This document shows, piece after piece, positions 1 through 40,587 of a stretch of DNA of 40,587 nucleotides (positions are counted from its first letter, which is position 1; every line of letters begins with the position of its first letter). A program made the translations under genes and the position numbers. The notes beneath the pieces are model-generated. The model ran no database searches, was not told where the DNA came from, and saw only the letters and a list, made by a program, of their open reading frames with translations. The stretch comes from a virus (lineage: Duplodnaviria; Heunggongvirae; Uroviricota; Caudoviricetes), in the IMG/VR virus record IMGVR_UViG_2563366988_000007, positions 1 to 40,587 of that record. One strand, written 5' to 3'.

Positions 1-516
1 ATGAAATTTAAAAAATGTCTTCTGCCTGTGGCAATGTTAGCGTCATTCACTCTGGCAGGATGCCAGTCAAATGCTGATGATCATGCCGCCGATGTTTATC
101 AAACCGATCAACTGAATACCAAACAAGAAACTAAAACCGTTAATATTATTTCCATTCTTCCCGCAAAAGTTGCCGTAGACAACTCCCAAAATAAACGGAA
201 CGCACAAGCCTTCGGCGCGCTTATTGGTGCAGTCGCTGGCGGTGTAATCGGCCACAACGTGGGGTCTGGCAGCAATTCCGGAACGACGGCAGGTGCAGTT
301 GGCGGCGGAGCTGTTGGCGCGGCAGCGGGTTCTATGGTGAATGATAAAACCTTAGTGGAAGGTGTTTCTTTAACGTATAAGGAAGGCACCAAAGTGTATA
401 CCTCCACCCAGGTGGGTAAAGAGTGCCAGTTTACGACAGGTTTAGCCGTTGTTATTACCACGACGTATAACGAAACGCGTATTCAGCCAAATACGAAATG
501 TCCTGAAAAGAGCTAA
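1..516 (+). CDS. Lipoprotein with glycine-zipper segment (YcfJ-like); host gene or prophage cargo
   Basis: Signal peptide with lipobox LAGC; Gly/Ala zipper GAVAGGVIGHNVG; ATG at window position 1. Confidence 0.6.
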   Translation: MKFKKCLLPVAMLASFTLAGCQSNADDHAADVYQTDQLNTKQETKTVNIISILPAKVAVDNSQNKRNAQAFGALIGAVAGGVIGHNVGSGSNSGTTAGAVGGGAVGAAAGSMVNDKTLVEGVSLTYKEGTKVYTSTQVGKECQFTTGLAVVITTTYNETRIQPNTKCPEKS

Positions 517-531
517 TGATCAGGAGGAGTC

Positions 532-1071
532 ATGAAGAAAGTTTTTCTTTGCGCCATCTTAGCCTCCTTAAGCTATCCGGCTATCGCCTCATCATTGCAG
601 GATCAACTCTCGGCTGTCGCAGAAGCGGAACAGCAAGGTAAAAATGAAGAGCAAAGGCAGCATGACGAATGGGTCGCGGAGCGCAACAGGGAAATCCAGC
701 AAGAGAAGCAACGTCGCGCAAACGCCCAGGCCGCGGCTAATAAAAGAGCGGCAACGGCAGCGGCGAATAAGAAAGCTCGTCAGGATAAACTGGACGCCGA
801 AGCCACTGCGGACAAAAAACGCGATCAAAGTTATGAAGATGAGCTACGCAGCTTAGAGATTCAGAAACAAAAACTGGCGCTGGCGAAAGAAGAAGCCCGC
901 GTCAAGCGCGAAAACGAATTTATCGATCAGGAACTGAAGCACAAAGCTGCGCAAACCGATGTGGTGCAATCTGAAGCTGACGCAAACAGAAATATGACTG
1001 AAGGCGGTCGCGATCTGATGAAAAGCGTGGGCAAAGCAGAAGAGAACAAATCGGACAGCTGGTTTAACTAA
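532..1071 (+). CDS. Secreted coiled-coil protein, charged K/E/R/A/Q-rich, unknown function
   Basis: N-terminal signal peptide (MKKVFLCAILASLSYPAIA); SD aggagg 8 nt upstream; same operon as 1-516. Confidence 0.55.
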   Translation: MKKVFLCAILASLSYPAIASSLQDQLSAVAEAEQQGKNEEQRQHDEWVAERNREIQQEKQRRANAQAAANKRAATAAANKKARQDKLDAEATADKKRDQSYEDELRSLEIQKQKLALAKEEARVKRENEFIDQELKHKAAQTDVVQSEADANRNMTEGGRDLMKSVGKAEENKSDSWFN

Positions 1072-1111
1072 GCGATGTCAGTAACTTCAAGCCTATGATT
1101 CGTGAGTATAA

Positions 1112-1141
1112 AAAACCCTCTGTAGTAACAGAGGGTTTTGT
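1112..1141 (+). terminator. Intrinsic terminator (A-tract, 7-bp GC stem ccctctg/cagaggg, T-tract), possibly bidirectional
   Basis: aaaaccctctg-tagtaa-cagagggtttt read directly. Confidence 0.6.
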
Positions 1142-1289
1142 TCATTCATAGTGCAGGGTTCAAATCATTCCCACTCAATTATTTACGATAACCATAACCA
1201 ATTGAGTGATAACATTTTTCCAAATCTCAATTTTTCCCGTACCGTTTTATATACCGTCACCGGAAATCAGTACCATGAAAAATGCCATG

Positions 1290-1772
1290 CTATCTGGTCA
1301 AAGTGTCGTACTGTTTTTCGCAGACTCTTCCGGCTTCGGCTGCCCGGTCAGCATACTCTGCCAGTTGTCTGTTTCTCTCGAGAGATTTGCTGAGCACGTC
1401 GGCAAGCAAAACTCCGGTGTCTGCGGCTGACGACCCAGCGCCGACAATGGCGTTATACTGCCTGAGCTGCTCACGGATGGCAAAGAGTTGTTGCTGCAAC
1501 CGGCCAGCGCTAGCGGCAGCATCAAGAGCATCATTGCGCGCCTGGTCGATCCTCTGCTGAGCTTCACGTTCATTGGTCACTTTCTCCTGTTCGTAGTACT
1601 GACGAACTTTGTCTTCTTCGGCTTTGCGGTCTTCTTCCGCCTGAGCATACCCGGCATCGTACTGGCGACTGCCGTGTATATTCCAGGCAACCACTCCTGA
1701 TATGACCAGAACAGCAAGCACTGCCACGATAAGAAACTGTTTCCAGTATGCTTTTACGAATGCCCAGATCAT
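1290..1772 (-). CDS. Rz-like i-spanin
   Basis: N-terminal TM helix then charged coiled-coil periplasmic domain; directly downstream of endolysin. Confidence 0.65.
1298..1573 (-). CDS. Rz1-like o-spanin lipoprotein embedded out of frame inside Rz
   Basis: Lipoprotein signal [27 protein letters not shown], Pro-rich mature part; AGGAG about 10 nt upstream. Confidence 0.5.
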   Translation of the reverse strand: MNVKLSRGSTRRAMMLLMLPLALAGCSNNSLPSVSSSGSITPLSALGRQPQTPEFCLPTCSANLSRETDNWQSMLTGQPKPEESAKNSTTL

Positions 1773-2398
1773 ACCGCCAGCACCTTACTGGCAGTGATGT
1801 ACCGCGCTCGCCGGTCGTCGATGCCGTTCCGGCCACCATTGATAATCAGAGTTACACGTGCAATATCGCCGGTATACTTCATGCATCCTTTGCTGGCGAA
1901 GAACCACGCCGCGCTACGAGCCGCATATCCGTCCTGCGCCAGCAGTTCAGGGCTCTCCAGCAGGTCAACCTTCAGACCGTTTCCGCAATCACGATAGTTA
2001 TTCAAACCGGTAATCTGGATAAGTCCGCGCCCTCGGTAATTCCAGCCATCACCAGGGGCATTGTTCCCCATGCGTTTGCTGTATACCAGATTTGCGATCG
2101 CGCGCTGGCGCTCAAGTGGCAATGGTGGTTCACCAGCACGGCGCCCCAGTGCATTAGCCTGCCCCTGAGTGAGACGCCCAGCCCGAACGAAGTTAGCCAG
2201 TCCGCTGACACTGTAGTTGAAATTCTCCTGCAACCTGGTGAAGCCCCCAGACTCATGCCCGACTTGAGCAATAAACATTGCCTGATCTTCTGCTTTGCTG
2301 ATACCAAACTCTTTCATCGCAGAAGTTATATGCGAGAACCAGCGTGCGGCCAGTGCCTCGCTGATACCAGCAGCTCGCTGGAATTGTTTAATCTCCAT
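1769..2398 (-). CDS. Endolysin, glycoside hydrolase family 19 (chitinase-like lysozyme)
   Basis: Start at [11 protein letters not shown] with GAGG SD; motifs [22 protein letters not shown] typical of GH19 endolysins; long upstream ORF extension judged non-coding. Confidence 0.8.
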
Positions 2399-2696
2399 GT
2401 TTAGACCTCGATACTTTAAAAATTTGAACGACGTTACCGCGCGTTTTAATAACCGCAGCCAGCATGACAGCGTTGATAATGACCTCAGATAAATCCACAG
2501 CCATTGGCGTACGTAACCAGATTGCATAGGCGACTCGAACAGGAATACTGGCCGCAGCAACAATCAGGAAATAAGCAAGCCATCCTCCCCACCTTCGATG
2601 TTGAGAGCCGTTACGCCGGAATGTGACAACGCGAATTGCTATGCCAGTGCAAATAACTGCATTGGTGATAAGCAAAAAAAACTCATGCGTTACCAT
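2388..2696 (-). CDS. Small membrane protein of lysis cassette (holin/antiholin-like)
   Basis: Two to three predicted TM segments; position between holin and endolysin. Confidence 0.45.
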
Positions 2697-3087
2697 CGTC
2701 TTTTCTCCCCGGAATTAACTCGCGTGGATTATCGGAACGGTGATAGAGCCATATACCAATACGCACAGCGACAATTGCTGACACGAATGCGCCTGCAGAG
2801 AAAACAATCCCTTTTTCAAAAGAGTCCTGCGTGATGGTAGGGATCAGGCTGGCTATGCCGATAAGAATTGATGCTGCTGGTTTGTAAAAGAGAAGGCCGC
2901 AAAGAAAGCTGAGCATCGACAGGAGCACCCGGCGACGGATGGGGTACTCTACTGCAGAGGTAACAAAAATTACCGCCCCAGCCAAAGCCCCTAAAGCAAC
3001 CTCCGGAGGGACACCTGCAATAACCGCAGCAAGAGAACCAAAACTAAGCAACTGATTTAATTGCTCACTTGTTACTTGAGCAGACAT
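2683..3087 (-). CDS. Holin-like membrane protein
   Basis: Multiple hydrophobic helices, charged C-terminus, first gene of lysis cassette. Confidence 0.5.
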   Translation of the reverse strand: MSAQVTSEQLNQLLSFGSLAAVIAGVPPEVALGALAGAVIFVTSAVEYPIRRRVLLSMLSFLCGLLFYKPAASILIGIASLIPTITQDSFEKGIVFSAGAFVSAIVAVRIGIWLYHRSDNPRELIPGRKDDGNA

Positions 3088-3367
3088 ACTTTCTCCTGTT
3101 TACTATCTATAAGCCAGTCAATTATTGATGACTAAACCCGCATAGTAAACCATATATGAATCATTATTGTTCCATATCATATATCTCAATAAAAGTACTA
3201 ATGATTTTACAGAACGAGCCAGCAGAGTGGGGGCAGTTGTACAGGAACCATAGACTTAATTTTGTATTTAATAATGCTATGGTGTAATAAACCTGAACAT
3301 GTATTTAAAATACGTACTGATTCATGATAGAATTCAAAGATAACTTTTCACAAACTCCGTTTTTGAT

Positions 3368-3395
3368 ACCCGCAAAATATTGCGGGCTTTTTTTT
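3368..3395 (+). terminator. Intrinsic terminator oriented on + strand (stem cccgcaa/ttgcggg plus T8)
   Basis: acccgcaaaatattgcgggctttttttt; T-tract only on + side. Confidence 0.45.
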
Positions 3396-6300
3396 AACGT
3401 TCTTCCAGAGACTGAATCCGCTCTTTTATCTTATCCATTTCTCTGCGCTGCCATGCTGCCTCGATATAGAATAAGAGATCAGGTCTGACCCCCCATCTAG
3501 ATCCTGCTGGCGTTATTTCAACGCGCTCAATGATGTCTTCTATTACCATCACTGGATTATCATCCTCATCAACAATGATGCTCCCGTCATTATCAGTCAG
3601 CGGCATTTCCCTTTGGCCAGTAATGACGTCATCATATACTGCGGGATAATCGTCATAGCAAAGAAAGGCATAGCGGCATGTTGTGCTTTCTTCTTCCATG
3701 AGTCCGTGAGAAATAAGAACATCACGAAGTTGCTGCGCGATTACACCATGATGTATCCTCGCCCCTTCTTCCCCCTTTATAGCGACAGCGTTCAGCCATT
3801 TATAAGCGATATACCTGACGTCACCCCAGGCATCCAGCAATGCTTCGTCAGGAGAGACCGGCTCTGTCTTTAATGTTCCGTCACTGGTAACCACAGGATT
3901 GGAGCCAAGATAAACTGTCGAGAACCTGTTTCCCGGACCACCAAGAGCATTTACATTATCAAGATAAGGTTTAACATCTCCGTTCTCAAAAAGATGTTCG
4001 AGTGCGTTATATACCGCGCGACGTGGAGTACTGCTTCCGGAACCATGCAACGTTATCATTGCACCATCTGCTGAAGACGTTGTTTCACCGCCGCTAACGA
4101 TTAATCTCTGAGCGGTAACATCATCAGACGGTACTTTCTTCGCAATAATGGCGTAATTACCCTCAAGTTTGACTTCCGCGCGAACTTGTCCTGATGTACC
4201 TGCATGGACAGTCAGTGACTGGACGGCAACATCATCTGTGAAATCAACGGGTACAGGAACCGTCCTCACGCCTGACGTCGACATAAAAGTAGGAAGCGTT
4301 CTGTTAGGAGTGGCTCCGTAGACAAAATCCCTTGAAACAAATTCTTCCTGTTTAATTTTCACCCTGAAACAATACAAATCAGCCGGGTGACCATCGTGAA
4401 CATAAGGATATTTTCTGTTGTTATCCCCTATGCTCCATGGGTTTAGAAAGTCTTCCCCACCGAAAATGTAGTACAGCCAGTTGTCTTTGATACAAACTGA
4501 ACCAACACCAACCGCAGAGTTAACTATTCCGCCCTGATAAATCTGATCAGTAACATTAACCCACTCTACATTATCCAGACTCCACTCATTGACGTTAACT
4601 CTGGTCATAAATGTTCTTGGATAATTTCCTGCATAACGGTTATCAGGTTCTCCTCCTTCCCACTCACCAAATGCGCGCTCACTGCCAAAAATAATCAGCT
4701 CATCGCCAACTTTGGCAAAAGGAAGGTTTGAGTGATGAACATTATTTGGGAAGCGAAGAGAATTCCATGATGTACCTAAATCAGAGCTTCTGTGCAATGA
4801 ACTACCGGGTTGAGTACTTAATGTCCCCCTGGTCGTCAGATACAGAATGCCATCATAATATTTTACACATGGCTCAGATGCATTCGCCTCATATTCTACA
4901 GGTATGCGTCTGCGAACAAAGCTACCAGGAGAACCGAAAGCATCAGAGAAATAGAGTATCCCAAGCTCGCGTGGACCAATATCACCATTATGGTAGCCAA
5001 CAGCAAAACTGTTATCGCTAATCGTCGCAAAACTGTGAATCTCAGTAACAGGAGTGCTTCCGTCAACAAAAGAAGGAATAGTTCCAAGACTGGTTTTTCT
5101 CCATGGTGACGAGTGAAATGATGTACCAAAACTCCAGTATCTACCCTCGTTATTCTGATCCACATCCTGGGTATTTTGCGTCGTAACTGTAAAAGTATTT
5201 TTATCAATAACAGTAGTCACCGTCATATTCCCGGTAACACCTGTAACACCAGAGTTTGAGAAGTTGACAAAATCACCAGCAAATAATCCGTGATCAGTAA
5301 TGCGAATATAAGCGACTTGCTGATTTGCTGCTTTCGTTATACCACCATAAACGCGAAGGCTGCGACTCATTGGGCGATCCCACAACTCTGCAACCTGCAG
5401 TTTATTTCCGCTCACGGTCCGCGTCTCAATTACAGCAAAAAGGCGATTTCTGACAACCCCCATACTCATGCAGTGATAGTTAACTGTGGGATAGTTTTCA
5501 TGTAAATCTGTAAGCCATTCCGGCGTTGTCCAGGTCTTCCCGTCATCTCCTGAGCGAACCCATGCAACATGGAGGTTATTTACACCATGGCGGTCTCCAG
5601 CCATAAAAGGCGCATAGATGACATTGTCATATACAAACGTTTTATCCTGCGTCCAGGCGTTGTACCACGGTGTATCTGTAATTTTAAATAACTCTCCCTG
5701 GATAAAATCTTCAGAAGCATAAAAAAGAGGCTGGCCCGGTATTCTCTCAAATAAAAAACGAGCATTTTTAAATCGACTGACATCCGGAAGAGTTGATACT
5801 TTAAAAGTAAGCCCTAATCCGTCAATTTTATAACCTGGAGATGAGGCTTCAAGGCACGCGCTTATTGCAGTGGAATCGTCATTTATACCATCACCAACAG
5901 CTCCAAAATCTTTGGGGCTAATAGCATCACGCATTTTATCCTGGAACGTTCGGTACACAGCCCCAGAACCATACTGAATAAACCAACCAAAACCACCAAC
6001 AACCCCGGCGATTGCAGCATCGACATAATTACGCATTGAGCGATTATTTACAGCGTCCTGCTCAAATGATGGATCTGCAAGGTTAGAAATTTTGTTTTGC
6101 TTTGCATCGTAATATTTTGCAAGCAAAGATGGTTTCATCAATGCACGTCTGAACCACCCAAAACATTGCTGGATCAGCATCGTCAGGTAGTCAAAGGCAT
6201 CTTCATGCACTTCGGGGAAAAATTTTCCCTGATTGCGAAGGTCTGTCTCCTGCACTACATCAAGCACACGATCTATCGTAATTCGCCATCCAGTAGCAAG

Positions 6301-6513
6301 CGGAGACGGAAGAACCACAGAACCGCCACTATAAGTGCCCGCCCCAGTTACCGTATAACCGGTATCCAGAACCAATTCTGTTACGTTCCCGTTCAGGTCA
6401 GACACCTGAACAACCAGGTCTGATTTTCTGAAAATTCGAAAAGTATACGGAAACGATGTCGTAACGCCGTTACCGGTGTATTCGTTGTGGTCAACTTCGG
6501 TTGAGACCGTCAT
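3394..6513 (-). CDS. Tailspike/depolymerase: epsilon15-type N-terminal anchor, beta-helix-like central domain, C-terminal intramolecular chaperone (peptidase S74-like)
   Basis: N-term MTVSTEVDHNEYTGNGVTTSFPY; FGAVGDGINDDSTAI motif; Asp-box-like SGDDGKTW and SSDLGTSW; C-terminal SDGTLK cleavage-type motif. Confidence 0.8.
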   Translation of the reverse strand: MTVSTEVDHNEYTGNGVTTSFPYTFRIFRKSDLVVQVSDLNGNVTELVLDTGYTVTGAGTYSGGSVVLPSPLATGWRITIDRVLDVVQETDLRNQGKFFPEVHEDAFDYLTMLIQQCFGWFRRALMKPSLLAKYYDAKQNKISNLADPSFEQDAVNNRSMRNYVDAAIAGVVGGFGWFIQYGSGAVYRTFQDKMRDAISPKDFGAVGDGINDDSTAISACLEASSPGYKIDGLGLTFKVSTLPDVSRFKNARFLFERIPGQPLFYASEDFIQGELFKITDTPWYNAWTQDKTFVYDNVIYAPFMAGDRHGVNNLHVAWVRSGDDGKTWTTPEWLTDLHENYPTVNYHCMSMGVVRNRLFAVIETRTVSGNKLQVAELWDRPMSRSLRVYGGITKAANQQVAYIRITDHGLFAGDFVNFSNSGVTGVTGNMTVTTVIDKNTFTVTTQNTQDVDQNNEGRYWSFGTSFHSSPWRKTSLGTIPSFVDGSTPVTEIHSFATISDNSFAVGYHNGDIGPRELGILYFSDAFGSPGSFVRRRIPVEYEANASEPCVKYYDGILYLTTRGTLSTQPGSSLHRSSDLGTSWNSLRFPNNVHHSNLPFAKVGDELIIFGSERAFGEWEGGEPDNRYAGNYPRTFMTRVNVNEWSLDNVEWVNVTDQIYQGGIVNSAVGVGSVCIKDNWLYYIFGGEDFLNPWSIGDNNRKYPYVHDGHPADLYCFRVKIKQEEFVSRDFVYGATPNRTLPTFMSTSGVRTVPVPVDFTDDVAVQSLTVHAGTSGQVRAEVKLEGNYAIIAKKVPSDDVTAQRLIVSGGETTSSADGAMITLHGSGSSTPRRAVYNALEHLFENGDVKPYLDNVNALGGPGNRFSTVYLGSNPVVTSDGTLKTEPVSPDEALLDAWGDVRYIAYKWLNAVAIKGEEGARIHHGVIAQQLRDVLISHGLMEEESTTCRYAFLCYDDYPAVYDDVITGQREMPLTDNDGSIIVDEDDNPVMVIEDIIERVEITPAGSRWGVRPDLLFYIEAAWQRREMDKIKERIQSLEER

Positions 6514-6617
6514 GTTAAATCTCCAGATAGTCGCAGCACCCGTTGCGCCGCATATCTGGTTATTCTATTACCTGTAAAACCACATATGGATAGAAAGGCT
6601 GTAAATACGAATAGATA

Positions 6618-6632
6618 TTACCTTTCAGGTAA
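6618..6632. promoter_or_regulatory. Operator-like palindrome TTACC-N5-GGTAA (ttacctttcaggtaa)
   Basis: Perfect 5+5 inverted repeat; identical 15-mer at 25228. Confidence 0.5.
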
Positions 6633-6669
6633 TTTGCAAAACGTGCTGGATAGCAAACAAATTATTTGC

Positions 6670-6689
6670 TACTGTATAAATATACAGTT
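6670..6689. promoter_or_regulatory. LexA box (SOS box) tACTGTataaatatACAGtt
   Basis: CTGT-N8(AT-rich)-ACAG matches LexA consensus; 20 nt upstream of SD/ATG of 6709 gene. Confidence 0.7.
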
Positions 6690-6708
6690 ATTGCATGGAG
6701 AAGATAAG

Positions 6709-6966
6709 ATGCAGCAGTATCACTATCCACTGGAAGACGGATTTACCGAAAGGATTCACACGCCGGGAGGCGTCAGGTCACTGGTGGAGGGATCGCACTT
6801 GATGAAATTACTCCGGGATCTCGATAAGGATGGATTTAATGTCGATGGCCCACTTGCCGAACTGACTGCACTGATTAACTACGTCACCAGCTCACAGATG
6901 TCTATGCGGGATCTGCAAACACATCTCGACTATTGTGCCGAACAATTACGAAAACAAACCAGATAA
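6709..6966 (+). CDS. Small SOS-regulated protein, candidate antirepressor (Tum-like logic); paralogous to C-terminal domain of adjacent Bro-N protein
   Basis: GGAG SD 8 nt upstream of ATG; LexA box in promoter; shared motifs HTPGGV/HSPSGV, AEL, RDLQTH/RDIQTH with 7282-7977 C-terminus. Confidence 0.55.
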   Translation: MQQYHYPLEDGFTERIHTPGGVRSLVEGSHLMKLLRDLDKDGFNVDGPLAELTALINYVTSSQMSMRDLQTHLDYCAEQLRKQTR

Positions 6967-7104
6967 GGTTTGCAATTACCAAGTGGAGTGCTTATATTTA
7001 CCTTTGAGATAAATTTACATCGCACTCCTCTTGTGCCATAGTAATCGGGCACTGGCAAAATCCAGTGCCGGGATTGGCGTCCCGGATTACTAAAAGGCGC
7101 ATTC

Positions 7105-7124
7105 ACCGCGCAAGCGGTTTTTTT
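7105..7124 (+). terminator. Intrinsic terminator (accgc-gcaa-gcggt plus T7)
   Basis: caccgcgcaagcggttttttt. Confidence 0.5.
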
Positions 7125-7281
7125 ATGCGTATAGCACGGCCACATTCGTATTATGGTGGGCTGTGTGGGGGCACCGAAAGGTGCGCCGGGTCCTTTTAGC
7201 CGGTTACGCCAACCCTGCACAGTTCACCACCAACCGATTGGCGTCGGTAGTGGTGATTAACCAGACTAAAAGGTAACCACT

Positions 7282-7977
7282 ATGACAGCTACAAAAAGCA
7301 CGTCCATTTTTTCTTTCGAATCCCAAGCCGATATACGGGTAATCGTCATTAATGGTGAGCCATGGTTTATCGCTTCAGATGTTTGTCGGGCTATAGGCAT
7401 AGCAAACCATCGAGATGCTGTTCGAAAACTTGATGATGATGAGAAGGGCGTCGCTTCAACCGACACCCCTGGCGGTGAGCAAGAATCGATCATCATCTCC
7501 GAGTCAGGCCTCTACACACTGATCCTCCGCTGCCGCGACGCAGTGACACCAGGCACTATCCCCTACCGCTTTCGTAAATGGGTTACAGGTGAGGTTCTTC
7601 CTCAGATCCGCCGCACCGGAAGCTACATTAAAAACTCGCTCCCGCAGGAAGAACGCATAAAGATGGTTGCCGACCAGGTAGCCAACGCCACGGCGTCAGC
7701 AGTAATGCAGGCGATGAAGATAGAGAACAAAACCTACAGCGCCCCGCTGAAGCCCGGCTACCGCAGCCTGATTCACTCGCCGTCTGGTGTTCTCGGCCTG
7801 ACGGAAAACTCACTGCTGATGAATCTGCTGAACCAGTTACAGGACGACGGGCACGACGTATCGGGCGCGGCGGCGGAGCTGACCACCATGTTCTGCTACA
7901 TCGTCGGTGTGAGCAAATGCCTGCGTGATATCCAGACCCACGCGGAATACATCAACGACAAGGCAGGGTTCTTCTGA
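7282..7977 (+). CDS. Antirepressor, Bro-N domain protein with C-terminal domain shared with 6709-6966
   Basis: Bro-N signature IRVIVINGEPWFIASDVCRAIGI...SESGLYTLIL; SD aaaagg. Confidence 0.75.
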   Translation: MTATKSTSIFSFESQADIRVIVINGEPWFIASDVCRAIGIANHRDAVRKLDDDEKGVASTDTPGGEQESIIISESGLYTLILRCRDAVTPGTIPYRFRKWVTGEVLPQIRRTGSYIKNSLPQEERIKMVADQVANATASAVMQAMKIENKTYSAPLKPGYRSLIHSPSGVLGLTENSLLMNLLNQLQDDGHDVSGAAAELTTMFCYIVGVSKCLRDIQTHAEYINDKAGFF

Positions 7978-8021
7978 CGGGCGGTGGCACAGGGATGTGC
8001 CTTTAAATAATTCTGTACAGA

Positions 8022-8050
8022 TTGCAGACTGTGGGTGAATAGCGTACTAT
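8022..8050 (+). promoter_or_regulatory. Putative sigma70 promoter (-35 TTGCAG, 17-bp spacer, -10 TACTAT) abutting operator palindrome
   Basis: Hexamers read directly; drives 8077 ORF. Confidence 0.35.
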
Positions 8051-8064
8051 TACCTTAAAGGTAA
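8050..8064. promoter_or_regulatory. Operator-like palindrome TTACC-N5-GGTAA (ttaccttaaaggtaa)
   Basis: Perfect inverted repeat immediately upstream of SD aaggagg. Confidence 0.5.
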
Positions 8065-8076
8065 AGGAGGCGCGAT

Positions 8077-8244
8077 ATGACAGCGTTGAAAAATCGTACT
8101 CAGCACAATGAACAAGCCAAGCAATGCTGGGATGTCATTGGAAAAGTTATGCTTGGCCGCGCAAGCAAAGAGCGCGACAAGGATATGGTTTACCAGACAG
8201 GAACATCTTTCAGCGACTTCAAGGCGGCATTTCGCTCCAAATAG
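8077..8244 (+). CDS. Small protein (55 aa), unknown function; not in ORF track (below length cutoff)
   Basis: Strong SD AAGGAGG 7 nt upstream of ATG; translation MTALKNRTQHNEQAKQCWDVIGKVMLGRASKERDKDMVYQTGTSFSDFKAAFRSK. Confidence 0.4.
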   Translation: MTALKNRTQHNEQAKQCWDVIGKVMLGRASKERDKDMVYQTGTSFSDFKAAFRSK

Positions 8245-8264
8245 AAGCACATCAGGAGTTTTCC

Positions 8265-8705
8265 TTGAAGTTTAACATTAGAATATCTAATAGTTTTCTA
8301 CATGGGGAAAGCAACACCCCTTTCGCTGTAGACGGACCTTTCCTTACTGATGATGAAATAAAAATCATACAAAGTTTTTTAGAGGATGTTGCCAATGGAA
8401 GGGCGCTTGTTGGAAAAAACAAGCCCTCGTGGGTTGATGATAACCATGATAAAATTCCCGGCTCAGACAATTATGAGCAAGAGAATTATTGGCATTATCA
8501 TTGTGGGCCAACATGGTATCCAAACACATTTAAGAATTATACCATTAACTTAAATTTCAACCCTGGCGGAAGGCATTCTAATGAATGCATTCATTATGCA
8601 AAAAATGATAATGAAATTGTCATTGTTGGATTTTCAAGAGAACACATACCTTTCCTTTCATCAGATGGAAACAACAATCCGCTTTTTAATGATGAAGAAG
8701 AATAG
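8265..8705 (+). CDS. AT-rich moron protein (146 aa from TTG start; alternative ATG start at 8124), unknown function
   Basis: AGGAG SD 6 nt before in-frame TTG; no internal Met; low-GC codon usage unlike flanking phage genes; followed by terminator. Confidence 0.4.
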   Translation: MKFNIRISNSFLHGESNTPFAVDGPFLTDDEIKIIQSFLEDVANGRALVGKNKPSWVDDNHDKIPGSDNYEQENYWHYHCGPTWYPNTFKNYTINLNFNPGGRHSNECIHYAKNDNEIVIVGFSREHIPFLSSDGNNNPLFNDEEE

Positions 8706-8726
8706 CCCGCGCTGCGGGCTTTTTTG
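8704..8726 (+). terminator. Intrinsic terminator (gcccgc-gct-gcgggc plus T6)
   Basis: agcccgcgctgcgggcttttttg directly after stop codon. Confidence 0.6.
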
Positions 8727-8797
8727 TGGACGAAACAAAAGTCAGTGCTACACTCATTGACGCCACATTGAGGTGGCTTATAGATGGAAATTTCACA

Positions 8798-8959
8798 ATG
8801 AAAAAAGCATTTGCTGCACTGTTCGTTTTGTTGTCTCTGGTAGCTTCAACTCAGGCCTTTGCCGGTCGTTGTCAGCACGACAGCGACACTGCTGCTGACG
8901 GCTCCCGCTGCGGTGGGCGTTCTGCGGACTCCCGTCCGGGCGGCGGTGGCATTCGTTAA
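8798..8959 (+). CDS. Small secreted peptide (signal peptide plus about 30-aa Cys-containing mature part)
   Basis: MKKAFAALFVLLSLVASTQAFA signal; weak SD; inner ATG of ORF 8726-8959. Confidence 0.35.
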   Translation: MKKAFAALFVLLSLVASTQAFAGRCQHDSDTAADGSRCGGRSADSRPGGGGIR

Positions 8960-8981
8960 AAACAAGGCCGCGAAAGCGGCC
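8955..8981 (-). terminator. Intrinsic terminator for minus-strand virion operon (ggccgc-tttc-gcggcc then ttgttttt)
   Basis: Hairpin with T-tract on minus strand immediately after last minus-strand ORF. Confidence 0.45.
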
Positions 8982-8982
8982 T

Positions 8983-8994
8983 GTGACATGTCAC
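8983..8994. repeat. 12-bp perfect palindrome GTGACATGTCAC (copy 1 of 3)
   Basis: Exact palindrome; also at 26219 and 28670. Confidence 0.6.
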
Positions 8995-9001
8995 GCTCAC
9001 G

Positions 9002-9142
9002 TTATGACAAGCCTATGTACCCTGCTACGCCAGATAATATCATAATAACTGCAACAGCAAATTCGCCATCGTCAATGATACATTTACGGTTCATAACGCC
9101 AAGTGCAACAAGCGCAAACACAACAAGAATAAAAGCAATCAT
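9002..9142 (-). CDS. Small hydrophobic two-TM protein (46 aa), not in ORF track
   Basis: ATG 10 nt after stop of 9152-11626 gene; translation MIAFILVVFALVALGVMNRKCIIDDGEFAVAVIIMILSGVAGYIGLS. Confidence 0.3.
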   Translation of the reverse strand: MIAFILVVFALVALGVMNRKCIIDDGEFAVAVIMILSGVAGYIGLS

Positions 9143-9151
9143 TTCTCATCC

Positions 9152-11626
9152 TTATTGCGGAGTGACATCCTGTGGTCGCCACCAGTATGTCTGGTTAAAC
9201 TCTTTCTTCGAACGTTGCTCCATTTTACGCAAATAACCTGGTGAAAAATACTCCTGCATCTGGTTAAAGATCATGTGATCGAGAGCCGCCTTCAAGTACC
9301 AGAGATTCGCACCTGGCATCAAACCTTTCCCCAGCTTCACCAGATCACCACCAGTCTGCTCACTCTTCCCTTCCACAGCATTTAACGGTATGCCCTGAGC
9401 AATCTTCACTACGTCATCAACCAGACCAGCTACCGGGCCAAGCATCGACGCCAGCGCGCCGCTTCCGTACCTAGTGTGATCTGACAATAAAAAGTCACCG
9501 TAAAGGCCAAGGCCACCACCTTTCAGTAGAGCACCAAGCCAGAATTTTGCGGCACCTTCTCCTGTCATCTCTCGAGGATTACGACCAGACGCAAGGTCGT
9601 TAAGTTGCTGCGACAAAGCGCCAAGAATGGTCGTACTGGCAATAAACGTCGCAATATATGCCGCACGCCCACCAGCAGACGGCATACCCATAGCGCGTGA
9701 CCAGTGACGCATAACAACCGAGATAGGGAACGATTTAAACAGGAAAACACTTCTCGTTAATTCACCTTTCCATGTTCCACGCTGAATACCAGAACCGGTT
9801 ATCAGTTGCTCACGTGCTCCCGGTGTAATAACAGCCATATCAACTTCTTCAGTTACGGCACCGAGCAGTTTACGCATTGCCTCAAATTTCACGCGTTCAG
9901 GCTCACCAAGATGTTTAACTGCTGAATCAGGGATACGCATAATGCTTTCCGGTGTCAGCATCGTATTATTACCGTTCCCCCAGTCCTCCTGTTTCGCCAG
10001 CTTCCATACGCTCCAGTCTGTGTCAGTAATCCCTTTGCTTTTCAGGATACGAAAATCAGAGTCATCGAGGCTACGAAGGTCTGGTGTCCGTGACACTACT
10101 TCTCCCAGGCTTCCCATCATGGTTACGCCATAGGCGCGCTTGTGCGCATCTGACCATGCTGTAAGCCCACTGGCACGCATTACCGCCGTTGCCGCCCAAC
10201 GAGACACTGACGGCCCCATATTATCCATCGCCCAGCGGTTAACGCTGCCAAGTAGAGATTCCATCGCCAGACCAGCGCGGCGCGCCCGCGCAAGTTCTGT
10301 ACGGTTCGTTGGGTCCATAGCTTCAAGCTGGTTGCGGAATAACTGGTTCATTGGAAGGTTGGTAACCTTCGCAGACAGATACATGGTTCCAAGATCAGAG
10401 AACGATGACAGCAACGCGGATCCGAGTCTGCTGGCAACCAGCCAGTTGCGGATATTGTCAGACCATCGCGCGATGTGCGGATTCGCTACAGGCTGTGTCT
10501 TTCCGGAAATAAAGTTGTACAGATTCTCTGTGTTGTTCGCCAGCCGCTCGACTTTACCGGTTTTACTCGGGTTAGCTGTTGCCGTTTCTGCCTTCACCTG
10601 ATCAAGAAGAGAGCGGAAAACATGATCGGGGTTTGGGCCATATGTTTCCACCAGTGCAATATCTTTACTGATACCTTCCAGGTGACCGACCATGATTTCC
10701 CATAGAGAGCGATCGCCATAAAGTTGCTGATATTGCAGATAGGAATCTGCATCTTTGAAATGTATCTGTCGTGATGCATTACCACGGTTAGCACGTGCGC
10801 CGGAAATTCGCATTCCGGTATCAGTAAGCTTATTCAGCCCACCAGTAGCGATCGTGTTATAAGCCTCTCCAAGAAATGAAGACAACTCGGCATCGTTCAT
10901 CAGTTGTCCATCGGCTCGGATATAATATTTGCGATCCAGCTTACCTATAACATCGCTAACCCACTTATCCTTTGATACTGCCCCAACCTTTTCCATAGAA
11001 TGATGTTGAGGGATCCCCCAGTTTTCGAGATAGCCAATGTCCCCACCAGCATCATTAAACCGGCGGCGCAGCAGCTCTGTAACTTCTCTCCACGCCTTAG
11101 CACCGTTTCTTGCTTTAGCATTGCCAGTATTTTGCCCCCGCATTTCATATACCAGGTCACGTACGCCCGCTTCATCTTCAAACAGACCAAAAAAGCGAGG
11201 ATCAACTGCTTCGAATGCCTCCTGCAATTGACTCAATGCATAATCACGGGTGGCTTTTGTTCTGGATTCAACAGAGAGGAAATTAGATTTACCGTCTGCA
11301 TTAAAAGCTATAGTACGGTTAAGAGCGCCAAGTTTCCCATCAGCCCCTTGATAGCTATTGATAAATTTATCCAATCTCTGACGCGCGGCTATAGTGAGAG
11401 CCACACGACGTTTCTTTAATGCCGCTTCTCGCTGTAATTCTTCAGATGCCAATTGTGCTGCTCGATATAGCCGCTCTGATTCGGAAAGTTGTCTCCACGA
11501 CATCGGGTCATCACGAGCAATGGAGCGCATATTTCGATAAATGCGGTCTTCAATGTTCTGTATTTCTCGCGCCGTTAACGTGCGCTGCGCCGCCTGCTGG
11601 ACCGCTTGTATACATTCCTGTCTCAT
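9152..11626 (-). CDS. Large internal virion/ejection protein
   Basis: 824-aa ORF in virion operon, T7 gp15/16-like position. Confidence 0.55.
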   Translation of the reverse strand: MRQECIQAVQQAAQRTLTAREIQNIEDRIYRNMRSIARDDPMSWRQLSESERLYRAAQLASEELQREAALKKRRVALTIAARQRLDKFINSYQGADGKLGALNRTIAFNADGKSNFLSVESRTKATRDYALSQLQEAFEAVDPRFFGLFEDEAGVRDLVYEMRGQNTGNAKARNGAKAWREVTELLRRRFNDAGGDIGYLENWGIPQHHSMEKVGAVSKDKWVSDVIGKLDRKYYIRADGQLMNDAELSSFLGEAYNTIATGGLNKLTDTGMRISGARANRGNASRQIHFKDADSYLQYQQLYGDRSLWEIMVGHLEGISKDIALVETYGPNPDHVFRSLLDQVKAETATANPSKTGKVERLANNTENLYNFISGKTQPVANPHIARWSDNIRNWLVASRLGSALLSSFSDLGTMYLSAKVTNLPMNQLFRNQLEAMDPTNRTELARARRAGLAMESLLGSVNRWAMDNMGPSVSRWAATAVMRASGLTAWSDAHKRAYGVTMMGSLGEVVSRTPDLRSLDDSDFRILKSKGITDTDWSVWKLAKQEDWGNGNNTMLTPESIMRIPDSAVKHLGEPERVKFEAMRKLLGAVTEEVDMAVITPGAREQLITGSGIQRGTWKGELTRSVFLFKSFPISVVMRHWSRAMGMPSAGGRAAYIATFIASTTILGALSQQLNDLASGRNPREMTGEGAAKFWLGALLKGGGLGLYGDFLLSDHTRYGSGALASMLGPVAGLVDDVVKIAQGIPLNAVEGKSEQTGGDLVKLGKGLMPGANLWYLKAALDHMIFNQMQEYFSPGYLRKMEQRSKKEFNQTYWWRPQDVTPQ

Positions 11627-11631
11627 TTAAT

Positions 11632-13434
11632 TTAACCTCTCAAGAAACACGCCACAGCGACATCAAACAGGCTGGAATCCTGTATTGCCTGCTCACTTTC
11701 CCTGTTCGCTTCATCCAGTACTTCACGCGCGCTGCGCGATTGTGGATTACCATCATCATCCAGCACGGTGATTATCATGTCCGGATATTCAAGCAGCGAG
11801 TCTTCAGCTATACGCAGATCAATATCTCCTGCCGGATCTGCCATCATTTTTTGTTCTGTCTGTTGCAATATCTTACCGGGCTCAAAAGGAGCTACTTCGT
11901 CTGGCGTCCTGACCTCTGCTGTTTTATAGAATGAAACAGCCTGAGCATTAAGTTCACTTTCTGCCTGCTGTCTCCGAGCCAGTTCTGCTCGAGCTTCAAA
12001 AAACTGACCGCCAGGCTCATGCGGTGCCAACGCGTTACGGGAAAATTCCAGGCGTTCTTGTGCCTGCCGGATTCGTTGGTCAATATCCCGAAGTCTGGCC
12101 TGTTTATCTGATCGAGCACGAGACAAAGCTTTACCGCTACCGGCTGGATCTTCTGCAAGAATTTGTGCGCGCTGTTCAGTGAGATTTTCAATAATTCGTT
12201 GGCTATTAGCGATTTCAGACTGGTAAACCTGTCTATCGCCACGCGGCAAAAGCTGCGCGGCCTGTTCTTCAAGCAACCGATTTTCTATAGCGCGCGCCGT
12301 TACTCCATCATCTACAGATGACAGAGCCTCATTAACTGCCTGAGACAGCAGACTCTTGCGTCCAGGAATTTCACTGAAAGATGCAGACTCAACAATGCTG
12401 GCAACGTCTACAGGTCTCCCCTGGCTAACATCAGACATGGCTTTTCGCAGAGCCTGAATGTGCGAATTACGCGAAAGCACGTTGATCGGCACGCCGGGAG
12501 CAATATCAATTTCAGCATGATGAGCGGCATTCGCCGCCAGTGCAGCATCGATATCAACTGGTGAAAAATTTGGTGCGCTTGTAGACTCGCCGCGAGAGTT
12601 AATAAATCTGCCGACACCACCAAACGCCACCCCAAGAACAGCATCAATAGCAATTGCCTGTCGATCCAACACATCATACTGGTTAGCCATTTCGCTATAG
12701 CCACCATCACGAAGCGTTTTTGCAGTAAGCCCACGCTGTGCCATACCGAACGCAATATTTGTACCTGCGGCATAGGCAATATCTGGCGTTGCACGTACTG
12801 CTGTTGCTGCGGCGCGTCGCACTGAACTTTCACCCGTCCGCGCAAGCTGAGCCGCCACACCTTCCGCCAGCGCACCACCAGCACGTAACCCGAGGCTCAT
12901 AGGGATCAGTGTTCCGGCACCAGCAGTAATACCCTGCACTAATCCCGCTTCCTGCGCCGTCCTGAAATCAACACCCTGTGCTGTAAGCCGTTCAAACTCA
13001 GAAAAACCCTGTAGAGAAGTTACCGCCGCAGCACCTCCGACCGGACCACCGAGCGTTGTACCGACAACAGCCTGCCCGCCCATATCGAACAACCCATAAA
13101 GGACCTGCCCGGCGGTTCCGGTTGTCGCGGCATCAGGCGTCAGCCGCTTAACCTGCTGCTCTGCTAGTTTTCTCTGCTCAGCAATGTATGAAACTGAAGT
13201 GTCATTGATCGAGGTGTTTTCGTTAACAAACTGAGCAATCGGGGATACGATTTTATCCATCCCTGCCCATAGCAACTGATCTGGCTTTGCCACCAGCCCG
13301 GAGTACAAACCAGACAATGCCGCTCCTACAGCATTGTCGAAAAAACCAACATCGCTGTTAAAGCCAGCTGGATTTGATGCTGCTTCGTCAAGCTGCTGAT
13401 TCTGGTTTACTGGATTAAGGCCAAAGTAACTCAT
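11632..13434 (-). CDS. Internal virion/ejection protein
   Basis: 600-aa ORF, Gly/Ala-rich N-terminal half, position in virion operon. Confidence 0.55.
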   Translation of the reverse strand: MSYFGLNPVNQNQQLDEAASNPAGFNSDVGFFDNAVGAALSGLYSGLVAKPDQLLWAGMDKIVSPIAQFVNENTSINDTSVSYIAEQRKLAEQQVKRLTPDAATTGTAGQVLYGLFDMGGQAVVGTTLGGPVGGAAAVTSLQGFSEFERLTAQGVDFRTAQEAGLVQGITAGAGTLIPMSLGLRAGGALAEGVAAQLARTGESSVRRAAATAVRATPDIAYAAGTNIAFGMAQRGLTAKTLRDGGYSEMANQYDVLDRQAIAIDAVLGVAFGGVGRFINSRGESTSAPNFSPVDIDAALAANAAHHAEIDIAPGVPINVLSRNSHIQALRKAMSDVSQGRPVDVASIVESASFSEIPGRKSLLSQAVNEALSSVDDGVTARAIENRLLEEQAAQLLPRGDRQVYQSEIANSQRIIENLTEQRAQILAEDPAGSGKALSRARSDKQARLRDIDQRIRQAQERLEFSRNALAPHEPGGQFFEARAELARRQQAESELNAQAVSFYKTAEVRTPDEVAPFEPGKILQQTEQKMMADPAGDIDLRIAEDSLLEYPDMIITVLDDDGNPQSRSAREVLDEANRESEQAIQDSSLFDVAVACFLRG

Positions 13435-15944
13435 TGCGGAATATCTCCGGAGAATCTCTGACGCTTCTGTGTCAGATTAAGAACAACGGGAGAACCATCA
13501 TCTTTCAGCAGATAACCAGTACCAAGTTTAACCAGGTACTGACTATCGCCGTAACTTTGCAAACCATACTGACCAGGCGGTGTTTTTATCCCGGAGCCGA
13601 CAACTTGTTCATTCCAAGCCTGATTAACCTGCTTATCGAATTGCTCTGCAGACATTCCCCACGGCAAAAGGACATTCCCCATTCCGTTATAGTCATGCAC
13701 GCCACCTGTAGCTACGTTAACAGCCTGTTTCCAGACATCATTGTCAATTTCGCCTGATACCACGCCTTTTTTCGCCATCACACCAGCGTAATAATCCTTT
13801 GCGATCTCGTATGCCATTGATGCGCCCTGAGCGTCACCAGCAAATGCATCCTTCACCATGTCAGAAAACTCAAGGCGAAGATCAGCATCTTTAGGCATCG
13901 GAATACCTTTCGCATCATCAGTACCTTTACGAGCCGCCGCGCCAGCAAGAATTGTCTGCGCAGCGGTTTCAGGAGACACGGAAACATCCGGATTAAACCA
14001 GTTTTTTTCTGCCAAAATACCACCAGGCTTATCCATCAGTATCCCGGCAACGGCAGCAGATGGAGCGTTGGCACTGATCTGCTGTAGTGCTGACATATAC
14101 ACCTGCCCACCACCAGTGCTCTGCCTGATGGTATCGAGATATGCTGCCTGTTGGGAAACTGGAGCATCACGAAAGAAAACACCGATCTGATTGGCCTCGT
14201 CTTTGGAAAAGAACGTCAGTGGAGTGCCATATGACTTAGCAAGGTCACTGACCTGAGCGGCACGCAAGGCAACGCTCTGTCCAAAGTTATCCTTATTGCT
14301 CATGTCGATAGGCTTTGCCTGTCCGGAGGCAAGAGAGAACTGCACAGGATCCGACTGCCGCTGCTTTATCACCTGATTTGCAGCCGAAACAACGTTGTCA
14401 TAAAGAGTTGCGCGTGCCGCATACCCCTCCCCTGTATCACCAGTATCCGGGCGTAATTGCTCAACATATGCTGTAATGCTGCTTGTCGGCATGTTGCGGA
14501 AAGAGCCTATATACTGTCCGGCGATCTGCGTATTCTTAAACTCGGTATATCGCAGGTTTCCTTCTCTGACTCCATAAGCTGCAATAAAATCATCCTCACC
14601 AGGTGGGTTAGGAAATTCAATGCCACGCATATACGCAGCCGTCGCATCGCGAACCCGGCTGTCGAGCATCGTTTTATATTCAGCCTGCTGTTGTCTGGCT
14701 AGTGCATCAGTCTGTCGCAACACGCTGGCCTGATCTGATTCACTTAAAGCATCGAACCAGGCTATACCGGTATAACGTTTATTTTTTGTCGGTAGCTGAG
14801 AAAGCCCCAGCGCAGCACTAACACCTGCAGTTAACTGCTGATCACTGTATGGCTGGCTACCGTTTTCATGATGGATAATGGCTGCACAAAGCGCCTTCAG
14901 GGTATCAGGATTTGATGCATCGAGAGGCTCATCAGCAGAAACGCCAAGTTGTTCGCACACTGCTTTGATATACGACATAGTGTCATTTTTATCAGTAGGC
15001 GGTGCCCAGCGATTAATTATCTCGCTGACGGTATCAATACCCTGCCGCTGATACGACATCAGGTTCCGCCCTAATGCACGAATACCGTGTTCAGGGGTTT
15101 CGAATTTGGCAAAGCGACCATCATCACCAGTCTGCCCAACCCACGGATTAGTTTTGCTGTATTCAAGATTGCCGGGGTTATTGTTGCGTATACCGCGGGT
15201 ACGATCGGAAGAGCCACTATCTGCTACAGCACGGCGATAACCAGCAGCAGTATCGCTTAACTCGCCGTTTTGCTGTCTTACCTGAAGATAGTTTGCTCCA
15301 ATAGCATTTTGAGCAGTTGCTTTTGCTGTTGCTTCTTTAAACTCGATTTTCTTGGCCTGGATTTGCTCGTCGCTCCAGCCATGCGCAATGCCGTAATCCT
15401 CAATTTGCTGGAAAGTTTGCTTATTAGCCAATACGTATGCGGCGTTGTCGCCATACAATGCTGCGGCATTTTTACCATTGTTCAGCAGCGTAGCCTGAAA
15501 CTGGCCTTCTTCGTAGGCATTTATTTGCCCTATCTCGTGCCGCCCGGCCTGCGTAGTGAACTGAATACGCTGCTGCTGCGCCTGCTGCATGAAAGCATTA
15601 CGAGCCTGTTCATCTGGCAGCGACATAGCCAGTTGTTCGACCTGAGCATCAAACTGCTGCGTATACTCCTGGCCTTTTCCAATAGCATTTTTCCCTTTCA
15701 GGTTAAGCAAACCTGTTTCAGGGTTATTCAGCAGATCGCTGCTTATCTGGCTTAAGCTAAGAGAAGCATCCTGAGCCATAGCAACATTCGCACGCTGTTT
15801 TGCCTGCGCAATAATACCTGCATATTGCTCTGCAACATCGCCAAGTACATCACCGACATTTGGTGTCTGAAACGATGAGAATCCCTGCGTCGAAATCCCT
15901 CTGCTCTGAACCTGACGGCCCGATGTTGTTGGTACAACTGGCAT
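13431..15944 (-). CDS. Internal virion protein with possible cell-wall-hydrolase domain
   Basis: 837-aa ORF; motif RGIRNNNPGNLEY...FETPEHGIRA resembling virion-associated peptidoglycan-acting domains (recollection, unverified). Confidence 0.55.
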   Translation of the reverse strand: MPVVPTTSGRQVQSRGISTQGFSSFQTPNVGDVLGDVAEQYAGIIAQAKQRANVAMAQDASLSLSQISSDLLNNPETGLLNLKGKNAIGKGQEYTQQFDAQVEQLAMSLPDEQARNAFMQQAQQQRIQFTTQAGRHEIGQINAYEEGQFQATLLNNGKNAAALYGDNAAYVLANKQTFQQIEDYGIAHGWSDEQIQAKKIEFKEATAKATAQNAIGANYLQVRQQNGELSDTAAGYRRAVADSGSSDRTRGIRNNNPGNLEYSKTNPWVGQTGDDGRFAKFETPEHGIRALGRNLMSYQRQGIDTVSEIINRWAPPTDKNDTMSYIKAVCEQLGVSADEPLDASNPDTLKALCAAIIHHENGSQPYSDQQLTAGVSAALGLSQLPTKNKRYTGIAWFDALSESDQASVLRQTDALARQQQAEYKTMLDSRVRDATAAYMRGIEFPNPPGEDDFIAAYGVREGNLRYTEFKNTQIAGQYIGSFRNMPTSSITAYVEQLRPDTGDTGEGYAARATLYDNVVSAANQVIKQRQSDPVQFSLASGQAKPIDMSNKDNFGQSVALRAAQVSDLAKSYGTPLTFFSKDEANQIGVFFRDAPVSQQAAYLDTIRQSTGGGQVYMSALQQISANAPSAAVAGILMDKPGGILAEKNWFNPDVSVSPETAAQTILAGAAARKGTDDAKGIPMPKDADLRLEFSDMVKDAFAGDAQGASMAYEIAKDYYAGVMAKKGVVSGEIDNDVWKQAVNVATGGVHDYNGMGNVLLPWGMSAEQFDKQVNQAWNEQVVGSGIKTPPGQYGLQSYGDSQYLVKLGTGYLLKDDGSPVVLNLTQKRQRFSGDIPQ

Positions 15945-15956
15945 CTTATTATCCCC

Positions 15957-16496
15957 TTATCGACCGGTTGGAGTGCCAACAGCAGCAGAAATCGGCGCAG
16001 CCTTCTGAGAGAACGGGCTCCACGTTCCGCCGCCCATCTGGTATGCACCGTATGCTTTTAGGGGTGCCGTTAACAAAGTGCTGGTCATCGATGATTTAGC
16101 AGCCGACTGAGCAGCAGCCCCCTGTGCCTGAGCATTCATTCCCTGAACCTGATACCCATATGCCTCACGCTGAGCATTATTCACTGTCGTTAACGCATCA
16201 AGAGTGCCGAACTGAGCATTATCCGCAAAAACATCAAGAGCTGTTCCACTACTTAATTCCGCACCGGTAGCCCCCATAGTGGCCGCCGCAGTGCCTGAGC
16301 GTTGACGCATTTCACGACGACGCTGATCCGCTTCAATATTCCCACGATTGATTGAATCCTGTGCCTGGGCTTCAGCAATCTCAGCATTCCGATCAGCTAC
16401 GGCTGACTGGTATCTTGCCTGCTTGCTCTGGCTGTACATTGATGCGGCTGTGGATGCCACTGTGACTGCAACCAAAGCGATGGCTGGGTTACACAT
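15957..16496 (-). CDS. Internal virion protein (small, Ala/Gln-rich)
   Basis: 179-aa ORF in conserved position after tail tube genes. Confidence 0.45.
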   Translation of the reverse strand: MCNPAIALVAVTVASTAASMYSQSKQARYQSAVADRNAEIAEAQAQDSINRGNIEADQRRREMRQRSGTAAATMGATGAELSSGTALDVFADNAQFGTLDALTTVNNAQREAYGYQVQGMNAQAQGAAAQSAAKSSMTSTLLTAPLKAYGAYQMGGGTWSPFSQKAAPISAAVGTPTGR

Positions 16497-16960
16497 TATT
16501 TTCTCTCCATGTGAAATCTGTGGAAATTAAGACCAAGAGCACCATAAGGCGCGGCTTCTTCAAGCCTGAATCCAAGCCAGTGCAGCCATGCTTTGGCAAC
16601 ATGGTTTCGCTCGTCGACGTAGTTTTCCAGGCGCGGATAAACTGCCAGCATCTGCTGCAATACAGGGCGGCAGTGGCGAAGAAATGTCTTCTGATATTTT
16701 TCGATACGGCTGGTTCCGACCAGCCAGGGCGTACCATTGCCACCGATCATTGACGCCGGAGATACGCCAAATATGGTTACCAGTTCTCCGTTCGCAAATC
16801 CTGACCAGGCCATAGTCGCAGTACGCAGACCAACACGCAGCGCATCTTCGGTAGTCATCAGTGATACCGCATACAGTTCGTCAATATCAGCCTGACGAAC
16901 ATCCGGCAAAATCATCTGAAGATGCTCTTCGGTTGCGGGAATAATTTGAACATCTATCAT
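16496..16960 (-). CDS. Virion-associated protein, unknown function
   Basis: 154-aa ORF, coupled start/stop with neighbours. Confidence 0.45.
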   Translation of the reverse strand: MIDVQIIPATEEHLQMILPDVRQADIDELYAVSLMTTEDALRVGLRTATMAWSGFANGELVTIFGVSPASMIGGNGTPWLVGTSRIEKYQKTFLRHCRPVLQQMLAVYPRLENYVDERNHVAKAWLHWLGFRLEEAAPYGALGLNFHRFHMERK

Positions 16961-19431
16961 CAGAATCCCCCAACAGTAAGGCGAGGAATAACGGCAAGAA
17001 CAGACAGCGGCAACGGGTCAAGCTGACGGATTTTTACACGTCCGTTTTTGCCCCAGTTACTGTCCAGTTTCACTTCTACTTTTCCGGTAGCATCATCAAC
17101 AGGATCATCGTAGAACTCGAATTCACGCTGTGGATATTCGTACCATTTACCGCCGGGCGTAGTCGCCCAGATGCCGCGACTGGCATTCACAACCAGAGTA
17201 ACGGAGGGGATCACCTGTTTTTTGTCCAGCAGCGTTTCCTGTCCGTTAATGTTGATATCCAGTGTTTCGAATTCAGCAGTTATTGGCAGGCCGATGTGCA
17301 CTACAGCCCCCGGAGATTCCAGCGTGACGGCACCTCCGGAAACCACTTTCTGTGGTTCCACGTTCGCATCAGAGAGAATGTTTACGGTCTGGCCTTCAAG
17401 ATGAGACAGGCCTCCAAATGTCCGGCGCGCCATCTGCCAGTTCGTGGTAGCCACATTCCTGAGGGATGGCGGGACGTTCCTGTTAGCACGAACCACTACA
17501 GCGGTATTGCTGGTTACAGAAATGATGTCGCAACGTAATTCTTTTGACACTTCATCGCCAGTATCAGGATCAGTTCCGGTATAAGGGAACTGTAGTTGAG
17601 CACCGATATCACTACTGGTGAAGTACGCACCACCAGAAACACTGATTGTATATTCCGCGCGGTAATCCCATTCGCCAGAACCACCAGTGATGGTCATCGT
17701 TCTGTCAGACGTATTTCTTCCATCATAGCTAAGGCCAGAATCAACAAAGAAAGCATCTTCATCGCTGGTAAATAAACGGCTGGACAGCCGCTCGATGTAT
17801 CTCACTGTTTGCCCGTTAACGGTTCGGTTAACGACGAAATACACCGCATCTTCATTGCCTTCGCTGATACTGCATGTGCTTTCATATTTTCCGGTACTGG
17901 ATTGTGGTGCCCATGCAAAAACCTGCTGATCACGCAAATAGGTCATCACCAGTAATTTACCGTCATCACGAATGCAGAAGGCACTGGAGTAAGGGACAAT
18001 CGAGAAGCACCAGTCAACAATGCTGTGCTTCTGAAAAAGATGATTGGCAAGGATGGTCAGGTCGTTCCCCTGATAGCCGTCAACATCGAATGAGTAGGCC
18101 AGATCACGGACAACGCTGCCTTTCTCCTGGACGAACAGAGCAATATTCGCCACGGCAATTGGCGGGACGTTGCTTGAGCCATTTGATCCCTGAGAGCTGA
18201 ATGCAAATGATGATGGGGTTAACACTTTGTTCTGGTCGCCGGTGATGACGTACTCACCTCCGGAAGTCAGCGCCACCAGCGAACCGACATCAATCAGGTG
18301 GCGGATCTCATTAACCTGACGCCCGGCATAGGTGTAGATAATTCTGTCGTCATCCTGCGTAGGATTGCTTTTGCCAAAATCCTTATAATCCCCGGTACGG
18401 CTGGCCCAGATAGTCTGAGGGAACGCAGTCGATGCGGCGAAGTAAAGACGTTGTTGATAATAAACAACAGTGCCAGGATAACCATTAACACTGTTCCAGG
18501 CATATTTAGCCCATTTATAGCTGGCATTATCCTCGCCAACGACCTGCGAAGGGATATAGGAAATCACCTCAGCAGTTGCAGTAGTGCCATTTGCAGCAGT
18601 GATACGGGCAATGCCAAAACCACTGTGCAGATACTCCCACTCAATGCCAGTATCATCATCACCGGATCCGCCCCAGCCATCCCATGATGTGCCTTCTGTA
18701 TGCGAAGGGCGCAAAGTACCTGTTTTGCCTGCTGTAACGGCGCGATAGTAGTTACTGTCTGCACGGCGAATATCGCCAATCGACGTACTCTTACTGGTTT
18801 CCCATACCGGCACAGAATCCACTGCAGGCTGTTCCAGATAGAACAATTTGCCTACCTGCTCCGCGCCAAAAATAGAGGCGCTTGCCGTTAACGTAATTGT
18901 CCCGGTGCTGGCGCTGGCATAAACCGTCACTGACTCGTCAATATTGATATCTTCAAATGGCCCGTTCTTCGTTACCACATCAACCAGTTGCCAGTTGTCA
19001 TGCGCATAGCGGCGCAACTCTTTCGGCGGGTATGCCGGATGAACCAGCGTAAGCACGTCTGCGCTTTGCGTGAATTTAATTCGGAACAGATCGGCTTCAG
19101 TATATGGCGTGGAAATTTCATAAATAACATTGCTGCTGTTCAGCACCAACGCACCATCTTTGATAACGCGCATGTACTGGTGTCCGAACTCCAGAGCATA
19201 AGTCTGAACCGTCGAGAACTGGAACGGGATCAGGCGGCATTTCCGATTTGGGTATTTGGCGGCACCGACAAAACGCGTACCAGGTCGATTCTCAACTCCG
19301 CCATACTGCCGCACGATAAAGTTATCGCACTTGCGCAATGCCACCTGGTACTTCGCCATGTCAATACGACCGTACAACGACGGTCCAATCTCACCACCGG
19401 CAAAGCTGGGCTGGATCCAACTGATAGCCAT
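16960..19431 (-). CDS. Tail tubular protein B-like (nozzle)
   Basis: 823-aa ORF following a roughly 200-aa partner, as T7 gp11/gp12 pair; size and order. Confidence 0.5.
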   Translation of the reverse strand: MAISWIQPSFAGGEIGPSLYGRIDMAKYQVALRKCDNFIVRQYGGVENRPGTRFVGAAKYPNRKCRLIPFQFSTVQTYALEFGHQYMRVIKDGALVLNSSNVIYEISTPYTEADLFRIKFTQSADVLTLVHPAYPPKELRRYAHDNWQLVDVVTKNGPFEDINIDESVTVYASASTGTITLTASASIFGAEQVGKLFYLEQPAVDSVPVWETSKSTSIGDIRRADSNYYRAVTAGKTGTLRPSHTEGTSWDGWGGSGDDDTGIEWEYLHSGFGIARITAANGTTATAEVISYIPSQVVGEDNASYKWAKYAWNSVNGYPGTVVYYQQRLYFAASTAFPQTIWASRTGDYKDFGKSNPTQDDDRIIYTYAGRQVNEIRHLIDVGSLVALTSGGEYVITGDQNKVLTPSSFAFSSQGSNGSSNVPPIAVANIALFVQEKGSVVRDLAYSFDVDGYQGNDLTILANHLFQKHSIVDWCFSIVPYSSAFCIRDDGKLLVMTYLRDQQVFAWAPQSSTGKYESTCSISEGNEDAVYFVVNRTVNGQTVRYIERLSSRLFTSDEDAFFVDSGLSYDGRNTSDRTMTITGGSGEWDYRAEYTISVSGGAYFTSSDIGAQLQFPYTGTDPDTGDEVSKELRCDIISVTSNTAVVVRANRNVPPSLRNVATTNWQMARRTFGGLSHLEGQTVNILSDANVEPQKVVSGGAVTLESPGAVVHIGLPITAEFETLDININGQETLLDKKQVIPSVTLVVNASRGIWATTPGGKWYEYPQREFEFYDDPVDDATGKVEVKLDSNWGKNGRVKIRQLDPLPLSVLAVIPRLTVGGF

Positions 19432-20039
19432 CAGGACAACCTCGCAATGGTAAACTCGTCAACCGGTGGCAGTGGTTCCTGTGATTCATTCTGGCTATGC
19501 GAGCCAGCACTAAGAATCACGCGATTGTACATATTGAGGGCAAACGTACCGAGGTCTGCATTCCCAGTCAGCGCCATGTTAATAGCTGCAGCAAGACGCC
19601 AGGCCAACGCCTCCATAAAAATGGCATCAAACATGTTCACATCTGAAACGCGAGAGACATACTTGAGCCATGCCTGCGGCTGGTCTGTGTAGATCAACTT
19701 TCCTGTTCCGTTGGTGTCTGCACCAACTTCGTACTGAACGCGCATTGCTGCTGTTGGATTGCGTACACCAGGAAGCATAATTTCAGTAATGCGCAGACAA
19801 TCGGACGGGTACTGGTACGCATATTCCCAGTCAGGCGGTGGATTGTTCGTATCTGCAAGCGCCACGCGTTTGGTAGCAAAGTTCCAGTCAAAATCAGAAA
19901 GCACAGCATCACGGCAGGCCTCAAAGTGCAGCGAACATTCCCCTGCTTCCTTGCTGGCTTCCGTCAGGCTGTTAATGCTGCGGCTGTTGCCAATATTGGA
20001 CAGCGCACGATTACAGATCTCTACTACAGAGGCCATCAC
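19431..20039 (-). CDS. Tail tubular protein A-like (adapter)
   Basis: 202-aa ORF immediately upstream of 823-aa gene. Confidence 0.45.
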   Translation of the reverse strand: MMASVVEICNRALSNIGNSRSINSLTEASKEAGECSLHFEACRDAVLSDFDWNFATKRVALADTNNPPPDWEYAYQYPSDCLRITEIMLPGVRNPTAAMRVQYEVGADTNGTGKLIYTDQPQAWLKYVSRVSDVNMFDAIFMEALAWRLAAAINMALTGNADLGTFALNMYNRVILSAGSHSQNESQEPLPPVDEFTIARLS

Positions 20040-20365
20040 TCACCCCCGTTACCGTAGAGGGTTTCAGCCGCTGATTTTTCTACATCACCGGAAACAGGAG
20101 CGATTGCCATATCAGTGATCTGCAGATCGGCGCTGCGATTAACACCATCGTCAGTTTCTCTGGCAGACAGGCCTCGAATAACAGCCTTTGCAGTTATCAT
20201 CACTTCTGTTCCGACGCCCTGAGGTTGCGCCTTCAGCTTATTCAATGTGTCGTTATTAAGAGTGATGCACAGCCCCCACGGGTATTCATCGCGAGTTCTG
20301 GTTTCTCCGCTCTCATCCTGGTAGCTGTCAGTGCCGGTTTTGAGGTTTACGAGTTCCATATACAC
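20036..20365 (-). CDS. Head-tail connector/neck protein candidate
   Basis: 109-aa ORF between capsid and tail genes. Confidence 0.4.
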   Translation of the reverse strand: MYMELVNLKTGTDSYQDESGETRTRDEYPWGLCITLNNDTLNKLKAQPQGVGTEVMITAKAVIRGLSARETDDGVNRSADLQITDMAIAPVSGDVEKSAAETLYGNGGE

Positions 20366-20379
20366 TCCTGCAATAAAGG

Positions 20380-20397
20380 GGCCGAAGCCCCTTGTCG
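20380..20397 (-). terminator. Hairpin (aggggc-ttcg-gcccct) with T-rich tail on minus strand; possible partial terminator after capsid-proximal genes
   Basis: Read directly; lies in 44-bp gap between 20410 and 20365. Confidence 0.3.
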
Positions 20398-20409
20398 GAT
20401 TCGCGAGGC

Positions 20410-20754
20410 TTACACGCCCAGTTCTTTACGCTTATCTGCGATCTTCTCGCGGAGCGTTTCGGCTTTAGCGTTATGGTGTGGCTTCTCGTTAAAGAGCAAT
20501 TCGTACTCTTCACGGAGCTTATCCAGTTCACCATCATCTGACACATCATTGATGATTTTGGTGCTGGTTGCTGCCATTGACACCTTTCCTGCAACTTTTG
20601 CTTTTGCCTGTCTGGCTGCATCGTTAACAGGTTCCAGTGCGCTACCAGGCTCACCTTCGTATTCGATTTCTGCCCCCTCCGGCCACAGAGTGTTATGGAT
20701 ATGAGAGAGGCGCAGAACGAGGTATCTTGGTTTCTCACCTGACATCGATATCAC
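20410..20754 (-). CDS. Small head protein (decoration/connector candidate)
   Basis: 114-aa ORF downstream of capsid gene; chosen over overlapping 20328-20738 ORF. Confidence 0.4.
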   Translation of the reverse strand: MISMSGEKPRYLVLRLSHIHNTLWPEGAEIEYEGEPGSALEPVNDAARQAKAKVAGKVSMAATSTKIINDVSDDGELDKLREEYELLFNEKPHHNAKAETLREKIADKRKELGV

Positions 20755-20755
20755 C

Positions 20756-21193
20756 TTAACCAGTTACTTTTGAGCGGATCGGATACGGCGTATTGGCATC
20801 AACATCAAGACTGATACCAGCAGTGAATTCGCCAGCCGTTAGTGGGCCAGTTGCGACGGAGTAGTTAACACGCAGATATCGCTGAACACCGGCAGGCACC
20901 TTTGCAGAAACAACTCGTTTACCTGCTGTCAGGGCGGTCTTTGCCAGTGCGCCACTATCATAAATAGTGGTCCATGAGCTGTTATTTTCACTCGTCTGCA
21001 ACTGGATGTTTACAGTTGCATCACCACTTGCCGTGGCGGCTGTGTTAACCAGCGCCCAAAACTCAAGCGGGTAACCAACGCCGATATCACGACGTTTTCC
21101 GTCAATTGGACCGAGATCGATTACGTCAGTAGAAGCCGCGGTATCAGTTACCGCCTGTGCTTCGGAGAACATCAACAGTTTGTCGGTGATCAT
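20756..21193 (-). CDS. Capsid-associated protein
   Basis: 145-aa ORF immediately after major capsid gene. Confidence 0.45.
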   Translation of the reverse strand: MITDKLLMFSEAQAVTDTAASTDVIDLGPIDGKRRDIGVGYPLEFWALVNTAATASGDATVNIQLQTSENNSSWTTIYDSGALAKTALTAGKRVVSAKVPAGVQRYLRVNYSVATGPLTAGEFTAGISLDVDANTPYPIRSKVTG

Positions 21194-21244
21194 CTTCTTT
21201 CTCCATTAGTGGGTCTGTTACGACCCACAGGTTAATAACAGGCG

Positions 21245-22237
21245 TTACACCACGCGGGCTTCTGTTTCCAGAAGCGCATCAGTTTCACGGATTGGTACAC
21301 CACGGAATGAAGTCCACCACTCGCCTTCTGTCTCTTTTACGCTGATAGCCAGAGATGTTTTCTCCAGAGACTGCAGATCAAGAGCCTGGCCTACAGTGCG
21401 GTTCATGTAGAACACCGGGCGGCCCATGCCACGGTTTGGAATGCGATGTAGTGCTTTAACCATCAACTTCGCAATATTTGCGGCAGAGGATGGTTCTGAA
21501 AGATTGCTGACATCGATGTTTGCAATGCGAACAACATAACGCCAGTCACGCAGAGCAAGTCCGTTGTCCCATTTGTAATGGGTACGGTAGCCTTCGTACT
21601 TGCCGCCATTAGCATCTTCCAGTGTCACCTGGCCTTTATCTTCCATCTGGATGCCAGCCTTCTGCCCTTTCGGGAAGATGCCATGCACGGTGTTTTCGCC
21701 CCACACCACTAACCAGATTGAGGTGTTATCTGTACCCGTGCCACCAGCATCAATGATGTTCTGAGCATTACCCGCAGACAGGCTGGAATAGCGGGAGGAC
21801 AGTCCCATAAACTGCTGAGGGTTAACGCTGGAATCACCATAAAACAGCGTCTGCGCCATCTGCTGATTCATCGCTTCAATAAATGCGCGGTCTTCAGACA
21901 GGCGGAATTCGGCGGTATTGCCGTTCAGATCAGCCAGTGACTTATCGACTTCCGCATAGGTTTCCAGCATGCCAACGGAATCGGTTACCTGCACTGTGGT
22001 TGATTTGCTTGGCTGTACGCCATAGTTCAGCAAACGCCAGGTAGCTGAAGGTAAACCAGAACGAATGGTGGTTCGGTGTCCGGTAGGAAGGTTCCCTTCG
22101 ACAAAAGGCATATCCTGAAGGATCGGGTTAGTTTGACCGAGAAGCTCGATAATCTTATCGACTTTCCCGTTTGGATCGACGCGCTTACCCCAGTCAGCCA
22201 GCGTCAGCGCAGTTAAGCCTTTAACAGCCATTGTCAT
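21245..22237 (-). CDS. Major capsid protein
   Basis: 330-aa ORF after scaffold, typical size and position. Confidence 0.75.
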   Translation of the reverse strand: MTMAVKGLTALTLADWGKRVDPNGKVDKIIELLGQTNPILQDMPFVEGNLPTGHRTTIRSGLPSATWRLLNYGVQPSKSTTVQVTDSVGMLETYAEVDKSLADLNGNTAEFRLSEDRAFIEAMNQQMAQTLFYGDSSVNPQQFMGLSSRYSSLSAGNAQNIIDAGGTGTDNTSIWLVVWGENTVHGIFPKGQKAGIQMEDKGQVTLEDANGGKYEGYRTHYKWDNGLALRDWRYVVRIANIDVSNLSEPSSAANIAKLMVKALHRIPNRGMGRPVFYMNRTVGQALDLQSLEKTSLAISVKETEGEWWTSFRGVPIRETDALLETEARVV

Positions 22238-22245
22238 TTCCTCTC

Positions 22246-22947
22246 TTATTTGCCATAGAGCACTTCGGCCGCACTACGCTGGCCTTCATTACCACCGGTG
22301 ACCATGCCATCTTCAGACATCGCCTTTCCGATTTTCACGAACGTTTTGACCAGATCAGGGTGATTACCCAGCCCGGTGGTGTTCAGATATTCTTTGAGTT
22401 CAGGTGTCCCGAACTGGTCAAGCGCACGCTGTGCGGCGCTAAGGTTAGAAATCAACTTGTCGCCACCGATTTCTTTGTCGGCTTTTACATCCGCAGCCCA
22501 CTGCTCGGTTGTTTTCTGCCAGGCTTCTGCCTGGCGCTGCTGAACACCTGCCAGAATCTTCGGATAAGCATCAACCAGCTTTTGCGCTTGCTCGTTGGTC
22601 AGGTTTAGTTCTCGCGCCACCGGCTCGAATTCCTTCAACGCTTCTGTATCCAGCTCTACGCCTTCGGCAGCCTGAAACTCGTACTTTTCAGGCGCACCCT
22701 CTGGTTTATCGCCGTCCTTTTTTTCATCCTGCTTATCGTTTTCAGGCTTTTTGTCATCAGCAGGTTTATCGCCATCAGCAACAGGTTGTGGCTTATCACC
22801 TTCCTGTTGTGATGGATCACCAACTGGAGCAGGGTTATCACCTGCAGGCGCTGACGGTTCTGACGCAGCCGGAGCTGCTCCACCATCGACTGGTTGCTCA
22901 TTGCAAATACGGCGATACAGCAAACGCTCAAATAAATTCATGATCAC
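22246..22947 (-). CDS. Scaffolding protein
   Basis: 233 aa, acidic, Pro/Ala/Glu-rich low-complexity middle, helical C-terminus, between portal and capsid. Confidence 0.5.
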   Translation of the reverse strand: MIMNLFERLLYRRICNEQPVDGGAAPAASEPSAPAGDNPAPVGDPSQQEGDKPQPVADGDKPADDKKPENDKQDEKKDGDKPEGAPEKYEFQAAEGVELDTEALKEFEPVARELNLTNEQAQKLVDAYPKILAGVQQRQAEAWQKTTEQWAADVKADKEIGGDKLISNLSAAQRALDQFGTPELKEYLNTTGLGNHPDLVKTFVKIGKAMSEDGMVTGGNEGQRSAAEVLYGK

Positions 22948-23240
22948 TCCTGTTCACTGGCCTCTTTGGCCATCTTCAAATACTGTTCAGGGCAATGCGC
23001 CATAACGCGCTGAAACAGTTCCAGCGCCAGATTGCGTTGCCCCTCATTAAATGCCATTGCCATAGCGTCCATCGGTGAGATAGCGGAAAACACACGGCCT
23101 TTCTCCAGCACCGACCAGACAACGCGACGCCCCTGTTCACTGCTCATGACAAAGCGAATGTCATCAATTTCACGCTGCGCCATGTCACGTTGCTTACGGG
23201 CGTTTTCTTCTTTCAGTTGATCGTCTTCGTAATCTGTCAT
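22944..23240 (-). CDS. Small head-morphogenesis protein
   Basis: 98-aa ORF, overlapping stop/start with portal and scaffold. Confidence 0.45.
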   Translation of the reverse strand: MTDYEDDQLKEENARKQRDMAQREIDDIRFVMSSEQGRRVVWSVLEKGRVFSAISPMDAMAMAFNEGQRNLALELFQRVMAHCPEQYLKMAKEASEQE

Positions 23241-24922
23241 TGTGATTGCCCACCCTGACCACTAACTGCATTCGCCATAGCTGACAAAACACTCGGATCC
23301 GAAGTTTTAGCTTCACTTAGCGTCTTGGCACCCTGTGCCGCCGCCATCCCCATCGCCATCATTTGTTGCTGCTGTTGTTGCTGTGCCCGTTGCTGGCGAG
23401 CCTGCTCAACCTGTTCCTGCGGAACAATGACGGTTGGAGACACTCCGGACATATCAGCGAATGCATCGATCGCCTGATCAACGTTGAGTTTGTCGAGAGC
23501 TTCTGGTTTCGCTTGCGCAAGTTGACCAATGAAGTTGACCGTAGACGCCAGACTGGACAGGCCGATAGACTTCTGCGCCTGAGCCATGACGGAAATGTAT
23601 TCGACCTTCAGGGGCATACCTTCCATCGCGTCAGGCGGTGGCGGCAGCATGTTTTTACGCACCATCATCGAGAAAGCGCGGTCAATGAGAGGATTAAGAC
23701 ATTCGTCGTTCAGACGCTCCAGAACCGGCCCCAACATCAGAAGTTTTTCTTCTTTCATTTCGATCACCGCTTCAACAGGCATCGAGCGGGTATTGATGTT
23801 CTGCAACATCATGAACAGATCGACAAAGTAGGCGCTGTTAATGATTTGACGGGTGTCCTGAATGTCTGCCACCAAATCTGCTGTACTGGGGTTAACCAGA
23901 TAAGCAGGCCTGAAACCATCCTGACCAGTAATCTGATCGATATACGTGATGTCGCCAGGAAGAAGGGAGGCACGCTGATTCTTGAGGGAAGTCGGAGCAA
24001 CCATCGGCGGATTGGTGGCTTTATCAATCAACTGCGACTTGCGCTTCTGGAGAAGCTGCAATGCCTTAACAGGTCCAAGCGCCAGCATACCCGGGCATGA
24101 TGATCCATAAACATCTTCGCCGTTAACTTCCCAGCGCGGAGCCATAATTGGAAACTCATCGAATCCGGACTCACGCAACAACTTGTCGTTATCGCCACCA
24201 ACCTCGTAATAAACCGATTTGAATGGCTTGTTCTTGCTATCCAGCTTCGATGTATCGCGGTCAATGTTCGGGTAAACCGAATGCATCACTTCAATCCACT
24301 TCTCGTAGGTGCCGCTTTCCCACATGCTTTTTACGGATTCGCTGACGTTATTTAGCCCGAACTCCTGAACAAGCTGACGAACAGTCATAGAGAACTTGCG
24401 AAAACAGGTGTCCACACTGCCACGAGGTGAGTTAGCCAGGTAGTAACTGCCTATCGGGAATGGCATTGTGCGAATGATGTCCTCGTCATCCTCCAGCACC
24501 GCCATTGCACCAGTGCTGTATGTGCCGAGGCTTCCGTATAACTGCGGAAGAGACTGGTAGAGATTCGACTTATTGAACATATCGTTCATGCGGTTCTGCA
24601 CCGCCTCGAGCCACAACTTAACAGGACCATAATCCATCATTTCAGGATCTGGCGTAGCCAGGCGAAACCACGGACGCGCAGGGCTTGTGATGCCTGACAT
24701 CATGCCGCTGGCGAGAGTGCGCGCCGCCATAGTCCCGGTCGAATCAATAATGCGTGTATTGCGTCGATCGTTACGGTTGACTTCAGAAGTCAGAAAGCGG
24801 GAACCACGCGGGTTGATGTAATCACTCAACTCGCGCCAGTGCGGCTCGAACGACTGACGCTCGCTTTCAAGTTGTGCGAACTGTTTGTTCAATCGCTCTT
24901 TAGTTGTTTCCGCCATTTCCAT
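23237..24922 (-). CDS. Portal protein
   Basis: 561-aa ORF directly after terminase block; poly-Q C-terminal tail. Confidence 0.75.
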   Translation of the reverse strand: MEMAETTKERLNKQFAQLESERQSFEPHWRELSDYINPRGSRFLTSEVNRNDRRNTRIIDSTGTMAARTLASGMMSGITSPARPWFRLATPDPEMMDYGPVKLWLEAVQNRMNDMFNKSNLYQSLPQLYGSLGTYSTGAMAVLEDDEDIIRTMPFPIGSYYLANSPRGSVDTCFRKFSMTVRQLVQEFGLNNVSESVKSMWESGTYEKWIEVMHSVYPNIDRDTSKLDSKNKPFKSVYYEVGGDNDKLLRESGFDEFPIMAPRWEVNGEDVYGSSCPGMLALGPVKALQLLQKRKSQLIDKATNPPMVAPTSLKNQRASLLPGDITYIDQITGQDGFRPAYLVNPSTADLVADIQDTRQIINSAYFVDLFMMLQNINTRSMPVEAVIEMKEEKLLMLGPVLERLNDECLNPLIDRAFSMMVRKNMLPPPPDAMEGMPLKVEYISVMAQAQKSIGLSSLASTVNFIGQLAQAKPEALDKLNVDQAIDAFADMSGVSPTVIVPQEQVEQARQQRAQQQQQQQMMAMGMAAAQGAKTLSEAKTSDPSVLSAMANAVSGQGGQSQ

Positions 24923-24930
24923 GACTCCGG

Positions 24931-25137
24931 TTACTGACCAAGCAGCGTTTTACCGCTGGTATTAGCGGTTGATGTGTCGCCCTGAGAACCGGTAAGCAGC
25001 GTAGAACTACGACCAGCAGCAGCGCGACGGCGACGTGTTTCTTCGTCGCGGGCATCAACAACGGCGGCATCCTGCTCCTGTGGTGCTGCCTGAACTTCTG
25101 GTGTTGCAGGCACTGATGGTGAGCTACCCATGCACAT
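24931..25137 (-). CDS. Possible small low-complexity protein upstream of portal
   Basis: 68-aa ORF, weak SD, Ala/Thr/Ser-rich; could be non-coding. Confidence 0.25.
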   Translation of the reverse strand: MCMGSSPSVPATPEVQAAPQEQDAAVVDARDEETRRRRAAAGRSSTLLTGSQGDTSTANTSGKTLLGQ

Positions 25138-25227
25138 ATCAATGACTCCGTACGCAATTAAATTATTACCAATTTAACCACATATGATTTATTTATCGTA
25201 GAAGGTTGACATTTAACGCGTTAATTA

Positions 25228-25242
25228 TTACCTTTCAGGTAA
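25228..25242. promoter_or_regulatory. Operator-like palindrome TTACC-N5-GGTAA (ttacctttcaggtaa) preceded by TTGACA
   Basis: Identical to 6618 site; TTGACA at 25206-25211. Confidence 0.5.
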
Positions 25243-25564
25243 CCAAAGGGCTCATTCTGGTTACTAACCTGACTGGCTTGTCGTTAAATTAAACAGGTGG
25301 AGTGAGCTTTTATTTTGAGCAGTACGGCGTATGGCACATGCGCCGATAGCGGTCTGGATACGTTTAAGGGGCACCCTCCCTTGCTCGGGCAAACGAACCA
25401 GGTAGCCGGAATGTGCAAGTCGAGCGGTTTTATTCCGCGCACGGGGATTCACCATCCCGGCGATTCGATGTGACGCCTCGGAAGAGACGAGGGTACAACG
25501 ATGAGAGCATTTATGGAGCCGCGACAAAGTGTGGCGCCTTAACAGGCTAAGTGCTCTCAGCGTT

Positions 25565-25641
25565 GTGGCATTAGCTCAGTTGGACAGAGCAACCGCCTTC
25601 TAAGCGGTTGGTCGCAGGTTCGAATCCTGCATGCCACGCCA
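25565..25641 (+). tRNA. tRNA-Arg, anticodon UCU
   Basis: Cloverleaf folded by hand: acceptor GTGGCAT/ATGCCAC, D-arm GCTC/GAGC, anticodon stem ACCGC/GCGGT with loop CTTCTAA, T-arm GCAGG-TTCGAAT-CCTGC, discriminator G, encoded CCA. Confidence 0.85.
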
Positions 25642-25684
25642 GAATCACGCCTAAGGACCGTGATGCCAGAAGTTCCAGGTGCTT

Positions 25685-25727
25685 GGCGGTGATAGTTTCC
25701 CTTGAAGGACTATCACCGCCCTTTTTA
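25685..25727 (+). terminator. Intrinsic terminator downstream of tRNA (12-bp stem ggcggtgatagt/actatcaccgcc plus T-tract)
   Basis: Read directly. Confidence 0.5.
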
Positions 25728-25804
25728 CAGCAGGACGCCATTGCGATGACTTCATGCTGTAAACCCGTACAGCCACGGAAGGCATAACTCATTGCTTCCA
25801 GTTC

Positions 25805-25828
25805 GCCCGGTTCGCCGGGCATTTTTTT
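25805..25828 (+). terminator. Hairpin with UUCG tetraloop (gcccgg-ttcg-ccgggc) followed by T7
   Basis: Read directly; abuts SD of gp49-like gene. Confidence 0.4.
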
Positions 25829-25839
25829 AAGGTGAGATT

Positions 25840-26214
25840 ATGAACGACCAGCAAATCGAAAAAGAAATCGTTGAGAAAGGCAAAACCGCTCCGCGTGTAA
25901 CACCCGAGAAAATTGAAGGCCTCATTTGCAGTGAGCATTTTTTCACTGCTGCGCAGGGTGACCACCAGGCTAAAGAAGATGACCTTATTTATAATCCGGA
26001 GCCTTATGTCGAAGCCACCCCTGATGCTCTGCACCTTCTCACTTTCTGCGTATTGGTACTGAAGAATGGCTTCACCGTTACCGGAGAGAGTGCCTGTGCA
26101 AGCCCGGAAAACTTTGATGCAGAAATTGGTCGGAAGATTGCCCGGCAGAATGCTGTAAACAAAATCTGGATGCTCGAAGGTTACTTGCTGAAGCAGAAGT
26201 TAAGCGAGCAATAA
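25840..26214 (+). CDS. Gp49-like phage protein (N4 gp49 / Sf6 gp66 family), moron
   Basis: Motifs LICSEHFF, GFTVTGESACASPENFD, IGRKIARQNA; SD aaggtgag. Confidence 0.55.
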   Translation: MNDQQIEKEIVEKGKTAPRVTPEKIEGLICSEHFFTAAQGDHQAKEDDLIYNPEPYVEATPDALHLLTFCVLVLKNGFTVTGESACASPENFDAEIGRKIARQNAVNKIWMLEGYLLKQKLSEQ

Positions 26215-26218
26215 CACC

Positions 26219-26230
26219 GTGACATGTCAC
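26219..26230. repeat. 12-bp perfect palindrome GTGACATGTCAC (copy 2 of 3)
   Basis: Exact; flanked by AACACC as at copy 3. Confidence 0.6.
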
Positions 26231-26232
26231 AA

Positions 26233-26262
26233 ACAGCCAGCCGATGAGCTGGCTTTGTTTTA
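26233..26262 (+). terminator. Intrinsic terminator (cagccagc-cgatga-gctggct plus ttgtttt)
   Basis: Read directly after gp49-like gene. Confidence 0.45.
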
Positions 26263-26304
26263 TCCTCACCAGAGGATATCAGCAGTATTATCCCCACCAG
26301 CGGA

Positions 26305-27780
26305 TTAAGCATAAGGGTCATAATCCGTTATGGCCCTTCCCTGCTGGCTTTGCTGTCCAGGTATATTTATGCGTTTCGAGACCGGGAAAGCAAACGTCAG
26401 CAGTAGCGCATCGCCTTTACCAGGAGAACGCCCAAGTCGCTCTTTGATATCTTCCTTCGGTTCGATAACGATTTTACCGTCCACTCGAACTTTGTACTCT
26501 GCCGCCGACAGGTCGTCTGCTGTTTCCTGGTCATCCAGCATGCCGCCCAGCCTCAGCCATGTCTTGCATGAATTGAACATCTCCCCACGCTTGTTGAGCA
26601 TCTGCGGGTCAGTAGACGCGCCACCGAACGGAACAAGTTGCCATGTACGACCCCAGCCGTCACCGATTGACTTCAAACCGGTTCCGTAACCGAAGTCGAT
26701 GAACACCGCGTCAGCCTGATACTGGTCTTCAAAGTCAGCGATACGCTTCGCCATAATCAGATCGTCGGTAGTCTTGTTGCCAGTCCACAGCACCTTACTG
26801 TGTAGCCCCTGCCGCAGGTATATCACAGCGTCATCAACGCCGGAGTATGCCGGGTCAACGCCGATTATCACCGGAGCATGTGCAACCTGCGCAGCGGTTA
26901 CCACCCGTTTCATTGCCTCGTCAGTAAGACCGGTAGGGATAAACTGCAATTCAGATGCATCAGGGAATATGCCACGCACACGGATTTTAACGAAGTCGCT
27001 GTCTTCCCCGTAGTCATCAACCCATTTCTGCAACTGCTGTTTGTTAGTGCCTTCCACCGTCCGGCTGTCAATCTGCGCAGTTTTCCAGCGGTGTTTATAT
27101 TTGCGGAAACATTCGCGAAAACGCCCGGTGTTACGTGTAGGGTTTCCGAACGCCACCCAGATAATCTCAGTGTCTTCGTCCGTAAGCGCACCCTCGGCAA
27201 CTTCCCACACCAGATCCGCAATGTTCGACGCTTCATCAAACACCACGATGATGCGTTTGCGCTCGTTGTGTAGTCCGGCGAATGCCTCGGTGTTGTGCTC
27301 AGACCAGGGTATTGCGTCAGCCCGCCACCGCTTGTCGTGCCCTAGGTCATTGCTGTACATCGCGGTAGCGGTACAGGTAAACCAGTCTTTCGTGATAGCA
27401 AGGTTCGACCACTTGATAATTTCCGGCCAGGTCTTCGTTCGTAGCTGGTTGTCGGTGTTGGCGGTCACCACGACCTTACAATCCTCGCAAGTGGACATGC
27501 CCCAGTTGATCAGCATTGAGATGAATGCGGATTTACCAATACCGTGACCAGAAGCGCGTGCCAGCATAAGCGGCTGATAGCGCGTCTCTGGATTCTGCAG
27601 GTGATCACGTATCTCTCGGAACGCATCAGCCTGCCACTGACGTGGGCCGGTGGCATGTGCCAGTTCAGTCCCCTCTTCCCCCCATGGGAACGCATAGAGG
27701 GCATAGCCAAGCGGATCGTGAGTGAACCCTGCAATATCCTCGATTAACTGCTCTTCAGGAGATAACGCTGTATCTGTCAC
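26305..27780 (-). CDS. Terminase large subunit
   Basis: Walker A-like ASGHGIGKS, ATPase plus C-terminal nuclease layout, 491 aa. Confidence 0.85.
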   Translation of the reverse strand: MTDTALSPEEQLIEDIAGFTHDPLGYALYAFPWGEEGTELAHATGPRQWQADAFREIRDHLQNPETRYQPLMLARASGHGIGKSAFISMLINWGMSTCEDCKVVVTANTDNQLRTKTWPEIIKWSNLAITKDWFTCTATAMYSNDLGHDKRWRADAIPWSEHNTEAFAGLHNERKRIIVVFDEASNIADLVWEVAEGALTDEDTEIIWVAFGNPTRNTGRFRECFRKYKHRWKTAQIDSRTVEGTNKQQLQKWVDDYGEDSDFVKIRVRGIFPDASELQFIPTGLTDEAMKRVVTAAQVAHAPVIIGVDPAYSGVDDAVIYLRQGLHSKVLWTGNKTTDDLIMAKRIADFEDQYQADAVFIDFGYGTGLKSIGDGWGRTWQLVPFGGASTDPQMLNKRGEMFNSCKTWLRLGGMLDDQETADDLSAAEYKVRVDGKIVIEPKEDIKERLGRSPGKGDALLLTFAFPVSKRINIPGQQSQQGRAITDYDPYA

Positions 27781-28373
27781 TGATTGCCATCCTGACGTTC
27801 TTTCAGTCTCTTCCTGGCTGCCGCTATGCGATCAGCAATTGTCACATTCACATTAACATCCAGGCGTTCTTTGAATGCGTTGACGTCGACGTGCTTACCA
27901 ATCAGTTCGAGGTTCTTCACCTTGTCAGGCCATTTAATTTTTTTGAGGATTGTCTCTATCGAATCCTCGTTCATGTTCATGATGGTCGATGACAGATCAA
28001 AGCCACTAAGCGTAGTGCGCCAGATTTTCGGCCACTCGCGGATTGGCTTAAGGCTCCCATCGTCGTTGAGGATGTCGATCACGTCCATCTGGTCGATCTC
28101 CACCAGGCGCATGAGAACGTAATCAGCACTGACGCGCATTCGTTTGTTGCGCTCTTCCATCAGCTCGGCAATCCGTTTTTGAATGCGTTCATCGCGCATC
28201 ATGAGACTGGCTTTAACTGCCGCTGTATTTGGGGAGAATCCTGCGTTAATCGCAGCCTGAGTCTGGTTTTCAGGCGTTTGGATGTATGACTGGCAATAAG
28301 CCTCCTGCATTGCTGTTAGTGGCTTAAATTGCGTTGATTTGCGTTTATAGGTTTTAGGTTCAGCAGGCATCAT
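27777..28373 (-). CDS. Terminase small subunit (start chosen at MMPAEP; ORF extends to 28451)
   Basis: HTH-like motif TQAAINAGFSPNTA typical of small terminases; overlaps TerL start. Confidence 0.65.
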   Translation of the reverse strand: MMPAEPKTYKRKSTQFKPLTAMQEAYCQSYIQTPENQTQAAINAGFSPNTAAVKASLMMRDERIQKRIAELMEERNKRMRVSADYVLMRLVEIDQMDVIDILNDDGSLKPIREWPKIWRTTLSGFDLSSTIMNMNEDSIETILKKIKWPDKVKNLELIGKHVDVNAFKERLDVNVNVTIADRIAAARKRLKERQDGNQ

Positions 28374-28447
28374 AACCACCGTGGTAATAGTTACCGTTGT
28401 GGTAATAGTACCATGCAAAATAAAGCCGCCATAGTTGGCGGCAGTAT

Positions 28448-28660
28448 TCAAAGTCCATCAAATTCATCGTAAAAACTCTCGTCAAGATACCCTTCCCATT
28501 TACCGCGAATGAAAATTACATCCTCGCCGCAAGGGTGCTGACTGTCGATAACTATATCCCTCCTGGCGCAACCATACTTATGCATGAGAAATTTAACCTC
28601 TTTCGGAAAATTTGCTGAGTTATCTCTCATATCTTCAAGGTCGTAGCGTATTTTTGGCAT
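28448..28660 (-). CDS. Hypothetical protein (70 aa from ATG with AGGTG SD; ORF extends to 28681)
   Basis: SD gaaggtg 5 nt upstream of ATG at 28660. Confidence 0.4.
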   Translation of the reverse strand: MPKIRYDLEDMRDNSANFPKEVKFLMHKYGCARRDIVIDSQHPCGEDVIFIRGKWEGYLDESFYDEFDGL

Positions 28661-28669
28661 AACACCTTC

Positions 28670-28681
28670 GTGACATGTCAC
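28670..28681. repeat. 12-bp perfect palindrome GTGACATGTCAC (copy 3 of 3)
   Basis: Exact; immediately 5-prime of SD of 28448-28660 gene. Confidence 0.6.
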
Positions 28682-29019
28682 ACTATTAATTTCGTTTCAT
28701 GCCAGCCTTTAGTCACCCAGCATTGCGAGTCACCATTACACGGGCATGAATTAACGGGAACTCTCTCGCCGCACTTACCGCAAAGTTTTCTGCTGATCGA
28801 TTTTATACGCCCGCGCACACGTGCATCATCCTGGCGGATCAGCAGCGCGATGTACTCGGCCATTTCATAGGGATCGTGACCAGGGCGCCGGGCGGCGCAG
28901 TTCCGCGCCAGCATTTCCTGCTCCTGCTTATCCAGAACCAGTTCAATTTTGCGCTCACCGGCGGCGGACTGCCGAGCGCGCTGCGCGGCTTTGCGCTCTG
29001 CTGCTGATTTAGCCATCAA
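28678..29019 (-). CDS. Hypothetical protein with C-terminal Cys cluster (possible zinc-binding regulator)
   Basis: CGKCG...CPCNGDSQC motif; basic N-terminus. Confidence 0.4.
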   Translation of the reverse strand: MMAKSAAERKAAQRARQSAAGERKIELVLDKQEQEMLARNCAARRPGHDPYEMAEYIALLIRQDDARVRGRIKSISRKLCGKCGERVPVNSCPCNGDSQCWVTKGWHETKLIV

Positions 29020-29290
29020 TATTCACCTTTATAGCGAACACCTTTACCGGTTTATCGCCGAAGTGCGGATGTGTGATTGTCTTGATTTCATATCCGTCAT
29101 ACGGGACGTCAATTCTGCGGCTGGAATCGTCGCGCTTCGGATATCCCTTTGTGATAATCAGGCGGTCATACTCGCGGAACATAATTCGCTTATTCCAGTA
29201 GTCATTACACAGGCGATACTCTTCCGTTTTCTCTCCGCGAATCATGGCATCGAAGTATTCACCTTTAACGGCAAGTTGCAGGTTAGCCAC
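29009..29290 (-). CDS. Hypothetical protein, tentative ASCH/PUA-like fold
   Basis: 93-aa ORF; weak motif resemblance only. Confidence 0.4.
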   Translation of the reverse strand: MANLQLAVKGEYFDAMIRGEKTEEYRLCNDYWNKRIMFREYDRLIITKGYPKRDDSSRRIDVPYDGYEIKTITHPHFGDKPVKVFAIKVNIDG

Positions 29291-29570
29291 GACCTTCCTC
29301 CTTTGGCTTGTGAATTTGTATCGTCATGCCGCTTTGAGTGGTGACTACAACGACAGAACCAGGCTGAAGACTGTTAAGATTGAATGCTTCGTAAAACGAA
29401 GCCAAGGCCAGCGCTTTTTTATTCTTTCGGTTCCACCAACGCCATCCATTGCTACAGGCTACACTGACAATCCACTGTCCACTCCTGTAAGCCATATAAA
29501 ACCAGATGAGCAAAACCTGAATGAATGCTATCCAGTCAATAATCGTATATTTCGCGAAGGAGACCATCAA
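29283..29570 (-). CDS. Small membrane protein, unknown function
   Basis: Trp-rich hydrophobic N-terminal helix, 95 aa. Confidence 0.4.
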   Translation of the reverse strand: MMVSFAKYTIIDWIAFIQVLLIWFYMAYRSGQWIVSVACSNGWRWWNRKNKKALALASFYEAFNLNSLQPGSVVVVTTQSGMTIQIHKPKEEGRG

Positions 29571-30331
29571 TTAACCTCCTGCGGCGGTTCCGGTAGAGGC
29601 ATCCAGTACAAGGCGTTCCCTAACCACGATAAAGTGCCGTCGCTCAACTCCACGTATTCCCCTTGTACCTGTCCTGCCATATACTCGCCGTGCTTTGAAT
29701 AAATTAAAATCCAATCATCTTGAGCGGGCATTCGCTCACTACAGCTTATCCAACCATCCGGAGTTACCGGATAGTTGCCAGCCTGAACAGTAGGCATATC
29801 AGGACCTTTGCGAATCGCCCTGGCAAGATCGATTGGGTCGTCGTACAACCAGTCACCTGTTTGCGGATGATTGGCTTCTGCCAATTGTGCAGCCCACTCC
29901 AGGCCGTCTTTGTGTCCTTGCAGATAGTCCAGCGGTAACTCATCACTATTACTTACAGGTTCGGCCTGAAGCATGGCGGCGCGGCAGGCGTTCCAGCCTC
30001 TCACCTCTGCAATAGCGGCAACAGCATCGACCGCGTACATTTTAAGAGGGTTAGGCATTGGTTTTTCTTCAGGTACTACTGGCACTGGAGGGGCGGCATA
30101 AACAGGAATAACGTCCGGTTGCTCTTTATTGCTTTCATCCGTTAAAGCCCAGAATAATTTCCCGGCCGGATGTTTGAAAATATAAGCAACTGGTTCTGCT
30201 TCCAGTGATGCCAGCGCAATTTTGTATACTTCCAGATCCATTTGTGCAGTTACTAAATCAGGATAACGATCCATAACCGTTATATTGCGCTTAATCATCT
30301 CTATTAATTGTTCTTTAGTAAAAGTGGTCAT
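29567..30331 (-). CDS. Phage protein with C-terminal DUF551-like domain
   Basis: C-terminal GWISCSERMP...YWMPLPEPP motif. Confidence 0.45.
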   Translation of the reverse strand: MTTFTKEQLIEMIKRNITVMDRYPDLVTAQMDLEVYKIALASLEAEPVAYIFKHPAGKLFWALTDESNKEQPDVIPVYAAPPVPVVPEEKPMPNPLKMYAVDAVAAIAEVRGWNACRAAMLQAEPVSNSDELPLDYLQGHKDGLEWAAQLAEANHPQTGDWLYDDPIDLARAIRKGPDMPTVQAGNYPVTPDGWISCSERMPAQDDWILIYSKHGEYMAGQVQGEYVELSDGTLSWLGNALYWMPLPEPPQEVN

Positions 30332-30341
30332 TCGTTATGCC

Positions 30342-30539
30342 TCAATACACAAAATCTGTTTTAAATTCATGGTTACATTCTGGACAGCATGTTTCGTAAC
30401 CTTTTATTTCTTCACATGCCTGTTTTGCTCCAGAAAAATCCCAGAAATCTGGATCACAAAGCAGATCGAAATTGTGACCGCATTTTGGGCATTCGGTATC
30501 AAGTGACAGATTCCAGTAAGCAGTGGTGTTTTTATCCAT
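30342..30539 (-). CDS. Small zinc-ribbon protein
   Basis: CPKCGH...CCPECNH two CxxC pairs, 65 aa. Confidence 0.45.
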   Translation of the reverse strand: MDKNTTAYWNLSLDTECPKCGHNFDLLCDPDFWDFSGAKQACEEIKGYETCCPECNHEFKTDFVY

Positions 30540-30540
30540 A

Positions 30541-31038
30541 TCAGTCTCCTTTGATGCGAATGCCAGTGGTACTCATTCTCCTGATTTCCCAGAGCACACG
30601 AGGAACACCACCGTTTCCGACCGGATCGCGTTTACTCCGCAGGGCGACGCTTGATTCCGCCCAGCTTTTTCTTGGAGGAAGCTCTTTCACACGAACAAAA
30701 CCAGCTGCGCGAAGAGATGCTCCTGATTCATCTGCCTGGGTGTACGTAATACAACGTTGATAACCCATAGCCTTTGCTGCCCGCCAGACAGCACCATAAA
30801 GCGCGCTGTTAGCGTTGCGTTCTCCTGTGGTACATGTGCGATTTACTTCAAGCGTTAATCCATCGTCCAAATGTCGTGCAACAGGTCTACCGGCTGTCGC
30901 CACACCTATCAATTCTCCGGCATCATTTCTCAGACCAATGCTGAATTTATGCCCCACCGGGGGTTTATTGTGTCGGTGATGTCTGGATATAAACGCCTTC
31001 GCAACACGAAGAGTAACCGGTGAAATCTGCACTCTCAC
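30541..31038 (-). CDS. Conserved phage protein, unknown function (GTG start)
   Basis: 165-aa ORF; shares duplicated 3-prime end GIRIKGD with upstream neighbour. Confidence 0.45.
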   Translation of the reverse strand: MRVQISPVTLRVAKAFISRHHRHNKPPVGHKFSIGLRNDAGELIGVATAGRPVARHLDDGLTLEVNRTCTTGERNANSALYGAVWRAAKAMGYQRCITYTQADESGASLRAAGFVRVKELPPRKSWAESSVALRSKRDPVGNGGVPRVLWEIRRMSTTGIRIKGD

Positions 31039-31520
31039 TCTCCTTTGATGCGAATGCCTGTTGCAATGCTGTTTATGATGCTGTCAGTGCATGGGGTAGA
31101 AAGCTGGGCATCTCCAGCAATTTTCATGACCTCAACATCTGCATATCGAATACCGAGGTGTATCAGACCGGCTATGCCTGACTTAAGCCGAGCATTTTCC
31201 ATAAATAGAACTTTTGCCCGCTGTTTTTCTGCTTCAAGCTCAACGCGCAGCTTCCCTACCGTTAGCGCAATATCCTCGTTCTCCTGATCGCGGCTTTTGA
31301 TGTATTGCTGGTTCCTTTCCCGTTCATCCAGTAGTGCCAGCACGGTTTCTGGTCCGGCCAGAAATTTGAAGGCGTTGAGCGCATCAATATCCACACCGTA
31401 ATCTTTAAGTTCCTGTTCACTTAACAAATCATCATCAGCTGGCAACATTAACAGGCGTTCCATTGCTGGAATTGCACGTTCCGCCGCCTCACGCAGTGCC
31501 TGGTAATTAATTTCGCTCAC
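31035..31520 (-). CDS. Ead/Ea22-like protein
   Basis: N-terminus MSEINYQALREAAERA, acidic coiled-coil. Confidence 0.45.
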   Translation of the reverse strand: MSEINYQALREAAERAIPAMERLLMLPADDDLLSEQELKDYGVDIDALNAFKFLAGPETVLALLDERERNQQYIKSRDQENEDIALTVGKLRVELEAEKQRAKVLFMENARLKSGIAGLIHLGIRYADVEVMKIAGDAQLSTPCTDSIINSIATGIRIKGE

Positions 31521-32035
31521 TGGTTGCCTCCTTTGCGAAGCTGGGCAGCAAAGTCAACTAACCACTCAGTCATTTCAACCTTCCCTACCAGGTCTGAACC
31601 AGGGTGCATACAGCAATCACTCTGCGCCGCTTTGAAATCCTTATACTCATATTCTTGGGCCACCAGATTTTTTGCAGCTTCTATAGCAGCATCCACCCCC
31701 TGCGCCCGCACTTCAGACAGGAAAGCATCGGTGGCTGGCATATTTCCTGTTGCCTTCATTGCCTCCAAAATAACCAGAACGCCATCTCGCCCAATCTCCT
31801 CGCAGATAACCTCGGTGCTGTCGCCAACAACATCGCAAAATGCCTGAACTGCTTTACGAGCCAGCGCATTCTCCGCAGCCAGCGCATTAGCACGCACCAG
31901 TTGCACTTCCAGTTGCGTTGCCAAATAGCTGATCAGCTTTGCCACACTGCGCATATCAACGGCACCACATTCTGCTTTCAGTTCCGAAGCCATCTCATGC
32001 CCGGCGGCAACTAACCCTTTGATATTACTTTCCAT
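31517..32035 (-). CDS. Ead/Ea22-like protein
   Basis: Acidic helical protein in Ea22 position, overlapping start/stop. Confidence 0.4.
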   Translation of the reverse strand: MESNIKGLVAAGHEMASELKAECGAVDMRSVAKLISYLATQLEVQLVRANALAAENALARKAVQAFCDVVGDSTEVICEEIGRDGVLVILEAMKATGNMPATDAFLSEVRAQGVDAAIEAAKNLVAQEYEYKDFKAAQSDCCMHPGSDLVGKVEMTEWLVDFAAQLRKGGNQ

Positions 32036-32096
32036 CTTTACCCTCGCTTATCCACATAACTTATTGATTACATTGATAACTAAAAAGATCGTCGAT

Positions 32097-32444
32097 TCAG
32101 AACTCTTCGATGTTCCAGCCACCACCTGCTTTCTTTGGCTTAACCGTTACCCCGATGATTCGGAACGGATACTGATCTGCGGCGACTTTGGTTTTCACTC
32201 TGGCGTCATCGGTCCAGAATCCCCCTTTCACTTCGTGCAGTTCCATCTCGCCGGTGGCGAGCATCACAGCAAAATCTGGCGTATAGAACGTGTTGTCAGC
32301 TAACCGCAGCTTGATACCCTCAAATCGATACCAGACGATTTCTCCTGCACGTTTACGCAGCTCAAGGTGCTGGCAATACGCAGATTCTGTTTTGTTCATC
32401 TGGCCTGTTTTGAGTCGACCAAGAGCCTGCATCTGTTTTCTCAT
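32097..32444 (-). CDS. DUF1064-like phage protein
   Basis: 115-aa ORF, motif memory only. Confidence 0.4.
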   Translation of the reverse strand: MRKQMQALGRLKTGQMNKTESAYCQHLELRKRAGEIVWYRFEGIKLRLADNTFYTPDFAVMLATGEMELHEVKGGFWTDDARVKTKVAADQYPFRIIGVTVKPKKAGGGWNIEEF

Positions 32445-32447
32445 GAT

Positions 32448-32462
32448 TTACCCCTTAGGTAA
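32448..32462. promoter_or_regulatory. Operator-like palindrome TTACC-N5-GGTAA (ttaccccttaggtaa)
   Basis: Perfect inverted repeat 4 nt upstream of start codon of 32097-32444. Confidence 0.45.
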
Positions 32463-32509
32463 TTAAAAACCACATAAGACACGAAATCAATAGATTTTAG
32501 AATATTTTA

Positions 32510-32524
32510 TTACCTCTAAGGTAA
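32510..32524. promoter_or_regulatory. Operator-like palindrome TTACC-N5-GGTAA (ttacctctaaggtaa)
   Basis: Perfect inverted repeat downstream of P gene. Confidence 0.45.
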
Positions 32525-32561
32525 TTATCGAGACGTAAAAAAATGCGCTATCGCGCTGGTA

Positions 32562-33344
32562 TTACTTGATAAATCCTGACGCCTTTCCCCGCCTGTATTC
32601 CTCCATCAGCCACTGCGCCGGTGTTATTCCCCCAAGGGTGGCGGCGTTAGGCATGCACCCGAAACTTCGCCCTGGTGGATGGTAAACGTCTCTCCCTGTG
32701 TCCGGAGGCGTACTCATGGGTTCTGGCTTTGCCTGTATGCTGATCACCGGATCGGGTATCTGCTGTCCGGAAGCCACCTTTTTCGCCCAATCATCGAGCA
32801 GCCTGCGCGCGTGTTTCTCAACCTCAATCTCGCTAAGCTGGCGCTGATACATTGCACGGCGGGTATCACATACGACCCAGTACATAACCGGATGTCGCCA
32901 CGGGAATCTTTCGGGACCACCAGGATATAAACTTTTTTCCTTGCTGTACCGGTGAAACTCCGCCATCACATCGTCAATGGTGACGCCAAGAACCATCTTG
33001 CTGTCTTTACACCACTTGATGAATTGCCCTGGCGACGGCCAGAACGGAGACTCACTGGCGCGGGCGTGGCGCATACCAGCGTTAACCTGTTCCATTGTTG
33101 TGATCCCATTCTCCAGAAACGCAAGCATCCATTGTTTTCGAAATTCGTTTAGCTTTCCTTGCTCGCTGATAGCAGCGATGCTGCCTGGAAATGCAGCCTG
33201 TAACTGGACAAACATTTCGTTGAAAATTCTTGCAACCTGCTCCTTCTTTGCCCTTTCATCGTCAGCAGAAGCAACCGCCGTCGAGTGGTCATGCCCACCA
33301 CGAAAGCGATCGTACTCATTAAGAAGTTCTGGAGTTGATTTCAT
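32562..33344 (-). CDS. P: Replication protein P (lambda P-like helicase loader)
   Basis: WMLAFLENGITTMEQVNAGMRHAR and PFWPSPGQFIKWC match lambda P as recalled; start at MKSTPE with GAGGTG SD. Confidence 0.8.
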   Translation of the reverse strand: MKSTPELLNEYDRFRGGHDHSTAVASADDERAKKEQVARIFNEMFVQLQAAFPGSIAAISEQGKLNEFRKQWMLAFLENGITTMEQVNAGMRHARASESPFWPSPGQFIKWCKDSKMVLGVTIDDVMAEFHRYSKEKSLYPGGPERFPWRHPVMYWVVCDTRRAMYQRQLSEIEVEKHARRLLDDWAKKVASGQQIPDPVISIQAKPEPMSTPPDTGRDVYHPPGRSFGCMPNAATLGGITPAQWLMEEYRRGKASGFIK

Positions 33345-34152
33345 CCCACACCTCATCTATCCAGTCAGTGTTATGCCAGTCAAGGCTCTTTCTGACTTCA
33401 CCTGATTTCTGTCTACAGAACTGGATGCGCCTTGCCAGCTTCTGCTCCCACTGTGCCTGATGGTATGCCTTACCCTCAGCCATCCAGTAAATTCTGAACT
33501 CTGCAAGTTCCTGTGCCGTTGGCAGACTGTCCAGGTAGATTCCCTGCAATGAGCTTTTCCGAAGAAAGTCATCTGATGGCTGCCATTGTTCATGCATGAC
33601 AAATTTGCCTAATTGCCCTGGCCCACCAGGAGGAACAAAGTTATTCATCACGGCGTTGTTTGCGCCGGGGTCATGAGGCACAGAATCCCCGGTTTTTGTC
33701 CTGCTCTCCCTCTCTTGGTTAAATGACTGGTTATATGACTGGTTCTGGATCCCGTTTTTGGGATCATTCAACATCCCGTTTTTGGGATCATTCAACATCC
33801 CGTTTTTGGGTATATTCCCGTTTTCGGTAACATTACCGTTTTCGGGTTCATTGCCCCCCTCCCGGTTGCCTTTAATGTTCCCGTTTTTGGTTATATTAAG
33901 AGAGAAAACCCGCACTCTTTTTGTCGCTCCCTTTCTCTCTCCGGTATCTGAAATAAGCCCCATTTTCATGAGCGATATAAGCCCGGCCTGCACGGTTTTT
34001 TTATTCAGGCAAGTGTCTTTAACGAGGCGTTCTATGCTGGGGTAGCAGAGGTTATATTCATCGGCTCTGTCAGCCATCGAGAGCAGTATGAGCTTTAATG
34101 ATGAGCTACCTGGATCTGTCTCCCAGGCCCAATCTGTTGCATGTCTGCTCAT
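33319..34152 (-). CDS. Replication initiator (O-like) with iteron origin inside coding sequence
   Basis: N-terminal winged-helix-like domain; Asn/Gly repeat linker encoded by iterons; overlaps P start. Confidence 0.65.
   Translation of the reverse strand: MSRHATDWAWETDPGSSSLKLILLSMADRADEYNLCYPSIERLVKDTCLNKKTVQAGLISLMKMGLISDTGERKGATKRVRVFSLNITKNGNIKGNREGGNEPENGNVTENGNIPKNGMLNDPKNGMLNDPKNGIQNQSYNQSFNQERESRTKTGDSVPHDPGANNAVMNNFVPPGGPGQLGKFVMHEQWQPSDDFLRKSSLQGIYLDSLPTAQELAEFRIYWMAEGKAYHQAQWEQKLARRIQFCRQKSGEVRKSLDWHNTDWIDEVWDEINSRTS
33749..33898. repeat. Iteron-type replication origin: six copies of core CCGTTTT(T/C)GG, two as exact 24-bp tandem repeat
   Basis: atcccgtttttgggatcattcaac x2 exact, then degenerate copies at 19-24 bp spacing. 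Confidence 0.65.
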
Positions 34153-34167
34153 GATTAATCTCCGCTA

Positions 34168-34368
34168 TCAGCTTGAGTGTTGTGGGGAGGAATTAATCAT
34201 GATCTGCTTAATCTCTGCCCTGATGCGACGGTTTGATTCCATGGTGCACTCAACACAGTGTCCGTTGTAAACCCAGCGTTCACTGTCATGTCCATGCTTA
34301 CATGGTTTTCCGGTGTAGTAGCGTTTAAGTCCGCGCTTTGCGGCATCAATACGTGTAATGATTTCCAT
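34168..34368 (-). CDS. Small Cys/His-rich protein in CII position (start uncertain; ORF extends to 34431)
   Basis: MEIITRIDAAKRGLKRYYTGKPCKHGH...CVEC. Confidence 0.35.
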   Translation of the reverse strand: MEIITRIDAAKRGLKRYYTGKPCKHGHDSERWVYNGHCVECTMESNRRIRAEIKQIMINSSPQHSS

Positions 34369-34448
34369 GGTAAGCCCTGTTATTAGTATTGGGATTACGG
34401 TCATTTTGTGCTGACACAAAAAAAAGATCAACCAGATTTGGTTTTTTA

Positions 34449-34463
34449 TTACCTTTGAGGTAC
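34449..34463. promoter_or_regulatory. Operator-like palindrome, imperfect (ttacctttgaggtac)
   Basis: 4 of 5 match in right arm. Confidence 0.35.
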
Positions 34464-34471
34464 GAATAGAT

Positions 34472-34496
34472 ATGAAAAGACCGCCGGGTGGCGGTC
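34472..34496 (-). terminator. tR1-like intrinsic terminator downstream of cro (gaccgcc-gggt-ggcggtc then T-tract on minus strand)
   Basis: Read directly. Confidence 0.45.
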
Positions 34497-34518
34497 TACA
34501 GAGGGTTGTAGCTGGATA

Positions 34519-34749
34519 TCATGAGTAGAAGAAGTATGCCAGTTCTGCTTTTGAGCGCAGCCATTGTCTTGTTTTACAGGCTTTAAAAAGCCCATTCATC
34601 AATACCTTACCTGGCATTTTGCGCTTACCTGTTAAGTGAGTCTGGATATAGTGACTCGTCGTTCCGGCTTCCTGTGCGAAGGCTTCACGCTCATCCGGAG
34701 TAAGTGCAAGCCAGTGCTTTTTGAAATCGAAATGTCCGTTATCGCTCAT
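34519..34749 (-). CDS. Cro-like regulator (divergent from repressor)
   Basis: 76 aa, position divergent to repressor across operator cluster. Confidence 0.5.
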   Translation of the reverse strand: MSDNGHFDFKKHWLALTPDEREAFAQEAGTTSHYIQTHLTGKRKMPGKVLMNGLFKACKTRQWLRSKAELAYFFYS

Positions 34750-34785
34750 AGCTATTGCCTGATATTTATTTCAGATAATAAATAT

Positions 34786-34841
34786 TCACCCATAAGGTAA
34801 CAAAAATCAAGGATAGTTACCTACGGGGTGCATTTACCTGT
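34786..34841. promoter_or_regulatory. Immunity operator cluster: three overlapping TTACC-N5-GGTAA-type sites (34786-34800 imperfect, 34809-34823 half, 34827-34841 perfect)
   Basis: tcacccataaggtaa / ttacctacggggtgc / ttacctgttgggtaa between cro and repressor. Confidence 0.55.
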
Positions 34842-34903
34842 TGGGTAATATTGCTTTAAATTGAATCATCTACTGATTCATATATGAGGCGATTTTCCAG
34901 AAA

Positions 34904-35488
34904 ATGAAAAGTATCCAGGACGTCCGCAGGCAAAATCTCAACGACTTGATCGACCGTGAATTCAATGGTGTTCAGACGCGGATGGCAGAAAAACTTGGAA
35001 CTCAGGCAAATCTGGTAAACCGCTGGGCTCTTGGCAAGAAGGTTATCGGCGACCAGGTTGCGCGAAAAATTGAAGCTGCCGCCAATAAACCCCGTAACTG
35101 GCTTGATATCGATCGCTCGCTTTCTCAGGAAGGTTTTCAGCCTGTCGGCCCAAGCGACATTGGTCAGCTGGCGGCTCACAACCTGGAACGCTGGATGAGC
35201 GAAAGCCGCGACCTTTCAACACAGGGAAAACTTCACCGCGCATCCGGCGTCGCCCAGGTGACAATCAGCCGCCTGTTAAACAATGAGGTCAGCGTTTCCA
35301 TTTCCACCCTGGAGAATGTTGCATCCGCATTCGGGCGTCACGGCTATGAATTACTGATTCACCCGCACGACCCTGCGACTATCAACTATGACCGCTCGCG
35401 CTACGCATTGTTACCCGAAACAGAGAAGGCAAAGATCGAAAGTTACATTGAATTTGTCATCAGCCAGAACGAAAAAAACAAACAATAA
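34904..35488 (+). CDS. Immunity repressor, tandem HTH (XRE-type) domains, no LexA-like S24 autocleavage domain
   Basis: Two HTH-like segments (QTRMAEKLGTQANLVNRW and ASGVAQVTISRLLNNE); no GDSM/Ser-Lys peptidase motif. Confidence 0.7.
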   Translation: MKSIQDVRRQNLNDLIDREFNGVQTRMAEKLGTQANLVNRWALGKKVIGDQVARKIEAAANKPRNWLDIDRSLSQEGFQPVGPSDIGQLAAHNLERWMSESRDLSTQGKLHRASGVAQVTISRLLNNEVSVSISTLENVASAFGRHGYELLIHPHDPATINYDRSRYALLPETEKAKIESYIEFVISQNEKNKQ

Positions 35489-35508
35489 AATCATATTTTT
35501 CAGTAAGT

Positions 35509-35532
35509 AAGCCGCCTCATGGCGGCTTTTTT
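35509..35532 (+). terminator. Intrinsic terminator after repressor gene (aagccgcc-tcat-ggcggctt plus T6)
   Basis: Read directly. Confidence 0.55.
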
Positions 35533-35545
35533 ATTGCCAGCAAGA

Positions 35546-35622
35546 TTACCTTATGGGTAATTTTTTTAACTCATATCTATTGACATCAAACCAGATACGC
35601 ATAATCATTACCTCAACGGTAA
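35546..35622 (+). promoter_or_regulatory. Early promoter with two operator palindromes (35546-35560 ttaccttatgggtaa; 35608-35622 ttacctcaacggtaa) and -35 TTGACA at 35579
   Basis: Perfect palindromes flanking TTGACA; precedes early plus-strand operon. Confidence 0.5.
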
Positions 35623-35641
35623 CAGACCGAGGTAACAAATT

Positions 35642-35794
35642 ATGCAGTGGAAAATCATCAACGGTTGGTACTGCGTTACTGCATGCGGATTCATGAGCTG
35701 GAAGTTCCGCACCTTACAGGAAGGCATTAAGTGGGCTTTCGTCAGCAAAGAAGCTCGCGATGTGGCCAACGATAACGAGATATGGGAGGGCTGA
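35642..35794 (+). CDS. Small protein (50 aa), first gene of early plus-strand operon; not in ORF track
   Basis: GAGG SD 8 nt upstream; translation MQWKIINGWYCVTACGFMSWKFRTLQEGIKWAFVSKEARDVANDNEIWEG. Confidence 0.35.
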   Translation: MQWKIINGWYCVTACGFMSWKFRTLQEGIKWAFVSKEARDVANDNEIWEG

Positions 35795-35796
35795 TA

Positions 35797-36096
35797 ATGA
35801 ACGTTAATCAGCAGAAAAATCTTCAAAAAATCATGCAGGCATTCGACAAGGACTACCACCTGTCAGAACAGCTATATGACCGACAAGTTGAACTGATTGA
35901 GAGCATCCGACTTCATCAACTGTCATCAACTTTCGACGTTGTAACAGGCAAAGGCGTTCGTCAGGAAGTACTGGAGGCTGCTAAAGACAGCCCTGAGTTC
36001 GAAGAACTGATGGATGCCTATCGGCGAGAGGCAATGGCAATTATCGCCCGCTGGGATCTGGCGGATCAGCTTGATGGACAGAAGGACGCGGCATGA
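35797..36096 (+). CDS. Hypothetical protein upstream of exonuclease (possible recombination accessory/nuclease inhibitor)
   Basis: Start at MNVNQQ with GGGAGGG SD; acidic helical 99 aa. Confidence 0.45.
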   Translation: MNVNQQKNLQKIMQAFDKDYHLSEQLYDRQVELIESIRLHQLSSTFDVVTGKGVRQEVLEAAKDSPEFEELMDAYRREAMAIIARWDLADQLDGQKDAA

Positions 36097-36914
36097 AACC
36101 GGGAATTTATTTCGGCATCAGCAACGAAGACTACCACGCAGGTGACGGCGTGAGTAAGTCGCAACTGGACATGGTTGCCAAGAATCCGGCGCTTCTTAAA
36201 TGGGTTCAGGCAGCACCAGAAGACGAAGAGAAAAAGTCTGCATTGGATATGGGAACCGCATTGCACTGCCTGCTTCTGGAACCTGGAGAATTCGACAAAC
36301 GCTTCATCGTGTCACCGAAATTCGATCGTCGGACAAAACAAGGTAAAGCTGACGAAGAAGCATTTCTTCGTGATGTGGCGGATATGGGTATTACGGTACT
36401 TGATGTCGAGCAGTGGCGAAAACTTGAGCTCATGCGTGATAGCGCAATGGCTCATCCGGCGGCACGCTGGATGTTGGAAGCACCTGGTTACTGCGAAGCA
36501 TCAATGTACTGGAACGATGAAGAGACGGGTGAGTTGTGCCGAATTCGTCCAGACAAATGGCTGAACGAGCACAACGTGATCGTCGACGTGAAAAAGGTTG
36601 CAGATATGGACCGTTTTGCACGCCACATCGAGGAATTCCGCTACCACGTGCAGGACGCAATGTACCGCGAAGGCGCAACGAGGGTTACTGGTCAACCGCA
36701 TGGTTTTTTCTTTCTTGCCGTGAGCGAAAGCATTGATTGTGGTCGGTATCCGGTACGCGTGTTCGAGTTGGATGCGCCGGATGTCGATGCCGGGCACGCT
36801 CTGTTCCGCCGGGATCTGAATACCTATCACGAATGCCGCATAAATGATGAATGGGGCGGCGTGGAAATTATTAAACGCCCTGACTGGGCACGTAAACAGG
36901 ATATGTATGTATGA
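36093..36914 (+). CDS. RecE-like 5-prime to 3-prime exonuclease (PD-(D/E)XK nuclease domain only)
   Basis: GIYFGISNEDYHAG and downstream D...E.K-type motifs resembling RecE C-terminal domain; paired with annealing protein. Confidence 0.6.
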   Translation: MKPGIYFGISNEDYHAGDGVSKSQLDMVAKNPALLKWVQAAPEDEEKKSALDMGTALHCLLLEPGEFDKRFIVSPKFDRRTKQGKADEEAFLRDVADMGITVLDVEQWRKLELMRDSAMAHPAARWMLEAPGYCEASMYWNDEETGELCRIRPDKWLNEHNVIVDVKKVADMDRFARHIEEFRYHVQDAMYREGATRVTGQPHGFFFLAVSESIDCGRYPVRVFELDAPDVDAGHALFRRDLNTYHECRINDEWGGVEIIKRPDWARKQDMYV

Positions 36915-37792
36915 GCAATGATATCGCAATCACATCACAACCAGGCGCAACTGTAGGCACTGCTGCGGCAATCTTCAGCCCCGAGGGCATGAATCAACTG
37001 GTGCGTTTCGCGGAGTTGATGTCACAAAGCAAAGCGACTGTACCGAAACATCTTGAAGGCAAACCTGCCGATTGCCTGGCGGTGACTATGCAGGCGGCAC
37101 AGTGGGGAATGAACCCTTTCGCCGTGGCGCAGAAAACGCATGTGGTAAACGGAACGTTAGGCTACGAAGCACAGTTGGTAAACGCGGTCGTATCCTCTTC
37201 CAGCCTGCTGGCGACACGCCTGAATTATCGCTGGAGCGGTGACTGGTCGAATGTTAACGGCAAAACAGATAAATCACCGAATCTGACGGTAACTGTGTCA
37301 GCAGTTCTTAAAGGTGAAACAGAACCCCGTGAGCTTACCATCAGTATGGCGCAAGCCGGAGTGCGTAACTCTCCATTGTGGGAACAGGATCCGCGCCAGC
37401 AGCTTGCCTATCTTTGCACGAAACGATGGGCTCGCCTGCACGCTCCTGATGTGCTTCTCGGTGTTTACACCCCTGACGAATTACAGGAAACGGCACCGCG
37501 CGTTGAGCGAGACATTACTCCGCAAACAACTACTGCTGCGGGAATGAACAGTCTGATCAACGCTAAACCAGTGAAAAAGCCTGATGAGCAAACTCGTAAA
37601 GCGGATAGCCGTGATCCAGAAGAAATGCTGATGGCCTTTACCAGCGCAGCGATGAATTACAGCACTGTCTCCGAACTGGATAAGGCTTACAAATACATTG
37701 CACAAAAACTTTCAGATGATGACGAACTGCTGGCAAAAGCCACCGACGTTTACAGCGTTCGTCGGGAAGAATTAAACGAAACATCTATGTAA
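36911..37792 (+). CDS. Single-strand annealing protein (RecT-like)
   Basis: Position after exonuclease; motif QWGMNPF...GTLGYEAQL resembles RecT family. Confidence 0.55.
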   Translation: MSNDIAITSQPGATVGTAAAIFSPEGMNQLVRFAELMSQSKATVPKHLEGKPADCLAVTMQAAQWGMNPFAVAQKTHVVNGTLGYEAQLVNAVVSSSSLLATRLNYRWSGDWSNVNGKTDKSPNLTVTVSAVLKGETEPRELTISMAQAGVRNSPLWEQDPRQQLAYLCTKRWARLHAPDVLLGVYTPDELQETAPRVERDITPQTTTAAGMNSLINAKPVKKPDEQTRKADSRDPEEMLMAFTSAAMNYSTVSELDKAYKYIAQKLSDDDELLAKATDVYSVRREELNETSM

Positions 37793-37841
37793 CCACCACC
37801 GCGGCGCCACGCGCGCCGCACTGCAACCAAGAGAGGTATTT

Positions 37842-38090
37842 ATGAAAGGTGCATTAGGTAAGAAGGAACTCCTGGCGGTGGTGCCACTGTCATGGAGCAC
37901 TATCGACCGTATGGAGCGCGCAGGGGAATTTCCTAAACGCTGGTATATCACCGATAAACGCTGCGCATGGAACCGTGACGAAGTTGAGCGTTGGCTTGAT
38001 GAACGTCAGGCAGCAAGCCCGGCAGAGTTCCAGGGTAAAAAACCTCCTGTTCAGCAACGTGTATATCGTCCCGTGAGCAACGCTGCATGA
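37842..38090 (+). CDS. AlpA/Xis-type DNA-binding protein (excisionase candidate)
   Basis: 82 aa, AlpA-like motif near integrase. Confidence 0.55.
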   Translation: MKGALGKKELLAVVPLSWSTIDRMERAGEFPKRWYITDKRCAWNRDEVERWLDERQAASPAEFQGKKPPVQQRVYRPVSNAA

Positions 38091-38203
38091 GTGCGCTGCT
38101 AAGGCACTGGATCAAATGGTCAGGATGGTACTTATTCCTGGCCTCTGTTTCAGCATGGCTTTATCTGCTGGCATTAATTTTCAGAGAGGGTTGGATTAAG
38201 TGA
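38087..38203 (+). CDS. Small single-TM protein (38 aa), translationally coupled on both sides; not in ORF track
   Basis: ATGA overlap with xis stop and overlap with next GTG start; translation MSALLRHWIKWSGWYLFLASVSAWLYLLALIFREGWIK. Confidence 0.3.
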   Translation: MSALLRHWIKWSGWYLFLASVSAWLYLLALIFREGWIK

Positions 38204-38499
38204 GAAAGTTAAGCCGACTTGAAAAATACCACATGAATAAGGTTTCAATGCGCAGTCCGTCAAAGATTGTCGCCGTTACTCCTGCGGCGATAGAGATCGA
38301 AAAACGCGCGATTGAAAGAGAGAAAAAAGGGCAGTTCCGCATTGCCGCTCACCTTTGGCTTCAGTGTATGGATGTTGCTTCTGGTGATGTTGAACGTGCA
38401 AGGATCGCGGTTCGCAGGGACCAATGTATCACAAAAGGTAACGGCCTTCGCCGTGGCGACTATAGCGGCATAGGATGTTGTGGGGTGGTTTATGACTAA
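38200..38499 (+). CDS. PerC-like small regulator (tentative), GTG start
   Basis: Motif AHLWLQCMDVASGDVERARIAVRRDQC resembles PerC family as recalled. Confidence 0.4.
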   Translation: MRKLSRLEKYHMNKVSMRSPSKIVAVTPAAIEIEKRAIEREKKGQFRIAAHLWLQCMDVASGDVERARIAVRRDQCITKGNGLRRGDYSGIGCCGVVYD

Positions 38500-39142
38500 G
38501 AAATACACACTAATCTATGCAGATCCACCCTGGGTATACCGGGACAAAGCCGCAGATGGTAATCGCGGTGCCGGTTTTAAATATCCAGTTATGAGTGTGC
38601 TGGATATCTGCCGCCTTCCTGTGTGGGATTTGACCGCTGAAAACTGTCTGTTGGCCATGTGGTGGGTGCCAACACAACCACTCGAAGCACTAAAAGTTGT
38701 TGAAGCCTGGGGATTTCGTCTGATGACGATGAAGGGCTTCACGTGGATAAAATGTGGTAGTCGACAACCAGATAAACTGGTTATGGGTATGGGACACATG
38801 ACTCGCGCCAATAGTGAAGATTGCCTGTTTGCGGTAAAGGGAAAACTACCTACGCGCATTAATGCAGGGATCGTTCAGTCATTTACCGCACCGCGGCTTG
38901 AGCATTCAAGAAAGCCAGATATCGTTCGTGAAAAACTTGTGCAATTATTAGGCGATGTTTCTCGCATTGAACTGTTCGCCCGCCAGACGTCTCATGGCTT
39001 CGATGTTTGGGGTAATCAGTGCGAAGACCCGGCAGTGCAACTACACCCTGGATACGCGTTGGATATTGGCGGATTAACAAATGCATTCAGCAATGCTCCG
39101 CTGTCACCAACAGACATCCAGGGGCGGGAGCGTGCTGCATGA
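38480..39142 (+). CDS. DNA N6-adenine methyltransferase, MT-A70 family (orphan)
   Basis: YADPPW catalytic motif; no adjacent restriction gene. Confidence 0.8.
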   Translation: MGWFMTKKYTLIYADPPWVYRDKAADGNRGAGFKYPVMSVLDICRLPVWDLTAENCLLAMWWVPTQPLEALKVVEAWGFRLMTMKGFTWIKCGSRQPDKLVMGMGHMTRANSEDCLFAVKGKLPTRINAGIVQSFTAPRLEHSRKPDIVREKLVQLLGDVSRIELFARQTSHGFDVWGNQCEDPAVQLHPGYALDIGGLTNAFSNAPLSPTDIQGRERAA

Positions 39143-39333
39143 ACAGGGCATCACCAGCAGATTTAAGAAAATGCCTTGAAACTGCAAACATGCTTGCACA
39201 CAGCGGGATCAGGTTTGTTCCAATTCCCGCTGTCACTGATGCTGAATTTGCAACACTGTCAGCAATATTCGAAAACAAAATTGAATCACTGGCAGCAGAA
39301 GCAGAGATGGAAGAAAATCAGCAGAACTATTAA
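39139..39333 (+). CDS. Small hypothetical protein (64 aa)
   Basis: ATGA overlap with methylase stop; inner start of ORF 39019-39333. Confidence 0.4.
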   Translation: MNRASPADLRKCLETANMLAHSGIRFVPIPAVTDAEFATLSAIFENKIESLAAEAEMEENQQNY

Positions 39334-39336
39334 ACG

Positions 39337-40587
39337 TTATTCCCCCGCCATCCACTTCTCAAACTTCGACGGGGAGAACGGAATCAGATCCGTATGCTCC
39401 CCGTCAATCCATGAATCAATCATATCGGCCCACTGCTGCAACATGTAGGCGCGCTGTCTGGCGTATTCCGCTTTGTTATATACGGCGCGCACACCTTTCT
39501 GCTCATGTGCCAGAGCCTTTTCAATCCAGTCTGAAGGATAACCAGCCTCATGCAACAACGTACTGGCTGTACGGCGCATATCGTGTACGGTGAAGCCCTG
39601 AATATGCTCACCATCTTCATTTATTATTTTCACCGTTCTGTCGATCAGAGAGTTCAGCGCGGCATTAGATAATGGCTTCCGGAAATTGTAACGACCAGGA
39701 ACCAGATATTCACTTCCACCAGCGCACATCTGCAACCCAACCAATATATCCTGTGCCTGTTTAGGCAGGTAAATAACGTGCGCCCGGCTTCCCTTCATGC
39801 GGTCTGAAGGAATTGTCCATGTCCATTTTTTAAAATCTATTTCATCCCACGTTGCATTGGTGAATTCGCCTTTACGAACCATAGTGATAAGCACCAGCTT
39901 TAAAGCCATTTTCATAGTGCCCATAGCACCAATGGCATCCAGCGTGCGGAAGAACAGGCCAATTTCTTCTGGTGTCAGTGTTCGCTCTCGTGGTTTAAAT
40001 ATGGCGATAGACGAAGGTTTAATGTCAGCCGCAGGATTAAACAAACCATGACCACGGTCATTGGCGTGACGGTATACGCTGCTGATGATCTCCCTAGCCT
40101 GTACTGCTGTTGCCCGACCACCGCGTTCGACAATCCGGTCACACAAATCACGAACCATCGATGTGGTAATTTCAGCCATCATTTTGTTACCAAGAACAGG
40201 AAGTATGTCACGGTCGATCACCGCCTGCTTCATTGCGCGGGTACTGTCAGCCAGGATGACGTGTTTCATATAACTGTCGGTATGTACCGCAAACGTCTCG
40301 GCACCACGAATCTTTTTGATACCGTCACGTTTAGCCGCAGCCGGTGACTGGCCTGCTTTAAGCAGCTTCTTTGCAGCAATCAGTTCTTCTCGCGCTTCTG
40401 CCAGGCTGATACCGTCACGCCCATACTGCCCGATTACCAGTGTTTCGCGGCGACCGTTGATACGGTAGTCATAGCGAAACGAGACCGTGCCTGACGTAAG
40501 CACAGCTACATACAGCCCGTCACGATCGGAGACCTTGTACAGTTTGTCCTGCGGCTTGAGGTTTTTTAATTTTGTATCGGTAAGCAC
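39337..40587 (-). CDS. int: Tyrosine integrase (P4-like arm-binding N-terminus); GTG start at window edge, N-terminus may extend beyond window
   Basis: N-term LTDTKLKNLKP; catalytic region HDMRRTASTLLHEAGY...LAHEQKGVRAVYN. Confidence 0.85.
   Translation of the reverse strand: MLTDTKLKNLKPQDKLYKVSDRDGLYVAVLTSGTVSFRYDYRINGRRETLVIGQYGRDGISLAEAREELIAAKKLLKAGQSPAAAKRDGIKKIRGAETFAVHTDSYMKHVILADSTRAMKQAVIDRDILPVLGNKMMAEITTSMVRDLCDRIVERGGRATAVQAREIISSVYRHANDRGHGLFNPAADIKPSSIAIFKPRERTLTPEEIGLFFRTLDAIGAMGTMKMALKLVLITMVRKGEFTNATWDEIDFKKWTWTIPSDRMKGSRAHVIYLPKQAQDILVGLQMCAGGSEYLVPGRYNFRKPLSNAALNSLIDRTVKIINEDGEHIQGFTVHDMRRTASTLLHEAGYPSDWIEKALAHEQKGVRAVYNKAEYARQRAYMLQQWADMIDSWIDGEHTDLIPFSPSKFEKWMAGE

Follow-up and report, generated by a model that had tools for sequence, protein, structure and literature searches.

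The left end of a phiV10-like prophage at guaA: two Escherichia coli genes, the attR core and a P′ arm with a putative IHF-type block

We analysed a stretch of 40,587 nucleotides of viral DNA (IMG/VR record IMGVR_UViG_2563366988_000007; hereafter, the window) and found that its left end is bacterial. Positions 1–1162 are E. coli chromosome, with the host genes yfgH and yfgI; the boundary lies at 1179/1180 with phage DNA from 1180 on, and a 17-bp attachment core marks the junction as attR. Sequence comparison assigns the prophage to Uetakevirus, as a phiV10/epsilon15-like member that lies in the 3′ end of guaA. The gene identities, the boundary, the core and the pattern of conservation in the adjoining phage arm come directly from the comparisons below. 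We consider it highly likely that the left end as a whole consists of a host flank, the attR core and a lambda-like P′ arm with an IHF-type block; a 9-bp inverted repeat conspicuous at the junction is probably incidental. With the left prophage boundary set, two host genes drop out of the candidate phage cargo. The guaA 3′ end is a known and often used integration site, the remainder is known or follows by routine deduction, and the result matters mainly for correct annotation.

Results and Discussion

yfgH and yfgI are host genes flanking the prophage

The window opens with two co-oriented ORFs (1–516 and 532–1071; Table 1), described in the initial annotation as encoding a glycine-zipper lipoprotein and a secreted coiled-coil protein, and their products are indeed of these kinds. 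The first has a lipobox (LAGC, with Cys21) and a PF05433 glycine-zipper 2TM domain that scores 33.2 bits against the Pfam cut-off of 24.2; a lipobox cysteine together with a 2TM domain above cut-off places it among the YfgH/SlyB-like glycine-zipper outer-membrane lipoproteins. The second matches PF17358 (DUF5384) over the full length of the profile (positions 1–145 of 145; 4e-62, 209 bits), has, by eye, a Sec-type signal peptide, and is modelled by AlphaFold as a single long helix (residues 16–178, pLDDT 88). YfgH has been described as a lipoprotein stabilising the outer membrane (bioRxiv 10.64898/2025.12.22.696046), and yfgHI has been handled as one locus, with a sensitivity to DNA damage reported for yfgI mutants (PMC11619404). 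Strong ribosome-binding sites had been attributed to both genes. That of yfgI is in place, AGGAGG 4 nt ahead of the ATG, whereas none is visible for yfgH, the window starting at its ATG; RefSeq begins yfgH at a GTG, 3 nt before the first position of the window, with AAGGAA ahead of it (positions 2998–3003 of locus L002). The window starts at an in-frame yfgH ATG and ends at the start codon of int, which suggests that gene boundaries determined where it was cut.

Table 1. Features of the window, their positions and the evidence for their assignment
Feature	Position	Strand	Basis
yfgH, glycine-zipper 2TM outer-membrane lipoprotein, host core gene (ORF1)	1..516	+	ORF, Pfam, RefSeq annotation
Ribosome-binding site of yfgI, AGGAGG	522..527	+	from sequence
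yfgI, DUF5384, host core gene (ORF2)	532..1071	+	ORF, PF17358, RefSeq annotation, AlphaFold
Putative bidirectional intrinsic terminator: A-run, stem CCCTCTGT/ACAGAGGG, T-run	1110..1142	.	folding of both strands, inverted repeat
17-bp att core (O) of attR, AATCATTCCCACTCAAT	1163..1179	.	identical in attB, attL, attR and three attP
Duplicate of last four guaA codons and stop, ATT GAG TGG GAA TGA (I E W E stop)	1165..1179	-	empty-site guaA end, alignment
Putative 7-bp overlap (strand exchange), CCCACTC	1170..1176	.	dyad, near-invariance in 131 arms, other-host junctions
Left arm of inverted repeat, cactcaatt	1172..1180	.	eight core bases and first phage base
Putative C′ core-type integrase half-site, AATTATTTAC	1177..1186	.	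1180–1186 is phage DNA
TATTTAC	1180–1186		at least 98% conserved
Spacer	1187–1192		variable
CATAACCAATTGAnTGnnAACA	1193–1214		conserved
IHF-like motif A-n-TCAA-N4-TTA, candidate H′-type bending site	1195..1207	-	arm conservation, epsilon15 annotation
Right arm of inverted repeat, aattgagtg	1200..1208	.	inside conserved P′-arm block 1193–1214
Spacer	1215–1239		variable
TACCGTTTTATATACCGTCAC	1240 onward		constant
Putative P′ arm-type integrase sites, TACCGT-N6-TACCGTCAC	1240..1262	.	motif, epsilon15 annotation; just beyond the interval of the initial annotation
Rz-like spanin (DUF2514), last phage gene	1290..1772	-	ORF, PF10721, phiV10 annotation
Rz1 lipoprotein, embedded in Rz	1298–1573	-	ORF
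phiV10-type tyrosine integrase (int)	39337..40587	-	Arm-DNA-bind_3, Phage_int_M, Phage_integrase; window ends at start codon

The initial annotation took the pair for a cargo operon, gave a host junction as the alternative, and pointed out that conservation of the genes in strains lacking the prophage would make them host flank. They are so conserved. A search with window 1–1300 found yfgH-yfgI, under these RefSeq names, in 5422 of 5426 complete E. coli genomes. About 4850 of the 5422 have an empty site, with guaA directly after; these include K-12 derivatives, DH5a, a B strain, C41(DE3) and O157:H7. In most complete E. coli genomes the match ends at window position 1179, with guaA under its end, and prophage-free strain B1172 has the gene order yfgG-yfgH-yfgI-guaA-guaB. 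The E. coli K-12 locus (b2505–b2506) has the same genes, in the same order and with the same neighbours, yfgG upstream and convergent guaA downstream. K-12-derived strains are ~97.6% identical in DNA to yfgH-yfgI of the window, and nothing of substance differs from the K-12 locus, guaA having been moved away by the ~40 kb prophage. The occurrence of yfgH-yfgI in prophage-free E. coli genomes thus refutes the cargo reading, and window 1–1071 is host flank.

Lysogenic-conversion cargo, that is, a moron operon beyond the lysis cassette, would suit two genes located beside the lysis genes, the more so as morons often specify envelope proteins, as these two do. We nevertheless regard this as extremely improbable. 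A moron is enclosed by the att boundaries and accompanies the prophage without exception, never occurring apart from it, whereas yfgH-yfgI lie outside the att core, to its left, and keep the arrangement yfgG-yfgH-yfgI-guaA where the att site is empty. Moreover, the free-phage genomes of phiV10, epsilon15 and Tyrion are without the two genes, Rz being followed there by attP and int. In one lysogen, E. coli S1-SRB-02-B, the interval between yfgI and Rz contains a copy of IS200C.

The attR core sets the host/phage boundary

The sequence AATCATTCCCACTCAAT at 1163–1179 is the exact reverse complement of attgagtgggaatgatt, the published core of phiV10, epsilon15 and vB_EcoP_ZX5, which integrate at the guaA 3′ end (PMC9782041) and share with this prophage both the 17-bp core and the target, the last codons and stop. 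We aligned the window junction with an empty site, with both junctions of the related lysogen 04-00955 and with the attP regions of phiV10, epsilon15 and Tyrion, and found the 17 bp to be common to attB, attL, attR and the three attP. Host homology stops at 1179 and phage homology begins at 1163. The alignment of the core therefore places the boundary at 1179/1180 and identifies this junction as attR. The initial annotation held that the boundary could not be set, which is true without comparators; an empty-site genome, related lysogens and attP fix it, and the host junction that had been offered as the alternative is the correct one, with the core next to host genes.

Read in reverse complement, the core is ATT GAG TGG GAA TGA TT, the last four codons and the stop codon of guaA; the annotated end of guaA at an empty site (L002 4165) corresponds to window position 1165. 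The phage thus supplies the four terminal guaA codons and the stop itself, and guaA stays intact at the other junction, beyond the integrase. Indeed, an intact guaA lies beside int in lysogens 04-00955 and APEC O1, and the annotated order in APEC O1 is yfgI...integrase-guaA. As the initial annotation recognized, the window does not reach the integrase-side junction, its last codon being the start of int; attL was read in 04-00955, where the core lies ~190 bp beyond the start of int. A query spanning the left junction (1090–1290) was at least 80% covered in only 551 genomes, the remainder matching just 1090–1179. This type of phage junction is found in these 551 genomes, or ~10% of complete E. 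coli genomes.

The 17-bp core at the junction, the insertion at the guaA 3′ end and the restoration of guaA by phage DNA all agree with Uetakevirus, as do the phiV10-type integrase and genome backbone. Window 1150–25000 has 96–98% DNA identity over 79–83% to phiV10, HEMP4 and phiv142-3 (phiV10 alone, 96.4% over 79%). From 1163 onward the window is 96–98% identical to phiV10, HEMP4, phiv142-3 and O157 typing phages, and 76–81% identical to epsilon15 and Tyrion. Its integrase, in which Pfam delimits a separate N-terminal arm-DNA-binding domain, is identical to phiV10 Int at 413 of 416 positions (99%), and its P′ arm is near-identical to that of phiV10. The layout Rz-attP-terminator-int is common to Uetakevirus phages and this prophage.

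The site is common to unrelated elements, as E. coli WAT (L246) illustrates: at the same guaA position it has another island, with CoiA and the kasugamycin acetyltransferase aac(2')-IIa, and its match to the window ends at 1183. GIsul2-type genomic islands also use the guaA 3′ end, with a different integrase and different arms; a paper on site-specific recombination mediated by the GIsul2 integrase mentions guaA ten times (PMC9376610).

A probable terminator between yfgI and guaA stays with the host

A common terminator for the two genes had been proposed, and a hairpin at 1116–1135, with an A-run and a T-run on its sides, bears this out. A consensus terminator/promoter scan of 1–1400 left the hairpin unflagged and gave no promoter above chance; the simple scanner having missed it, the hairpin was assessed by folding. 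Each of the two strands folds strongly (z −4.7 and −5.2), with a 12-bp stem composed of 8 bp of CCCTCTGT/ACAGAGGG and four A-U pairs, and the U-run that follows is UUUUGUU in the plus-strand and UUUUUU in the minus-strand RNA, as expected of a bidirectional rho-independent terminator. The hairpin is also present at empty sites. In uninfected cells it would end both the yfgHI and the convergent guaA transcripts; in the lysogen it would remain with yfgI, end the yfgHI transcripts and block read-through from Rz and the lysis genes.

The phage P arm beside int has a hairpin, AAAAACCCTCTGTAAAAACAGAGGGTT, after guaA (L001 4540–4580, outside the window). The host yfgI/guaA terminator is almost the same in sequence, and the guaA-downstream hairpins of other enteric hosts, with the same distance (~83 nt) to the core, are closely similar. 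Such likeness suggests a captured or mimicked host sequence that would re-terminate guaA and shield int; the hairpin probably insulates int from guaBA transcription.

Putative overlap and core-type half-sites

Tyrosine recombinases usually act on inverted core-type half-sites arranged around an overlap, the same in attP and attB, of 6–8 bp (7 bp in the arrangement proposed here). The attP core lies in an imperfect dyad, AATCATT-CCCACTC-AATTATT, and the corresponding dyad of the epsilon15 attP matches at 10 of 12 positions (TGTAAATCATT/AATTATTTACA). For a wider comparison, we collected the Rz-to-core segments of 240 IMG/VR loci, using three Rz proteins as queries, which gave 131 distinct gap-free P′ arms. 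CCCACTC is invariant or nearly so among them, and positions 1180–1186 are at least 98% conserved even though no host sequence constrains them. Other hosts also provide informative junctions: where guaA ends in TAA (TTATTCCC...) or GAG TAA (TTACTCCC...), attR combines a phage P′ arm with the host base at 1166 or 1168, which places the exchange to the right of those positions. From the symmetry and these junctions we infer the overlap and the core-type half-sites. It is more likely that the repeat relevant to recombination is AATCATT/AATTATT around CCCACTC than the visible 9-bp repeat. The same phage family occurs at guaA of other hosts, in which the gene ends in TAA or GAG TAA (L021, L026, L033, L035 and many other loci). 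In these lysogens attR keeps the host version of the stop, so that the guaA stop at attL should be replaced by the phage TGA.

A conserved block in the P′ arm resembles an IHF site

The P′ arm alternates between conserved and variable segments (Table 1). The filter that yielded the 131 arms demanded TACCGT at 1240, so that part of the invariance of the last block is built in; the block from 1240 onward is constant also in 42 distinct unfiltered arms. In the middle block, the IHF-like pattern W-n-TCAA-N4-TTR occurs at 1195–1207 (minus strand) in 130 of the 131 arms. The only freely variable base of this block, position 1206 (C in 72 arms, G in 52, A in 5 and T in 2), is the second, non-consensus position of the motif. 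On the plus strand, the left arm of the inverted repeat belongs to a similar sequence, A-C-TCAA-TTAT-TTA, at 1173–1185. The two predicted IHF motifs match 8 of the 9 specified positions of WATCAANNNNTTR, which is a loose consensus; just 2 of the 131 arms have it in full, and TATCAC-N4-TTG, in a second register that overlaps the first, fits it about as well. Both homologous segments of epsilon15 are annotated as predicted IHF sites (epsilon15 GenBank feature table). Judging by this conservation, block 1193–1214 most likely binds an IHF-type DNA-bending protein, while another ligand, integrase included, is possible.

The right arm of the repeat could instead be a second, inverted core-type integrase site, or a site for an accessory protein such as excisionase or Fis rather than IHF. 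Read on the minus strand, 1194–1208 (CACTC AATTGGTTAT) agrees in 12 of its 15 positions with C′ and the adjoining end of the overlap (CACTC AATTATTTAC), and it is this likeness of the block to the core end that produces the inverted repeat. The block is also conserved past the IHF consensus positions, including 1198–1201 and 1211–1214 (at the N4 positions, 1198–1201, conservation exceeds what would be expected if the block were just an IHF site), and contains the palindrome CAATTG at 1199–1204. We nonetheless consider such a site unlikely: the annotated epsilon15 attP calls this segment IHF and gives no precedent for a second core-type site, epsilon15 has only 6 of the 9 bases of the arm and yet retains TCAA-N4-TTA, and the 9-nt gap between the extended arms is unfit for a recombination core. 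That the block is an inverted decoy or second core-type site bound by integrase, or that a hairpin of core and P′ arm acts on the late transcript, seems to us quite improbable. If integrase does bind 1193–1214, this guaA-targeting integrase family would have an intasome architecture unlike lambda's.

Beyond the putative IHF-type block, the ATACCGTCAC/GTGACGGTAT motif is annotated as integrase-binding in the epsilon15 GenBank record and recurs in the P arm; GTGACGGTAT is the reverse complement of window 1251–1260. The P′ arm would accordingly have a lambda-like layout, with a half-site at 1177–1186, a bending block at 1193–1214 and two arm-type sites at 1240–1262. We propose that integrase molecules anchored to the arm sites by their N-terminal domain can reach the core because of the bend; both IHF binding (IHF being a predicted ligand) and this mechanism are what we infer from the arrangement.

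The P′ arm of lambda attP is laid out as C′-H′-P′1-3. The order proposed here is the same and the spacing similar: as in lambda, a core-type half-site is accompanied by a bending site ~28 bp from the overlap centre (near 1201) and by tandem arm-type sites ~67–79 bp away (1240 and 1252), and the integrase has a lambda-like arm-binding N-terminal domain. Unlike in lambda, the target is the 3′ end of a protein gene rather than an intergenic site, the sequences are unrelated, the integrase is annotated as P4-like in phiV10, and the sites are predicted from sequence. One IMG/VR contig (3300007747_000006; L043) has a related attP in the phage state, with a 50-bp deletion equivalent to window 1180–1229 and the phage P arm on the other side. 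Lost with the deletion are the C′ extension and all of the IHF-like block, so that the core runs straight into ATTTTTCTAG-TACCGT.

The inverted repeat is probably incidental

The 9-bp inverted repeat reported in the initial annotation is exact and lies where it was said to lie (1172–1180 and 1200–1208); an extended version matches at 12 of 14 positions over 14 nt. Perfect 9-bp inverted repeats with a loop of 3–40 nt occur in ~3.7% of simulated 219-bp intergenic stretches, and in the window as a whole there are 20 such seeds, where 6.3±3.1 would be expected. The repeat is thus real, yet only mildly unexpected by chance. It had been suggested that it could be part of attR, which holds for the left arm, 8 of whose 9 bases overlap the core at 1163–1179, whereas the right arm belongs to the P′ arm of the phage. 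A third copy of CTCAATT at 1226–1232, which makes a regular 26-bp spacing, was dropped, since it is not conserved in phiV10, epsilon15 or most arms.

The left arm is fixed by host guaA, which makes a covariation test of the repeat impossible, and we used the conservation of the 131 P′ arms instead. Pairing is 9/9 in 46 of the distinct arms and 8/9 in 77; at least one stem mismatch is present in 85, and epsilon15-type arms pair at 6/9. Position 1206 varies freely, so that the perfect repeat is left in only 46 arms, and the left arm, its sequence being set by guaA, is unable to compensate. The low frequency of 9/9 pairing suggests that pairing is probably incidental and not what is selected.

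Alternatively, the repeat might act as RNA, forming a hairpin near where the late (lysis) transcript ends and serving there as a processing or stabilising element. Being built from the core and the P′ arm, it would be present in attP and attR alike; folding of the minus-strand RNA gives −15.9 kcal/mol (z −4.7), and the repeat is ~80 nt downstream of the Rz stop. This we judge very unlikely: 85 of 131 arms are mismatched in the stem with no compensation from the guaA-fixed left arm, the hairpin lacks the U-run of an intrinsic terminator, the late transcript would in any case stop at the host terminator, 30 nt beyond the hairpin, and an Rfam scan of 1–1500 (E≤1) returned no match. Both arms of the repeat read A-C-TCAA-N4-TTA, and the repeat would arise from the bending-site block, in which the right end of the core recurs as an inverted near-copy. 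We therefore prefer to read it as a by-product of an IHF-type P′-arm site that resembles this end of the core, the conserved element being, in our reading, the pattern of a protein site.

Gene content of the prophage

The prophage differs from phiV10 in having a K1 endosialidase tailspike and no adjoining O-antigen acetyltransferase gene. The tailspike gene (3394–6513, minus strand) encodes a full K1 endosialidase, with End_N_terminal, beta-propeller, beta-barrel, tail-spike and S74 chaperone domains, in a podovirus whose backbone is phiV10-like; an acetyltransferase gene is absent between tailspike and holins, whereas phiV10 and the 04-00955 prophage have one. The same endosialidase module is found in APEC O1 and in 72 complete E. 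coli genomes. The two related lysogens resemble the window in different parts: 04-00955 matches window 1–1300 at 100% and differs in the tailspike and acetyltransferase module, and APEC O1 matches window 2600–7000 at 99.9% and differs in the early region. The window also carries a phage tRNA-Arg gene (anticodon TCT; 25565–25641, plus strand), which is annotated in related prophages too.

Follow-up and report, generated by a model that had tools for sequence, protein, structure and literature searches.

In phage ε15, a hairpin after the tailspike gene is followed by the serotype-conversion genes gp21 (O-antigen ligase-family) and gp22 (α-polymerase inhibitor), which are located on the opposite strand and converge on the tailspike gene. 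In phiV10 (oac) and Tyrion (O-antigen acetylase), an O-antigen acetyltransferase gene occupies the same place with the same opposite-strand, convergent orientation. TL-2011b and PAS61 hold an acetylase gene on the tailspike strand at this site, and phiv142-3 and EC.W1-9 hold small hypothetical genes. Morons, as defined for HK97 and HK022, are transcription units that are independent of their neighbours, each having a promoter and a terminator of its own and a deviant GC content (PMC3594210). In the prophage CUS-3, neuO, which encodes a polysialic-acid O-acetyltransferase, is found downstream of an endosialidase tailspike gene. A non-coding product is known as well: STnc6030, a prophage antisense RNA beside a tailspike gene, causes superinfection exclusion (PMC7067206). 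In Escherichia phage vB_EcoP_ZX5, lysogeny had no detectable host phenotype, and over-expression of the repressor abolished the holin and endolysin mRNA (PMC9782041).

Here we analysed a stretch of 40,587 nucleotides, referred to as the window, with a focus on the gap between its tailspike gene and its lysis cassette. A preliminary description had regarded this gap as the possible site of an antisense or independent small RNA, or as the remnant of a lost moron. Our analysis indicates that the gap is probably a cargo-less form of a hypervariable moron slot that Uetakevirus genomes have at the junction of the tailspike and lysis genes. The gap is ordinary phage architecture and not a demonstrated new RNA gene.

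Prophage identity and organization of the gap

The megablast results identified the window as a prophage of K1 Escherichia coli belonging to the temperate ε15/phiV10-like podoviruses of the genus Uetakevirus. The identity to the temperate Uetakevirus vB_EcoP_ZX5 was 99.8%. The prophage is integrated beside the host genes yfgH-yfgI, which make up positions 1-1071 of the window.

Both genes flanking the gap are on the minus strand, in agreement with the preliminary description. On one side lies the tailspike gene (3394..6513), which encodes a K1 endosialidase of 1039 aa and, from position 3423 on, shares 99% identity with the siaK1 gene of CUS-3, a P22-like prophage. Over their last ~10 codons, the two genes are homologous but diverged (...REMDKIKERIQSLEER in the window versus ...REIERIKARLDLIEGKH in CUS-3). 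The divergence of these 3'-terminal codons after a 99%-identical stretch indicates a recombination breakpoint just inside the 3' end of the gene, and the final ~10 codons together with all the DNA downstream of them are specific to the lineage. On the other side lies the first lysis gene (2683..3087), which encodes a holin-like membrane protein of 134 aa (Phage_holin_8/phrog_198). It is the first gene of a minus-strand cassette that further comprises a holin, an endolysin and an Rz-like protein. Up to position 3112, this block shares 83-94% identity with other Uetakeviruses.

The gap is indeed AT-rich, with a GC content of 32.4% at 3088-3393 compared to 49.3% in the prophage. The neighbours have 45-52% GC, and the other regulatory spacers of this phage have 31-39%. 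A low GC content thus fits cargo DNA and ordinary regulatory spacers alike and does not mark a foreign origin, and base composition was dropped as such a marker. The longest ORF in the gap is not of about 17 codons, as had been stated, but of 43 codons (3156..3287, plus strand, ATG start). The earlier judgement that the gap holds no credible ORF was nevertheless borne out, as this ORF lacks a Shine-Dalgarno sequence and, at E<=10, any Pfam or PHROGs match. Scans of two further small ORFs, of 54 and 23 codons, against these databases gave no match either.

The gap is composite and consists of three parts, namely a lysis control region (3088-3189), a spacer (3190-3368) and a terminator (3369-3395).

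A conserved control region precedes the lysis cassette

Alignment of the relatives showed that the ~100 nt preceding the first lysis gene share homology with phiV10, Tyrion, TL-2011b, phiv142-3, EC.W1-9, PAS61 and ε15, regardless of what stands further upstream. Within this region, a box at 3146..3159 on the minus strand, TCATATATGGTTTA, differs by one mismatch from the consensus CCATATATGGTTTA and lies ~60 nt upstream of the lysis ATG. The box, in the form (C/T)CATATATGGTTTA, is conserved in ε15, phiV10, Tyrion, TL-2011b and ~40 distinct IMG/VR leaders. A second copy, at 6576-6589, precedes the ATG of the tailspike gene by 65 nt.

The box is followed by a long 5' leader hairpin on the minus strand (3098..3150), which ends at the Shine-Dalgarno sequence AGGAG (3093-3097) of the lysis gene. 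The folding energy of this hairpin was -17.1 kcal/mol (z -2.0) in the window, -32.1 kcal/mol (z -5.9) in phiV10 and -35.1 kcal/mol (z -5.7) in ε15, and the window thus has the weakest version among those folded. Across 24 distinct IMG/VR leaders, 94% of the cells were paired, as opposed to 29-57% in slid controls. The covariation score was 0.30 compared to 0.13 or less in the controls, with four compensatory pairs. Furthermore, the ε15 record NC_004775 annotates the equivalent leader element as a putative RNase III site. The conserved leader, box and hairpin together identify the first third of the gap as a control region that serves the lysis cassette on the minus strand. This third (3088-3189) had been overlooked in the preliminary description.

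On the minus strand at 3160..3189, TTGAGA-18-AATGAT is a candidate sigma-70 promoter of the lysis genes, with its -10 hexamer adjoining the box. Its position is comparable to those of candidates in L096 and L091 (two loci of the IMG/VR census described below) but is not consistent in all lineages. The idea that a sigma-70 promoter stands at one fixed place ahead of the box was rejected, because the candidate positions differ among lineages. The promoters named for this locus are predictions from consensus matches.

A one-way terminator abuts the tailspike stop codon

The gap ends in an intrinsic terminator of the plus strand (3369..3395). A 7-bp stem with five GC pairs (CCCGCAA at 3369-3375 and TTGCGGG at 3380-3386) encloses the 4-nt loop AATA (3376-3379) and is followed by C3387 and a run of eight T (3388-3395). 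The last two T of the run belong to the tailspike stop codon, TAA being the complement of 3396-3394. Folded within a 57-nt plus-strand RNA, the hairpin had an energy of -12.7 kcal/mol (z = -3.2). On the minus strand, the same stem was more stable (-15.1 kcal/mol, z -3.95), but it is trailed by UAUCAAAAAC, which contains no U-tract. The stem, the T-run and the minus-strand sequence thus confirm the earlier reading of a plus-strand-only terminator made of a strong hairpin and T8.

With strict criteria (a perfect stem of 6 bp or longer, four or more GC pairs and seven or more T in nine), eight such sites were found on both strands of the 40.6-kb window, compared to a mean of 0.12 expected from first-order Markov simulations, indicating that the terminator is not a chance match. 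Comparison of 20 copies from this lineage showed that the stem was unchanged in all of them. The loop was flipped as a unit from AATA to TATT in three copies, the T-run varied from T7 to T9, and one substitution, A3368G, would lengthen the stem. In vivo, the element is predicted to terminate plus-strand transcription and to permit read-through on the minus strand.

A main role of the terminator as an insulator against read-through from the host (yfgH-yfgI) or from the early-left region is unlikely. This role is weakened by a phage-borne bidirectional terminator that already stands beyond the lysis cassette at 1116-1135 (ZX5 7939-7958).

The interval is a hypervariable cargo slot in related phages

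We carried out a census of 80 IMG/VR loci, which were retrieved through the holin-like protein. The slot between the tailspike and lysis genes ranged from 99 to 3126 nt in length, and its contents were unrelated. Opposite-strand ORFs of 259-646 aa were present in at least 11 lineages and same-strand ORFs of ~100 aa in several, and many loci had an ORF-less slot of 99-430 nt. Ten opposite-strand cargo proteins were scanned, and seven of them matched Acyl_transf_3, two with a fused SGNH domain; the other three were a DUF2142 protein, a DUF6056 protein and a lipoprotein-like protein without a family. The varied lengths and the acyltransferase-type cargo indicate that surface-modifying morons occupy a hypervariable site at this junction.

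A GC-rich hairpin 5-40 nt past the tailspike stop codon recurs in the relatives. The hairpin sequences are unrelated and their polarity varies: the terminator is on the tailspike strand in the ε15 type, L091 and L053 and is bidirectional in L046, L093 and L096, and in L058, L080 and L064, among others, the hairpin has no T-run on either side. The layout seen in the window, TAA followed by an A-run and a GC stem, was found with unrelated stems in L046, L093, L096 and L097. In each of these four lineages, the cargo gene on the opposite strand ends 8-60 nt short of a hairpin adjoining the tailspike stop codon, and the cargo-strand T-run would thus terminate the cargo gene at that codon. As in the window, the terminator of L097 is directed to the opposite strand only. 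Alignment of the tailspike-proximal slot ends across the relatives showed no homology.

The slot is homologous across the relatives, and opposite-strand cargo in several of them ends at the same kind of hairpin. The opposite-strand cargo of the relatives and the shared TAA/A-run/hairpin design lead us to regard the gap as an empty moron slot that has kept its moron-strand terminator. Like a moron, it contains extra DNA that is differently filled in relatives, and it has its own terminator. A promoter-like site with a 9/12 consensus match and an extended -10 is present at 3304-3333, in AT-rich DNA. No encoded gene product was recognized, the longest ORF being the 43-codon frame, which has lost its start in one copy. 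Slots without an ORF can be as short as 99-153 nt in other lineages, and the ~180 nt of extra DNA in the gap count against the empty-slot reading. In the census, a strong opposite-strand terminator without an opposite-strand ORF was seen in the endosialidase lineage alone.

The spacer is restricted to one lineage

The middle part of the gap (3190..3368) is an AT-rich spacer of 32% GC at the site where the relatives carry their cargo genes. It was found only beside this endosialidase gene, in three phage records, IMG/VR contigs, six metagenome contigs and E. coli genomes. Among 5426 complete E. coli genomes, 72 contained it with 98-100% identity, and it was never annotated. It was absent from the GTDB species representatives.

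A search for a cargo relic by blastn (word size 7) and tblastx against eight annotated relatives and all 64 non-endosialidase slots returned the leader only, and the spacer showed no similarity to other slots or cargo genes at the DNA or translated level. We also searched for a sibling with the same tailspike 3' end that still bears cargo, using 'distant' blastn against phages and E. coli genomes, a protein-guided search with the tailspike C-terminus, and exact patterns of the terminator and the GC-rich island against IMG/VR, GTDB representatives and metagenomes. No such sibling was present in the collections searched, and every match had the same context. The protein-guided search revealed only two types of tailspike 3' end, the CUS-3 type and the TAA-A8-hairpin type, and the latter had the same ORF-less slot downstream every time. 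An ancestor may have carried cargo that was later lost; with no cargo-bearing sibling and only two 3' end types, however, a 'lost' cargo is indistinguishable from a slot that was 'never filled'. Of the earlier suggestion of a remnant of a lost moron, the moron part is supported by the position, strand and terminator design, whereas the remnant part is not, as no relic of the cargo itself was found.

Among the 20 copies, variable sites amounted to 5.2 per 100 nt in the gap compared to 2-3.5 in the flanking genes. The identity within the lineage is at least 98%, which is too little diversity to test for constraint.

Alternative explanations for the gap and its hairpin

The cargo of the slot might be an RNA rather than a protein, namely a plus-strand RNA of ~56 nt made in K1 lysogens; we consider this unlikely. 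Such a transcript (3340..3395, 56 nt), deduced from a promoter candidate and the terminator, would consist of a 29-nt 5' region, the terminator hairpin and U8, and would be antisense to the tailspike-lysis intercistronic RNA. The promoter candidate, which came from a consensus scan, is a weak sigma-70 match, TTTAAA-18-TGaTAGAAT (3304..3333, plus strand), with TG at -15/-14, and it lies 7 nt upstream of a plausible start. The hypothetical RNA would resemble an Hfq module, in that a U-rich stretch precedes its hairpin and U8 forms its tail. It may act in trans, as an Hfq-type RNA, or as a cis-antisense RNA to the intercistronic RNA; in the latter role, it may damp leaky lysis-gene or read-through expression or exclude superinfecting relatives, for example endosialidase phages. 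The promoter-like site with a strong U8 terminator behind it, the lysogen-expressed genes in the relatives' slot, which are on the same strand, the unique combination of terminator and missing ORF in the census, and the precedent of STnc6030 near a tailspike gene (PMC7067206) are in favour of such an RNA.

Several results argue against it. The Rfam scan that had been recommended (Rfam 15, E<=10) found no family in the gap; the best hits, Arrc14 and GcvB, had E = 2.4-2.7, far below gathering. A scan of the whole window at the gathering threshold likewise placed no family in the gap, and the known RNAs of the phage (isrK, C4 and tRNA-Arg) were detected elsewhere. The promoter hexamers were unchanged in the 20 copies, which is uninformative since these are near-identical, and the 5 of 15 promoter-like matches from the 4 kb scanned that fall in the gap are as expected from AT-richness alone. 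The body of the hypothetical RNA is polymorphic, with A/C at 3352 in a ratio of 11:9 and A>G at 3338. Complementarity within the phage was at chance level with a longest match of 10-11 nt, and the best duplex (-21.8 kcal/mol) was inside the shuffled range. Taking Hfq-type sRNAs as a working analogy, we thus found neither a conserved seed nor target complementarity within the phage. In addition, the plus-strand fold upstream of the terminator was not better than shuffles (z -0.7 to -1.8), and ZX5 lysogeny conferred no phenotype (PMC9782041).

Alternatively, the main use of the hairpin may be on the minus strand, where it would be a 3' stabiliser, a pause site or a processing site of the tailspike mRNA, and the T8 run would be a by-product of an A-run behind the TAA. 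The higher stability of the stem on that strand, the T-run-less GC hairpins of L058, L080 and L064, and the use of this position for a tailspike-strand terminator in ε15 and others are compatible with such a function. We nevertheless consider it quite unlikely, as the TAA/A-run/stem layout recurs with unrelated stems in four lineages, exactly where an opposite-strand gene needs a terminator, and a stabiliser alone requires no A-run. Homopolymer runs are mutable, and yet this one was kept at 7-9 in all copies, which also counts against such a function.

A functionless recombination scar, in which the spacer and the hairpin are flanking DNA brought in with a swap of the endosialidase module, is improbable. 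The gap does lie between two mosaic blocks (the lysis block up to 3112 and the CUS-3-like endosialidase from 3423), the spacer has no homolog outside the lineage, and the density of variable sites in the gap exceeds that of the flanking genes. However, a terminator of this quality is expected only ~0.1 times per 81 kb and is found here exactly at the convergent junction, its stem stays the same in copies that differ in loop and tail, and function and conservation are clear for the third of the gap nearest the lysis genes.

A small protein gene at 3156..3287 is highly improbable: this ORF is the longest in the gap and has an ATG start on the moron strand upstream of the terminator, but it lacks a ribosome-binding site and a family match, its ATG sits within the conserved palindromic box of the lysis leader and is destroyed (G3158A) in 1 of 20 copies, and its product is neither hydrophobic nor signal-like.

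A proposed model for transcription through the slot

An empty moron slot remains our preferred reading, and the surrounding elements suggest how it may be transcribed. An operator-like palindrome, TTACCTGAAAGGTAA (TTACC-N5-GGTAA), precedes the tailspike gene at 6618-6632. The window contains 22 sites of this palindrome compared to 3.2 expected, clustered in the immunity region, and its counterpart in the ε15 record is labelled as a repressor site. Tailspike transcription would start in this region, which also holds the second copy of the box. Many relatives have another module of palindrome and box ahead of the lysis cassette and, between the two units, a terminator on the tailspike strand. 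The gap contains no TTACC-N5-GGTAA palindrome, and no minus-strand (gene-strand) terminator follows the tailspike gene in this lineage, which is consistent with co-transcription of the tailspike and lysis genes.

Since the stem is not followed by a U-tract on the minus strand, tailspike transcription could continue through the slot into the lysis genes. The lysis genes would thus be read through from the tailspike gene, possibly aided by the candidate promoter at 3189->3160, and the leader hairpin would form in the read-through RNA. On the plus strand, RNA polymerase would be halted by the one-way terminator at the tailspike stop codon, and antisense transcription into the tailspike gene would thereby be avoided. 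The palindrome does not correlate perfectly with terminator polarity, as a gene-strand terminator without a recognisable operator is present in L091 and L093, and the read-through model is thus one that we infer. The effect of the ZX5 repressor on the lysis mRNA fits this model, and the lack of a phenotype in ZX5 lysogens fits a slot without a conversion gene, although neither observation is decisive.

Significance and comparison with known systems

The main value of these results lies in annotation, as the gap holds a conserved lysis control region and a one-way terminator. The ε15-like tailspike-lysis junction can be regarded as a defined hypervariable cargo site with surface-modification genes and recurrent convergent-terminator designs. 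Knowledge of the slot aids in finding conversion genes in prophages, and the slot offers a natural insertion site with a built-in terminator for phage engineering. An empty slot would also explain why the K1 endosialidase lineage, unlike CUS-3, carries no capsule-modifying gene. A small plus-strand RNA, if true, would be a modest addition to the prophage regulatory RNAs.

Compared with the prophage RNAs STnc6030 of BTP1, isrK and C4, the candidate unit is similarly short and non-coding, is located opposite late genes near the tailspike gene and has an intrinsic terminator, but it has no family match and no conserved seed. Furthermore, STnc6030 is ~786 nt long and overlaps coding sequence, as opposed to the intercistronic 56 nt of the candidate RNA. 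The siaK1-neuO arrangement of CUS-3 shares the endosialidase with the window and has a receptor-modifying gene directly downstream of the tailspike gene. However, neuO is on the tailspike strand and has no counterpart in the window, and the homology to CUS-3 ends ~30 nt before the stop codon. The gap has no ORF, in contrast to the morons of HK97 and HK022, but like them it lies between conserved late-gene modules and has a strong terminator. It is also AT-rich relative to its neighbours, as are other regulatory spacers of this phage, and has a promoter-like site by consensus match.

The cargo sites of ε15 (gp21/gp22) and of phiV10/Tyrion (Oac) correspond to the window in slot, strand and convergence, with the conserved lysis leader on the other side and a hairpin at the tailspike stop codon. 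The window differs from them in having no gene in the slot and no operator-like palindrome between the cargo start and the leader, and the T-run of the hairpin is on the tailspike strand in ε15 and on the cargo strand in the window. L097 has an unrelated stem and a slot of 1244 nt compared to 306 nt in the window, filled by a lipoprotein-like ORF of 321 aa that ends 60 nt before the hairpin. The two junctions nevertheless share the same design, with TAA, an A-run, a 7-bp GC stem, a T-run on the opposite strand only and a leader that is not preceded by an operator palindrome.

Slots and terminators around the lysis cassette

Slots between the lysis cassette and the tailspike gene without an ORF were also found in other tailspike lineages of the IMG/VR census, with lengths of 406 nt (L064-L075), 428 nt (L079/L081), 257 nt (L076/L077) and 325 nt (L083) and unrelated sequences. 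Sizeable slots without cargo, 250-430 nt long, are thus a common feature of the ε15-like phage group.

The gap terminator (3369-3395, plus strand) was compared among 20 near-identical lineage copies. Its loop (3376, 3379) changed from AATA to TATT in 3 of the 20, inverted as a unit with the palindromic stem remaining the same. This is a hairpin "flip" polymorphism, and it was linked to T3417C in the tailspike gene. The Rz-like gene and the attachment site flank another intrinsic terminator, a bidirectional one at 1116-1135, which consists of A6 and an 8-bp stem, then TTTTGTT on the plus strand and TTTTTTAT on the minus strand. This terminator is phage-borne, and the temperate Uetakevirus vB_EcoP_ZX5 (ZX5) has a loop variant of it.

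Evidence for exchange of the endosialidase gene, and its disruption in one copy

The tailspike gene (3394..6513, minus strand) was 99% identical to siaK1 of CUS-3, a P22-like K1 prophage, from 3423 on, and the identity dropped abruptly beyond this point; the last ~10 codons were diverged yet homologous. The abrupt drop together with the diverged terminal codons indicates that P22-like and ε15-like K1 prophages have recently exchanged the body of the endosialidase gene; the breakpoint (3423) falls inside the C-terminal chaperone domain. In the prophage of E. coli 23CRST038 (L025; NZ_AP045810.1, locus 4065-5278), the endosialidase gene was interrupted by an IS3-family transposase; its gap and lysis cassette were intact.

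Known RNAs elsewhere in the window

Rfam matches above gathering were obtained on the plus strand for the isrK Hfq-binding RNA (7049-7124, 77.9 bits) and the C4 antisense RNA (7149-7234, 77.7 bits). The two RNAs are located immediately 5' of the ash/antirepressor genes, and together with these genes they form a P1/P7-type antirepressor control module. A tRNA-Arg(tct) is encoded at 25565-25641 on the plus strand, opposite to the structural genes. Near it are a terminator satisfying the strict definition (perfect stem of at least 6 bp, at least 4 GC pairs, at least 7 T in 9) at 25805-25820 on the plus strand, and a palindrome-plus-box pair at 25174-25242. The tRNA position corresponds to ~23,000 in ZX5, whose record annotates a hypothetical protein there (22861..23067) and no tRNA.

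Conserved box and over-represented palindrome

The box CCATAT(A/G)TGGTTT was observed ~60-65 nt 5' of both the tailspike ATG (6576-6589, minus strand) and the lysis-cassette ATG (3146-3159, minus strand), with weaker copies at 25174-25191, 16763-16780, 34428-34445 and 6955-6972. The window contains 13 matches at up to three mismatches, compared with 2.9 expected. It is possibly a marker of where late units under repressor control begin, acting either as a DNA site or as the 5' end of the RNA.

The palindrome TTACC-N5-GGTAA was strongly over-represented in the window (22 sites at up to one mismatch, 3.2 expected), with perfect copies at 6618-6632, 8050, 25228, 28391, 32448, 32510, 34786, 34834, 35546 and 35608. 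Its sites cluster in the immunity region, and one sits 28 nt upstream of the tailspike-side box. The lysis leader is preceded by this palindrome in many relatives, whereas in the window's lineage it is absent there. In ε15, the equivalent palindrome is annotated as a repressor site.

Follow-up and report, generated by a model that had tools for sequence, protein, structure and literature searches.

The tailspike gene of this virus raises the question of which surface polymer its product is built to attack, and of how the parts of a seemingly mosaic protein came to be joined. The gene lies in a 40,587-nucleotide stretch of DNA (IMG/VR record IMGVR_UViG_2563366988_000007; hereinafter the window, meaning the whole of the stretch that was analyzed). 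A first-pass annotation, made from the letters alone, had described the protein as a mosaic in which an epsilon15-type anchor is followed by a depolymerase core and, at the C-terminus, by a self-cleaving chaperone, and Pfam and PDB matches together with alignments bore out this partition. From its domain architecture, the conservation of its catalytic and cleavage residues, its genomic context and its near-identity to characterized genes, we conclude that the protein is almost certainly a K1-capsule endosialidase mounted on an epsilon15-type anchor, and that it belongs to a temperate Uetakevirus podophage infecting K1 Escherichia coli. Neonatal-meningitis E. coli, like many extraintestinal ones, owe their virulence chiefly to the K1 capsule; endosialidases serve as reagents for the removal of polysialic acid, and phages specific for K1 are therapeutic candidates. 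The gene is nothing new in kind, as the protein, its architecture and the phage have already been published, and a near-identical gene is known from phage vB_EcoP_ZX5 (hereinafter ZX5). Its value is a modest one: it offers a clean case of tailspike modularity, in which one capsule-cutting cassette is found on two virion anchors in prophages with a common host.

The tailspike gene and its N-terminal anchor

The gene is a single uninterrupted reading frame (Table 1) with a GGAG 8 nt 5′ of the ATG, and it encodes a precursor with a computed mass of 115.6 kDa. The GC-rich stem-loop directly after its stop codon has an A-run on the gene side, with a T-run next on the plus strand; we found no convincing sigma-70-like promoter for the minus strand in the interval that separates the spike gene from its divergent upstream neighbor. 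The gene is 100% identical to annotated genes of E. coli SF-468 and other strains, and is present in full in 72 of 5426 complete E. coli genomes, including those of the K1 strains APEC O1, O1:K1:H7 APEC isolates, IHE3034 and O7:K1 CE10. A search of NCBIfam with the protein returned no family; its Pfam and PDB matches have e-values of 1e-10 to 0, so the motifs described below are not chance patterns.

Table 1. Coordinates in the window of the tailspike gene, its modules and motifs, and associated features
Feature	Residues	Position	Strand	Basis
Complete tailspike gene	1–1039 + stop	3394..6513	minus	ORF list; ATG start, uninterrupted
N-terminal virion-binding module, epsilon15/Uetakevirus type	1–200	5914..6513	minus	homology to epsilon15 gp20, phiV10 gp25, phiv142-3, Dpo31
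Module joint	201–233	5815..5913	minus	four-way alignment; contains DFGAVGDGINDDSTAI
Endosialidase N-terminal extension	205–271	5701..5901	minus	PF12218, E=5.9e-32, full profile 1–67
Catalytic six-bladed β-propeller (GH58)	272–721	4351..5700	minus	PF12217, E=3.7e-233, profile 1–367/367
Asp-box SGDDGKTW	321–328	5530–5553	minus	S-x-D-x-G-x-x-W
β-barrel inserted in propeller	383–465	5119..5367	minus	PF12195, E=3.2e-46, profile 1–83/83
Asp-box SSDLGTSW	576–583	4765–4788	minus	S-x-D-x-G-x-x-W
Stalk (tail-spike) domain with triple β-helix	722–876	3886..4350	minus	PF12219, E=8.4e-78
C-terminal intramolecular chaperone (Peptidase_S74), 18.7 kDa	877–1039	3397..3885	minus	PF13884, PDB 3gw6
Cassette shared with CUS-3 siaK1, 2393 nt	234–1030	3423..5815	minus	megablast, 99.5% identity; nucleotide-level breakpoints
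GC-rich stem-loop directly after the stop codon		3369..3386		terminator scan and sequence
att core ATTGAGTGGGAATGATT of epsilon15, phiV10 and ZX5; prophage end adjoining yfgI		1163..1179	minus	exact single match

The first-pass annotation had likened the N-terminal 110 residues to the epsilon15/phiV10 anchor; this likeness is real and longer than claimed, with aa 1–165 sharing 73% identity with residues 1–161 of epsilon15 gp20 and 70% with the same residues of phiV10 gp25. Across further epsilon15-like phages of Salmonella and E. coli identity is 64–72%, and over aa 1–200 the module is 98% identical to the tail fibre of the Uetakevirus phiv142-3. Beyond the first ~165 residues the receptor-binding parts of epsilon15 and phiV10 are unrelated to that of the present tailspike: the epsilon15 spike carries a β-helix endorhamnosidase and an esterase petal domain (bioRxiv 10.64898/2026.07.31.742079). 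Residues 1–180 also match D1–D2 of the solved tailspike Dpo31 (PDB 8ck1/28lx; E=1.5e-32), and it is from this match that we assign the predicted fold, a β-sandwich knob followed by a coiled-coil shaft. As D1 of Dpo31 was placed at the virion base in a cryo-EM map (PMC13317679), the anchor would, by analogy with this homologous domain, attach to the tail hub. The module has no match in Pfam or NCBIfam. A T7 gp17-type N-terminal domain, the name used in the ZX5 paper, was considered and rejected: no T7 tail-fibre family of Pfam was recovered at E≤0.1, and global alignment with the N-terminus of K1F gp17 gave ~20% identity. An AlphaFold2 model of aa 1–242 computed without an alignment was unusable (mean pLDDT 34.5, pTM 0.21).

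Endosialidase core, stalk and a predicted self-cleaving chaperone

All four endosialidase domains, named End_N_terminal, End_beta_propel, End_beta_barrel and End_tail_spike in Pfam, and Peptidase_S74 exceed their curated cut-offs, the propeller profile PF12217 (End_beta_propel) with 773.5 bits against 24. Searches of the PDB recovered the K1F endosialidase endoNF (1v0e/3gvl, E=0 over aa 205–876) and the phi92 endosialidase (4hiz, E=2e-271). EndoNF (gp17 of phage K1F; PDB 1v0e, 3gvl, 3gw6) shares its order of domains, N-terminal extension through chaperone, with the tailspike and is 63% identical to it over aa 196–1039, with 67% identity in the β-barrel and lower values in the stalk (56%) and chaperone domain (51%). 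Relative to endoNF the tailspike has a 7-residue insertion in the FVDGSTP region (aa ~482–488), and the two proteins differ in their N-termini, endoNF having a T7 gp17-type adaptor in place of the epsilon15-type anchor. The residues H309, R515, E547, R562 and R613 are conserved and correspond to H350, R549, E581, R596 and R647 of endoNF, whose catalytic roles have been described (PMC12632334). Judged by these matches, the core is a GH58 endosialidase consisting of a β-propeller with an inserted β-barrel. Both Asp-box-like motifs that the first-pass annotation had pointed out are present (beginning at aa 321 and 576), without the conclusion of a sialidase having been drawn from them there. That annotation had further called the receptor specificity unknown, a statement that no longer holds: the receptor is very probably the α-2,8-polysialic acid of the K1 capsule, because the core shares 63% identity with the crystallized K1F enzyme and ~99% with the endosialidase of prophage CUS-3, the siaK1 record of which reads 'endo-alpha-sialidase activity, evidence IDA, PMID 16689790'.

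Alignment to the stalk stops exactly at the end of the mature endoNF chain (1v0e/3gvl), which predicts T876 as the mature C-terminus of the tailspike. Of the endoNF residues R837, S848 and Q853, which we take to be the polysialic acid-binding site of the stalk, the first two are conserved as R803 and S814, and the third is replaced by M819. In the C-terminal domain, PF13884 matches aa 877–937 with 41.4 bits (cut-off 22) and PDB 3gw6, comprising the endoNF stalk and chaperone domain, aligns over aa 757–1038 (E=1.4e-93). Further chaperone-bearing spikes matched in the PDB are 9vvr, 7y5s, 3gud and 6eu4. The cleavage that had been proposed before SDGTLK (aa 877–882, preceded by NPVVT) falls in register with Ser911 of endoNF, and the Ser-Lys dyad S877/K882 and R863 are conserved as the counterparts of endoNF S911/K916 and R897, the roles of which are known (PMC8326128). 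We accordingly predict that a cut between T876 and S877 sets free a chaperone domain of ~18.7 kDa.

Taken together with the anchor, these modules suggest how the spike might work, and it is in this form that we infer its enzymatic activity, cleavage and attachment to the virion. By homology, three chains would assemble into a trimer, which the first ~200 residues (knob and coiled-coil shaft) would fix to the virion tail. Residues ~205–876, comprising the β-propeller, β-barrel and triple-β-helix stalk, would constitute the endosialidase that binds and endo-cleaves α-2,8-polysialic acid, and such cleavage would open the phage a path across the K1 capsule as far as the outer membrane. The chaperone domains would cut themselves off between T876 and S877 by means of the S877/K882 dyad, leaving a mature spike of 97 kDa. 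None of our observations speaks against this account.

The prophage, phage ZX5 and alternative readings

The element carrying the gene is a Uetakevirus (epsilon15-like) prophage that has integrated into a K1 ExPEC chromosome at its guaA att site, and the att core at its end is quoted here from PMC9782041. The prophage keeps its lysis (membrane-protein/holin/endolysin/spanin), structural and integrase genes in the window. Gene order around the spike agrees with that of epsilon15 and phiV10, where the spike gene likewise lies upstream of a membrane-protein/holin/endolysin cassette; both of these phages, unlike the window, carry receptor-modifying genes after the spike gene. ORF7 of ZX5 (QTH80017.1; MW722083), a phage classified as a Uetakevirus, is 99.9% identical to the tailspike gene at the nucleotide level over the whole 3120 nt, and its neighbors (membrane protein, holin, endolysin, DUF2514 spanin, divergent small ORF and antirepressor) and att core at guaA are those of the window prophage. 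ORF7 has been annotated with N-terminal tail-fibre, endosialidase and intramolecular chaperone domains, and ZX5 is temperate, forms plaques on and lysogenizes an O87:H52:K1 strain, and reaches 1e7 PFU/mL by spontaneous induction (PMC9782041). There is essentially no difference between the two, except that the window shows the phage as an integrated prophage, in an ExPEC chromosome whose sequence of the gene matches SF-468 at 100%; the ZX5 paper makes no mention of the CUS-3 cassette considered below and gives no map of the catalytic or cleavage residues (PMC9782041).

The identification of the core as an endosialidase has to be weighed against a right-handed, pectate-lyase-like β-helix depolymerase with an unknown O-antigen or capsule as its substrate. 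The sequence DFGAVGDGINDDSTAI (aa 202–217) is the motif that opens many β-helix depolymerases, in the Uetakevirus phiv142-3 this motif precedes a receptor-binding domain that is not an endosialidase, and there is a weak match to PF12708 at aa 201–221. This match, however, covers 21 residues and scores 14.3 bits where the cut-off is 27 (E=0.035), and crystal structures of endosialidases align with the whole of aa 205–876 at E=0, by which the β-helix reading is refuted and its probability reduced to next to nothing. The GAVGDG..DD motif that the first-pass annotation had listed as a β-helix signature does exist (GAVGDG at aa 204), but it is no mark of a β-helix: the stretch belongs to the endosialidase N-terminal extension (PF12218) leading into the propeller.

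With the endosialidase identification in place, its specificity might still be shifted, for example to the alternating α-2,8/2,9 polymer of K92 or to O-acetylated polysialic acid only. We consider this highly improbable, since the catalytic part has ~99% protein identity to the enzyme of CUS-3, whose source is a K1 strain and whose record cites an assay of endo-α-sialidase activity, and the hosts are K1; on the other side stand the strong homology of the enzyme of phi92, for which E. coli K92 is the recorded host, and the one residue of the presumed stalk site that is unlike endoNF. There is similarly little to recommend the view of the gene as a decayed, nonfunctional chromosomal remnant that no longer yields an active spike. 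It does sit in a prophage, and damaged endosialidase genes are found in some K1 genomes (a frameshift disrupts the CUS-3 copy of CE10, and EC21GDE043 has a copy truncated by IS3), but the reading frame is intact with all functional residues conserved, it is ~0.1% off the gene of a plaque-forming, spontaneously induced phage, and the lysis, structural and integrase genes are retained, all of which makes decay very unlikely.

A cassette shared with CUS-3

The K1-directed endosialidase of the window has its counterpart on a different anchor in SiaK1 of the P22-like Lederbergvirus CUS-3 (CP000711), where aa 175–971 correspond to aa 234–1030 of the tailspike with 99.5% nucleotide identity and comprise the same catalytic propeller, barrel, stalk and chaperone domain. 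The N-terminus of the CUS-3 protein is a P22-type head-binding domain wholly unlike the epsilon15-type anchor, and the endosialidase parts themselves have diverged in their first ~30 and last ~10–14 residues. The breakpoints of the cassette, at aa 233/234 and ~aa 1026–1031, fall inside the endosialidase coding region, and its flanks are homologous between the two gene types but only ~55–75% identical. In a four-way alignment the module joint is Uetakevirus-like at its start and endosialidase-like at its end; its nucleotide identity to CUS-3 is ~55–65%, rising sharply to ~100% at nt 699 of the gene. A tblastn search of the phage collection with the joint region (aa 190–259) gave 100% identity only in ZX5 and two unannotated Phi05 records, and a third parent sought there did not emerge, the next best match being CUS-3 with 61%.

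Among nine sequences compared, fixed differences between the two gene types were seen at 3 of 2377 core sites and at least seven polymorphisms were common to both; the Uetakevirus copy of CE10 has three variants otherwise found only in CUS-3-type copies. CUS-3 often occurs in the same chromosome as the Uetakevirus prophage, and lies beside tRNA-Arg and intS in one genome. The 5′ end of the CUS-3-type gene was matched over its full length in 187 genomes. Because the gene types share polymorphisms, repeated exchange of the cassette is suggested, and we are evenly divided on whether the 2.4-kb endosialidase cassette has repeatedly passed by gene conversion between two unrelated prophages of the same K1 chromosome, the epsilon15-like one at guaA and the P22-like CUS-3. 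If this is true, prophages that reside together would help to keep one another's receptor-binding modules suited to the capsule of their host. In CUS-3 the neuO O-acetyltransferase gene adjoins the spike gene, whereas the window prophage has no gene in that slot. One hit, a 99% match confined to the end of the chaperone domain, was examined as a candidate mosaic partner and discarded: it proved to be what an IS3 element has left of a CUS-3 copy, and it adjoins tRNA-Arg, intS and an acyltransferase gene.

Domain organization and predicted function of the tailspike

The spike gene is uninterrupted, starts with an ATG preceded 8 nt upstream by GGAG, and encodes 1039 aa; the overlapping or antisense ORFs within it are at most 108 aa long, and we found no support for any of them. 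In a Pfam search of the protein, five domains scored over the curated cut-offs, with an endosialidase β-barrel inserted in a full-profile match to the endosialidase β-propeller (see table). The mosaic of epsilon15-type anchor, depolymerase core and self-cleaving chaperone proposed in the first-pass annotation is correct, the architecture combining an epsilon15-type N-terminus, Pfam endosialidase domains and Peptidase_S74, and all the motifs that it quoted are present (GAVGDG at aa 204, SGDDGKTW at aa 321, SSDLGTSW at aa 576, and NPVVT-SDGTLK at aa 872-882). Its "β-helix signature" for the core is unsupported, PF12708 covering just 21 residues below threshold, and that reading was rejected. The near-full-length match of the PHROG profile phrog_13893 (648 positions) to aa 1-647 shows that shortened forms of this chimeric spike, ending within the propeller, are present among phage and prophage records.

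Sequence matches to solved structures identify the core. The mature K1F endosialidase endoNF (1v0e, 3gvl; E=0) and the phi92 endosialidase (4hiz; E=2e-271) align end to end with aa 205-876, and the endoNF stalk-plus-chaperone construct 3gw6 aligns with aa 757-1038 (E=1.4e-93). Full-length K1F gp17 is 63% identical to aa 196-1039, falling by domain from 70% in the propeller through 67% in the barrel and 56% in the stalk to 51% in the chaperone domain. The reported catalytic residues of endoNF, H350, R549, E581, R596 and R647 (PMC12632334), are all conserved in the alignment as H309, R515, E547, R562 and R613. Likewise, the autocleavage dyad S911/K916 and the nearby R897 of endoNF (PMC8326128) have S877, K882 and R863 as counterparts, and T876 aligns with the last residue of the mature endoNF chain; the earlier prediction of a cleavage point before SDGTLK thus coincides exactly with the known site. 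By calculation, the precursor has a mass of 115.6 kDa, and cleavage would yield a mature chain of 97.0 kDa and a released domain of 18.7 kDa.

By homology with endoNF, we consider it highly probable that three spike chains would fold with the aid of the C-terminal domain, which would then cut itself off at T876|S877, and that the trimer, docked on the tail via its N-terminal arm, would depolymerize the K1 capsule with its propeller active site and polySia-binding domains, bringing the virion to the outer membrane; K1 encapsulation would thus set the host range. The earlier statement that specificity is unknown is wrong. An endosialidase tailspike of this kind is already known: the spike gene is 99.9% identical to ORF7 of vB_EcoP_ZX5, a temperate phage that has been isolated (O87:H52:K1 host, guaA integration). 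The authors of the ZX5 paper (PMC9782041) divided the ORF7 product into the same three parts: an N-terminal tail-fiber domain, the endosialidase and, last, an intramolecular chaperone.

Features of the prophage (window nucleotides) and domains of the spike protein (aa)
Feature	Position	Strand	Remarks
yfgH, yfgI	window start		chromosomal genes
att core ATTGAGTGGGAATGATT	1163-1179		common to epsilon15, phiV10 and ZX5
Spanin, then GH19 endolysin, holin, membrane protein, spike gene	past att core	-
Spacer	3088-3393		306 bp, AT-rich; spike gene to membrane-protein/holin genes
54-aa ORF	3324..3488	+	crosses spacer edge, extends antisense into spike gene
Hairpin CCCGCAAAATATTGCGGG	3369-3386		GC-rich; abuts spike stop codon
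Spike gene	3394..6513	-	endosialidase tailspike
Antirepressor-type genes, divergent; virion structural genes	beyond spike gene
85-aa ORF	6709-6966	+	divergent from spike gene; phrog_450
BRO-N antirepressor	7282-7977	+	two genes from 85-aa ORF
193-aa ORF	8124-8705	+	phrog_5954 (unknown function); G+C 0.437 (low)
tRNA-Arg (anticodon TCT)	25565-25641	+	surrounding structural genes on opposite strand
Integrase-sized ORF	window end
End_N_terminal	aa 205-271		Pfam
End_beta_propel	aa 272-721		Pfam; E=3.7e-233, full profile
End_beta_barrel	aa 383-465		Pfam; insertion in propeller
End_tail_spike	aa 722-876		Pfam
Peptidase_S74	aa 877-937		Pfam

Mosaic structure and possible exchange of the endosialidase cassette

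The N-terminal 165 residues are 73% identical to epsilon15 gp20, 70% to phiV10 gp25 and 64-72% to the spikes of other epsilon15-like phages, with weaker relatives in many podophages. Only one of their relatives has a solved structure, Dpo31 from Cobetia phage Carin-1 (8ck1/28lx; E=1.5e-32, aa 1-180), in which a β-sandwich (D1) at the virion base is followed by a hinged coiled coil (D2) (PMC13317679); this layout fits the thin, flexible phage-binding arm of epsilon15 gp20 (bioRxiv 10.64898/2026.07.31.742079). AlphaFold gave no usable model of aa 1-242 from the single sequence (pLDDT 34.5).

The two parts have separate close relatives. The tail-fiber gene of Uetakevirus phiv142-3 is 98.5% identical to spike gene nt 1-582 (aa 1-194), but past the common DFGAxGDGIxDD motif its product has an unrelated receptor-binding domain. 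Conversely, siaK1 of the P22-like prophage CUS-3, whose GenBank entry refers to a direct assay of endo-alpha-sialidase activity, is 99.5% identical to nt 699-3091 (aa 234-1030; window 3423-5815) but has its own, unlike head-binding N-terminus. The borders of this block are sharp, with flanks that are still endosialidase-like but only ~55-75% identical. The joint (aa 201-233) matches ZX5 and Phi05 at 100% and has a close match in no other record of the phage collection. The G+C content of the spike gene is 42-45%, versus ~49-52% across most of the prophage.

Annotated genes 100% identical to the spike gene occur in E. coli SF-468 and four further complete genomes, and 72 of the 5426 complete genomes carry the full-length gene; among them are the named K1 strains APEC O1, IHE3034 and O7:K1 CE10. 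Uetakevirus-type and CUS-3-type endosialidase genes are found together in IHE3034, APEC O18, CE10, VR50, EC69 and E15. A single old transfer and repeated exchange of the cassette can be weighed on a 2377-nt core alignment of five Uetakevirus-type and four CUS-3-type copies: only three differences are fixed between the types, at least seven polymorphisms are common to both, and the CE10 Uetakevirus copy has three variants otherwise seen only in CUS-3-type copies. In this small sample of nine aligned copies, these patterns tentatively favor recurrent exchange over a single ancient transfer. A single-base insertion at alignment position 2064 disrupts the reading frame of the CE10 CUS-3-type gene (NC_017646.1 836444-839390), and the Uetakevirus-type copy on the same chromosome is intact. 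In E. coli EC21GDE043, a CUS-3 remnant (locus coordinates 3969-4622) adjoining tRNA-Arg and intS has its endosialidase gene severed by an IS3-family element and reduced to the last ~650 nt, the chaperone-domain end, and keeps the adjacent acyltransferase gene.

Prophage surroundings

The window prophage is an integrated Uetakevirus. The spacer next to the spike gene has no wholly contained ORF of more than 43 aa. The same slot holds receptor-modifying genes in epsilon15 and phiV10 (an O-antigen ligase-family gene together with a polymerase inhibitor, and the O-acetyltransferase oac), and in CUS-3 neuO adjoins the endosialidase gene; therefore, this K1-specific Uetakevirus seems to have no gene for modifying capsule or O-antigen where one would usually lie. 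The hairpin is flanked toward the gene by an A-run and, on the + strand, by a T-run, so that in a simple scan it looks like a terminator of + strand (antisense) transcription, not of the spike mRNA.

The 85-aa ORF is in the same position as epsilon15 gp19 and phiV10 p24; phrog_450 is also matched by aa 148-229, the C-terminal third, of the BRO-N antirepressor, and the ORF looks like a free-standing copy of that domain. A tRNA-Arg gene also lies within the prophage. The phrog_5954 ORF, between the antirepressor and the virion structural genes, may be a moron.

Follow-up and report, generated by a model that had tools for sequence, protein, structure and literature searches.

The window, that is, the whole stretch of 40,587 nucleotides that was analysed (IMG/VR record IMGVR_UViG_2563366988_000007), is 96-99% identical at the nucleotide level to phiV10, ZX5 and TL-2011b and, by its sequence, is an epsilon15/phiV10-like Uetakevirus genome of the E. 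coli prophage type. Between the tailspike gene and the virion genes lies an island on the opposite strand, where the initial annotation had placed it (Table 1). The island carries a small antirepressor gene, ant, preceded by a predicted LexA box; a spacer with matches to two families of regulatory RNAs; and a second antirepressor gene, bro-ant, the product of which is a fusion of a Bro-N domain with an Ant domain. A PADLOC scan of all ORFs of the island yields no match.

Table 1. Predicted features of the antirepressor island, its flanks and the repressor gene (positions in the window)
Feature	Position	Strand	Basis
Tailspike gene	3394-6513	-	Gene order
Probable Rep operator (ATTACCTTTCAGGTAAT, a perfect palindrome of 17 bp) in the control region between the divergent tailspike and ant genes	6617-6633	.	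Motif enrichment
Predicted LexA box (SOS box), overlapping the putative ant promoter	6670-6689	.	PWM 27.5 bits, conservation
ant, 85-aa small antirepressor, SPC32H Ant ortholog	6709-6966	+	86.7% aa identity; PDB 5D50_E; phrog_450
Degenerate operator-like palindrome (3 mismatches), adjoining the -35 element of the promoter-like site of isrK	6997-7013	.	Motif scan
Promoter-like site TTTACA-17-CATAGT (TG-extended), placed for a putative isrK start at ~7049	7014-7042	+	Consensus scan only
isrK-type sRNA that mimics the C4 target (upstream a1/b1); intrinsic terminator at 7105-7125	7049-7124	+	Rfam RF01394
C4-type antisense RNA	7149-7234	+	Rfam RF01695
TTGGCGT and CTAAAAGG in the leader of bro-ant, the C4 targets on the downstream side	7238-7244, 7266-7273	+	Exact complements of the C4 loops
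bro-ant, Bro-N/Ant-domain fusion antirepressor, 231 aa	7282-7977	+	PF02498; phrog_130; PDB 5D50_E
Virion genes	from 9152	-	Gene order
rep, encoding the immunity repressor (non-cleavable, homologous to SPC32H Rep) on which both antirepressors presumably act	34904-35488	+	PDB 5D50_A, 5D4Z

The product of ant (ribosome-binding site GGAG) appears to be an ortholog of the Ant protein of the Salmonella phage SPC32H. A tblastn search identifies 86.7% amino acid identity to a gene of KC911856 (SPC32H) that is annotated in GenBank as "ant: anti-repressor protein", and a comparison with PDB chain 5D50_E yields an E-value of 1.4e-46; the PHROG and Pfam matches are limited to phrog_450, phrog_15539 and phrog_1760. 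The entry 5D50 is the co-crystal of SPC32H Ant with the non-cleavable repressor Rep. Tetrameric Ant binds two Rep dimers, breaking the DNA-binding tetramer (summarised in PMC9638917). The window encodes a homolog of this repressor, which is similar to chain A of 5D50 along residues 1-190 (E 4e-42) and to 5D4Z, the C-terminal domain of Rep (E 4e-20), and shows 43% identity to SPC32H Rep. Searches of Pfam and NCBIfam with this protein detect only HTH-type domains (HTH_3 at residues 106-147 and, more weakly, a second one at 21-61), without any peptidase S24 domain, which agrees with the initial description of a repressor with two HTH domains and no LexA-like autocleavage domain. No Q-type antiterminator is found among the ten ORFs examined. 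The small Ant is 87% identical to its SPC32H counterpart and Rep only 43%; the interaction between the two proteins is assumed to be conserved.

Upstream of ant, the core CTGT-N8-ACAG (6672-6687) is embedded in a 20-mer, TACTGTATAAATATACAGTT, that matches TACTGTATATATATACAGTA in 18 of 20 positions; the ant start lies 20 nt downstream. With a position weight matrix made from 21 E. coli LexA sites, this 20-mer scores 27.5 bits, above all 21 training sites, compared to 10.4 bits for the next best site in the window and a maximum of 18.2 bits among 100 shuffles. The box is near-consensus and unique in the window. It is kept across genera, in phiV10, SPC32H, Tyrion and TL-2011b; in SPC32H, it occupies the homologous position, and SPC32N differs from SPC32H by a C to A substitution inside the box, in the ACAG half. 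SPC32N is reportedly a constitutively lytic variant, the box mutation being accompanied by constitutive expression of ant. Given the matrix score above every training site and every shuffle, the short distance to ant, the cross-genus conservation and the SPC32N mutation, it is extremely improbable that the palindrome is a chance match or controls the divergent tailspike gene instead of ant, even though the intergenic region is divergent, with the tailspike start 157 nt away, and the bare CTGT-N8-ACAG pattern is present in the window in three copies versus 0.63 expected, the other two scoring about 10 bits or less. A consensus promoter scan does not call a promoter for ant, the -35 and -10 hexamers of which are weak; the candidate, TGGATA-17-TACTGT, is proposed from its conservation.

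A second palindrome, ATTACC-N5-GGTAAT, occurs 12 times in the window against 1.08 expected copies, an 11-fold enrichment. The motif flanks rep both in the window and in SPC32H (8 copies in 3.6 kb versus 0.08 expected), the copies next to this gene in the window being those at 34833, 35545 and 35607; the copy upstream of ant is kept in five phages. These palindromes, including those within the island, are probable Rep operators; a further palindrome lies at 8049. The degenerate copy next to the isrK promoter-like site has better-conserved equivalents (TTACC-N5-GGTAA at the position corresponding to 6997) in phiV10, Tyrion and a Klebsiella phage; in the Stx phage P27, the operator-like motif is absent from the position of the isrK promoter.

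The initial annotation proposed that an SOS/LexA-controlled antirepressor acts in trans on a repressor without an autocleavage domain. This proposal is supported because Ant, Rep and the box are all orthologous or homologous to components of the experimentally characterised SPC32H system. By this orthology, host LexA would occupy the SOS box over the ant promoter in a lysogen. DNA damage would lead to RecA-stimulated LexA cleavage and synthesis of Ant, which would bind the C-terminal domains of Rep; the repressor, itself uncleaved, would then leave the ATTACC-N5-GGTAAT operators, and lytic growth would ensue. Prophages of this type are thus predicted to be SOS-inducible via antirepression and not repressor cleavage; for those of the phiV10 species, a microcin that damages DNA raises induction 21- to 47-fold (bioRxiv 10.64898/2026.05.26.727859). 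The claim that the entire island is SOS-gated holds for the small gene, which appears to be directly controlled by LexA, but probably does not extend to its Bro-N paralog, which is located behind a promoter-like site of its own, a terminator and the isrK/C4 module.

This paralog contains an N-terminal Bro-N domain (PF02498, residues 17-107, with 76.7 bits against the Pfam cutoff of 25.6) and shows highly significant similarity to phrog_130, "anti-repressor Ant" (E 2e-62). Its C-terminal domain (residues 150-226) matches PDB chain 5D50_E with an E-value of 1.9e-13, and a BLASTP comparison aligns the small Ant with residues 150-223, with 43% identity over 74 aa (E 3e-16). Profile searches identify phrog_450 with both proteins (E 7e-48 for the small Ant and 6e-36 for the Bro-N protein), so that the paralogy noticed in the initial annotation is borne out. 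Altogether, 19 columns are invariant across the small Ants and the C-terminal domains of the fusions. In antirepressors of the Bro-N class, a C-terminal domain of the KilA-C/ANT type is common; here, no such domain and no Pfam match besides Bro-N is found, the C-terminal domain being SPC32H-Ant-like instead. Because the fusion has the Rep-binding Ant domain in common with the small Ant, the repressor that it inactivates is most likely Rep, too, or a related Rep. In phiV10, the Bro-N gene is truncated and lacks the Ant domain, and this second module is absent from SPC32H and epsilon15; thus, it appears to be dispensable for induction.

The spacer between the two paralogs (6967-7281) matches two RNA families in Rfam, isrK (RF01394, 77.9 bits against the gathering score of 50, E 3.5e-15) and C4 (RF01695, 77.7 bits against 45, E 1.1e-13); in addition, c4-a1b1 (RF03163) overlaps isrK at 7036-7088 with 45.1 bits, 1.6 below its gathering score of 46.7. 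The two loops of the C4 RNA, CCTTTTAG (7192-7199) and ACGCCAA (7206-7212), are exactly complementary to CTAAAAGG (7090-7097) and TTGGCGT (7074-7080) within isrK, and again to the copies of the same sequences in the bro-ant leader, where CTAAAAGG covers the Shine-Dalgarno sequence ahead of the ATG at 7282. Comparison of the window with three other phage lineages reveals covariation of loops and targets, with three-way compensatory changes in Tyrion (TTGGTCT/AGACCAA and CTACAAAGG/CCTTTGTAG), the Klebsiella phage (CTAAACGG/CCGTTTAG) and Stx P27 (GAAAAAGGA/TCCTTTTTC). The duplex energies of the whole C4 RNA with isrK or with the leader are only modestly better than those of shuffles (4/200 and 7/200, respectively). 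Because the C4 loops are complementary both to isrK and to the region around the Bro-N Shine-Dalgarno sequence, and because compensatory changes are seen in four related phages, the second antirepressor is probably gated by an RNA switch of the P1 immI/Gifsy-1 IsrK type and not directly by LexA. The Ant of Stx P27 has no similarity to the Bro-N Ant of the window, so that the RNA cassette and the protein appear to be separable modules.

A protein-coding spacer, encoding an "ash family" protein or an orf45-like peptide instead of regulatory RNAs, was considered and rejected as very improbable. The leader-ORF candidates are of 35 and 37 aa, and the 35-aa one begins at a conserved ATG at 7153; in ZX5, a CDS equivalent to 7163-7276 is annotated as "ash family protein"; and the coupling to anrP in Gifsy-1 requires that orf45 be translated (PMC4825925). 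However, neither frame is open across five homologs, with stops in phiV10 and Tyrion and lengths from 15 to more than 48 aa, the spacer ORFs have no Pfam or NCBIfam match, and the substitutions keep the RNA pairing, not the codons.

The Rfam matches, complementarity and covariation are best compatible with the following scheme for the RNA-gated module. The promoter beside the operator-like site would drive isrK, with most transcripts ending at the isrK terminator, and read-through past this terminator would give rise to C4 and to the mRNA of bro-ant. Both C4 loops would pair with the bro-ant leader and mask its Shine-Dalgarno sequence, blocking translation of the fusion, and IsrK, with the same two target sequences, would serve as a C4 decoy that relieves the block. 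The fusion could provide second-stage reinforcement after Rep release or come into play when a cell is infected or superinfected, like immI of P1 and P22.

The strong terminator at 7105-7125 and the separate promoter-like site at 7014-7042 make it unlikely that the whole island is a single SOS operon, with transcripts from the ant promoter running through isrK/C4 into bro-ant, both paralogs being SOS-gated, and isrK, as a 3' extension of the ant mRNA, titrating C4 in a feed-forward loop. The genes are on the same strand, the scan finds no terminator-like site between 6966 and 7049, both C4 target sequences are present in IsrK, and a fraction of Gifsy-1 transcripts passes the isrK terminator (PMC4825925), all of which would fit such an operon; nevertheless, in TL-2011b a 1.1-kb insertion separates ant from isrK, Stx phages carry the isrK-C4 cassette in the nin region without an adjacent LexA-gated ant, and SPC32H functions with ant alone. 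Unlikely, too, is an integrated two-input circuit, as opposed to two independent cassettes, whereby the SOS-induced ant mRNA extends into isrK, release of Rep fires the operator-flanked isrK promoter, and the resulting surge of IsrK titrates C4 and unlocks translation of the fusion, which in this circuit might form mixed tetramers with the small Ant. If such a circuit exists, induction would be irreversible or would extend to heteroimmune relatives, and the covarying C4 loops would represent a second, RNA-based immunity specificity in podoviruses.

It is conceivable, if doubtful, that the fusion is aimed at the repressors of other resident Uetakevirus-like prophages and not at the phage's own Rep, and that C4 is a second determinant of immunity, in the manner of P1/P7 immI. 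Compensatory differences in C4 loops and targets between phages are the pattern expected of immunity-specificity determinants, the identity between the fusion paralog and the small Ant is only 37-43%, and antirepressors of Gifsy and Fels are active against repressors other than their cognate ones (PMC3121763). Against this stand the 19 columns that are invariant in both kinds of Ant domain, the match of the fusion C-terminal domain to 5D50_E and the presence of the phage's own operator-like motif at the cassette promoter.

A Uetakevirus prophage is likely to have its induction (anti-immunity) locus in this island, which consists of two antirepressor modules in tandem, one controlled by LexA and the other by RNA. 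Through this reading, which draws on sequence comparison, putative functions can be given to genes that hundreds of E. coli genomes list as "hypothetical"; among the carriers are the APEC O1 K1-specific prophage, phiV10 (an O157 phage) and TL-2011b (an EHEC O103 phage). The combination of a LexA-box ant with an isrK/C4 Bro-N gene in tandem is present in about 5% of complete E. coli genomes. It would seem that the SPC32H Ant fold is a repressor-binding domain of a portable kind, which can be joined to Bro-N and come under the control of the C4/IsrK RNAs.

The closest known system is that of SPC32H, the Ant/Rep/LexA antirepression switch of which has reportedly been worked out already (Kim & Ryu 2013, J Virol 87:11775; Kim et al. 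2016, PNAS 113:E2480). SPC32H belongs to the genus Uetakevirus, and its ant locus likewise separates the tailspike gene from the virion genes and runs on the other strand; it shares with the window the nearly identical Ant, the LexA box, the homologous Rep without an autocleavage domain, and the ATTACC-N5-GGTAAT motif around rep and upstream of ant. In contrast, the SPC32H island consists of ant only, whereas the window contains an additional ~2 kb (isrK, C4, the Bro-N/Ant-domain fusion and three accessory ORFs), and its Rep is considerably diverged from that of SPC32H.

The immI locus of P1/P7 comprises the C4 antisense RNA, icd and ant under the C1 operator Op51, with C4 translationally repressing the antirepressor. 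As in the window, an RNA of the C4 family (RF01695) possesses two loops that pair both upstream (a1b1, RF03163) and downstream, over the ribosome-binding site, and a repressor-operator-like site lies at the cassette promoter; furthermore, the covariation of loops and targets between phages resembles P1/P7 heteroimmunity. Unlike P1 immI, the window appears to lack an icd homolog, its C4 target lies directly over the Shine-Dalgarno sequence of the antirepressor gene, and PHROG and Pfam searches yield no match to P1 Ant1/2, to which the Ant protein of the window appears unrelated.

In Gifsy-1, IsrK acts in trans to turn on translation of the downstream antirepressor AnrP (PMC4825925). The isrK-orf45(STnc1160)-anrP locus (Hershko-Shalev et al. 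2016, PMC4825925) resembles the window in the succession of isrK with a terminator, a C4-like RNA region and an antirepressor gene, and the C4-pairing positions of the window have the same numbering as those altered in the compensatory mutants of Gifsy-1, isrK-G28/orf45-C162 and G31/C159 (PMC4825925). However, the Gifsy-1 locus belongs to the nin/Q region, beside antQ, whereas the cassette of the window follows a LexA-gated ant in the virion region; an orf45-like ORF is not conserved here, and the C-terminal domain of the antirepressor is SPC32H-Ant-like. GfoA and GfhA of Gifsy-1/-3, which are LexA-controlled antirepressors, and Tum of coliphage 186 follow the same logic as the window: the repressor is non-cleavable, and the gene for a small antirepressor under LexA control lies outside the immunity region (PMC3121763). 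In family-level searches, no Pfam, PHROG or NCBIfam family links the small Ant to Tum or GfoA, and the virus families and repressor folds differ, so that this resemblance is functional only.

The initial annotation could not match the arrangement of two paralogs to any described system. For the small gene, this no longer holds, given the SPC32H system; for the tandem combination it does, no description having been found in the literature, and a search of the literature for a phiV10/LexA/repressor account or a treatment of C4 and IsrK in the Uetakevirus group likewise found none. The locus is largely ordinary, that is, the LexA switch described in SPC32H together with an antirepressor under antisense RNA control of a known type; two well-known antirepressor control logics are stacked at one locus, with no new principle involved.

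The window is essentially a complete phage or prophage genome because it encodes an integrase, RecE/RecT-like proteins, methyltransferases, a holin, a Cro-like protein (divergent from the repressor gene) and tRNA-Arg; the latter (25565-25641, anticodon TCT, a reader of the rare AGA codon) is located close to the beginning of the late/terminase region. The 1.55-kb region 6500-8050, around the two paralogs, shows 96-99% identity to phiV10, vB_EcoP_ZX5, TL-2011b and other members of Uetakevirus (epsilon15-like podoviruses) and 99.5% identity to a prophage in E. coli APEC O1; among 5,426 complete E. coli genomes, 279 contain 80% or more of it. As initially annotated, the antirepressor island is opposite in strand to the flanking tailspike and virion genes, the same layout as in phiV10 and SPC32H. 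The tailspike consists of 1039 aa, and its annotation in the near-identical APEC O1 prophage is endosialidase catalytic beta-propeller protein, which points to a K1-capsule-specific Uetakevirus; phiV10, in contrast, differs in its tail fiber and carries an O-acetyltransferase.

At 18 of its 20 positions, the LexA box (TACTGTATAAATATACAGTT) agrees with the E. coli consensus. A position weight matrix derived from 21 E. coli SOS boxes assigns it 27.5 bits, more than any of the training sites, compared to 10.4 bits for the second-best site in the 40.6 kb and a maximum of 18.2 bits over 100 shuffled windows, so that the box is both real and strong. The 85-aa product of the adjacent small gene is present in 35 phage records (tblastn), among them those of the Salmonella phages SPC32H and SPC32N, in which the homolog (86.7% identity) is annotated “ant: anti-repressor protein”, and matches PDB entry 5D50 chain E, “Anti-repressor protein”, with an E-value of 1.4e-46. 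The database homologs form 147 clusters, all from Enterobacterales; among the 120 listed, nearly all are stand-alone proteins of about 86 aa. In an alignment of the control regions, SPC32H, phiV10, Tyrion and TL-2011b have their LexA box at the equivalent site; in Klebsiella phage ST11-OXA245phi3.2, the box is degenerate (ATGT...ACAG, with a 1-nt shift). SPC32H and SPC32N differ at the box by one C-to-A change in the ACAG half-site, the mutation that Kim and Ryu reportedly linked in 2013 to constitutive Ant production and the lytic phenotype of SPC32N; in the same work, Rep is said to remain uncleaved upon SOS induction and to be inactivated by LexA-controlled Ant instead. A DNA-damaging microcin induces phiV10-species prophages of gut E. 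coli 21- to 47-fold (bioRxiv 10.64898/2026.05.26.727859).

A search with the immunity repressor, Rep, detects similarity to 5D50 chain A, “Repressor” (E 4e-42), and to 5D4Z, the Rep C-terminal domain entry (E 4e-20); the N-terminal domains of this protein and SPC32H Rep have in common the segment NLVNRW. The domain matches of Rep are all of the helix-turn-helix type, with no S24 peptidase among them, in agreement with the initial view that a recognizable autocleavage domain is missing. Given the orthology with SPC32H, the 5D50 matches and the homologous LexA box, the originally proposed SOS-controlled, trans-acting antirepressor mechanism appears to be right, yet already described. The 17-bp palindrome ATTACC-N5-GGTAAT is present in 12 copies in the window against 1.08 expected; the copies at 34833 and at 35545 and 35607 bracket rep, and others are located at several early or divergent control regions. 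The rep gene of SPC32H is flanked by the same motif (8 copies in 3.6 kb, where 0.08 would be expected), which is also found upstream of ant in five of the five phages aligned. These palindromes are probable Rep operators and, if so, Rep would act on the island too, a putative control resembling that of the P1 immI locus by C1.

The assignment of the second paralog as a Bro-N protein holds, with PF02498 spanning residues 17-107 of 231. Other Bro-N antirepressors commonly contain a KilA-C/ANT domain, whereas this protein lacks it and has an SPC32H-Ant-like domain instead. The paralogy of this C-terminal part with the small Ant is corroborated by an aligned stretch of 74 residues with 43% identity (E 3e-16) and by matches of both proteins to phrog_450. 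An alignment of four small Ants with the C-terminal domains of three fusions has 19 invariant columns, and the fusion domain matches 5D50_E (E 1.9e-13), so that the two share a fold and probably Rep binding as well. The small Ant of ST11-OXA245phi3.2 (L005 1851-2111) has DGHDVSGAAAEL, as do the fusion domains, at the place where the E. coli and Salmonella small Ants carry DGFNVDGPLAEL; this hints that recombination or exchange between the paralogs may have occurred.

The initial annotation recognized the two paralogs and overlooked the RNA elements, isrK and C4, that occupy the 315-nt spacer between them. A c4-a1b1 match (“a1, b1 targets of C4 antisense RNA”), obtained in an Rfam search in E-value mode, overlaps isrK with 45.1 bits, below the gathering score of 46.7. 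The spacer RNAs can be assigned to the isrK and C4 families, and conservation of a coupled ORF like icd or orf45 is not established. The C4 segments CCTTTTAG (7192-7199) and ACGCCAA (7206-7212) are perfectly complementary to CTAAAAGG and TTGGCGT, respectively, each of which occurs twice, in isrK (7090-7097 and 7074-7080) and in the Bro-N leader (7266-7273 and 7238-7244), where CTAAAAGG spans the Shine-Dalgarno sequence and lies 9-16 nt before the start codon (ATG, 7282). Covariation supports these pairings in Enterobacter phage Tyrion (targets TTGGTCT in both places and CTACAAAGG / CTACAGAGG; C4 AGACCAA and CCTTTGTAG), ST11-OXA245phi3.2 (targets CTAAACGG / CTAAGCGGG; C4 (T)CCGTTTAG) and Stx phage P27 (target GAAAAAGGA; C4 TCCTTTTTC), and the paired positions are, nucleotide for nucleotide, the Gifsy-1 compensatory pairs isrK-G28/orf45-C162 and isrK-G31/orf45-C159. 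In Gifsy-1, short IsrK turns on, in trans, translation of the AnrP antirepressor from a read-through transcript, and a stable RNA, STnc1160, occupies the place corresponding to C4 (PMC4825925).

A protein-coding reading of the C4 region was rejected: neither the 35-aa ORF from 7153 nor the 37-aa ORF 7163-7276 is conserved in frame, and no family support was found for either. The “ash family protein” CDS of ZX5 (QZE12052.1), equivalent to 7163-7276, lies entirely within the C4 RNA and target leader. This frame is interrupted in phiV10 and Tyrion, and the CDS is probably an annotation artefact from translating a C4/CI-type RNA gene; what is conserved in the spacer is the RNA.

Features of the island, its surroundings and the repressor gene
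Feature	Position	Strand	Remarks
Tailspike	3394-6513	-	one flank of island
Operator-like palindrome	6617-6633		perfect; 37 nt upstream of LexA box
LexA box	6670-6689
Small ant	6709-6966	+
Operator-like palindrome	6997-7013		abuts isrK -35; degenerate here, well conserved in relatives
Promoter-like TTTACA-17-CATAGT	7014-7042		upstream of isrK; predicted start ~7049
isrK	7049-7124	+	RF01394, 77.9 bits (gathering score 50)
Intrinsic terminator	7105-7125		isrK end
C4 antisense RNA	7149-7234	+	RF01695, 77.7 bits (gathering score 45)
Bro-N/Ant-domain fusion	7282-7977	+
Operator-like palindrome	8049-8065		third island copy; precedes accessory ORFs
Accessory ORF	8077-8244	+	phrog_8607
Accessory ORF	8265-8705	+	phrog_5954
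Terminator	8704-8720		bound of accessory ORFs
Accessory ORF	8799-8959	+	53 aa, signal-peptide-like N-terminus
Terminator	8982-8965	-	bound of accessory ORFs
Virion genes	from 9152	-	other flank of island
rep	34904-35488
ATTACC-N5-GGTAAT 17-mers	6617, 6997, 8049, 25227, 32447, 32509, 34448, 34833, 35545, 35607		also 28372, 28390

Comparison across phages shows that the ant module and the isrK/C4/Bro-N module are separable, with SPC32H and epsilon15 possessing ant alone. The Bro-N gene of phiV10 (L001 4780-5459) is split or truncated into 194 aa and a 29-aa ORF, with the Ant-like domain lost; a functional second paralog is thus missing from this phage, the type phage of the E. coli group. In TL-2011b, a 1.1-kb insertion (L007 2489-3577, - strand, “similar to hypothetical protein”) separates the small ant from isrK. 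The Ant domain finds three tblastn places each in TL-2011b and HEMP4, which suggests a third copy. The isrK-C4 cassette is present at ~80% identity in the nin region of Stx phages, in more than 100 Stx1/Stx2 phage records (P27: L006 2400-2745), and the “Ant protein” downstream of it in P27 shows no similarity in sequence to the Bro-N Ant; the RNA switch thus moves independently of the protein under its control. The three accessory ORFs that follow the Bro-N gene occur in TL-2011b and ZX5 but in neither SPC32H nor phiV10; PADLOC and Pfam searches with them yielded no matches, and they may be morons.

By orthology with SPC32H, LexA would keep ant off until the SOS response lifts repression, whereupon Ant would bind the C-terminal domains of Rep, freeing the DNA of the repressor; according to the summary in PMC9638917, an Ant tetramer binds two Rep dimers, disrupting the DNA-binding tetramer. 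RNA family membership, complementarity and covariation suggest that C4 blocks translation of the fusion and that IsrK, as an a1b1 mimic, counteracts C4. More speculatively, IsrK might increase when Rep is released, when transcription from the ant promoter reads through, or both, which would unlock the fusion as an antirepressor with a second-stage or cross-acting role. Between 6966 and 7049, no terminator-like site was found, so ant-isrK co-transcripts are possible.

With respect to known systems, literature searches found no paper on the tandem of a LexA-gated Ant and a C4/IsrK-gated Ant-domain fusion. The LexA-gated Ant is described in the sister phage SPC32H; every feature of the SPC32H Ant/Rep/LexA system that could be tested is present here. 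Ant resembles 186 Tum and the Gifsy GfoA proteins in function only. Each part of the island is already known, and many sequenced E. coli genomes have the arrangement.

Follow-up and report, generated by a model that had tools for sequence, protein, structure and literature searches.

The 40,587-nt window (the whole stretch of DNA that was analysed) is the genome of a temperate phage of the Uetakevirus (epsilon15/phiV10-like) group. Uetakevirus prophages are frequent in E. coli (O157 among them), Salmonella, Klebsiella, and Enterobacter and bring serotype-converting genes with them; the control of their lysis-lysogeny decision by Rep, Ant, and LexA has already been studied. No description of how their late genes are switched on was found in the literature searched, nor were transcription start data for these phages found in the literature reached. 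The late genes of the window lie on the minus strand and are split into four units by opposite-strand genes, an interruption that makes separate late promoters necessary in any case. Three composite modules (M1, M2, and M3) are each situated directly 5' of the first gene of one minus-strand operon: M1 precedes the tailspike gene, M2 the head genes, and M3 the DUF1064-to-terminase unit, while a fourth copy of their 11-base element precedes the lysis genes. An earlier note had described the three modules from the letters of the window, and the sequences read as it said, with both the 11-mer and the palindrome far above chance; it missed a fourth copy of the element (3148-3158), which has no palindrome nearby. 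When the modules are aligned their similarity extends beyond the palindrome, and the same architecture was found in related genomes (epsilon15, SPN1S, Tyrion, and a Klebsiella prophage). The three modules are genuine control regions ahead of late operons, consisting of Rep palindromes and a conserved 11-base putative promoter element.

The palindrome TTACC-N5-GGTAA is present at nine exact sites in the window, against 0.03 expected from dinucleotide shuffles; the operator form, a 15-17 bp palindrome (A)TTACC-N5-GGTAA(T), is strongly over-represented. Repressors of the SPC32H/epsilon15 type (Rep) and their operators were reportedly characterised by Kim and Ryu in 2013 and by Kim et al. in 2016. 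Less perfect sites, with one or two mismatches, are grouped in the immunity region and ahead of the small terminase gene. Operators at 34786, 34817, and 34834 lie between the cro-like gene and rep, and those at 35546 and 35608 bracket TTGACA-N16-TAATCA, the early-left promoter. The earlier note could not assign the module to a known element, but its palindrome can be assigned: the RefSeq record of epsilon15 (NC_004775) already annotates it as 'repressor' protein_bind features at the same genome positions, namely in the immunity region and ahead of the small terminase gene, gp3, the tailspike gene, and the gene that follows the replication genes. Its putative binder is encoded by the rep gene (34904-35488, plus strand), whose HTH_3-domain product matches SPC32H Rep (PDB 5D50) over its full length (E 4.1e-42); SPC32H Rep forms a tetramer on palindromic sites (PMC9638917). 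This homology, and the identity of the site (ATTACC-N5-GGTAAT in both), identify the palindromes as predicted operators of a tetrameric SPC32H-type Rep.

The 11-mer (AACCACATAWG) has three exact matches in the window versus 0.03 expected, all on the plus strand, at 6578, 25176, and 32468. Viewed on that strand, a TTACC half site (6568 and 25166) or a full site (32448) lies 5 nt to its 5' side, and the full palindrome 29-41 nt to its 3' side in M1 to M3. On the minus (gene) strand it reads CATATGTGGTT, with the core CATAT-N2-GGTT, and points at the downstream gene; the minus strand is the functional one, and the earlier note had read the element on the other. All four copies have their 3' end 23-64 nt before the start codon with which the unit's first gene opens. 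A position weight matrix was derived solely from the orthologous sites of other genomes; run on the window, it returned the four sites as its top matches (18.0, 18.0, and 14.5 bits for the three modules, and 18.2 bits for 3148-3158). Nine matches reached at least 13 bits, against a mean of 1.5 in randomised sequence; extra matches at 6551 (plus), 35589 (minus), 16768 (plus), and 9081 (plus) were discarded as unconserved in epsilon15 or lying in coding sequence. All four orthologous sites carry the 11-mer in epsilon15, SPN1S, and Tyrion, as do the M1, M2, and M3 sites of the Klebsiella prophage, the stretch compared there ending short of the lysis upstream region. In BUCT711 it is found at M1 and M3, and M2 reads AATATGTGGTT. 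Every match to the degenerate pattern in these relatives falls on the late strand at these sites. Cobetia phage Carin1, with a portal protein 50% identical, has neither palindrome nor 11-mer.

In collections gathered without reference to the motif, the 11-mer stands out as a sharp block of conservation between diverging spacers. Recent duplication or chance was rejected, the spacers differing in length and sequence while the blocks are kept across genera. So was a mini-ORF starting from an ATG inside the element, as the epsilon15 and Tyrion variants CATATAAGGTT and CATATACGGTT have no ATG. By eye, the consensus sequences for DnaA, IHF, CRP, sigma-54, and sigma-E/28/32, the PhoP/CpxR-type direct repeats, the P2 Ogr dyad, and the T4 MotA box did not fit across the four copies. 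The 11-mer is unannotated in the epsilon15 RefSeq record, and no description of it was found in the papers searched; as a promoter element it is apparently undescribed, the palindrome part being already known.

The tailspike promoter (M1) is the best resolved, from 97 unique variants retrieved by coding sequence only. Its conserved blocks are the operator; tAT.CATAT.tGGtT (-37 to -23); and, after a variable N5, GGTAAT followed by AGAAT. The upstream Rep operator TTACCTTTCAGGTAA (6618-6632), whose orthologue is annotated 'repressor' in epsilon15, is centred at about -70 and is at the same time upstream of the ant operon, which is divergent and LexA-controlled. The element CATATGTGGTT (6578-6588, minus strand) occupies -33 to -23. 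It is followed 5 nt on by a Rep half-site-like GGTAA block (6568-6572; -17 to -13), the GGTAAT being almost invariant with GGTTAT in a few variants, and by the -10 hexamer TAGAAT (6562-6567), which varies naturally as TAGAAT, TAAAAT, TACAAT, or TAAACT (TAnAAT); the tailspike ATG is at 6513. No sigma-70 -35 is seen at M1 across the 97 variants, and a promoter scan gave no sigma-70 promoter at M1 or M2.

At the head-operon promoter (M2) the Rep operator (25228-25242) is centred at about -80 to -82 and overlaps the -10/start region of a divergent plus-strand promoter. The -35 of the latter, TTGACA (25206-25211), faces plus-strand ORFs and a tRNA-Arg and lies 16 nt from the operator's TTACC, a distance also kept in epsilon15, in Tyrion, and in the Klebsiella prophage. 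On the minus strand, the element is an exact match to CATATGTGGTT (25176-25186) and is followed by GGTAA (25166-25170) and the overlapping -10 candidates AATAAT and TAATTT (the whole within 25160-25170), ahead of the first ORF (ATG at 25137). M3 is built differently. Its upstream operator (32510-32524) is centred at about -62, and it alone has a -35 resembling TTGACA, namely TTGATT (32485-32490, minus strand; consensus CTATTGAtt over 108 unique variants), so that the element CTTATGTGGTT (32468-32478) falls within the promoter spacer. The presumptive -10, TTTAAT (32467-32462), overlaps a downstream Rep operator (32448-32462) that contains AAGGGG, the Shine-Dalgarno sequence of the DUF1064 gene (ATG at 32444). 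Just before M3, a terminator-like hairpin read from the sequence (GCGCGATAGCGC then T7; 32537-32556, minus strand) closes the replication-gene unit; its block GCGC...AGCGCATTTTTTT is conserved, and the terminator scan made no call there.

The fourth copy, CATATATGGTT (3148-3158, minus strand), lies upstream of the lysis cassette (ATG at 3087) and abuts a candidate -10, TACTAT (3142-3147); no operator is found near it, and a -35 resembling TTGACA is absent. Among 56 unique variants of the lysis promoter the sequence upstream of the element is a mosaic and conservation sets in right at the element, with or without an operator upstream. All 56 keep the element, yet 22 have no operator within 120 nt; the element is thus independent of the operator at lysis promoters, and, being also non-palindromic and outside the epsilon15 annotation, it does not qualify as a Rep operator itself. 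The Salmonella-type lysis -10 is TATGAT, with TATAAT as a variant. Between the element and the best -10 candidate there are 10 nt at the tailspike promoter, 8-10 at the head promoter, and 7 at lysis promoters of the Salmonella type; at M3 and at the E. coli-type lysis promoter, where we infer the -10 hexamers, the gap is 0-1 nt.

Each module would then govern one transcription unit that a Uetakevirus prophage reads in the late direction (minus strand), with transcription presumably starting at the module, and CATAT-N2-GGTT would be a separate promoter determinant in fixed orientation, common to the DUF1064-to-terminase, head, tailspike, and lysis units. At the tailspike and head promoters the 11-mer would fill the place of the missing -35 (-33 to -23), with GGTAA 5 nt on and then the -10. 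Rep bound both to the upstream operator and to the site (half or full) beside the -10 would shut these operons in the lysogen; once Rep is inactivated, a phage-encoded factor could be made that binds the 11-mer and turns the dispersed operons on together. We give an even chance to this reading of the 11-mer as a specialised promoter determinant, gated by Rep and probably the site of a phage-encoded factor. The variable distance to the -10 counts against it, being odd for a classical activator site or a core promoter element. At M3, which has a good -35, the 11-mer could act negatively or not at all. The earlier note had suggested a second DNA-binding factor or a specialised promoter class: the fixed architecture is real, genus-wide, and at late-operon promoter positions, which supports a specialised promoter class; the second factor is something that we infer.

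A plausible DNA binder, and no more than a candidate for the 11-mer, is a predicted 112-aa ribbon-helix-helix (RHH) protein with a C-terminal Cys motif (28678-29016, minus strand; epsilon15 gp49 family, phrog_536). Nothing ties it to the 11-mer in N15 or around homologues 57-64% identical. N15 lacks the motif, and the test of co-occurrence is uninformative there because its homologue is only 35% identical; the gp49 homologues of 57-64% identity lie at the end of an early-left operon in lambdoid-like prophages, away from the small terminase gene, and no 11-mer was found around them. An alternative candidate is a PerC-like 99-aa protein of the early-left operon (38200-38499, plus strand). The LEE1 promoter has ATATATGATTT 5 nt upstream of its -35, matching 9 of the 11 positions with the conserved GG missing; Pch is reported to counter H-NS silencing, with no defined motif given (PMC4764244). 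It is possible, and we put it forward tentatively, that CATAT-N2-GGTT is the site of an uncharacterised late-gene switch of epsilon15/phiV10-type phages, in which a small phage protein turns on the four dispersed operons simultaneously. The best candidate for that protein would be the conserved RHH and zinc-motif protein (its gene lies upstream of that for the small terminase), which could also shut its own M3 promoter, where the site is in the spacer; alternatively, a Cro-like or PerC-like protein might act with the phased upstream operators. If true, it would mean a new system of late activation for a widespread enterobacterial prophage group.

Three other explanations were weighed. That these are ordinary sigma-70 promoters, the 11-mer being a weak -35 (ttCATA) plus spacer read by host RNA polymerase with no dedicated factor, we consider unlikely. 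It agrees with the clear -10 hexamers (TAnnnT at a suitable distance at M1 and the Salmonella-type lysis promoters), with the match of ttCATA to TTGACA at 4 of 6 positions in some variants, and with the normal -35 of M3, which needs no help. Yet the most conserved positions (C, T, T, GGTT) differ from the sigma-70 consensus, a spacer of 14 nt is implied for the lysis promoters of the Salmonella type, the scan called neither M1 nor M2, and mere spacer sequence, as at M3, is not expected to be conserved across genera. Somewhat more doubtful is that TGGTT-N5-GGTAA (the 3' half of the element plus the next block) is a weak non-canonical second Rep site, a tetramer bridging it to the upstream palindrome and looping the promoter, in which case the 11-mer would belong to the repression apparatus and mark no second-factor site. 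In its favour, a half or full Rep site stands 5 nt from the element in each of M1 to M3, SPC32H Rep is tetrameric when bound to palindromic sites (PMC9638917), and the distances from upstream operator to pseudo-site (50, 61, and 52 nt at M1, M2, and M3; 53 nt at the epsilon15 lysis promoter) are about 5 or 6 helical turns, comparable to the two pairs of operators 62 nt apart, one at M3 and one at 35546/35608. But TGGTT is unlike TTACC, the conserved CATAT block is left unexplained, and the element is unchanged at the 22 operator-less lysis promoters and at the window's own; moreover, lysis promoters carry TGTAT or TGCGG where GGTAA is expected, and some tailspike variants GGTTAT.

Very improbable, finally, is that the element acts in RNA at the 5' end of each late transcript, as part of a leader structure or as a site of RNase III processing. 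The predicted RNase III site of the epsilon15 record (24755-24817) begins inside the lysis copy, where GUUUAUUGUGUAU and AUGCACAGUAAAC can be paired into a 13-bp hairpin; the tailspike element, however, is upstream of the -10 and therefore untranscribed from that promoter, natural variants in the hairpin arms are uncompensated, and the four leaders share no common structure. A promoter element shared across four host genera defines the late transcription units, predicts where transcripts start, and is a direct assay handle for finding the late regulator; beyond the Uetakevirus group its significance is modest.

The arrangement of lambda-type Q control (a Q gene and a single late promoter) is not that of the window, and a Pfam scan of 20 regulatory/early-region ORFs found no Q-family antiterminator domain. 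In the dual regulation typical of phi29 p4 and lambda CI, a single protein that binds operators shuts early promoters and, from sites further upstream, activates others. The operators here, on one face of the helix at about -62, -70, and -81 relative to the late-direction promoters, resemble this, but activation by Rep or a Cro-like protein is unsupported here and many lysis promoters have no operator. T4 middle promoters likewise combine a phage-specific element in the -35 region (the MotA box, centred at -30 and replacing the -35) with a normal -10; the sequence differs, the operons here belong to a temperate phage and encode its late structural and lysis functions, and domain scans of the small early-region ORFs gave no member of the MotA or AsiA families. 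As in activator-dependent late promoters generally, a shared element in fixed orientation stands upstream of every late operon, and the -35 is poor. The late promoters of P2, 186, and P4, served by the zinc-finger activators Ogr, B, and delta, differ in their sequence (no TGT-N12-ACA, the consensus of P2 with its centre near -55, was seen on reading the modules), in the position of the element (here -33 to -23 or closer, at variable distance from the -10), and in the fold of the candidate protein, an RHH unrelated to Ogr. They are alike in having dispersed late operons with their own promoters and a poor -35, a shared upstream element in fixed orientation, and a small Cys-motif protein encoded by the phage.

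Over long stretches the window is 97-98% identical to the Escherichia phages phiv142-3, phiV10, and HEMP4, which are epsilon15-like temperate podophages of the genus Uetakevirus. The majority of its genes lie on the minus strand, where the main block runs from 34749 to about 9152: a cro-like gene (34749-34519) comes first, then replication genes of DnaT-like and lambda-P-like type, accessory genes, the terminase genes, and those for head and tail. Beyond this block the same strand carries the gene for the tailspike (6513-3394) and, further on, the lysis cassette (3087-1290); on the plus strand are the antirepressor (ant) operon (about 6700-8700), the repressor gene (34904-35488), and the early-left operon. 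Because opposite-strand genes split the late region, its units need late promoters of their own, and the scanned early-region ORFs yielded no Q-type antiterminator domain.

The palindrome TTACC-N5-GGTAA occurs at 9 sites in the window against 0.03 expected. The RefSeq record of epsilon15 annotates ATTACC-N5-GGTAAT as repressor-binding sites, which are located in the immunity region and before the small terminase gene, gp3, the tailspike gene, and the gene after the replication genes. Full-length homology (E 4e-42) links the window's repressor to SPC32H Rep (PDB 5D50), which reportedly binds palindromes as a tetramer (PMC9638917); judged by their sequence, the palindromes are members of this known operator family. 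Three exact or near-exact operators (34786, 34817, and 34834) lie between the cro-like gene and rep, and a pair situated 62 nt apart (35546 and 35608) brackets the early-left promoter. Upstream of the small terminase gene (28356-28440, minus strand) a terminator-like hairpin (GCCGCCaactatGGCGGC, then a T-run) is followed by two adjacent operators, one exact (28391-28405) and one with a single mismatch (28373-28387); the start codon of this gene is probably the ATG near 28356 rather than the TTG at 28451. The ant operon has operators at 6618 and 8050, a one-mismatch site at 6998, and a LexA box at 6672-6687. Since gathering-level Rfam matches to isrK (7049-7124, plus strand; 77.9 bits) and C4 antisense RNA (7149-7234, plus strand; 77.7 bits) immediately precede the Bro-N antirepressor gene (7282-7977), the operon seems to combine a LexA box, Rep operators, and a P1/P7 immI-like antisense RNA.

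The earlier note described a composite module in three copies, here M1 (6567-6632), M2 (25166-25242), and M3 (32448-32524), and all three stretches read as it stated. Besides palindrome sequence they carry the 11-mer AACCACATAWG (the element), which has 3 sites in the window against 0.03 expected, all on the plus strand and confined to the modules. With up to two mismatches its matches are at chance level (23 against 20 expected); the one-mismatch copy AACCATATATG at 3148-3158 deserves attention for its place immediately before the lysis cassette. On the minus strand, each module is directly 5' of the first gene in a minus-strand unit. M1 consists of the palindrome, 29 nt, CATATGTGGTT, 5 nt, GGTAA, TAGAAT, and 48 nt up to the tailspike ATG (6513), and M2 of the palindrome, 41 nt, CATATGTGGTT, 5 nt, GGTAA, TAATTT, and the ATG of the first head-operon ORF (25137). 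M3 is preceded by a terminator-like hairpin and comprises a palindrome, 19 nt, TTGATT, 6 nt, CTTATGTGGTT, 5 nt, another palindrome, 3 nt, and the ATG of the DUF1064 gene (32444). The fourth, lysis copy reads CATATATGGTT followed by TACTAT, with the lysis ATG (3087) 60 nt past the element, and has no palindrome nearby in the window. The 11-mer is absent from the small terminase upstream region (28356-28440).

Two modules show further features. In M1, CATATCTGGTT (6551-6561, plus strand) forms an inverted repeat with the element around the -10 (gene strand: CATATGTGGTT-N16-AACCAGATATG); it is found in E. coli-type variants only, other genera keeping just CCAGA near the predicted start. M2 also contains a putative divergent plus-strand promoter (25206-25242): with TTGACA 16 nt from the TTACC of the operator, TACCTT would serve as the -10. 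Its spacing is conserved in epsilon15, Tyrion, and a Klebsiella prophage, and it faces small plus-strand ORFs and a tRNA-Arg(TCT) (25565-25641, plus strand by both ARAGORN and Rfam). The IMG/VR loci (L006-L085) orthologous to 25190-25225, from phages that match the window at 99-100% identity in the first head-operon protein, comprise 59 distinct variants that are fixed apart from two hypervariable patches of 4-5 nt, one in the divergent-promoter spacer and the other beside TGTCAA.

In the related genomes checked for the same architecture, the element is kept at orthologous sites across epsilon15-type relatives, with divergent spacers separating the blocks. The gene-strand copies of epsilon15 read CATATGTGGTT upstream of both gp3 and the lysis cassette, CATATAAGGTT upstream of the tailspike gene, and CATTTGTGGTT upstream of gp43. 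SPN1S and Tyrion carry the element at 4/4 sites; the Klebsiella prophage has it at M1, M2, and M3 (the fetched stretch leaves out the lysis upstream region), and BUCT711, whose lysis genes directly follow the tailspike gene, has it at M1 and M3, with AATATGTGGTT at the M2 site. All matches to CWTWTRWGGTT in the compared genomes are on the late strand, at module or lysis sites. A position matrix built from the other genomes only ranks the window's four sites on top (18.2, 18.0, 18.0, and 14.5 bits), with 9 matches of at least 13 bits in the window against 1.5 expected. The 11-mer is thus a separate conserved element, distinct from the palindromes. The epsilon15 record annotates no feature for it, and a full-text literature search for its sequence returned unrelated primer-type matches only.

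Conservation was also assessed in upstream regions retrieved from IMG/VR with patterns placed only in coding sequence or the downstream operator, not in the motif. Among 97 unique tailspike sequences aligned on the -10, the operator (-77 to -63) is highly conserved and -62 to -40 poorly so; tAT.CATAT.tGGtT (-37 to -23) is again highly conserved, the following 5 nt are not, and GGTAATAGAAT (-17 to -7) is very highly conserved, with low conservation beyond. Since the element is unconstrained at its two middle positions, its core is CATAT-N2-GGTT; in rare variants the overall length from CATAT to GGTAAT is unchanged. The hexamer alternates between TAGAAT, TAAAAT, TACAAT, and TAAACT, as would be expected of a real -10. 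No -35 is apparent in these 97 sequences, ttCATA being the best reading. The M3 consensus (108 unique sequences) runs operator, 19 nt, CTATTGAtt, 6 nt, C.wwTrTGGwT, (t)ttaa, operator, atcATG; here a proper -35 is present, with the element sitting in the promoter spacer. In the lysis set (56 unique sequences) the region upstream is mosaic and conservation begins exactly at the element, which is kept in 56/56, with an operator 45-48 nt upstream in 34/56 and none within 120 nt in 22/56. Salmonella-type lysis promoters have TATGAT (TATAAT in one variant) 7 nt past the element, and in E. coli-type promoters TACTAT abuts it. The Salmonella-type leaders (epsilon15, 24757-24830) contain a 12-codon upstream ORF (MHSKRWSLCQLS) that overlaps the 5' end of the first lysis gene. 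The leader may also fold into a 13-bp hairpin, which the epsilon15 record annotates as an RNase III site and in which natural variants show no clear compensatory changes.

The element thus forms the upstream boundary of promoters, most of them without a -35, is always oriented toward the gene, and needs no adjacent Rep operator; a simple scan found no sigma-70 promoter at M1 or M2. From these properties, the split late region, and the lack of a detected Q, we hold with middling confidence that the 11-mer would be the determinant common to a specialised class of promoters, and most likely the site of a phage-encoded factor, with the Rep operators acting as a lysogenic lock. The promoter class put forward in the earlier note is to that extent supported, whereas its second DNA-binding factor is something we only infer. 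An operator-free lysis promoter, as in the window, would be silent in the lysogen if it depended on a factor made only after Rep inactivation. Fitting less well, the best -10 candidate stands at no constant distance from the element (10, 8-10, 7, and 0-1 nt), and the M3 promoter looks able to work unaided, so that a protein at this site could be a repressor instead of an activator. An improbable alternative is that the element's 3' half and the following block form a second, weak and non-canonical Rep site, as might be indicated by the Rep half or full site that M1-M3 all have 5 nt from the element and by the phasing of the upstream operators (centres near -62, -70, and -81); M3 repeats the arrangement of the 35546/35608 pair, its two operators bracketing a sigma-70 promoter with centres near -62 and 0. 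Such an auxiliary operator, however, explains neither the CATAT block nor the operator-free lysis promoters.

For the specialised-promoter reading, one candidate factor is a 112-aa protein with an RHH domain and a Cys motif (29016-28678, minus strand; epsilon15 gp49 family, phrog_536 'transcriptional regulator'), whose gene is separated from the small terminase gene by a 77-aa ORF. Its best 120 matches span several enterobacterial genera at 78-97% identity; zinc binding is suggested by the CxxC pair Cys79 and Cys82, which never varies, and by Cys99, which seldom does. Nothing in the genome comparisons made links this protein to the element: in N15 a homologue of 35% identity occurs and the motif is absent, and homologues of 57-64% identity adjoin int in other prophages. 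In two lambdoid-like prophages (L468 and L469; gp49-family proteins P0296 and P0312) the homologue is the last gene of an early-left-type operon, and a longer PerC-like gene follows the replication genes. Further candidates are the window's own PerC-like protein (38200-38499) and the product of the cro-like gene (34749-34519). Pch proteins reportedly relieve H-NS silencing, no defined motif being given (PMC4764244). In the LEE1 promoter of E. coli O157:H7, ATATATGATTT (383-393 of the fetched locus) lies 5 nt upstream of the P1 -35 TTGACA. It matches the element at 9/11 positions, the conserved GG missing, and is a weak lead considering the phage PerC-like gene.

Although it departs from the sequence definitions of both P2/186 and T4, the composite module can be likened to the activator-dependent late promoters of P2/186, or to the middle promoters of T4, overlaid with immunity operators.

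Follow-up and report, generated by a model that had tools for sequence, protein, structure and literature searches.

Described C4 and IsrK systems

Control in phage P1 runs via icd, by translational coupling and Rho-dependent polarity. The P1 record gives c4 as 77 nt, a1 as TTGACAG, and b1 as GTTAGTGC, and it annotates a2 and b2 as C4 targets with the wording 'repression of icd ant translation'; in this record, b2 and the icd Shine-Dalgarno sequence overlap. For the details of the P1 mechanism, we relied on the annotation of this GenBank record and on a secondary summary (PMC8546580). The C4 family has an entry in Rfam (Weinberg et al. 2010, PMC2864571).

Among the relatives of the locus described here, the nearest one with experimental work is the isrK-orf45(STnc1160)-anrP locus of Gifsy-1 (Hershko-Shalev et al. 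2016, PMC4825925). There, the isrK promoter drives the downstream anrP gene, and deletion of the isrK promoter region abolished transcription. The read-through mRNA was translationally silent, and anrP translation rose 139-fold when IsrK was supplied in trans. Each single mutant, whether in isrK (G28A, G31A) or downstream (C162U, C159U), was derepressed; in the combinations G28A/C162U and G31A/C159U, the wild-type silent conformer came back and basal expression was lowered again. STnc1160 arises from the stretch that Rfam calls C4, and the published model is framed as orf45 translation and not in terms of C4. Hfq binding of IsrK and trans-activation of the downstream antirepressor gene are described for Gifsy-1 only (PMC4825925).

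Two further systems share parts of this design. In APSE-7 (LR794147), the gene order isrK, C4 (with a' and b'), and Bro-N is annotated as in our locus, and the APSE authors pointed out matches to a' and b' in the non-coding DNA that precedes the Bro-N gene (bioRxiv 10.1101/2020.03.17.996009). The APSE elements differ from ours (a'/b' GTCTCAA/CCTTGTTAG), as do the host (Hamiltonella) and the phage lineage, and the system is described without experimental work. In P4 (CI RNA, seqA, seqC), a processed leader RNA likewise has repeated pairing sites on both of its sides; however, the targets of CI are replication genes, which it controls through transcription termination, and not an antirepressor ribosome-binding site.

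The locus and its phage background

The window, that is, the whole stretch of 40,587 nt analysed here, is a temperate phage genome of the phiV10/TL-2011b/epsilon15-like type (Uetakevirus), and the 1.7 kb around the module are 94-99% identical to the nearest of these phages. The site is a short plus-strand gene block between two minus-strand genes (Table 1). The block holds an 85-aa gene with a LexA box, a 315-nt non-coding stretch, and a 231-aa Bro-N antirepressor gene. Pfam gave no match above threshold for the 85-aa protein, the 55-aa ORF (8077), or the 193-aa ORF (8124).

A scan of the whole window against Rfam, proposed as a check in an earlier note on this DNA, returned three matches at or above the gathering thresholds: a tRNA elsewhere, isrK, and C4. 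The same scan gave no match to isrJ downstream of the module. We consider it highly likely that the stretch 7014-7281 serves a phiV10/epsilon15-like prophage as a secondary-immunity module of the P1 immI type. The locus is a new, unannotated member of the C4/IsrK module family.

Table 1. Features at and around the module, in positions of the window.
Feature	Position	Strand	Description
Tailspike gene	3394-6513	-	One flank of the gene block
LexA (SOS) box TACTGTATAAATATACAGTT	6670..6689	+	Promoter region of the 85-aa gene
85-aa gene (SOS gene of the earlier note)	6709..6966	+	ATG at 6709
Operator-like palindrome TTACCTTTGAGATAA	6998..7012		Adjoins the -35 of the small-RNA promoter
Predicted promoter of the IsrK-like RNA	7014..7042	+	-35 TTTACA 7014-7019; 17-nt spacer with TG; -10 CATAGT 7037-7042
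IsrK-type small RNA (a1b1 leader of the c4 operon)	7049..7124	+	isrK RF01394
Hairpin 1 of the IsrK-type RNA	7049-7055/7062-7068	+	94% paired; 5/7 pairs compensatory
Hairpin 2 of the IsrK-type RNA	7069-7073/7080-7084	+	94% paired; almost invariant; TTGGCG in loop
a1, GATTGGCGTC copy 1	7072..7081	+	Hairpin 2 loop; core TTGGCGT 7074-7080 complementary to a'
b1, ACTAAAAGG copy 1	7089..7097	+	Single-stranded, hairpin 2 to terminator; complementary to b'
Predicted intrinsic terminator ACCGCGCAAGCGGT + T-run	7105-7124	+	Terminator scan
C4 antisense RNA	7149..7234	+	17-bp closing stem and two internal hairpins
b' CCTTTTAG	7192..7199	+	Loop of second C4 hairpin; partner of b1 and b2
a' ACGCCAA	7206..7212	+	Single-stranded C4 junction; partner of a1 and a2
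Alternative hairpin	7224..7256	+	TCACCAC 7224-7230 (3' arm of C4 closing stem) pairs with GTGGTGA 7250-7256
a2, GATTGGCGTC copy 2	7236..7245	+	5 nt past predicted C4 3' end
b2, ACTAAAAGG copy 2	7265..7273	+	Holds AAGG Shine-Dalgarno (7270-7273); ends 8 nt before ATG 7282
231-aa Bro-N antirepressor gene	7282..7977	+	Pfam Bro-N 76.7 bits; phrog_130 anti-repressor Ant, E = 2e-62
824-aa virion protein gene	9152-11626	-	Other flank of the gene block

The IsrK-type RNA and the C4 RNA

The isrK model (RF01394) scored 77.9 bits at 7049-7124, against a gathering threshold of 50. In a permissive Rfam scan, c4-a1b1 (RF03163) followed at 7036-7088 with 45.1 bits, just under its threshold of 46.7; the two models span the same hairpins. 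Segment 7036-7130 has a minimum free energy of -42.1 kcal/mol (z = -5.1), a stability that 0 of 200 shuffles reached. A predicted promoter with a conserved -10 lies before the isrK match, and a predicted terminator lies at its end. The -10 (nATAnT) is kept in 18/18 aligned homologues at a constant distance to the RNA start, and the promoter geometry agrees with that of the Gifsy-1 isrK promoter region. The small RNA probably starts at about 7049.

The earlier note had described a nested multi-stem element, an intrinsic terminator at 7105-7124, and a predicted RNA of roughly 80 nt ending at 7124. Both inner hairpins were found, ggcactgg/ccagtgcc at 7048-7055/7062-7069 and ccggga/tcccgg at 7068-7073/7080-7085, the terminator was recovered by the scan, and the isrK match is 76 nt long and ends at 7124. 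The Rfam matches therefore identify the multi-stem element and the terminator as the IsrK/a1b1 leader, and the hairpins that follow as C4. The outer stem gtaatc/gattac is present at 7041-7046/7085-7090, and the fold of 7036-7130 contains it together with both hairpins; its conservation, however, was poor. Over 18 homologues, 58% of its cells were paired; it is retained in the closest relatives only, with 0 compensatory changes among these, and its 5' arm overlaps the -10 hexamer, upstream of the likely start. Because of this pairing level, the absent compensation, and the position of the 5' arm in the -10 box, the outer stem lies outside the conserved element and was rejected as a part of it. 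It could form only in transcripts begun further upstream.

The C4 model (RF01695) was matched over its full length (model positions 1-87) with 77.7 bits, against a gathering threshold of 45, and E = 1e-13. The segment 7145-7240 folds into a single three-helix RNA (-47.4 kcal/mol, z = -4.6) that reproduces the C4 architecture. The 'further GC-rich hairpins' of the earlier note are thus present and fold as one RNA, but the description was incomplete, as they are C4 itself. By homology with P1, the mature C4 is predicted at 7155-7231, 77 nt as in P1.

The alternative hairpin at 7224-7256 displays a2 in its loop and is incompatible with the folded C4. It is 99.2% paired in the 19 loci compared below, with three compensatory pairs, and it is present in the minimum-free-energy fold of the whole leader. 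When the whole leader was folded as one molecule, a1 and b1 paired with a' and b' in cis.

A likeness to P22 sar/ant had been raised as well, that is, control by an opposite-strand small RNA lying over the ant ribosome-binding site. Apart from that suggestion, a weak terminator-like site on the minus strand (7111-7097) would fit such an RNA. All RNA family matches, however, lie on the plus (sense) strand, 6500-8100 gave no match to the sar family in an Rfam scan relaxed to E up to 10, and no minus-strand promoter was predicted at the module. Sar-like antisense control was rejected for want of a family match and of a minus-strand promoter, and we give it next to no chance.

Target sites and complementarity

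The decamer GATTGGCGTC, which the earlier note had reported twice, has exactly these two copies in the 40.6-kb window, against 0.08 expected; copy 2 ends 23 nt before the AAGG Shine-Dalgarno sequence. A second repeat, ACTAAAAGG, is equally diagnostic and was absent from that note; its reverse complement lies at 7192-7199. The core CTAAAAGG has three sites in the window, two sense and one antisense, all within 185 nt.

The C4 element a' has a 7-nt exact complement, TTGGCGT, at 7074 and 7238, and b' has an 8-nt exact complement, CTAAAAGG, at 7090 and 7266. The a1 and a2 duplexes were each estimated at -10.3 kcal/mol and the b1 duplex at -9.7 kcal/mol. It counts against the pairing that the single elements are short (7-8 nt, about -10 kcal/mol). 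For the C4 effector segment, the duplex energy was -26.7 kcal/mol against the ant leader (shuffles -17.4 +/- 3.4; 7/500 equally good) and -33.8 kcal/mol against the IsrK-like RNA (shuffles -20.7 +/- 3.2; 0/500). As an example of an altered b' sequence, CCTAATAG may be set against the native CCTTTTAG.

Comparison across 19 loci

We compared the window with 17 diverse fetched loci and P1, 19 loci in all, from phiV10-like, Stx, SfV, and APSE phages and P1. In 17/17 of the other non-P1 loci, isrK and C4 were both above gathering, and P1 gave c4-a1b1 and C4. Across the 19 loci, 98.4% of the cells in the C4 helices were paired, and 11 pairs had changed on both sides; slid controls were 30-50% paired. 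Together with the 94% pairing of the two IsrK hairpins and the compensatory pairs of hairpin 1, this shows that paired positions are conserved in related phages.

The targets vary with their effector. The a' element occurs in nine forms (ACGCCAA, GTCTCAA, AGACCAA, AGGTCAA, GTGCAAA, GTAGCAA, CTGCGAA, GTGCTAA, and CTGTCAA), b' is distinct in most of the phages compared, and the upstream and downstream targets change along with the a' and b' of their own phage. With contiguous Watson-Crick pairing of at least 6 nt required for both elements, both were matched in 17/19 cognate pairs vs 8/342 non-cognate pairs. The two cognate exceptions are one mismatch in the SfV a2 and a G-U pair in the b2 of a Klebsiella phage. 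Where b2 has an unbroken match of 6 nt or more (17 loci), it ends 7-16 nt ahead of the start codon. The earlier note had named unconserved paired positions as evidence that would speak against it; since the helices and the intermolecular pairings covary, the related phages show the opposite. The a'/b' sequences predict immunity-specificity classes. Phages of the phiV10 type and of the HEMP4 type have a common a' but unlike b' elements.

These results also bear on the view that the locus holds no regulatory RNA and consists of a terminator of the SOS gene and a structured 5' UTR, with repeats that arose by chance. The repeats are individually short, and CTAAAAGG reached three sites in 8/100 shuffles of the whole window. 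Against this stand two Rfam families at about 28 and 33 bits over gathering, the clustering of the CTAAAAGG sites in 185 nt, the covariation of the targets in 17/19 loci and of the helices, and the experimentally characterised homologues in P1 and Gifsy-1. We regard this view as very improbable.

The same comparison addresses the model published for Gifsy-1. In that model, an IsrK-type RNA opens the leader, a small ORF (7153-7260 in the window, 35 aa) is translated, and its ribosomes couple to antirepressor translation, so that the C4-shaped region would be mRNA structure around an ORF and not a free antisense repressor. Start-codon mutations and stop mutations of orf45 lower IsrK-dependent anrP activation in Gifsy-1 (PMC4825925). 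In our set, the ATG inside C4 (7153) is invariant in 19/19 loci, and in the window 21 nt lie between the stop of the ORF and the ant ATG. The invariant ATGG, however, belongs also to the covarying 17-bp closing stem of C4. The equivalent of orf45 ranges from 8 to >52 codons over the 19 loci and shows no conservation as an ORF; P1 is among six loci in which it ends after 8-15 codons, within C4. Its variation tracks base pairing rather than codons. In addition, the stable processed RNA STnc1160 was detected from the orf45 stretch in Gifsy-1 (PMC4825925), and b2 lies directly on the ant Shine-Dalgarno sequence in the window. As the main mode of control at this locus, ribosome coupling through the small ORF is thus quite doubtful. 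The length range of the ORF also led us to reject a coding explanation for 7153-7260.

Relation to P1 and Gifsy-1

The layout is colinear with P1/P7 immI, and P1 c4/ant-like control by small RNAs, as the earlier note had proposed, is supported, and more strongly than that note had claimed. Both have, on the same strand and in the same order, a promoter by a repressor operator (both predicted in the window), two leader hairpins bearing a1, then b1, a terminator-like hairpin, C4, a2, and b2. In both, b2 lies on the Shine-Dalgarno sequence of the first gene, and the final target is an antirepressor. The C4 RNAs share the same fold, with a' in the junction and b' in a hairpin loop. The relation to the P1 c4 module is homology, beyond resemblance.

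The two loci nevertheless differ in several respects. Unlike P1, the window lacks icd, and b2 lies on the Shine-Dalgarno sequence of the antirepressor itself; no icd-like ORF was found in the 47 nt between C4 and the ant ATG, and most of the fetched homologues are likewise without one. The antirepressor is a 231-aa Bro-N protein in the window and Ant1/Ant2 in P1. The a'/b' elements are ACGCCAA/CCTTTTAG in the window vs CTGTCAA/CACTAAC in P1, and since the a and b sequences are wholly different, a different immunity specificity is expected. Finally, the window is a small integrated podovirus-type prophage (Uetakevirus) with an SOS-box gene directly upstream of the module, whereas P1 is a plasmid prophage. 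Icd is a feature of the P1 operon rather than of the C4 RNA family.

The Gifsy-1 locus carries isrK and C4 matches at equal spacing, the same promoter geometry, and identical a1/a'/a2 elements (TTGGCGT/ACGCCAA), and its b2 lies on the Shine-Dalgarno sequence of a downstream antirepressor-like gene. Its b element is CGGTGAT vs CCTTTTAG in the window, and its module lies between Q and anrP (nin/late region), whereas that of the window lies between the tailspike and injection-protein genes. Counted along the Gifsy-1 sequence, G28 and G31 fall in a1, and C159 and C162 in a'. With this mapping of the Gifsy-1 residues onto the P1 nomenclature, which we infer, the compensatory mutations on a1 and a' mean that the a1:a' pairing was experimentally verified in a close homologue. 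This makes explicit that one and the same module underlies both the IsrK system of Gifsy-1 and the classical c4 system of P1.

Proposed mode of action

C4 pairing over the antirepressor ribosome-binding site probably keeps the prophage silent. In the mechanism that we propose, the sigma-70 promoter would begin transcription at about 7049, beside the likely repressor operator. The majority of transcripts would end at the 7105-7124 terminator and yield a 76-nt IsrK-type RNA bearing a1 and b1. The read-through RNA would include C4 (~7155-7231), which would then be excised; in P1, RNase P acts at the 5' end. The a' junction and the b' loop of C4 would pair with a2 and b2 on the antirepressor mRNA leader, and ribosomes could not load because b2 contains the Shine-Dalgarno sequence. 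No Bro-N antirepressor would then be made, the main repressor would remain active, and the lysogen would be stable. The a1/b1 elements, in cis or as free IsrK-type RNA, may compete for the C4 surfaces, and their excess would lift the block, as in Gifsy-1.

Processing, the translational block in vivo, the decoy action, and the effect on induction are carried over to this locus from the P1 and Gifsy-1 experiments. As there is no icd at the locus, we assume that C4 binding leads directly to the loss of Ant. Since activation is explained in the Gifsy-1 paper by orf45 translation and not by C4 titration, both the direction of the IsrK effect at this locus and its weight are what we infer.

C4 might instead act mainly on transcription, by premature termination like the P4 CI RNA with seqA/seqC, or by Rho-dependent polarity as in P1. 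Biere, Citron and Schuster (1992) reportedly described that c4 control in P1 finally stops transcription prematurely, before ant is reached. A transcriptional fusion in Gifsy-1 also rose 8-fold when IsrK was supplied in trans, and a structural parallel to P4 seqA/CI was remarked by the authors (PMC4825925). The translational effect in Gifsy-1 was far greater, however (139-fold vs 8-fold; PMC4825925), and no terminator was predicted between C4 and the ant ATG. The overlap of b2 with the Shine-Dalgarno sequence, found in the window and in almost all homologues, argues against a primary action on transcription and indicates translation as the primary target. The two actions can coexist. A mainly transcriptional C4 is, in our judgement, improbable.

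Upstream SOS gene and operator-like palindrome

The LexA box TACTGTATAAATATACAGTT has one mismatch vs the pattern TACTGTATA-N5-ACAGTA. The 85-aa protein aligns with Ant residues 150-223 (43% identity over 74 aa, E = 3e-16), and phrog_450 and the anti-repressor family phrog_1760 were each matched both by it and by Ant. Judged by this similarity, the 85-aa gene is a paralogue of the Bro-N antirepressor that stands alone and corresponds to its C-terminal domain.

The palindrome TTACCTTTGAGATAA is one of 15 dispersed copies of TTACCT-N3-AGGTAA in the window, against 0.9 expected, and these copies are concentrated around an HTH repressor gene (34904-35488; 194 aa). The copy at 6998-7012 is a likely repressor operator, with binding suggested by this distribution.

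No plus-strand terminator was predicted from 6966 to 7105, that is, between the 85-aa gene and the module, and the SOS promoter may therefore feed the leader RNA too. We tentatively suggest, as a possible but rather unlikely arrangement, that the SOS response and the C4 gate are wired in series as a two-stage, RNA-thresholded induction switch. The LexA-box promoter (~6670) would drive the 85-aa gene, read through, and add leader RNA bearing a1 and b1. This extra RNA would titrate C4 and unlock translation of the full-length Bro-N antirepressor. The outer stem (7041-7046/7085-7090), present in upstream-initiated transcripts only, might help to set the roles of the transcripts, and the C4-excluding hairpin at 7224-7256 might likewise tune the choice between decoy, C4 precursor, and mRNA. 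If true, such wiring would give an induction route to a prophage whose repressor is without a self-cleavage domain.

Distribution and annotation

Relatives of the 281-nt region occur in 279 phage records, mainly of Stx-converting phages. At the megablast level, 941 of the 5,426 complete E. coli genomes match, and in E. coli APEC O1 (NC_008563, 2745167-2745447), among others, the region is 100% identical. The element of phiV10 is 98.6% identical. The module is an ordinary, catalogued type of phage immunity, and its mechanism is not of a new kind. The value of its identification is mainly practical, for annotation; recognising the module also explains the silence of the antirepressor in phiV10-like prophages.

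In the phiV10 annotation, the module is covered by a terminator and a 'similar to hypothetical protein' misc_feature only, and C4 is unannotated. In the E. coli RefSeq matches, the Bro-N gene alone is annotated under the 281-bp match. In several phage records, the C4 stretch is hidden within spurious CDSs.

Gifsy-1 IsrK and the P1 c4 system

In the Gifsy-1 IsrK study, the mutated residues were G28 and G31, with C162 and C159 (PMC4825925). Under the P1 naming, in which a1 is a target site 5' of C4 and a' its complementary element inside C4, we infer that G28/G31 and C162/C159 occupy exactly the a1 and a' positions. The Gifsy-1 STnc1160/orf45 stretch matched the Rfam C4 family with 69 bits, and b2 (ATCACCGG) covers the GGAGG Shine-Dalgarno of anrP. 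Taken together, these residue positions, the C4 match, and the b2 placement identify the IsrK and P1 c4 systems as one and the same module.

The ORF starting from an invariant ATG inside C4 (window 7153-7260), equivalent to the Gifsy-1 orf45, was not conserved. Long CDSs that span both isrK and C4 and extend into the gene downstream are annotated in several public records as SfV orf37 'immunity region', yong2 'Ash family protein', Lys8385Vzw 'peptidase', 2H10 'putative antirepressor', and Stx2_EH1910 'hypothetical protein'; they are probably mis-annotations.

Coordinates of features in the window and in the compared public phage loci
Feature	Sequence	Position	Remark
LexA box	window	6670-6689	5' of the 85-aa gene
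85-aa protein gene	window	6709-6966	with LexA box; upstream of Bro-N antirepressor gene (7282-7977)
TTACCT-N3-AGGTAA sites	window	6618-6632, 6998-7012, 8050-8064, 25228-25242, 32448-32524, 34449-34848, 35546-35622	
tRNA-Arg	window	25565-25641	phage-borne; anticodon TCT
Gifsy-1 locus	L019	34131-34316	- strand
Long CDS	L003	1125-1961	
Long CDS	L006	988-1671	
Long CDS	L011	825-1970	
Long CDS	L010	1116-1661	
Long CDS	L015	1128-1790	

Alternative hairpin

As an alternative to closing C4, the 3' arm of its closing stem (7224-7230) can pair with a conserved downstream GTGGTGA (7250-7256), leaving a2 in the loop. Across 19 loci, 99.2% of the cells were paired, with three compensatory pairs, in P1 and YYZ-2008. 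This hairpin and folded C4 are mutually exclusive, and it might influence when C4 is processed or how a2 is presented.

Regulatory genes and putative operators

The C-terminal part of the Bro-N antirepressor (Ant; aa 150-223) shares 43% identity over 74 aa with the 85-aa protein (E = 3e-16), and both proteins matched phrog_450. This similarity suggests that the locus pairs an SOS-controlled, stand-alone copy of the Ant C-terminal domain with an adjoining C4-controlled full-length Ant.

The palindrome TTACCT-N3-AGGTAA occurred 15 times in the window against 0.9 expected, with up to two mismatches allowed. Its copies cluster around the gene of a 194-aa HTH_3 protein (34904-35488), which lacks an S24 peptidase domain; single copies lie at the promoter region of the SOS gene, adjacent to the -35 element of the IsrK-type promoter, and 5' of the 55-aa gene at 8077. 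From this distribution, the HTH_3 protein looks like a candidate main repressor and the palindromes like putative dispersed operators. The putative operator beside the IsrK-type promoter resembles the arrangement in P1, where the C1 repressor has an operator at the c4 promoter.

Other RNA and repeat matches

An sRNA-Xcc1 (RF02221) match of 79.3 bits was found in phage Nil2 (L008, 2325-2408) between antA and antB; the family was also noted in some APSE phages (bioRxiv 10.1101/2020.03.17.996009). At antA/antB, the Nil2 record describes ant as 'disrupted by a putative bacterial retrotransposon'. The IsrK terminator stem contains the 10-mer CCGCGCAAGC (7106-7115), which has an exact second copy at 8157-8166, inside the 55-aa ORF (8077-8244), probably by chance. 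Finally, the operator-like palindrome at 25228-25242 is perfect and lies about 320 nt upstream of the tRNA-Arg.

Follow-up and report, generated by a model that had tools for sequence, protein, structure and literature searches.

A putatively phage-regulated gene pair in an epsilon15/phiV10-type Escherichia coli prophage probably encodes a divergent RelE/YafO-type toxin and a small antitoxin

We analysed a 40,587-nucleotide stretch of DNA (the window) from an E. coli epsilon15/phiV10-type prophage, in which an earlier note had pointed to a two-gene cassette. The elements described there all lie where the note had placed them. The cassette opens with a sigma70-like promoter at 8022-8050 (+ strand; -35 TTGCAG at 8022-8027, a 17-nt spacer and -10 TACTAT at 8045-8050), which was read from the sequence; only 7 of its 12 positions agree with the consensus, and a consensus scan missed it. 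A perfect operator-like palindrome, TTACCTTaAAGGTAA (8050-8064), abuts the -10 hexamer and lies between it and the Shine-Dalgarno (SD) sequence of the first gene. This gene (8077-8244, + strand) encodes a 55-aa protein and has the strong SD claimed for it (AAGGAGG, 8064-8070, 6 nt before the ATG). The second gene (8265-8705, + strand, stop codon 8703-8705) encodes a 146-aa protein from a TTG codon at 8265, preceded by the SD sequence AGGAG (8254-8258). Its stop codon is overlapped by an intrinsic terminator (AGCCCGC-GCT-GCGGGCT plus TTTTTTG, 8704-8726, + strand), which has a 7-bp GC stem at 8704-8720 and a T-run (-14.6 kcal/mol, z = -2.6). Rfam recognised no RNA family inside the cassette; a Trp_leader match (E = 0.36) was just this terminator. 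The GC profile reproduced the reported compositional shift: GC content is 0.37-0.39 inside the 146-aa gene versus 0.50-0.58 in the flanks. Downstream lies the small secreted peptide of the note, a 53-aa ORF with a signal peptide (8798-8959, + strand; PHROG 14503, 'membrane associated protein'). It is present, but judged from its neighbours it is a separate gene outside the swapped cassette, as it also follows the different, YafO-family cargo of phage TL-2011b; it is absent from phiV10.

Two other products have been annotated at the position of the second gene. One is a 193-aa form starting at 8124 (in some GenBank/NCBI entries), which the note had allowed for beside the TTG start. The other is the 52-aa 'orf10' of phiv142-3 (QGF19616.1, 8395-8553, + strand; annotated in GenBank MN187550), which by its annotation and primers lies out of frame (+1) within the 146-aa gene. 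The homologues of the 146-aa protein start at the matching position with TTG, GTG or ATG; several are closed in frame immediately upstream of the start and many carry stops in the upstream extension. We therefore rejected the 193-aa form and retained the TTG start. The 52-aa product was rejected because the orf10 frame contains stops in homologues of 75% identity, whereas the 146-aa frame stays conserved in homologues as distant as about 25% identity, and the model of its product has a pLDDT of 92.5. It is thus very improbable that either of these annotated forms is the true product.

The 146-aa family comprises about 120 clusters at 50% identity and has the conserved motifs GKNKPSW, WHYHCG, IHY and S..H.PF. 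All source names and annotations that we saw for it read 'hypothetical protein' or 'uncharacterized protein', and we found nothing usable on this toxin family in the literature. Pfam and NCBIfam gave nothing relevant for the 55-aa, 146-aa and 53-aa proteins, PADLOC-DB v2 gave no match for the three at E up to 1, and the PHROGs matched by the cassette proteins were families of unknown function only (PHROG 8607 in the case of the 55-aa protein). The Pfam/NCBIfam models of RelE, ParE, YafQ, HigB, YoeB and BrnT gave no relevant match among 26 members at E = 10, and toxin-family sequence models matched none of 20 distant members. HMM searches of the PDB with two profiles (A1 and A5) returned chance matches only, and Foldseek searches against the PDB and BFVD returned nothing significant.

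Structure prediction, which the earlier note had proposed for both proteins as a check, gave a model of the 146-aa protein with the RelE/ParE core fold (a strand, two helices and a three-stranded antiparallel sheet), and the best matches were the RNase members RelE, YafQ and YoeB. In 56 members, down to about 25% identity, H77, H79 and H127 are invariant and K53, H110, Y111 and F130 nearly so; in the model the conserved residues are found on strands 75-79 and 108-113 and after strand 117-124. The catalytic or phosphate-binding residues are K52, K54, R61, R81 and Y87 in RelE, and H50, H63, D67, H87 and F91 in YafQ. By strand order alone, the conserved residues of the 146-aa protein presumably occupy the topological places of K52/K54, R61 and R81/Y87 of RelE, which would put its histidines at RelE/YafQ active-site positions. 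The protein differs from RelE, YafQ, YoeB and HigB in its length (146 versus about 85-95 aa), in two insertions at about residues 44-74 and 80-107 and in an extended tail that replaces the C-terminal helix; no sequence similarity to them was detected, and its partner has no RHH, Phd or HTH domain. Could a protein of this fold be a ParE-like, non-nucleolytic toxin (e.g. a gyrase poison) or another protein-binding member rather than an RNase? We regard this as improbable, given that RNases are the best matches and that the face of the sheet carries three invariant histidines and a lysine, like that of YafQ and HigB; to our knowledge, ParE lacks such a set. In addition, the only sequence-level signal was with YafO, an mRNA interferase.

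This signal was obtained with a family alignment. The YafO_toxin model (PF13957) matched none of the 26 members even at E = 10, hhalign found no significant match between the family and TL-2011b gp44, YafQ or YafO taken as single sequences, and a related-locus search for YafO in viral contigs found no match. Against an eight-sequence YafO alignment, hhalign gave a weak match (score 22.7, P = 0.0066, probability 5.8%, 94 in-register columns; the best of 40 column-shuffled controls scored 16.1 and the reversed control 15.3), in which the G[KR][ND], HxH and TS..hhxY blocks align. YafO, the ribosome-dependent toxin of E. coli YafN-YafO, and the 146-aa family appear to share the order of their motif blocks: a helix with L..F(I/L)...G, G[KR][ND], HxH on a strand, TS..(V/L)(I/V).Y and a hydrophobic strand ending in His. 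Both families are plasmid or prophage cargo with a gene directly upstream. They differ in that the 146-aa family has the GKNKPSW block and longer insertions. Its 55-aa partner, which has no DNA-binding domain, is not related to the Phd/YefM-type antitoxin YafN.

Of the 46 loci examined, 43 have a partner ORF immediately before the toxin homologue, separated from it by -7 to +31 nt. The exceptions were two loci (L026 and L029) whose upstream ORFs lack the partner motif, and L030, which was rejected as a family member because it is a false tblastn match (by eye, ribosomal protein L13-like). In two partner alignments (A2 and A3) W18 and R28 are invariant; the C-terminal motif (A..CW..IGKV.LGR ... 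Y..G.S..D...A) is conserved and the N-termini are variable. Short and long partners have marginal similarity to each other (E 0.02-0.2 in a space of 1,264 ORFs), and the N-terminus of the partners from Pasteurellaceae is hydrophobic and resembles a signal sequence, an unusual feature in an antitoxin. The AlphaFold2 (AF2) model of the 55-aa protein consists of a helix (residues 2-31), a loop and a short helix (45-53), with a pLDDT of 73.5 and a pTM of 0.36. Within this model we found no DNA-binding fold, on which ground we rejected an RHH-type antitoxin, and a Pfam scan likewise found no domain in the 55-aa protein, in the long partner proteins or in an extra 95-aa Klebsiella gene.

The cassette was found in 77 of 5,426 complete E. 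coli genomes. The pair occurs in five kinds of context: Uetakevirus prophages, the nin region of lambdoid prophages, an inovirus, a prophage remnant and, alone, a sugar-acid locus. These are two adjacent, co-directional genes kept as a pair across unrelated contexts, as in type II toxin-antitoxin (TA) systems. Judged from these contexts, the module moves on its own between unrelated elements and is horizontally exchanged cargo, as the note had supposed from base composition. In TL-2011b the same promoter-to-terminator slot holds a Pfam-positive YafO-family toxin pair (gp44 passes PF13957 with 26.3 bits against a cut-off of 25), while in phiV10 the slot is absent altogether. This is a case of cassette exchange in which two different toxin pairs lie between a shared promoter-operator and a shared terminator.

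In comparison with TL-2011b the exchange is limited to the two ORFs; promoter, operator and terminator are part of the phage backbone. The promoter, described before as the cassette's own, is identical in TL-2011b although the cargo there differs, and the terminator is common to both phages, with its loop inverted in TL-2011b. The promoter layout is kept in relatives (TTGCTA-17-TATACT, TTGCGA-17-TATACT and TTGGCG-18-TAATAT), and the other operator-bearing promoters of the phage share its design. The palindrome, too, exists as described but is not specific to the cassette: TTACCTTaAAGGTAA is one copy of a phage-wide TTACC-N5-GGTAA motif, which with at most one mismatch is present in 13 copies in the window (0.54 expected). 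In phiv142-3, 14 of the 15 copies are intergenic and stand ahead of transcription units, and the copies come directly after -10-like hexamers. The motif is most likely the operator of the prophage repressor, as predicted from its distribution; the repressor is a two-HTH XRE-type protein (window 34904-35488). We found no usable description of an operator of phiV10- or epsilon15-type phages in the literature. As the motif is phage-wide and part of the backbone common to TL-2011b, we rejected the palindrome as a TA-specific autoregulatory operator in this phage. Thus, the cassette appears to be wired into phage regulation and is not the autonomous moron that the note had proposed. In lambdoid Klebsiella prophages, a single TTACC-N5-GGTAA precedes the cassette, with none else in the 10 kb upstream, and other lineages have different single palindromes at the operator position; therefore a cassette-linked protein may bind the palindrome.

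We propose that the cassette is probably a type II TA-like pair, which consists of a divergent RelE/YafO-type toxin and a 55-aa antitoxin and is regulated by the phage. A TA pair was among the roles considered in the earlier note, and the RelE/ParE fold, the placement of the histidines, the adjacent partner and the mobility of the module are positive evidence for it; for a role in defence or abortive infection, also raised there, the PADLOC search gave no match. The 146-aa protein would be an enlarged toxin in which two insertions and a C-terminal tail surround a RelE core, and it would act as an endoribonuclease, most likely cutting mRNA and probably on the ribosome. The predicted catalytic face is formed by H77 and H79 (strand 2), H110 and Y111 (strand 3) and H127 and F130 (after strand 4). 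The 55-aa protein would neutralise the toxin by binding through its conserved helix-loop-helix segment, and an excess of antitoxin is expected from the strong SD and ATG of its gene compared with the TTG of the toxin gene. The anatomy, the fold, the conservation of residues and of the gene pair, the boundaries of the swap and the motif copies are shown by the analysis; we infer the RNase activity, the toxicity, the neutralisation and the identity of the motif-binding protein. This proposal offers a fold and a testable mechanism for a protein family with no Pfam match in its sampled members.

An autoregulating antitoxin with a DNA-binding domain, a further feature of type II systems, was not found here (AF2 model, Pfam and the backbone palindrome). 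As the partner lacks such a domain, transcription would not be autoregulated but set by the phage, so that a type II-like pair has apparently handed its transcription to the global operator system of its host element. Expression of the pair would be low as long as the lysogen is quiet and would increase along with that of the early genes upon derepression. The PaaR2-PaaA2-ParE2 system of E. coli O157 prophages, known for its small disordered antitoxin and separate regulator, is also prophage-borne; like the 55-aa protein, its antitoxin is small and helical and has no DNA-binding domain, so that in both cases transcriptional control must come from another protein. However, the PaaR2-PaaA2-ParE2 module includes a third gene for the regulator and its toxin is a ParE, whereas the cassette has no third gene and its operator matches the genome-wide motif of the phage.

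The link to early genes would also suit a tool of the lytic cycle, not of addiction or defence, in which a RelE-fold RNase, produced once repression is lifted, shuts off or remodels host translation while the phage develops, and the 55-aa protein serves as a timer or inhibitor. The cassette promoter shares its operator design with the early promoters, and the slot is at the end of an immI-like c4-ant operon. Moreover, in published data the orf10-region RNA increases 2^4.12-fold in serum; orf40 and orf41, early replication genes preceded by another TTACC-N5-GGTAA copy, increase with it. Yet the pair has been kept in a prophage remnant that is decayed and at a chromosomal metabolic locus, neither of which has a lytic cycle; it is present in a non-lytic filamentous phage as well, and the slot is dispensable, as phiV10 lacks it. 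We therefore consider the lytic tool rather unlikely.

By the frame assignment above, 'orf10' is a wrong-frame call within the 146-aa gene, and the gene with the TA-like role proposed here has received some earlier attention. Under the name orf10, Li et al. (2020) removed its codons 44-97 (the orf10 segment) and reported serum and virulence phenotypes (PMC7724020). The recombination arms of the delta-orf10 mutant match the window 60/60 at 8335-8394 and at 8554-8613, with a frame offset of 1. The mutant is viable and has no growth defect in LB, but its serum survival was down to about 60%, kps transcripts were down about 2-fold and blood and heart loads were reduced; these effects were complemented from a plasmid (PMC7724020). 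Such phenotypes (serum resistance and kps expression) are not predicted by a silent toxin. They accord with a reading of the product as a regulator without toxicity that increases both serum resistance and the expression of the K1 capsule, as Li et al. (2020) proposed for 'orf10'; the segment deleted does include two motifs of the 146-aa protein, GKNKPSW and WHYHCG. In this reading the RelE fold would be repurposed, for example for selective mRNA processing or RNA binding. We nevertheless hold the regulator to be unlikely: the study aimed at a wrong-frame ORF and the complementing fragment is undefined, the effects are modest and perhaps indirect (through a truncated toxin, altered partner levels or altered prophage induction), and a neutralised enzyme is suggested by the invariance of the three histidines and by the obligatory partner gene. 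Because the mutant lacks the core of a RelE/YafO-like putative toxin, its phenotype needs to be re-interpreted, and the literature on this serum-resistance and virulence gene of the APEC prophage phiv142-3 needs correction.

Finally, we asked what a phage-regulated TA-like pair could do in this slot. Upstream of the cassette are an Rfam-positive C4 antisense RNA with its a1/b1 targets and an antirepressor gene, and the promoter in front of this region is overlapped by a TTACC-N5-GGTAA copy. In E. coli Uetakevirus prophages the slot would be situated at the end of a c4-antirepressor (immI-like) operon, with a fixed backbone promoter, phage operator and terminator into which RelE/YafO-type pairs plug. 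Being under the operator of the prophage repressor and not of its own antitoxin, the pair would work as an alarm for repressor loss, firing once induction, an incoming antirepressor or a heteroimmune phage has inactivated the repressor. We put this forward as a rather doubtful extension of the TA-like reading. If true, it would couple immunity status to translation shutoff, a regulatory logic not yet reported among type II TA systems, and could account for the serum-induced virulence phenotype of 'orf10' as well.

The P1/P7 immI region (c4 RNA-icd-ant) likewise has a C4 RNA and an antirepressor gene, and in both phages one palindromic motif fronts many operons; in P1, C1 operators are scattered over the genome. 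The two differ in operator sequence and repressor type, the operator here is predicted, and no TA pair is known at the end of P1 immI. The motif before most transcription units and the C4/IsrK-type immI region outline the regulatory wiring of epsilon15/phiV10-like phages. Between the stop codon of the Bro-N/antirepressor gene (7975-7977) and the cassette there is a weak hairpin (GGCACA-GGGA-TGTGCC, 7986-8001, + strand; -9.9 kcal/mol, z = -1.35) without a clean T-run, which is conserved in TL-2011b and in one further locus (L050) and may act as a leaky terminator for the c4-ant operon that precedes it.

The window represents a temperate podophage, or a prophage, of the genus Uetakevirus (epsilon15/phiV10 type). 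Its segment 7900-8995 shares 99.6% identity with Escherichia phage phiv142-3 (MN187550), there is a 100% match in the chromosome of a chicken E. coli, and the cassette was found in 77 of 5,426 complete E. coli genomes, where it is annotated as 'hypothetical protein (x2)'. The cassette itself lies on the plus strand between a Bro-N antirepressor gene (7282-7977; Pfam Bro-N, 2.3e-21) and the end of the minus-strand virion operon, which includes the genes for a 46-aa membrane protein (9002-9142) and an 824-aa virion protein (9152-11626). Directly upstream of the antirepressor gene, at 7036-7234, Rfam matched three plus-strand elements: C4 antisense RNA (7149-7234; 77.7 bits, gathering score 45), the Hfq-binding RNA isrK (7049-7124; 77.9 bits, gathering score 50) and the a1/b1 targets of C4 (7036-7088; 45.1 bits, slightly below the gathering score of 46.7). 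Together with the antirepressor gene, these RNAs constitute an immI-like c4-ant secondary immunity operon in a Uetakevirus, resembling the organisation of P1/P7 immI.

All the elements that the earlier note had read into the cassette were found in the sequence. The promoter (TTGCAG-17-TACTAT, 8022-8050) is present, though weak (7/12 consensus positions); it was not among the listings of a consensus promoter scan, and homologous cassettes elsewhere carry a promoter-like hexamer pair at an equal distance from the first gene. A perfect palindrome, TTACCTTaAAGGTAA (8050-8064), separates the -10 from the SD. The 55-aa ORF has the strong SD ascribed to it (AAGGAGG, with ATG 6 nt further on), and the TTG start proposed for the 146-aa ORF, at 8265, is preceded by AGGAG with a 6-nt spacer. 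The strong terminator (8704-8720 plus a T-run) overlaps the stop codon, and the compositional shift amounts to a GC content of 0.37-0.39 in the 146-aa gene versus 0.50-0.58 in the flanks. A long overlapping form from 8124 had been offered as an alternative start, and some database entries carry this 193-aa form. In homologues the aligned start codon is TTG (many Enterobacterales), GTG or ATG, and at several loci it directly adjoins the stop codon of the gene upstream; we therefore rejected the 193-aa form as the product.

We compared the window with phage TL-2011b. The two share one sequence from the end of ant up to and including the hairpin, promoter and operator, diverge directly after GGTAAA at the SD, and regain identity precisely at the stop codon and terminator; in between, TL-2011b has a 59-aa ORF followed by a toxin of the YafO family (Pfam 26.3 bits). 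Thus, the promoter, operator and terminator belong to the backbone and the exchangeable cargo consists of the two ORFs only. This slot is missing from phiV10. The terminator hairpins of the window (8704-8720) and TL-2011b (~3425-3445 of the compared locus) have identical stems and an inverted 3-nt loop (GCT versus AGC), which may be a trace of cargo-swapping recombination.

The palindrome ahead of the cassette recurs. With up to one mismatch, TTACC-N5-GGTAA occurs 13 times in the window compared to 0.54 expected (at 6618, 6998, 8050, 25228, 28373, 28391, 32448, 32510, 34449, 34786, 34834, 35546 and 35608). In phiv142-3, 14 of 15 copies are intergenic and ahead of transcription units, at the tail fibre/orf7 divergent region, the c4-ant operon, the cassette, the virion operon, terS, the DUF1064 operon, the replication operon, the repressor/cro divergent region, the early-left operon and the integrase gene; phiV10 has copies at matching places. 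In the window the motif fronts most transcription units, of early, late, lysogenic and accessory kinds. The copies overlap or directly follow -10-like hexamers (for example TTGACA-16-TAATCA/TTACC before the early-left operon and TTGCAA-17-TATATT/ACC before c4-ant). Of the copies, two separate the divergent repressor and cro-like genes and two more are found downstream of the repressor gene, which encodes a two-HTH protein (34904-35488). On the most economical reading, the motif is probably the genome-wide operator of this repressor, comparable to the P1 C1 operators, which are also used genome-wide. No description of an operator motif of this kind was found in the searchable literature. Outside the Uetakeviruses a single palindrome still precedes the first gene of the cassette at an equal distance, with a different sequence in some cases: it reads ATCACC-N3-GGTGAT in a K. 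aerogenes remnant and in contigs related to it, while another lineage has ATCGC-N4-GCGAT. In lambdoid Klebsiella prophages a single TTACC-N5-GGTAA stands ahead of the cassette, with none other in the 10 kb upstream. Many of the motif copies, with 8050-8064 among those considered, contain ACCT-N3-AGGT, which we take to be the core of the palindrome that MqsA, an E. coli antitoxin, recognises (TAACCT as the half-site there, TTACCT here), and cross-talk with host XRE-type regulators is conceivable.

The 146-aa protein had no match in Pfam, NCBIfam or PADLOC and is a member of PHROG 5954, a group of unknown function. A word-indexed search yielded 34 clusters in Enterobacterales and Pasteurellaceae and an exhaustive profile search 122 clusters at 50% identity; none of 20 distant members sampled had a Pfam domain. 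With the alignment of the family as input, AlphaFold2 produced a model of high confidence (pLDDT 92.5, pTM 0.87), for which Foldseek ranked the RelE, YafQ and YoeB families at the top, without significance (E >= 0.3). In a 56-sequence alignment reaching down to ~25% identity, H77, H79 and H127 are invariant, and F11, G50, N52, K53, S55, Y78, G81, S105, H110, Y111 and F130 nearly so. In the model H77 and H79 alternate along strand 2, H110 and Y111 are on strand 3, and H127 and F130 follow strand 4. The active sites consist of K52, K54, R61, R81 and Y87 in RelE and of H50, H63, D67, H87 and F91 in YafQ; judged by strand order, the three pairs would occupy the topological positions of these sites. 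A rival, less likely reading is that the protein is a ParE-like non-nuclease.

Single-sequence comparisons of the family with YafQ, YafO and gp44 of TL-2011b gave no significance. Against an alignment of eight YafO-family toxins the family scored 22.7 (P = 0.0066, 94 columns in register), while the maximum among 40 column-shuffled controls was 16.1 and reversing the alignment gave 15.3. The paired blocks are the helix L..FI...G, G[KR][ND], the HxH strand (H77, H79) and the strand TS..(V/L)(I/V).Y. This sequence signal is weak but coherent, and the family seems to be distantly related to YafO, which is an mRNA interferase dependent on the ribosome. Membership in YafO by the Pfam criterion was rejected, as there was no Pfam match. 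YafO-family toxins on IncFIB plasmids of Klebsiella/Enterobacter (four loci) have an overlapping upstream gene of ~175-205 aa, annotated 'hypothetical protein', which is not a YafN-type antitoxin; its length echoes the long-partner architecture of the 146-aa family.

At 43 of 46 loci an ORF with the partner motif lies on the same strand and ends 0-31 nt upstream of the toxin start or overlaps it. Among the three exceptions, L030 was rejected as a family locus (a false tblastn match resembling ribosomal protein L13), and the upstream ORFs of L026 and L029 lack the motif. Enterobacterales partners (55-65 aa) align well, with W18 and R28 invariant and the consensus A..CWD.IGKVILGR ... Y..GMS..DI.AA. 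A filamentous Vibrio phage has a 50-aa partner (EYKKACDDVLLSRG...), and in lambdoid Klebsiella prophages the motif stands at the end of a ~100-aa protein. In four of these prophages the nin region (3446-4486 of each locus) holds a three-gene module of an extra 95-aa protein, the 102-aa partner and the toxin. In Pasteurellaceae and Neisseriaceae (L013-L028) a similar C-terminus closes partners of 160-210 aa, whose ORFs end at ~2995 and in which a scan found no Pfam domains. Their N-terminus is a hydrophobic, signal-peptide-like or transmembrane segment, which is unusual for an antitoxin, and in these lineages the toxin might be under membrane-tethered control. When 1,264 ORFs were searched with an HMM of the short partners, the long partners ranked top, yet with E = 0.02-0.2 only, which makes homology of the two types tentative. 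As modelled by AlphaFold, the 55-aa protein (helix 2-31, loop, short helix 45-53; pLDDT 73.5, pTM 0.36) has no globular DNA-binding fold, as would be expected of an antitoxin that folds on its toxin.

The pair occurs in the same slot in Uetakevirus-like prophages of Escherichia, Enterobacter, Klebsiella and Pectobacterium, in the nin region of lambdoid Klebsiella prophages, beside a polyvalent-protein gene in a Pasteurellaceae element, in an inovirus, in a decayed K. aerogenes prophage remnant, and alone between an IclR-type regulator gene and a dgo-type sugar-acid operon. Autonomy and persistence of this kind in a two-gene unit are the genomic hallmark of toxin-antitoxin modules. Among the candidate roles in the earlier note, a toxin-antitoxin pair is thus the best-supported reading (fold model, conserved histidines, adjacent partner, mobile pair). 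With moderate confidence, we regard the cassette as a type II-like pair of an enlarged RelE/YafO-type putative mRNA endonuclease and a small non-DNA-binding partner, placed in a backbone slot under the phage's genome-wide operator. The 146-aa protein would act as an mRNA endonuclease of a new RelE/YafO type, the 55-aa protein would pair with it without binding DNA, and transcription of both would be controlled via the phage operator. In fold and gene architecture the pair is classical, but not in its sequence family, in its partner or in the way transcriptional control has apparently passed to the phage.

An experiment on 'orf10' of phiv142-3 (Li et al. 2020, PMC7724020) bears on this region. 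Annotated orf10 (MN187550 6498-6656, window 8395-8553) encodes 52 aa and lies within the 146-aa gene, in its +1 frame. A rival reading takes such mis-annotated frames as the true product; the orf10 frame contains stop codons in homologues with 75% identity. Both 60-nt recombination arms of the deletion match the window exactly (8335-8394 and 8554-8613), so that codons 44-97 of the RelE-fold protein, with the GKNKPSW and WHYHCG motifs, are missing from the mutant. RNA from the orf10 region rose 2^4.12-fold in chicken serum compared to LB, the second-highest value after orf41 (2^4.56) and above orf40 (2^3.68) (PMC7724020); orf40 and orf41 are the first genes of the replication operon, downstream of another motif copy. 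The mutant grew normally in LB (PMC7724020). According to these data, the region is transcribed and induced together with early genes, and the toxin core can be lost; both points fit the toxin-antitoxin model; co-induction is also where a lytic-cycle RNase with its inhibitor enters as a rival. In serum, growth and survival of the mutant were poorer, kps transcripts fell ~2-fold, blood and heart loads were lower, and the complementing fragment was left unspecified (PMC7724020). The toxin-antitoxin model does not account for these virulence phenotypes, for which the rival is a repurposed regulator of capsule and serum resistance.

Beyond the terminator, a plus-strand 53-aa ORF with a signal peptide (8798-8959; PHROG 14503, 'membrane associated protein') has a mature part containing Gly/Arg/Cys and a promoter-like TTGACG-17-ATAGAT of its own; it is missing from phiV10 and found in TL-2011b and phiv142-3 (Orf11).
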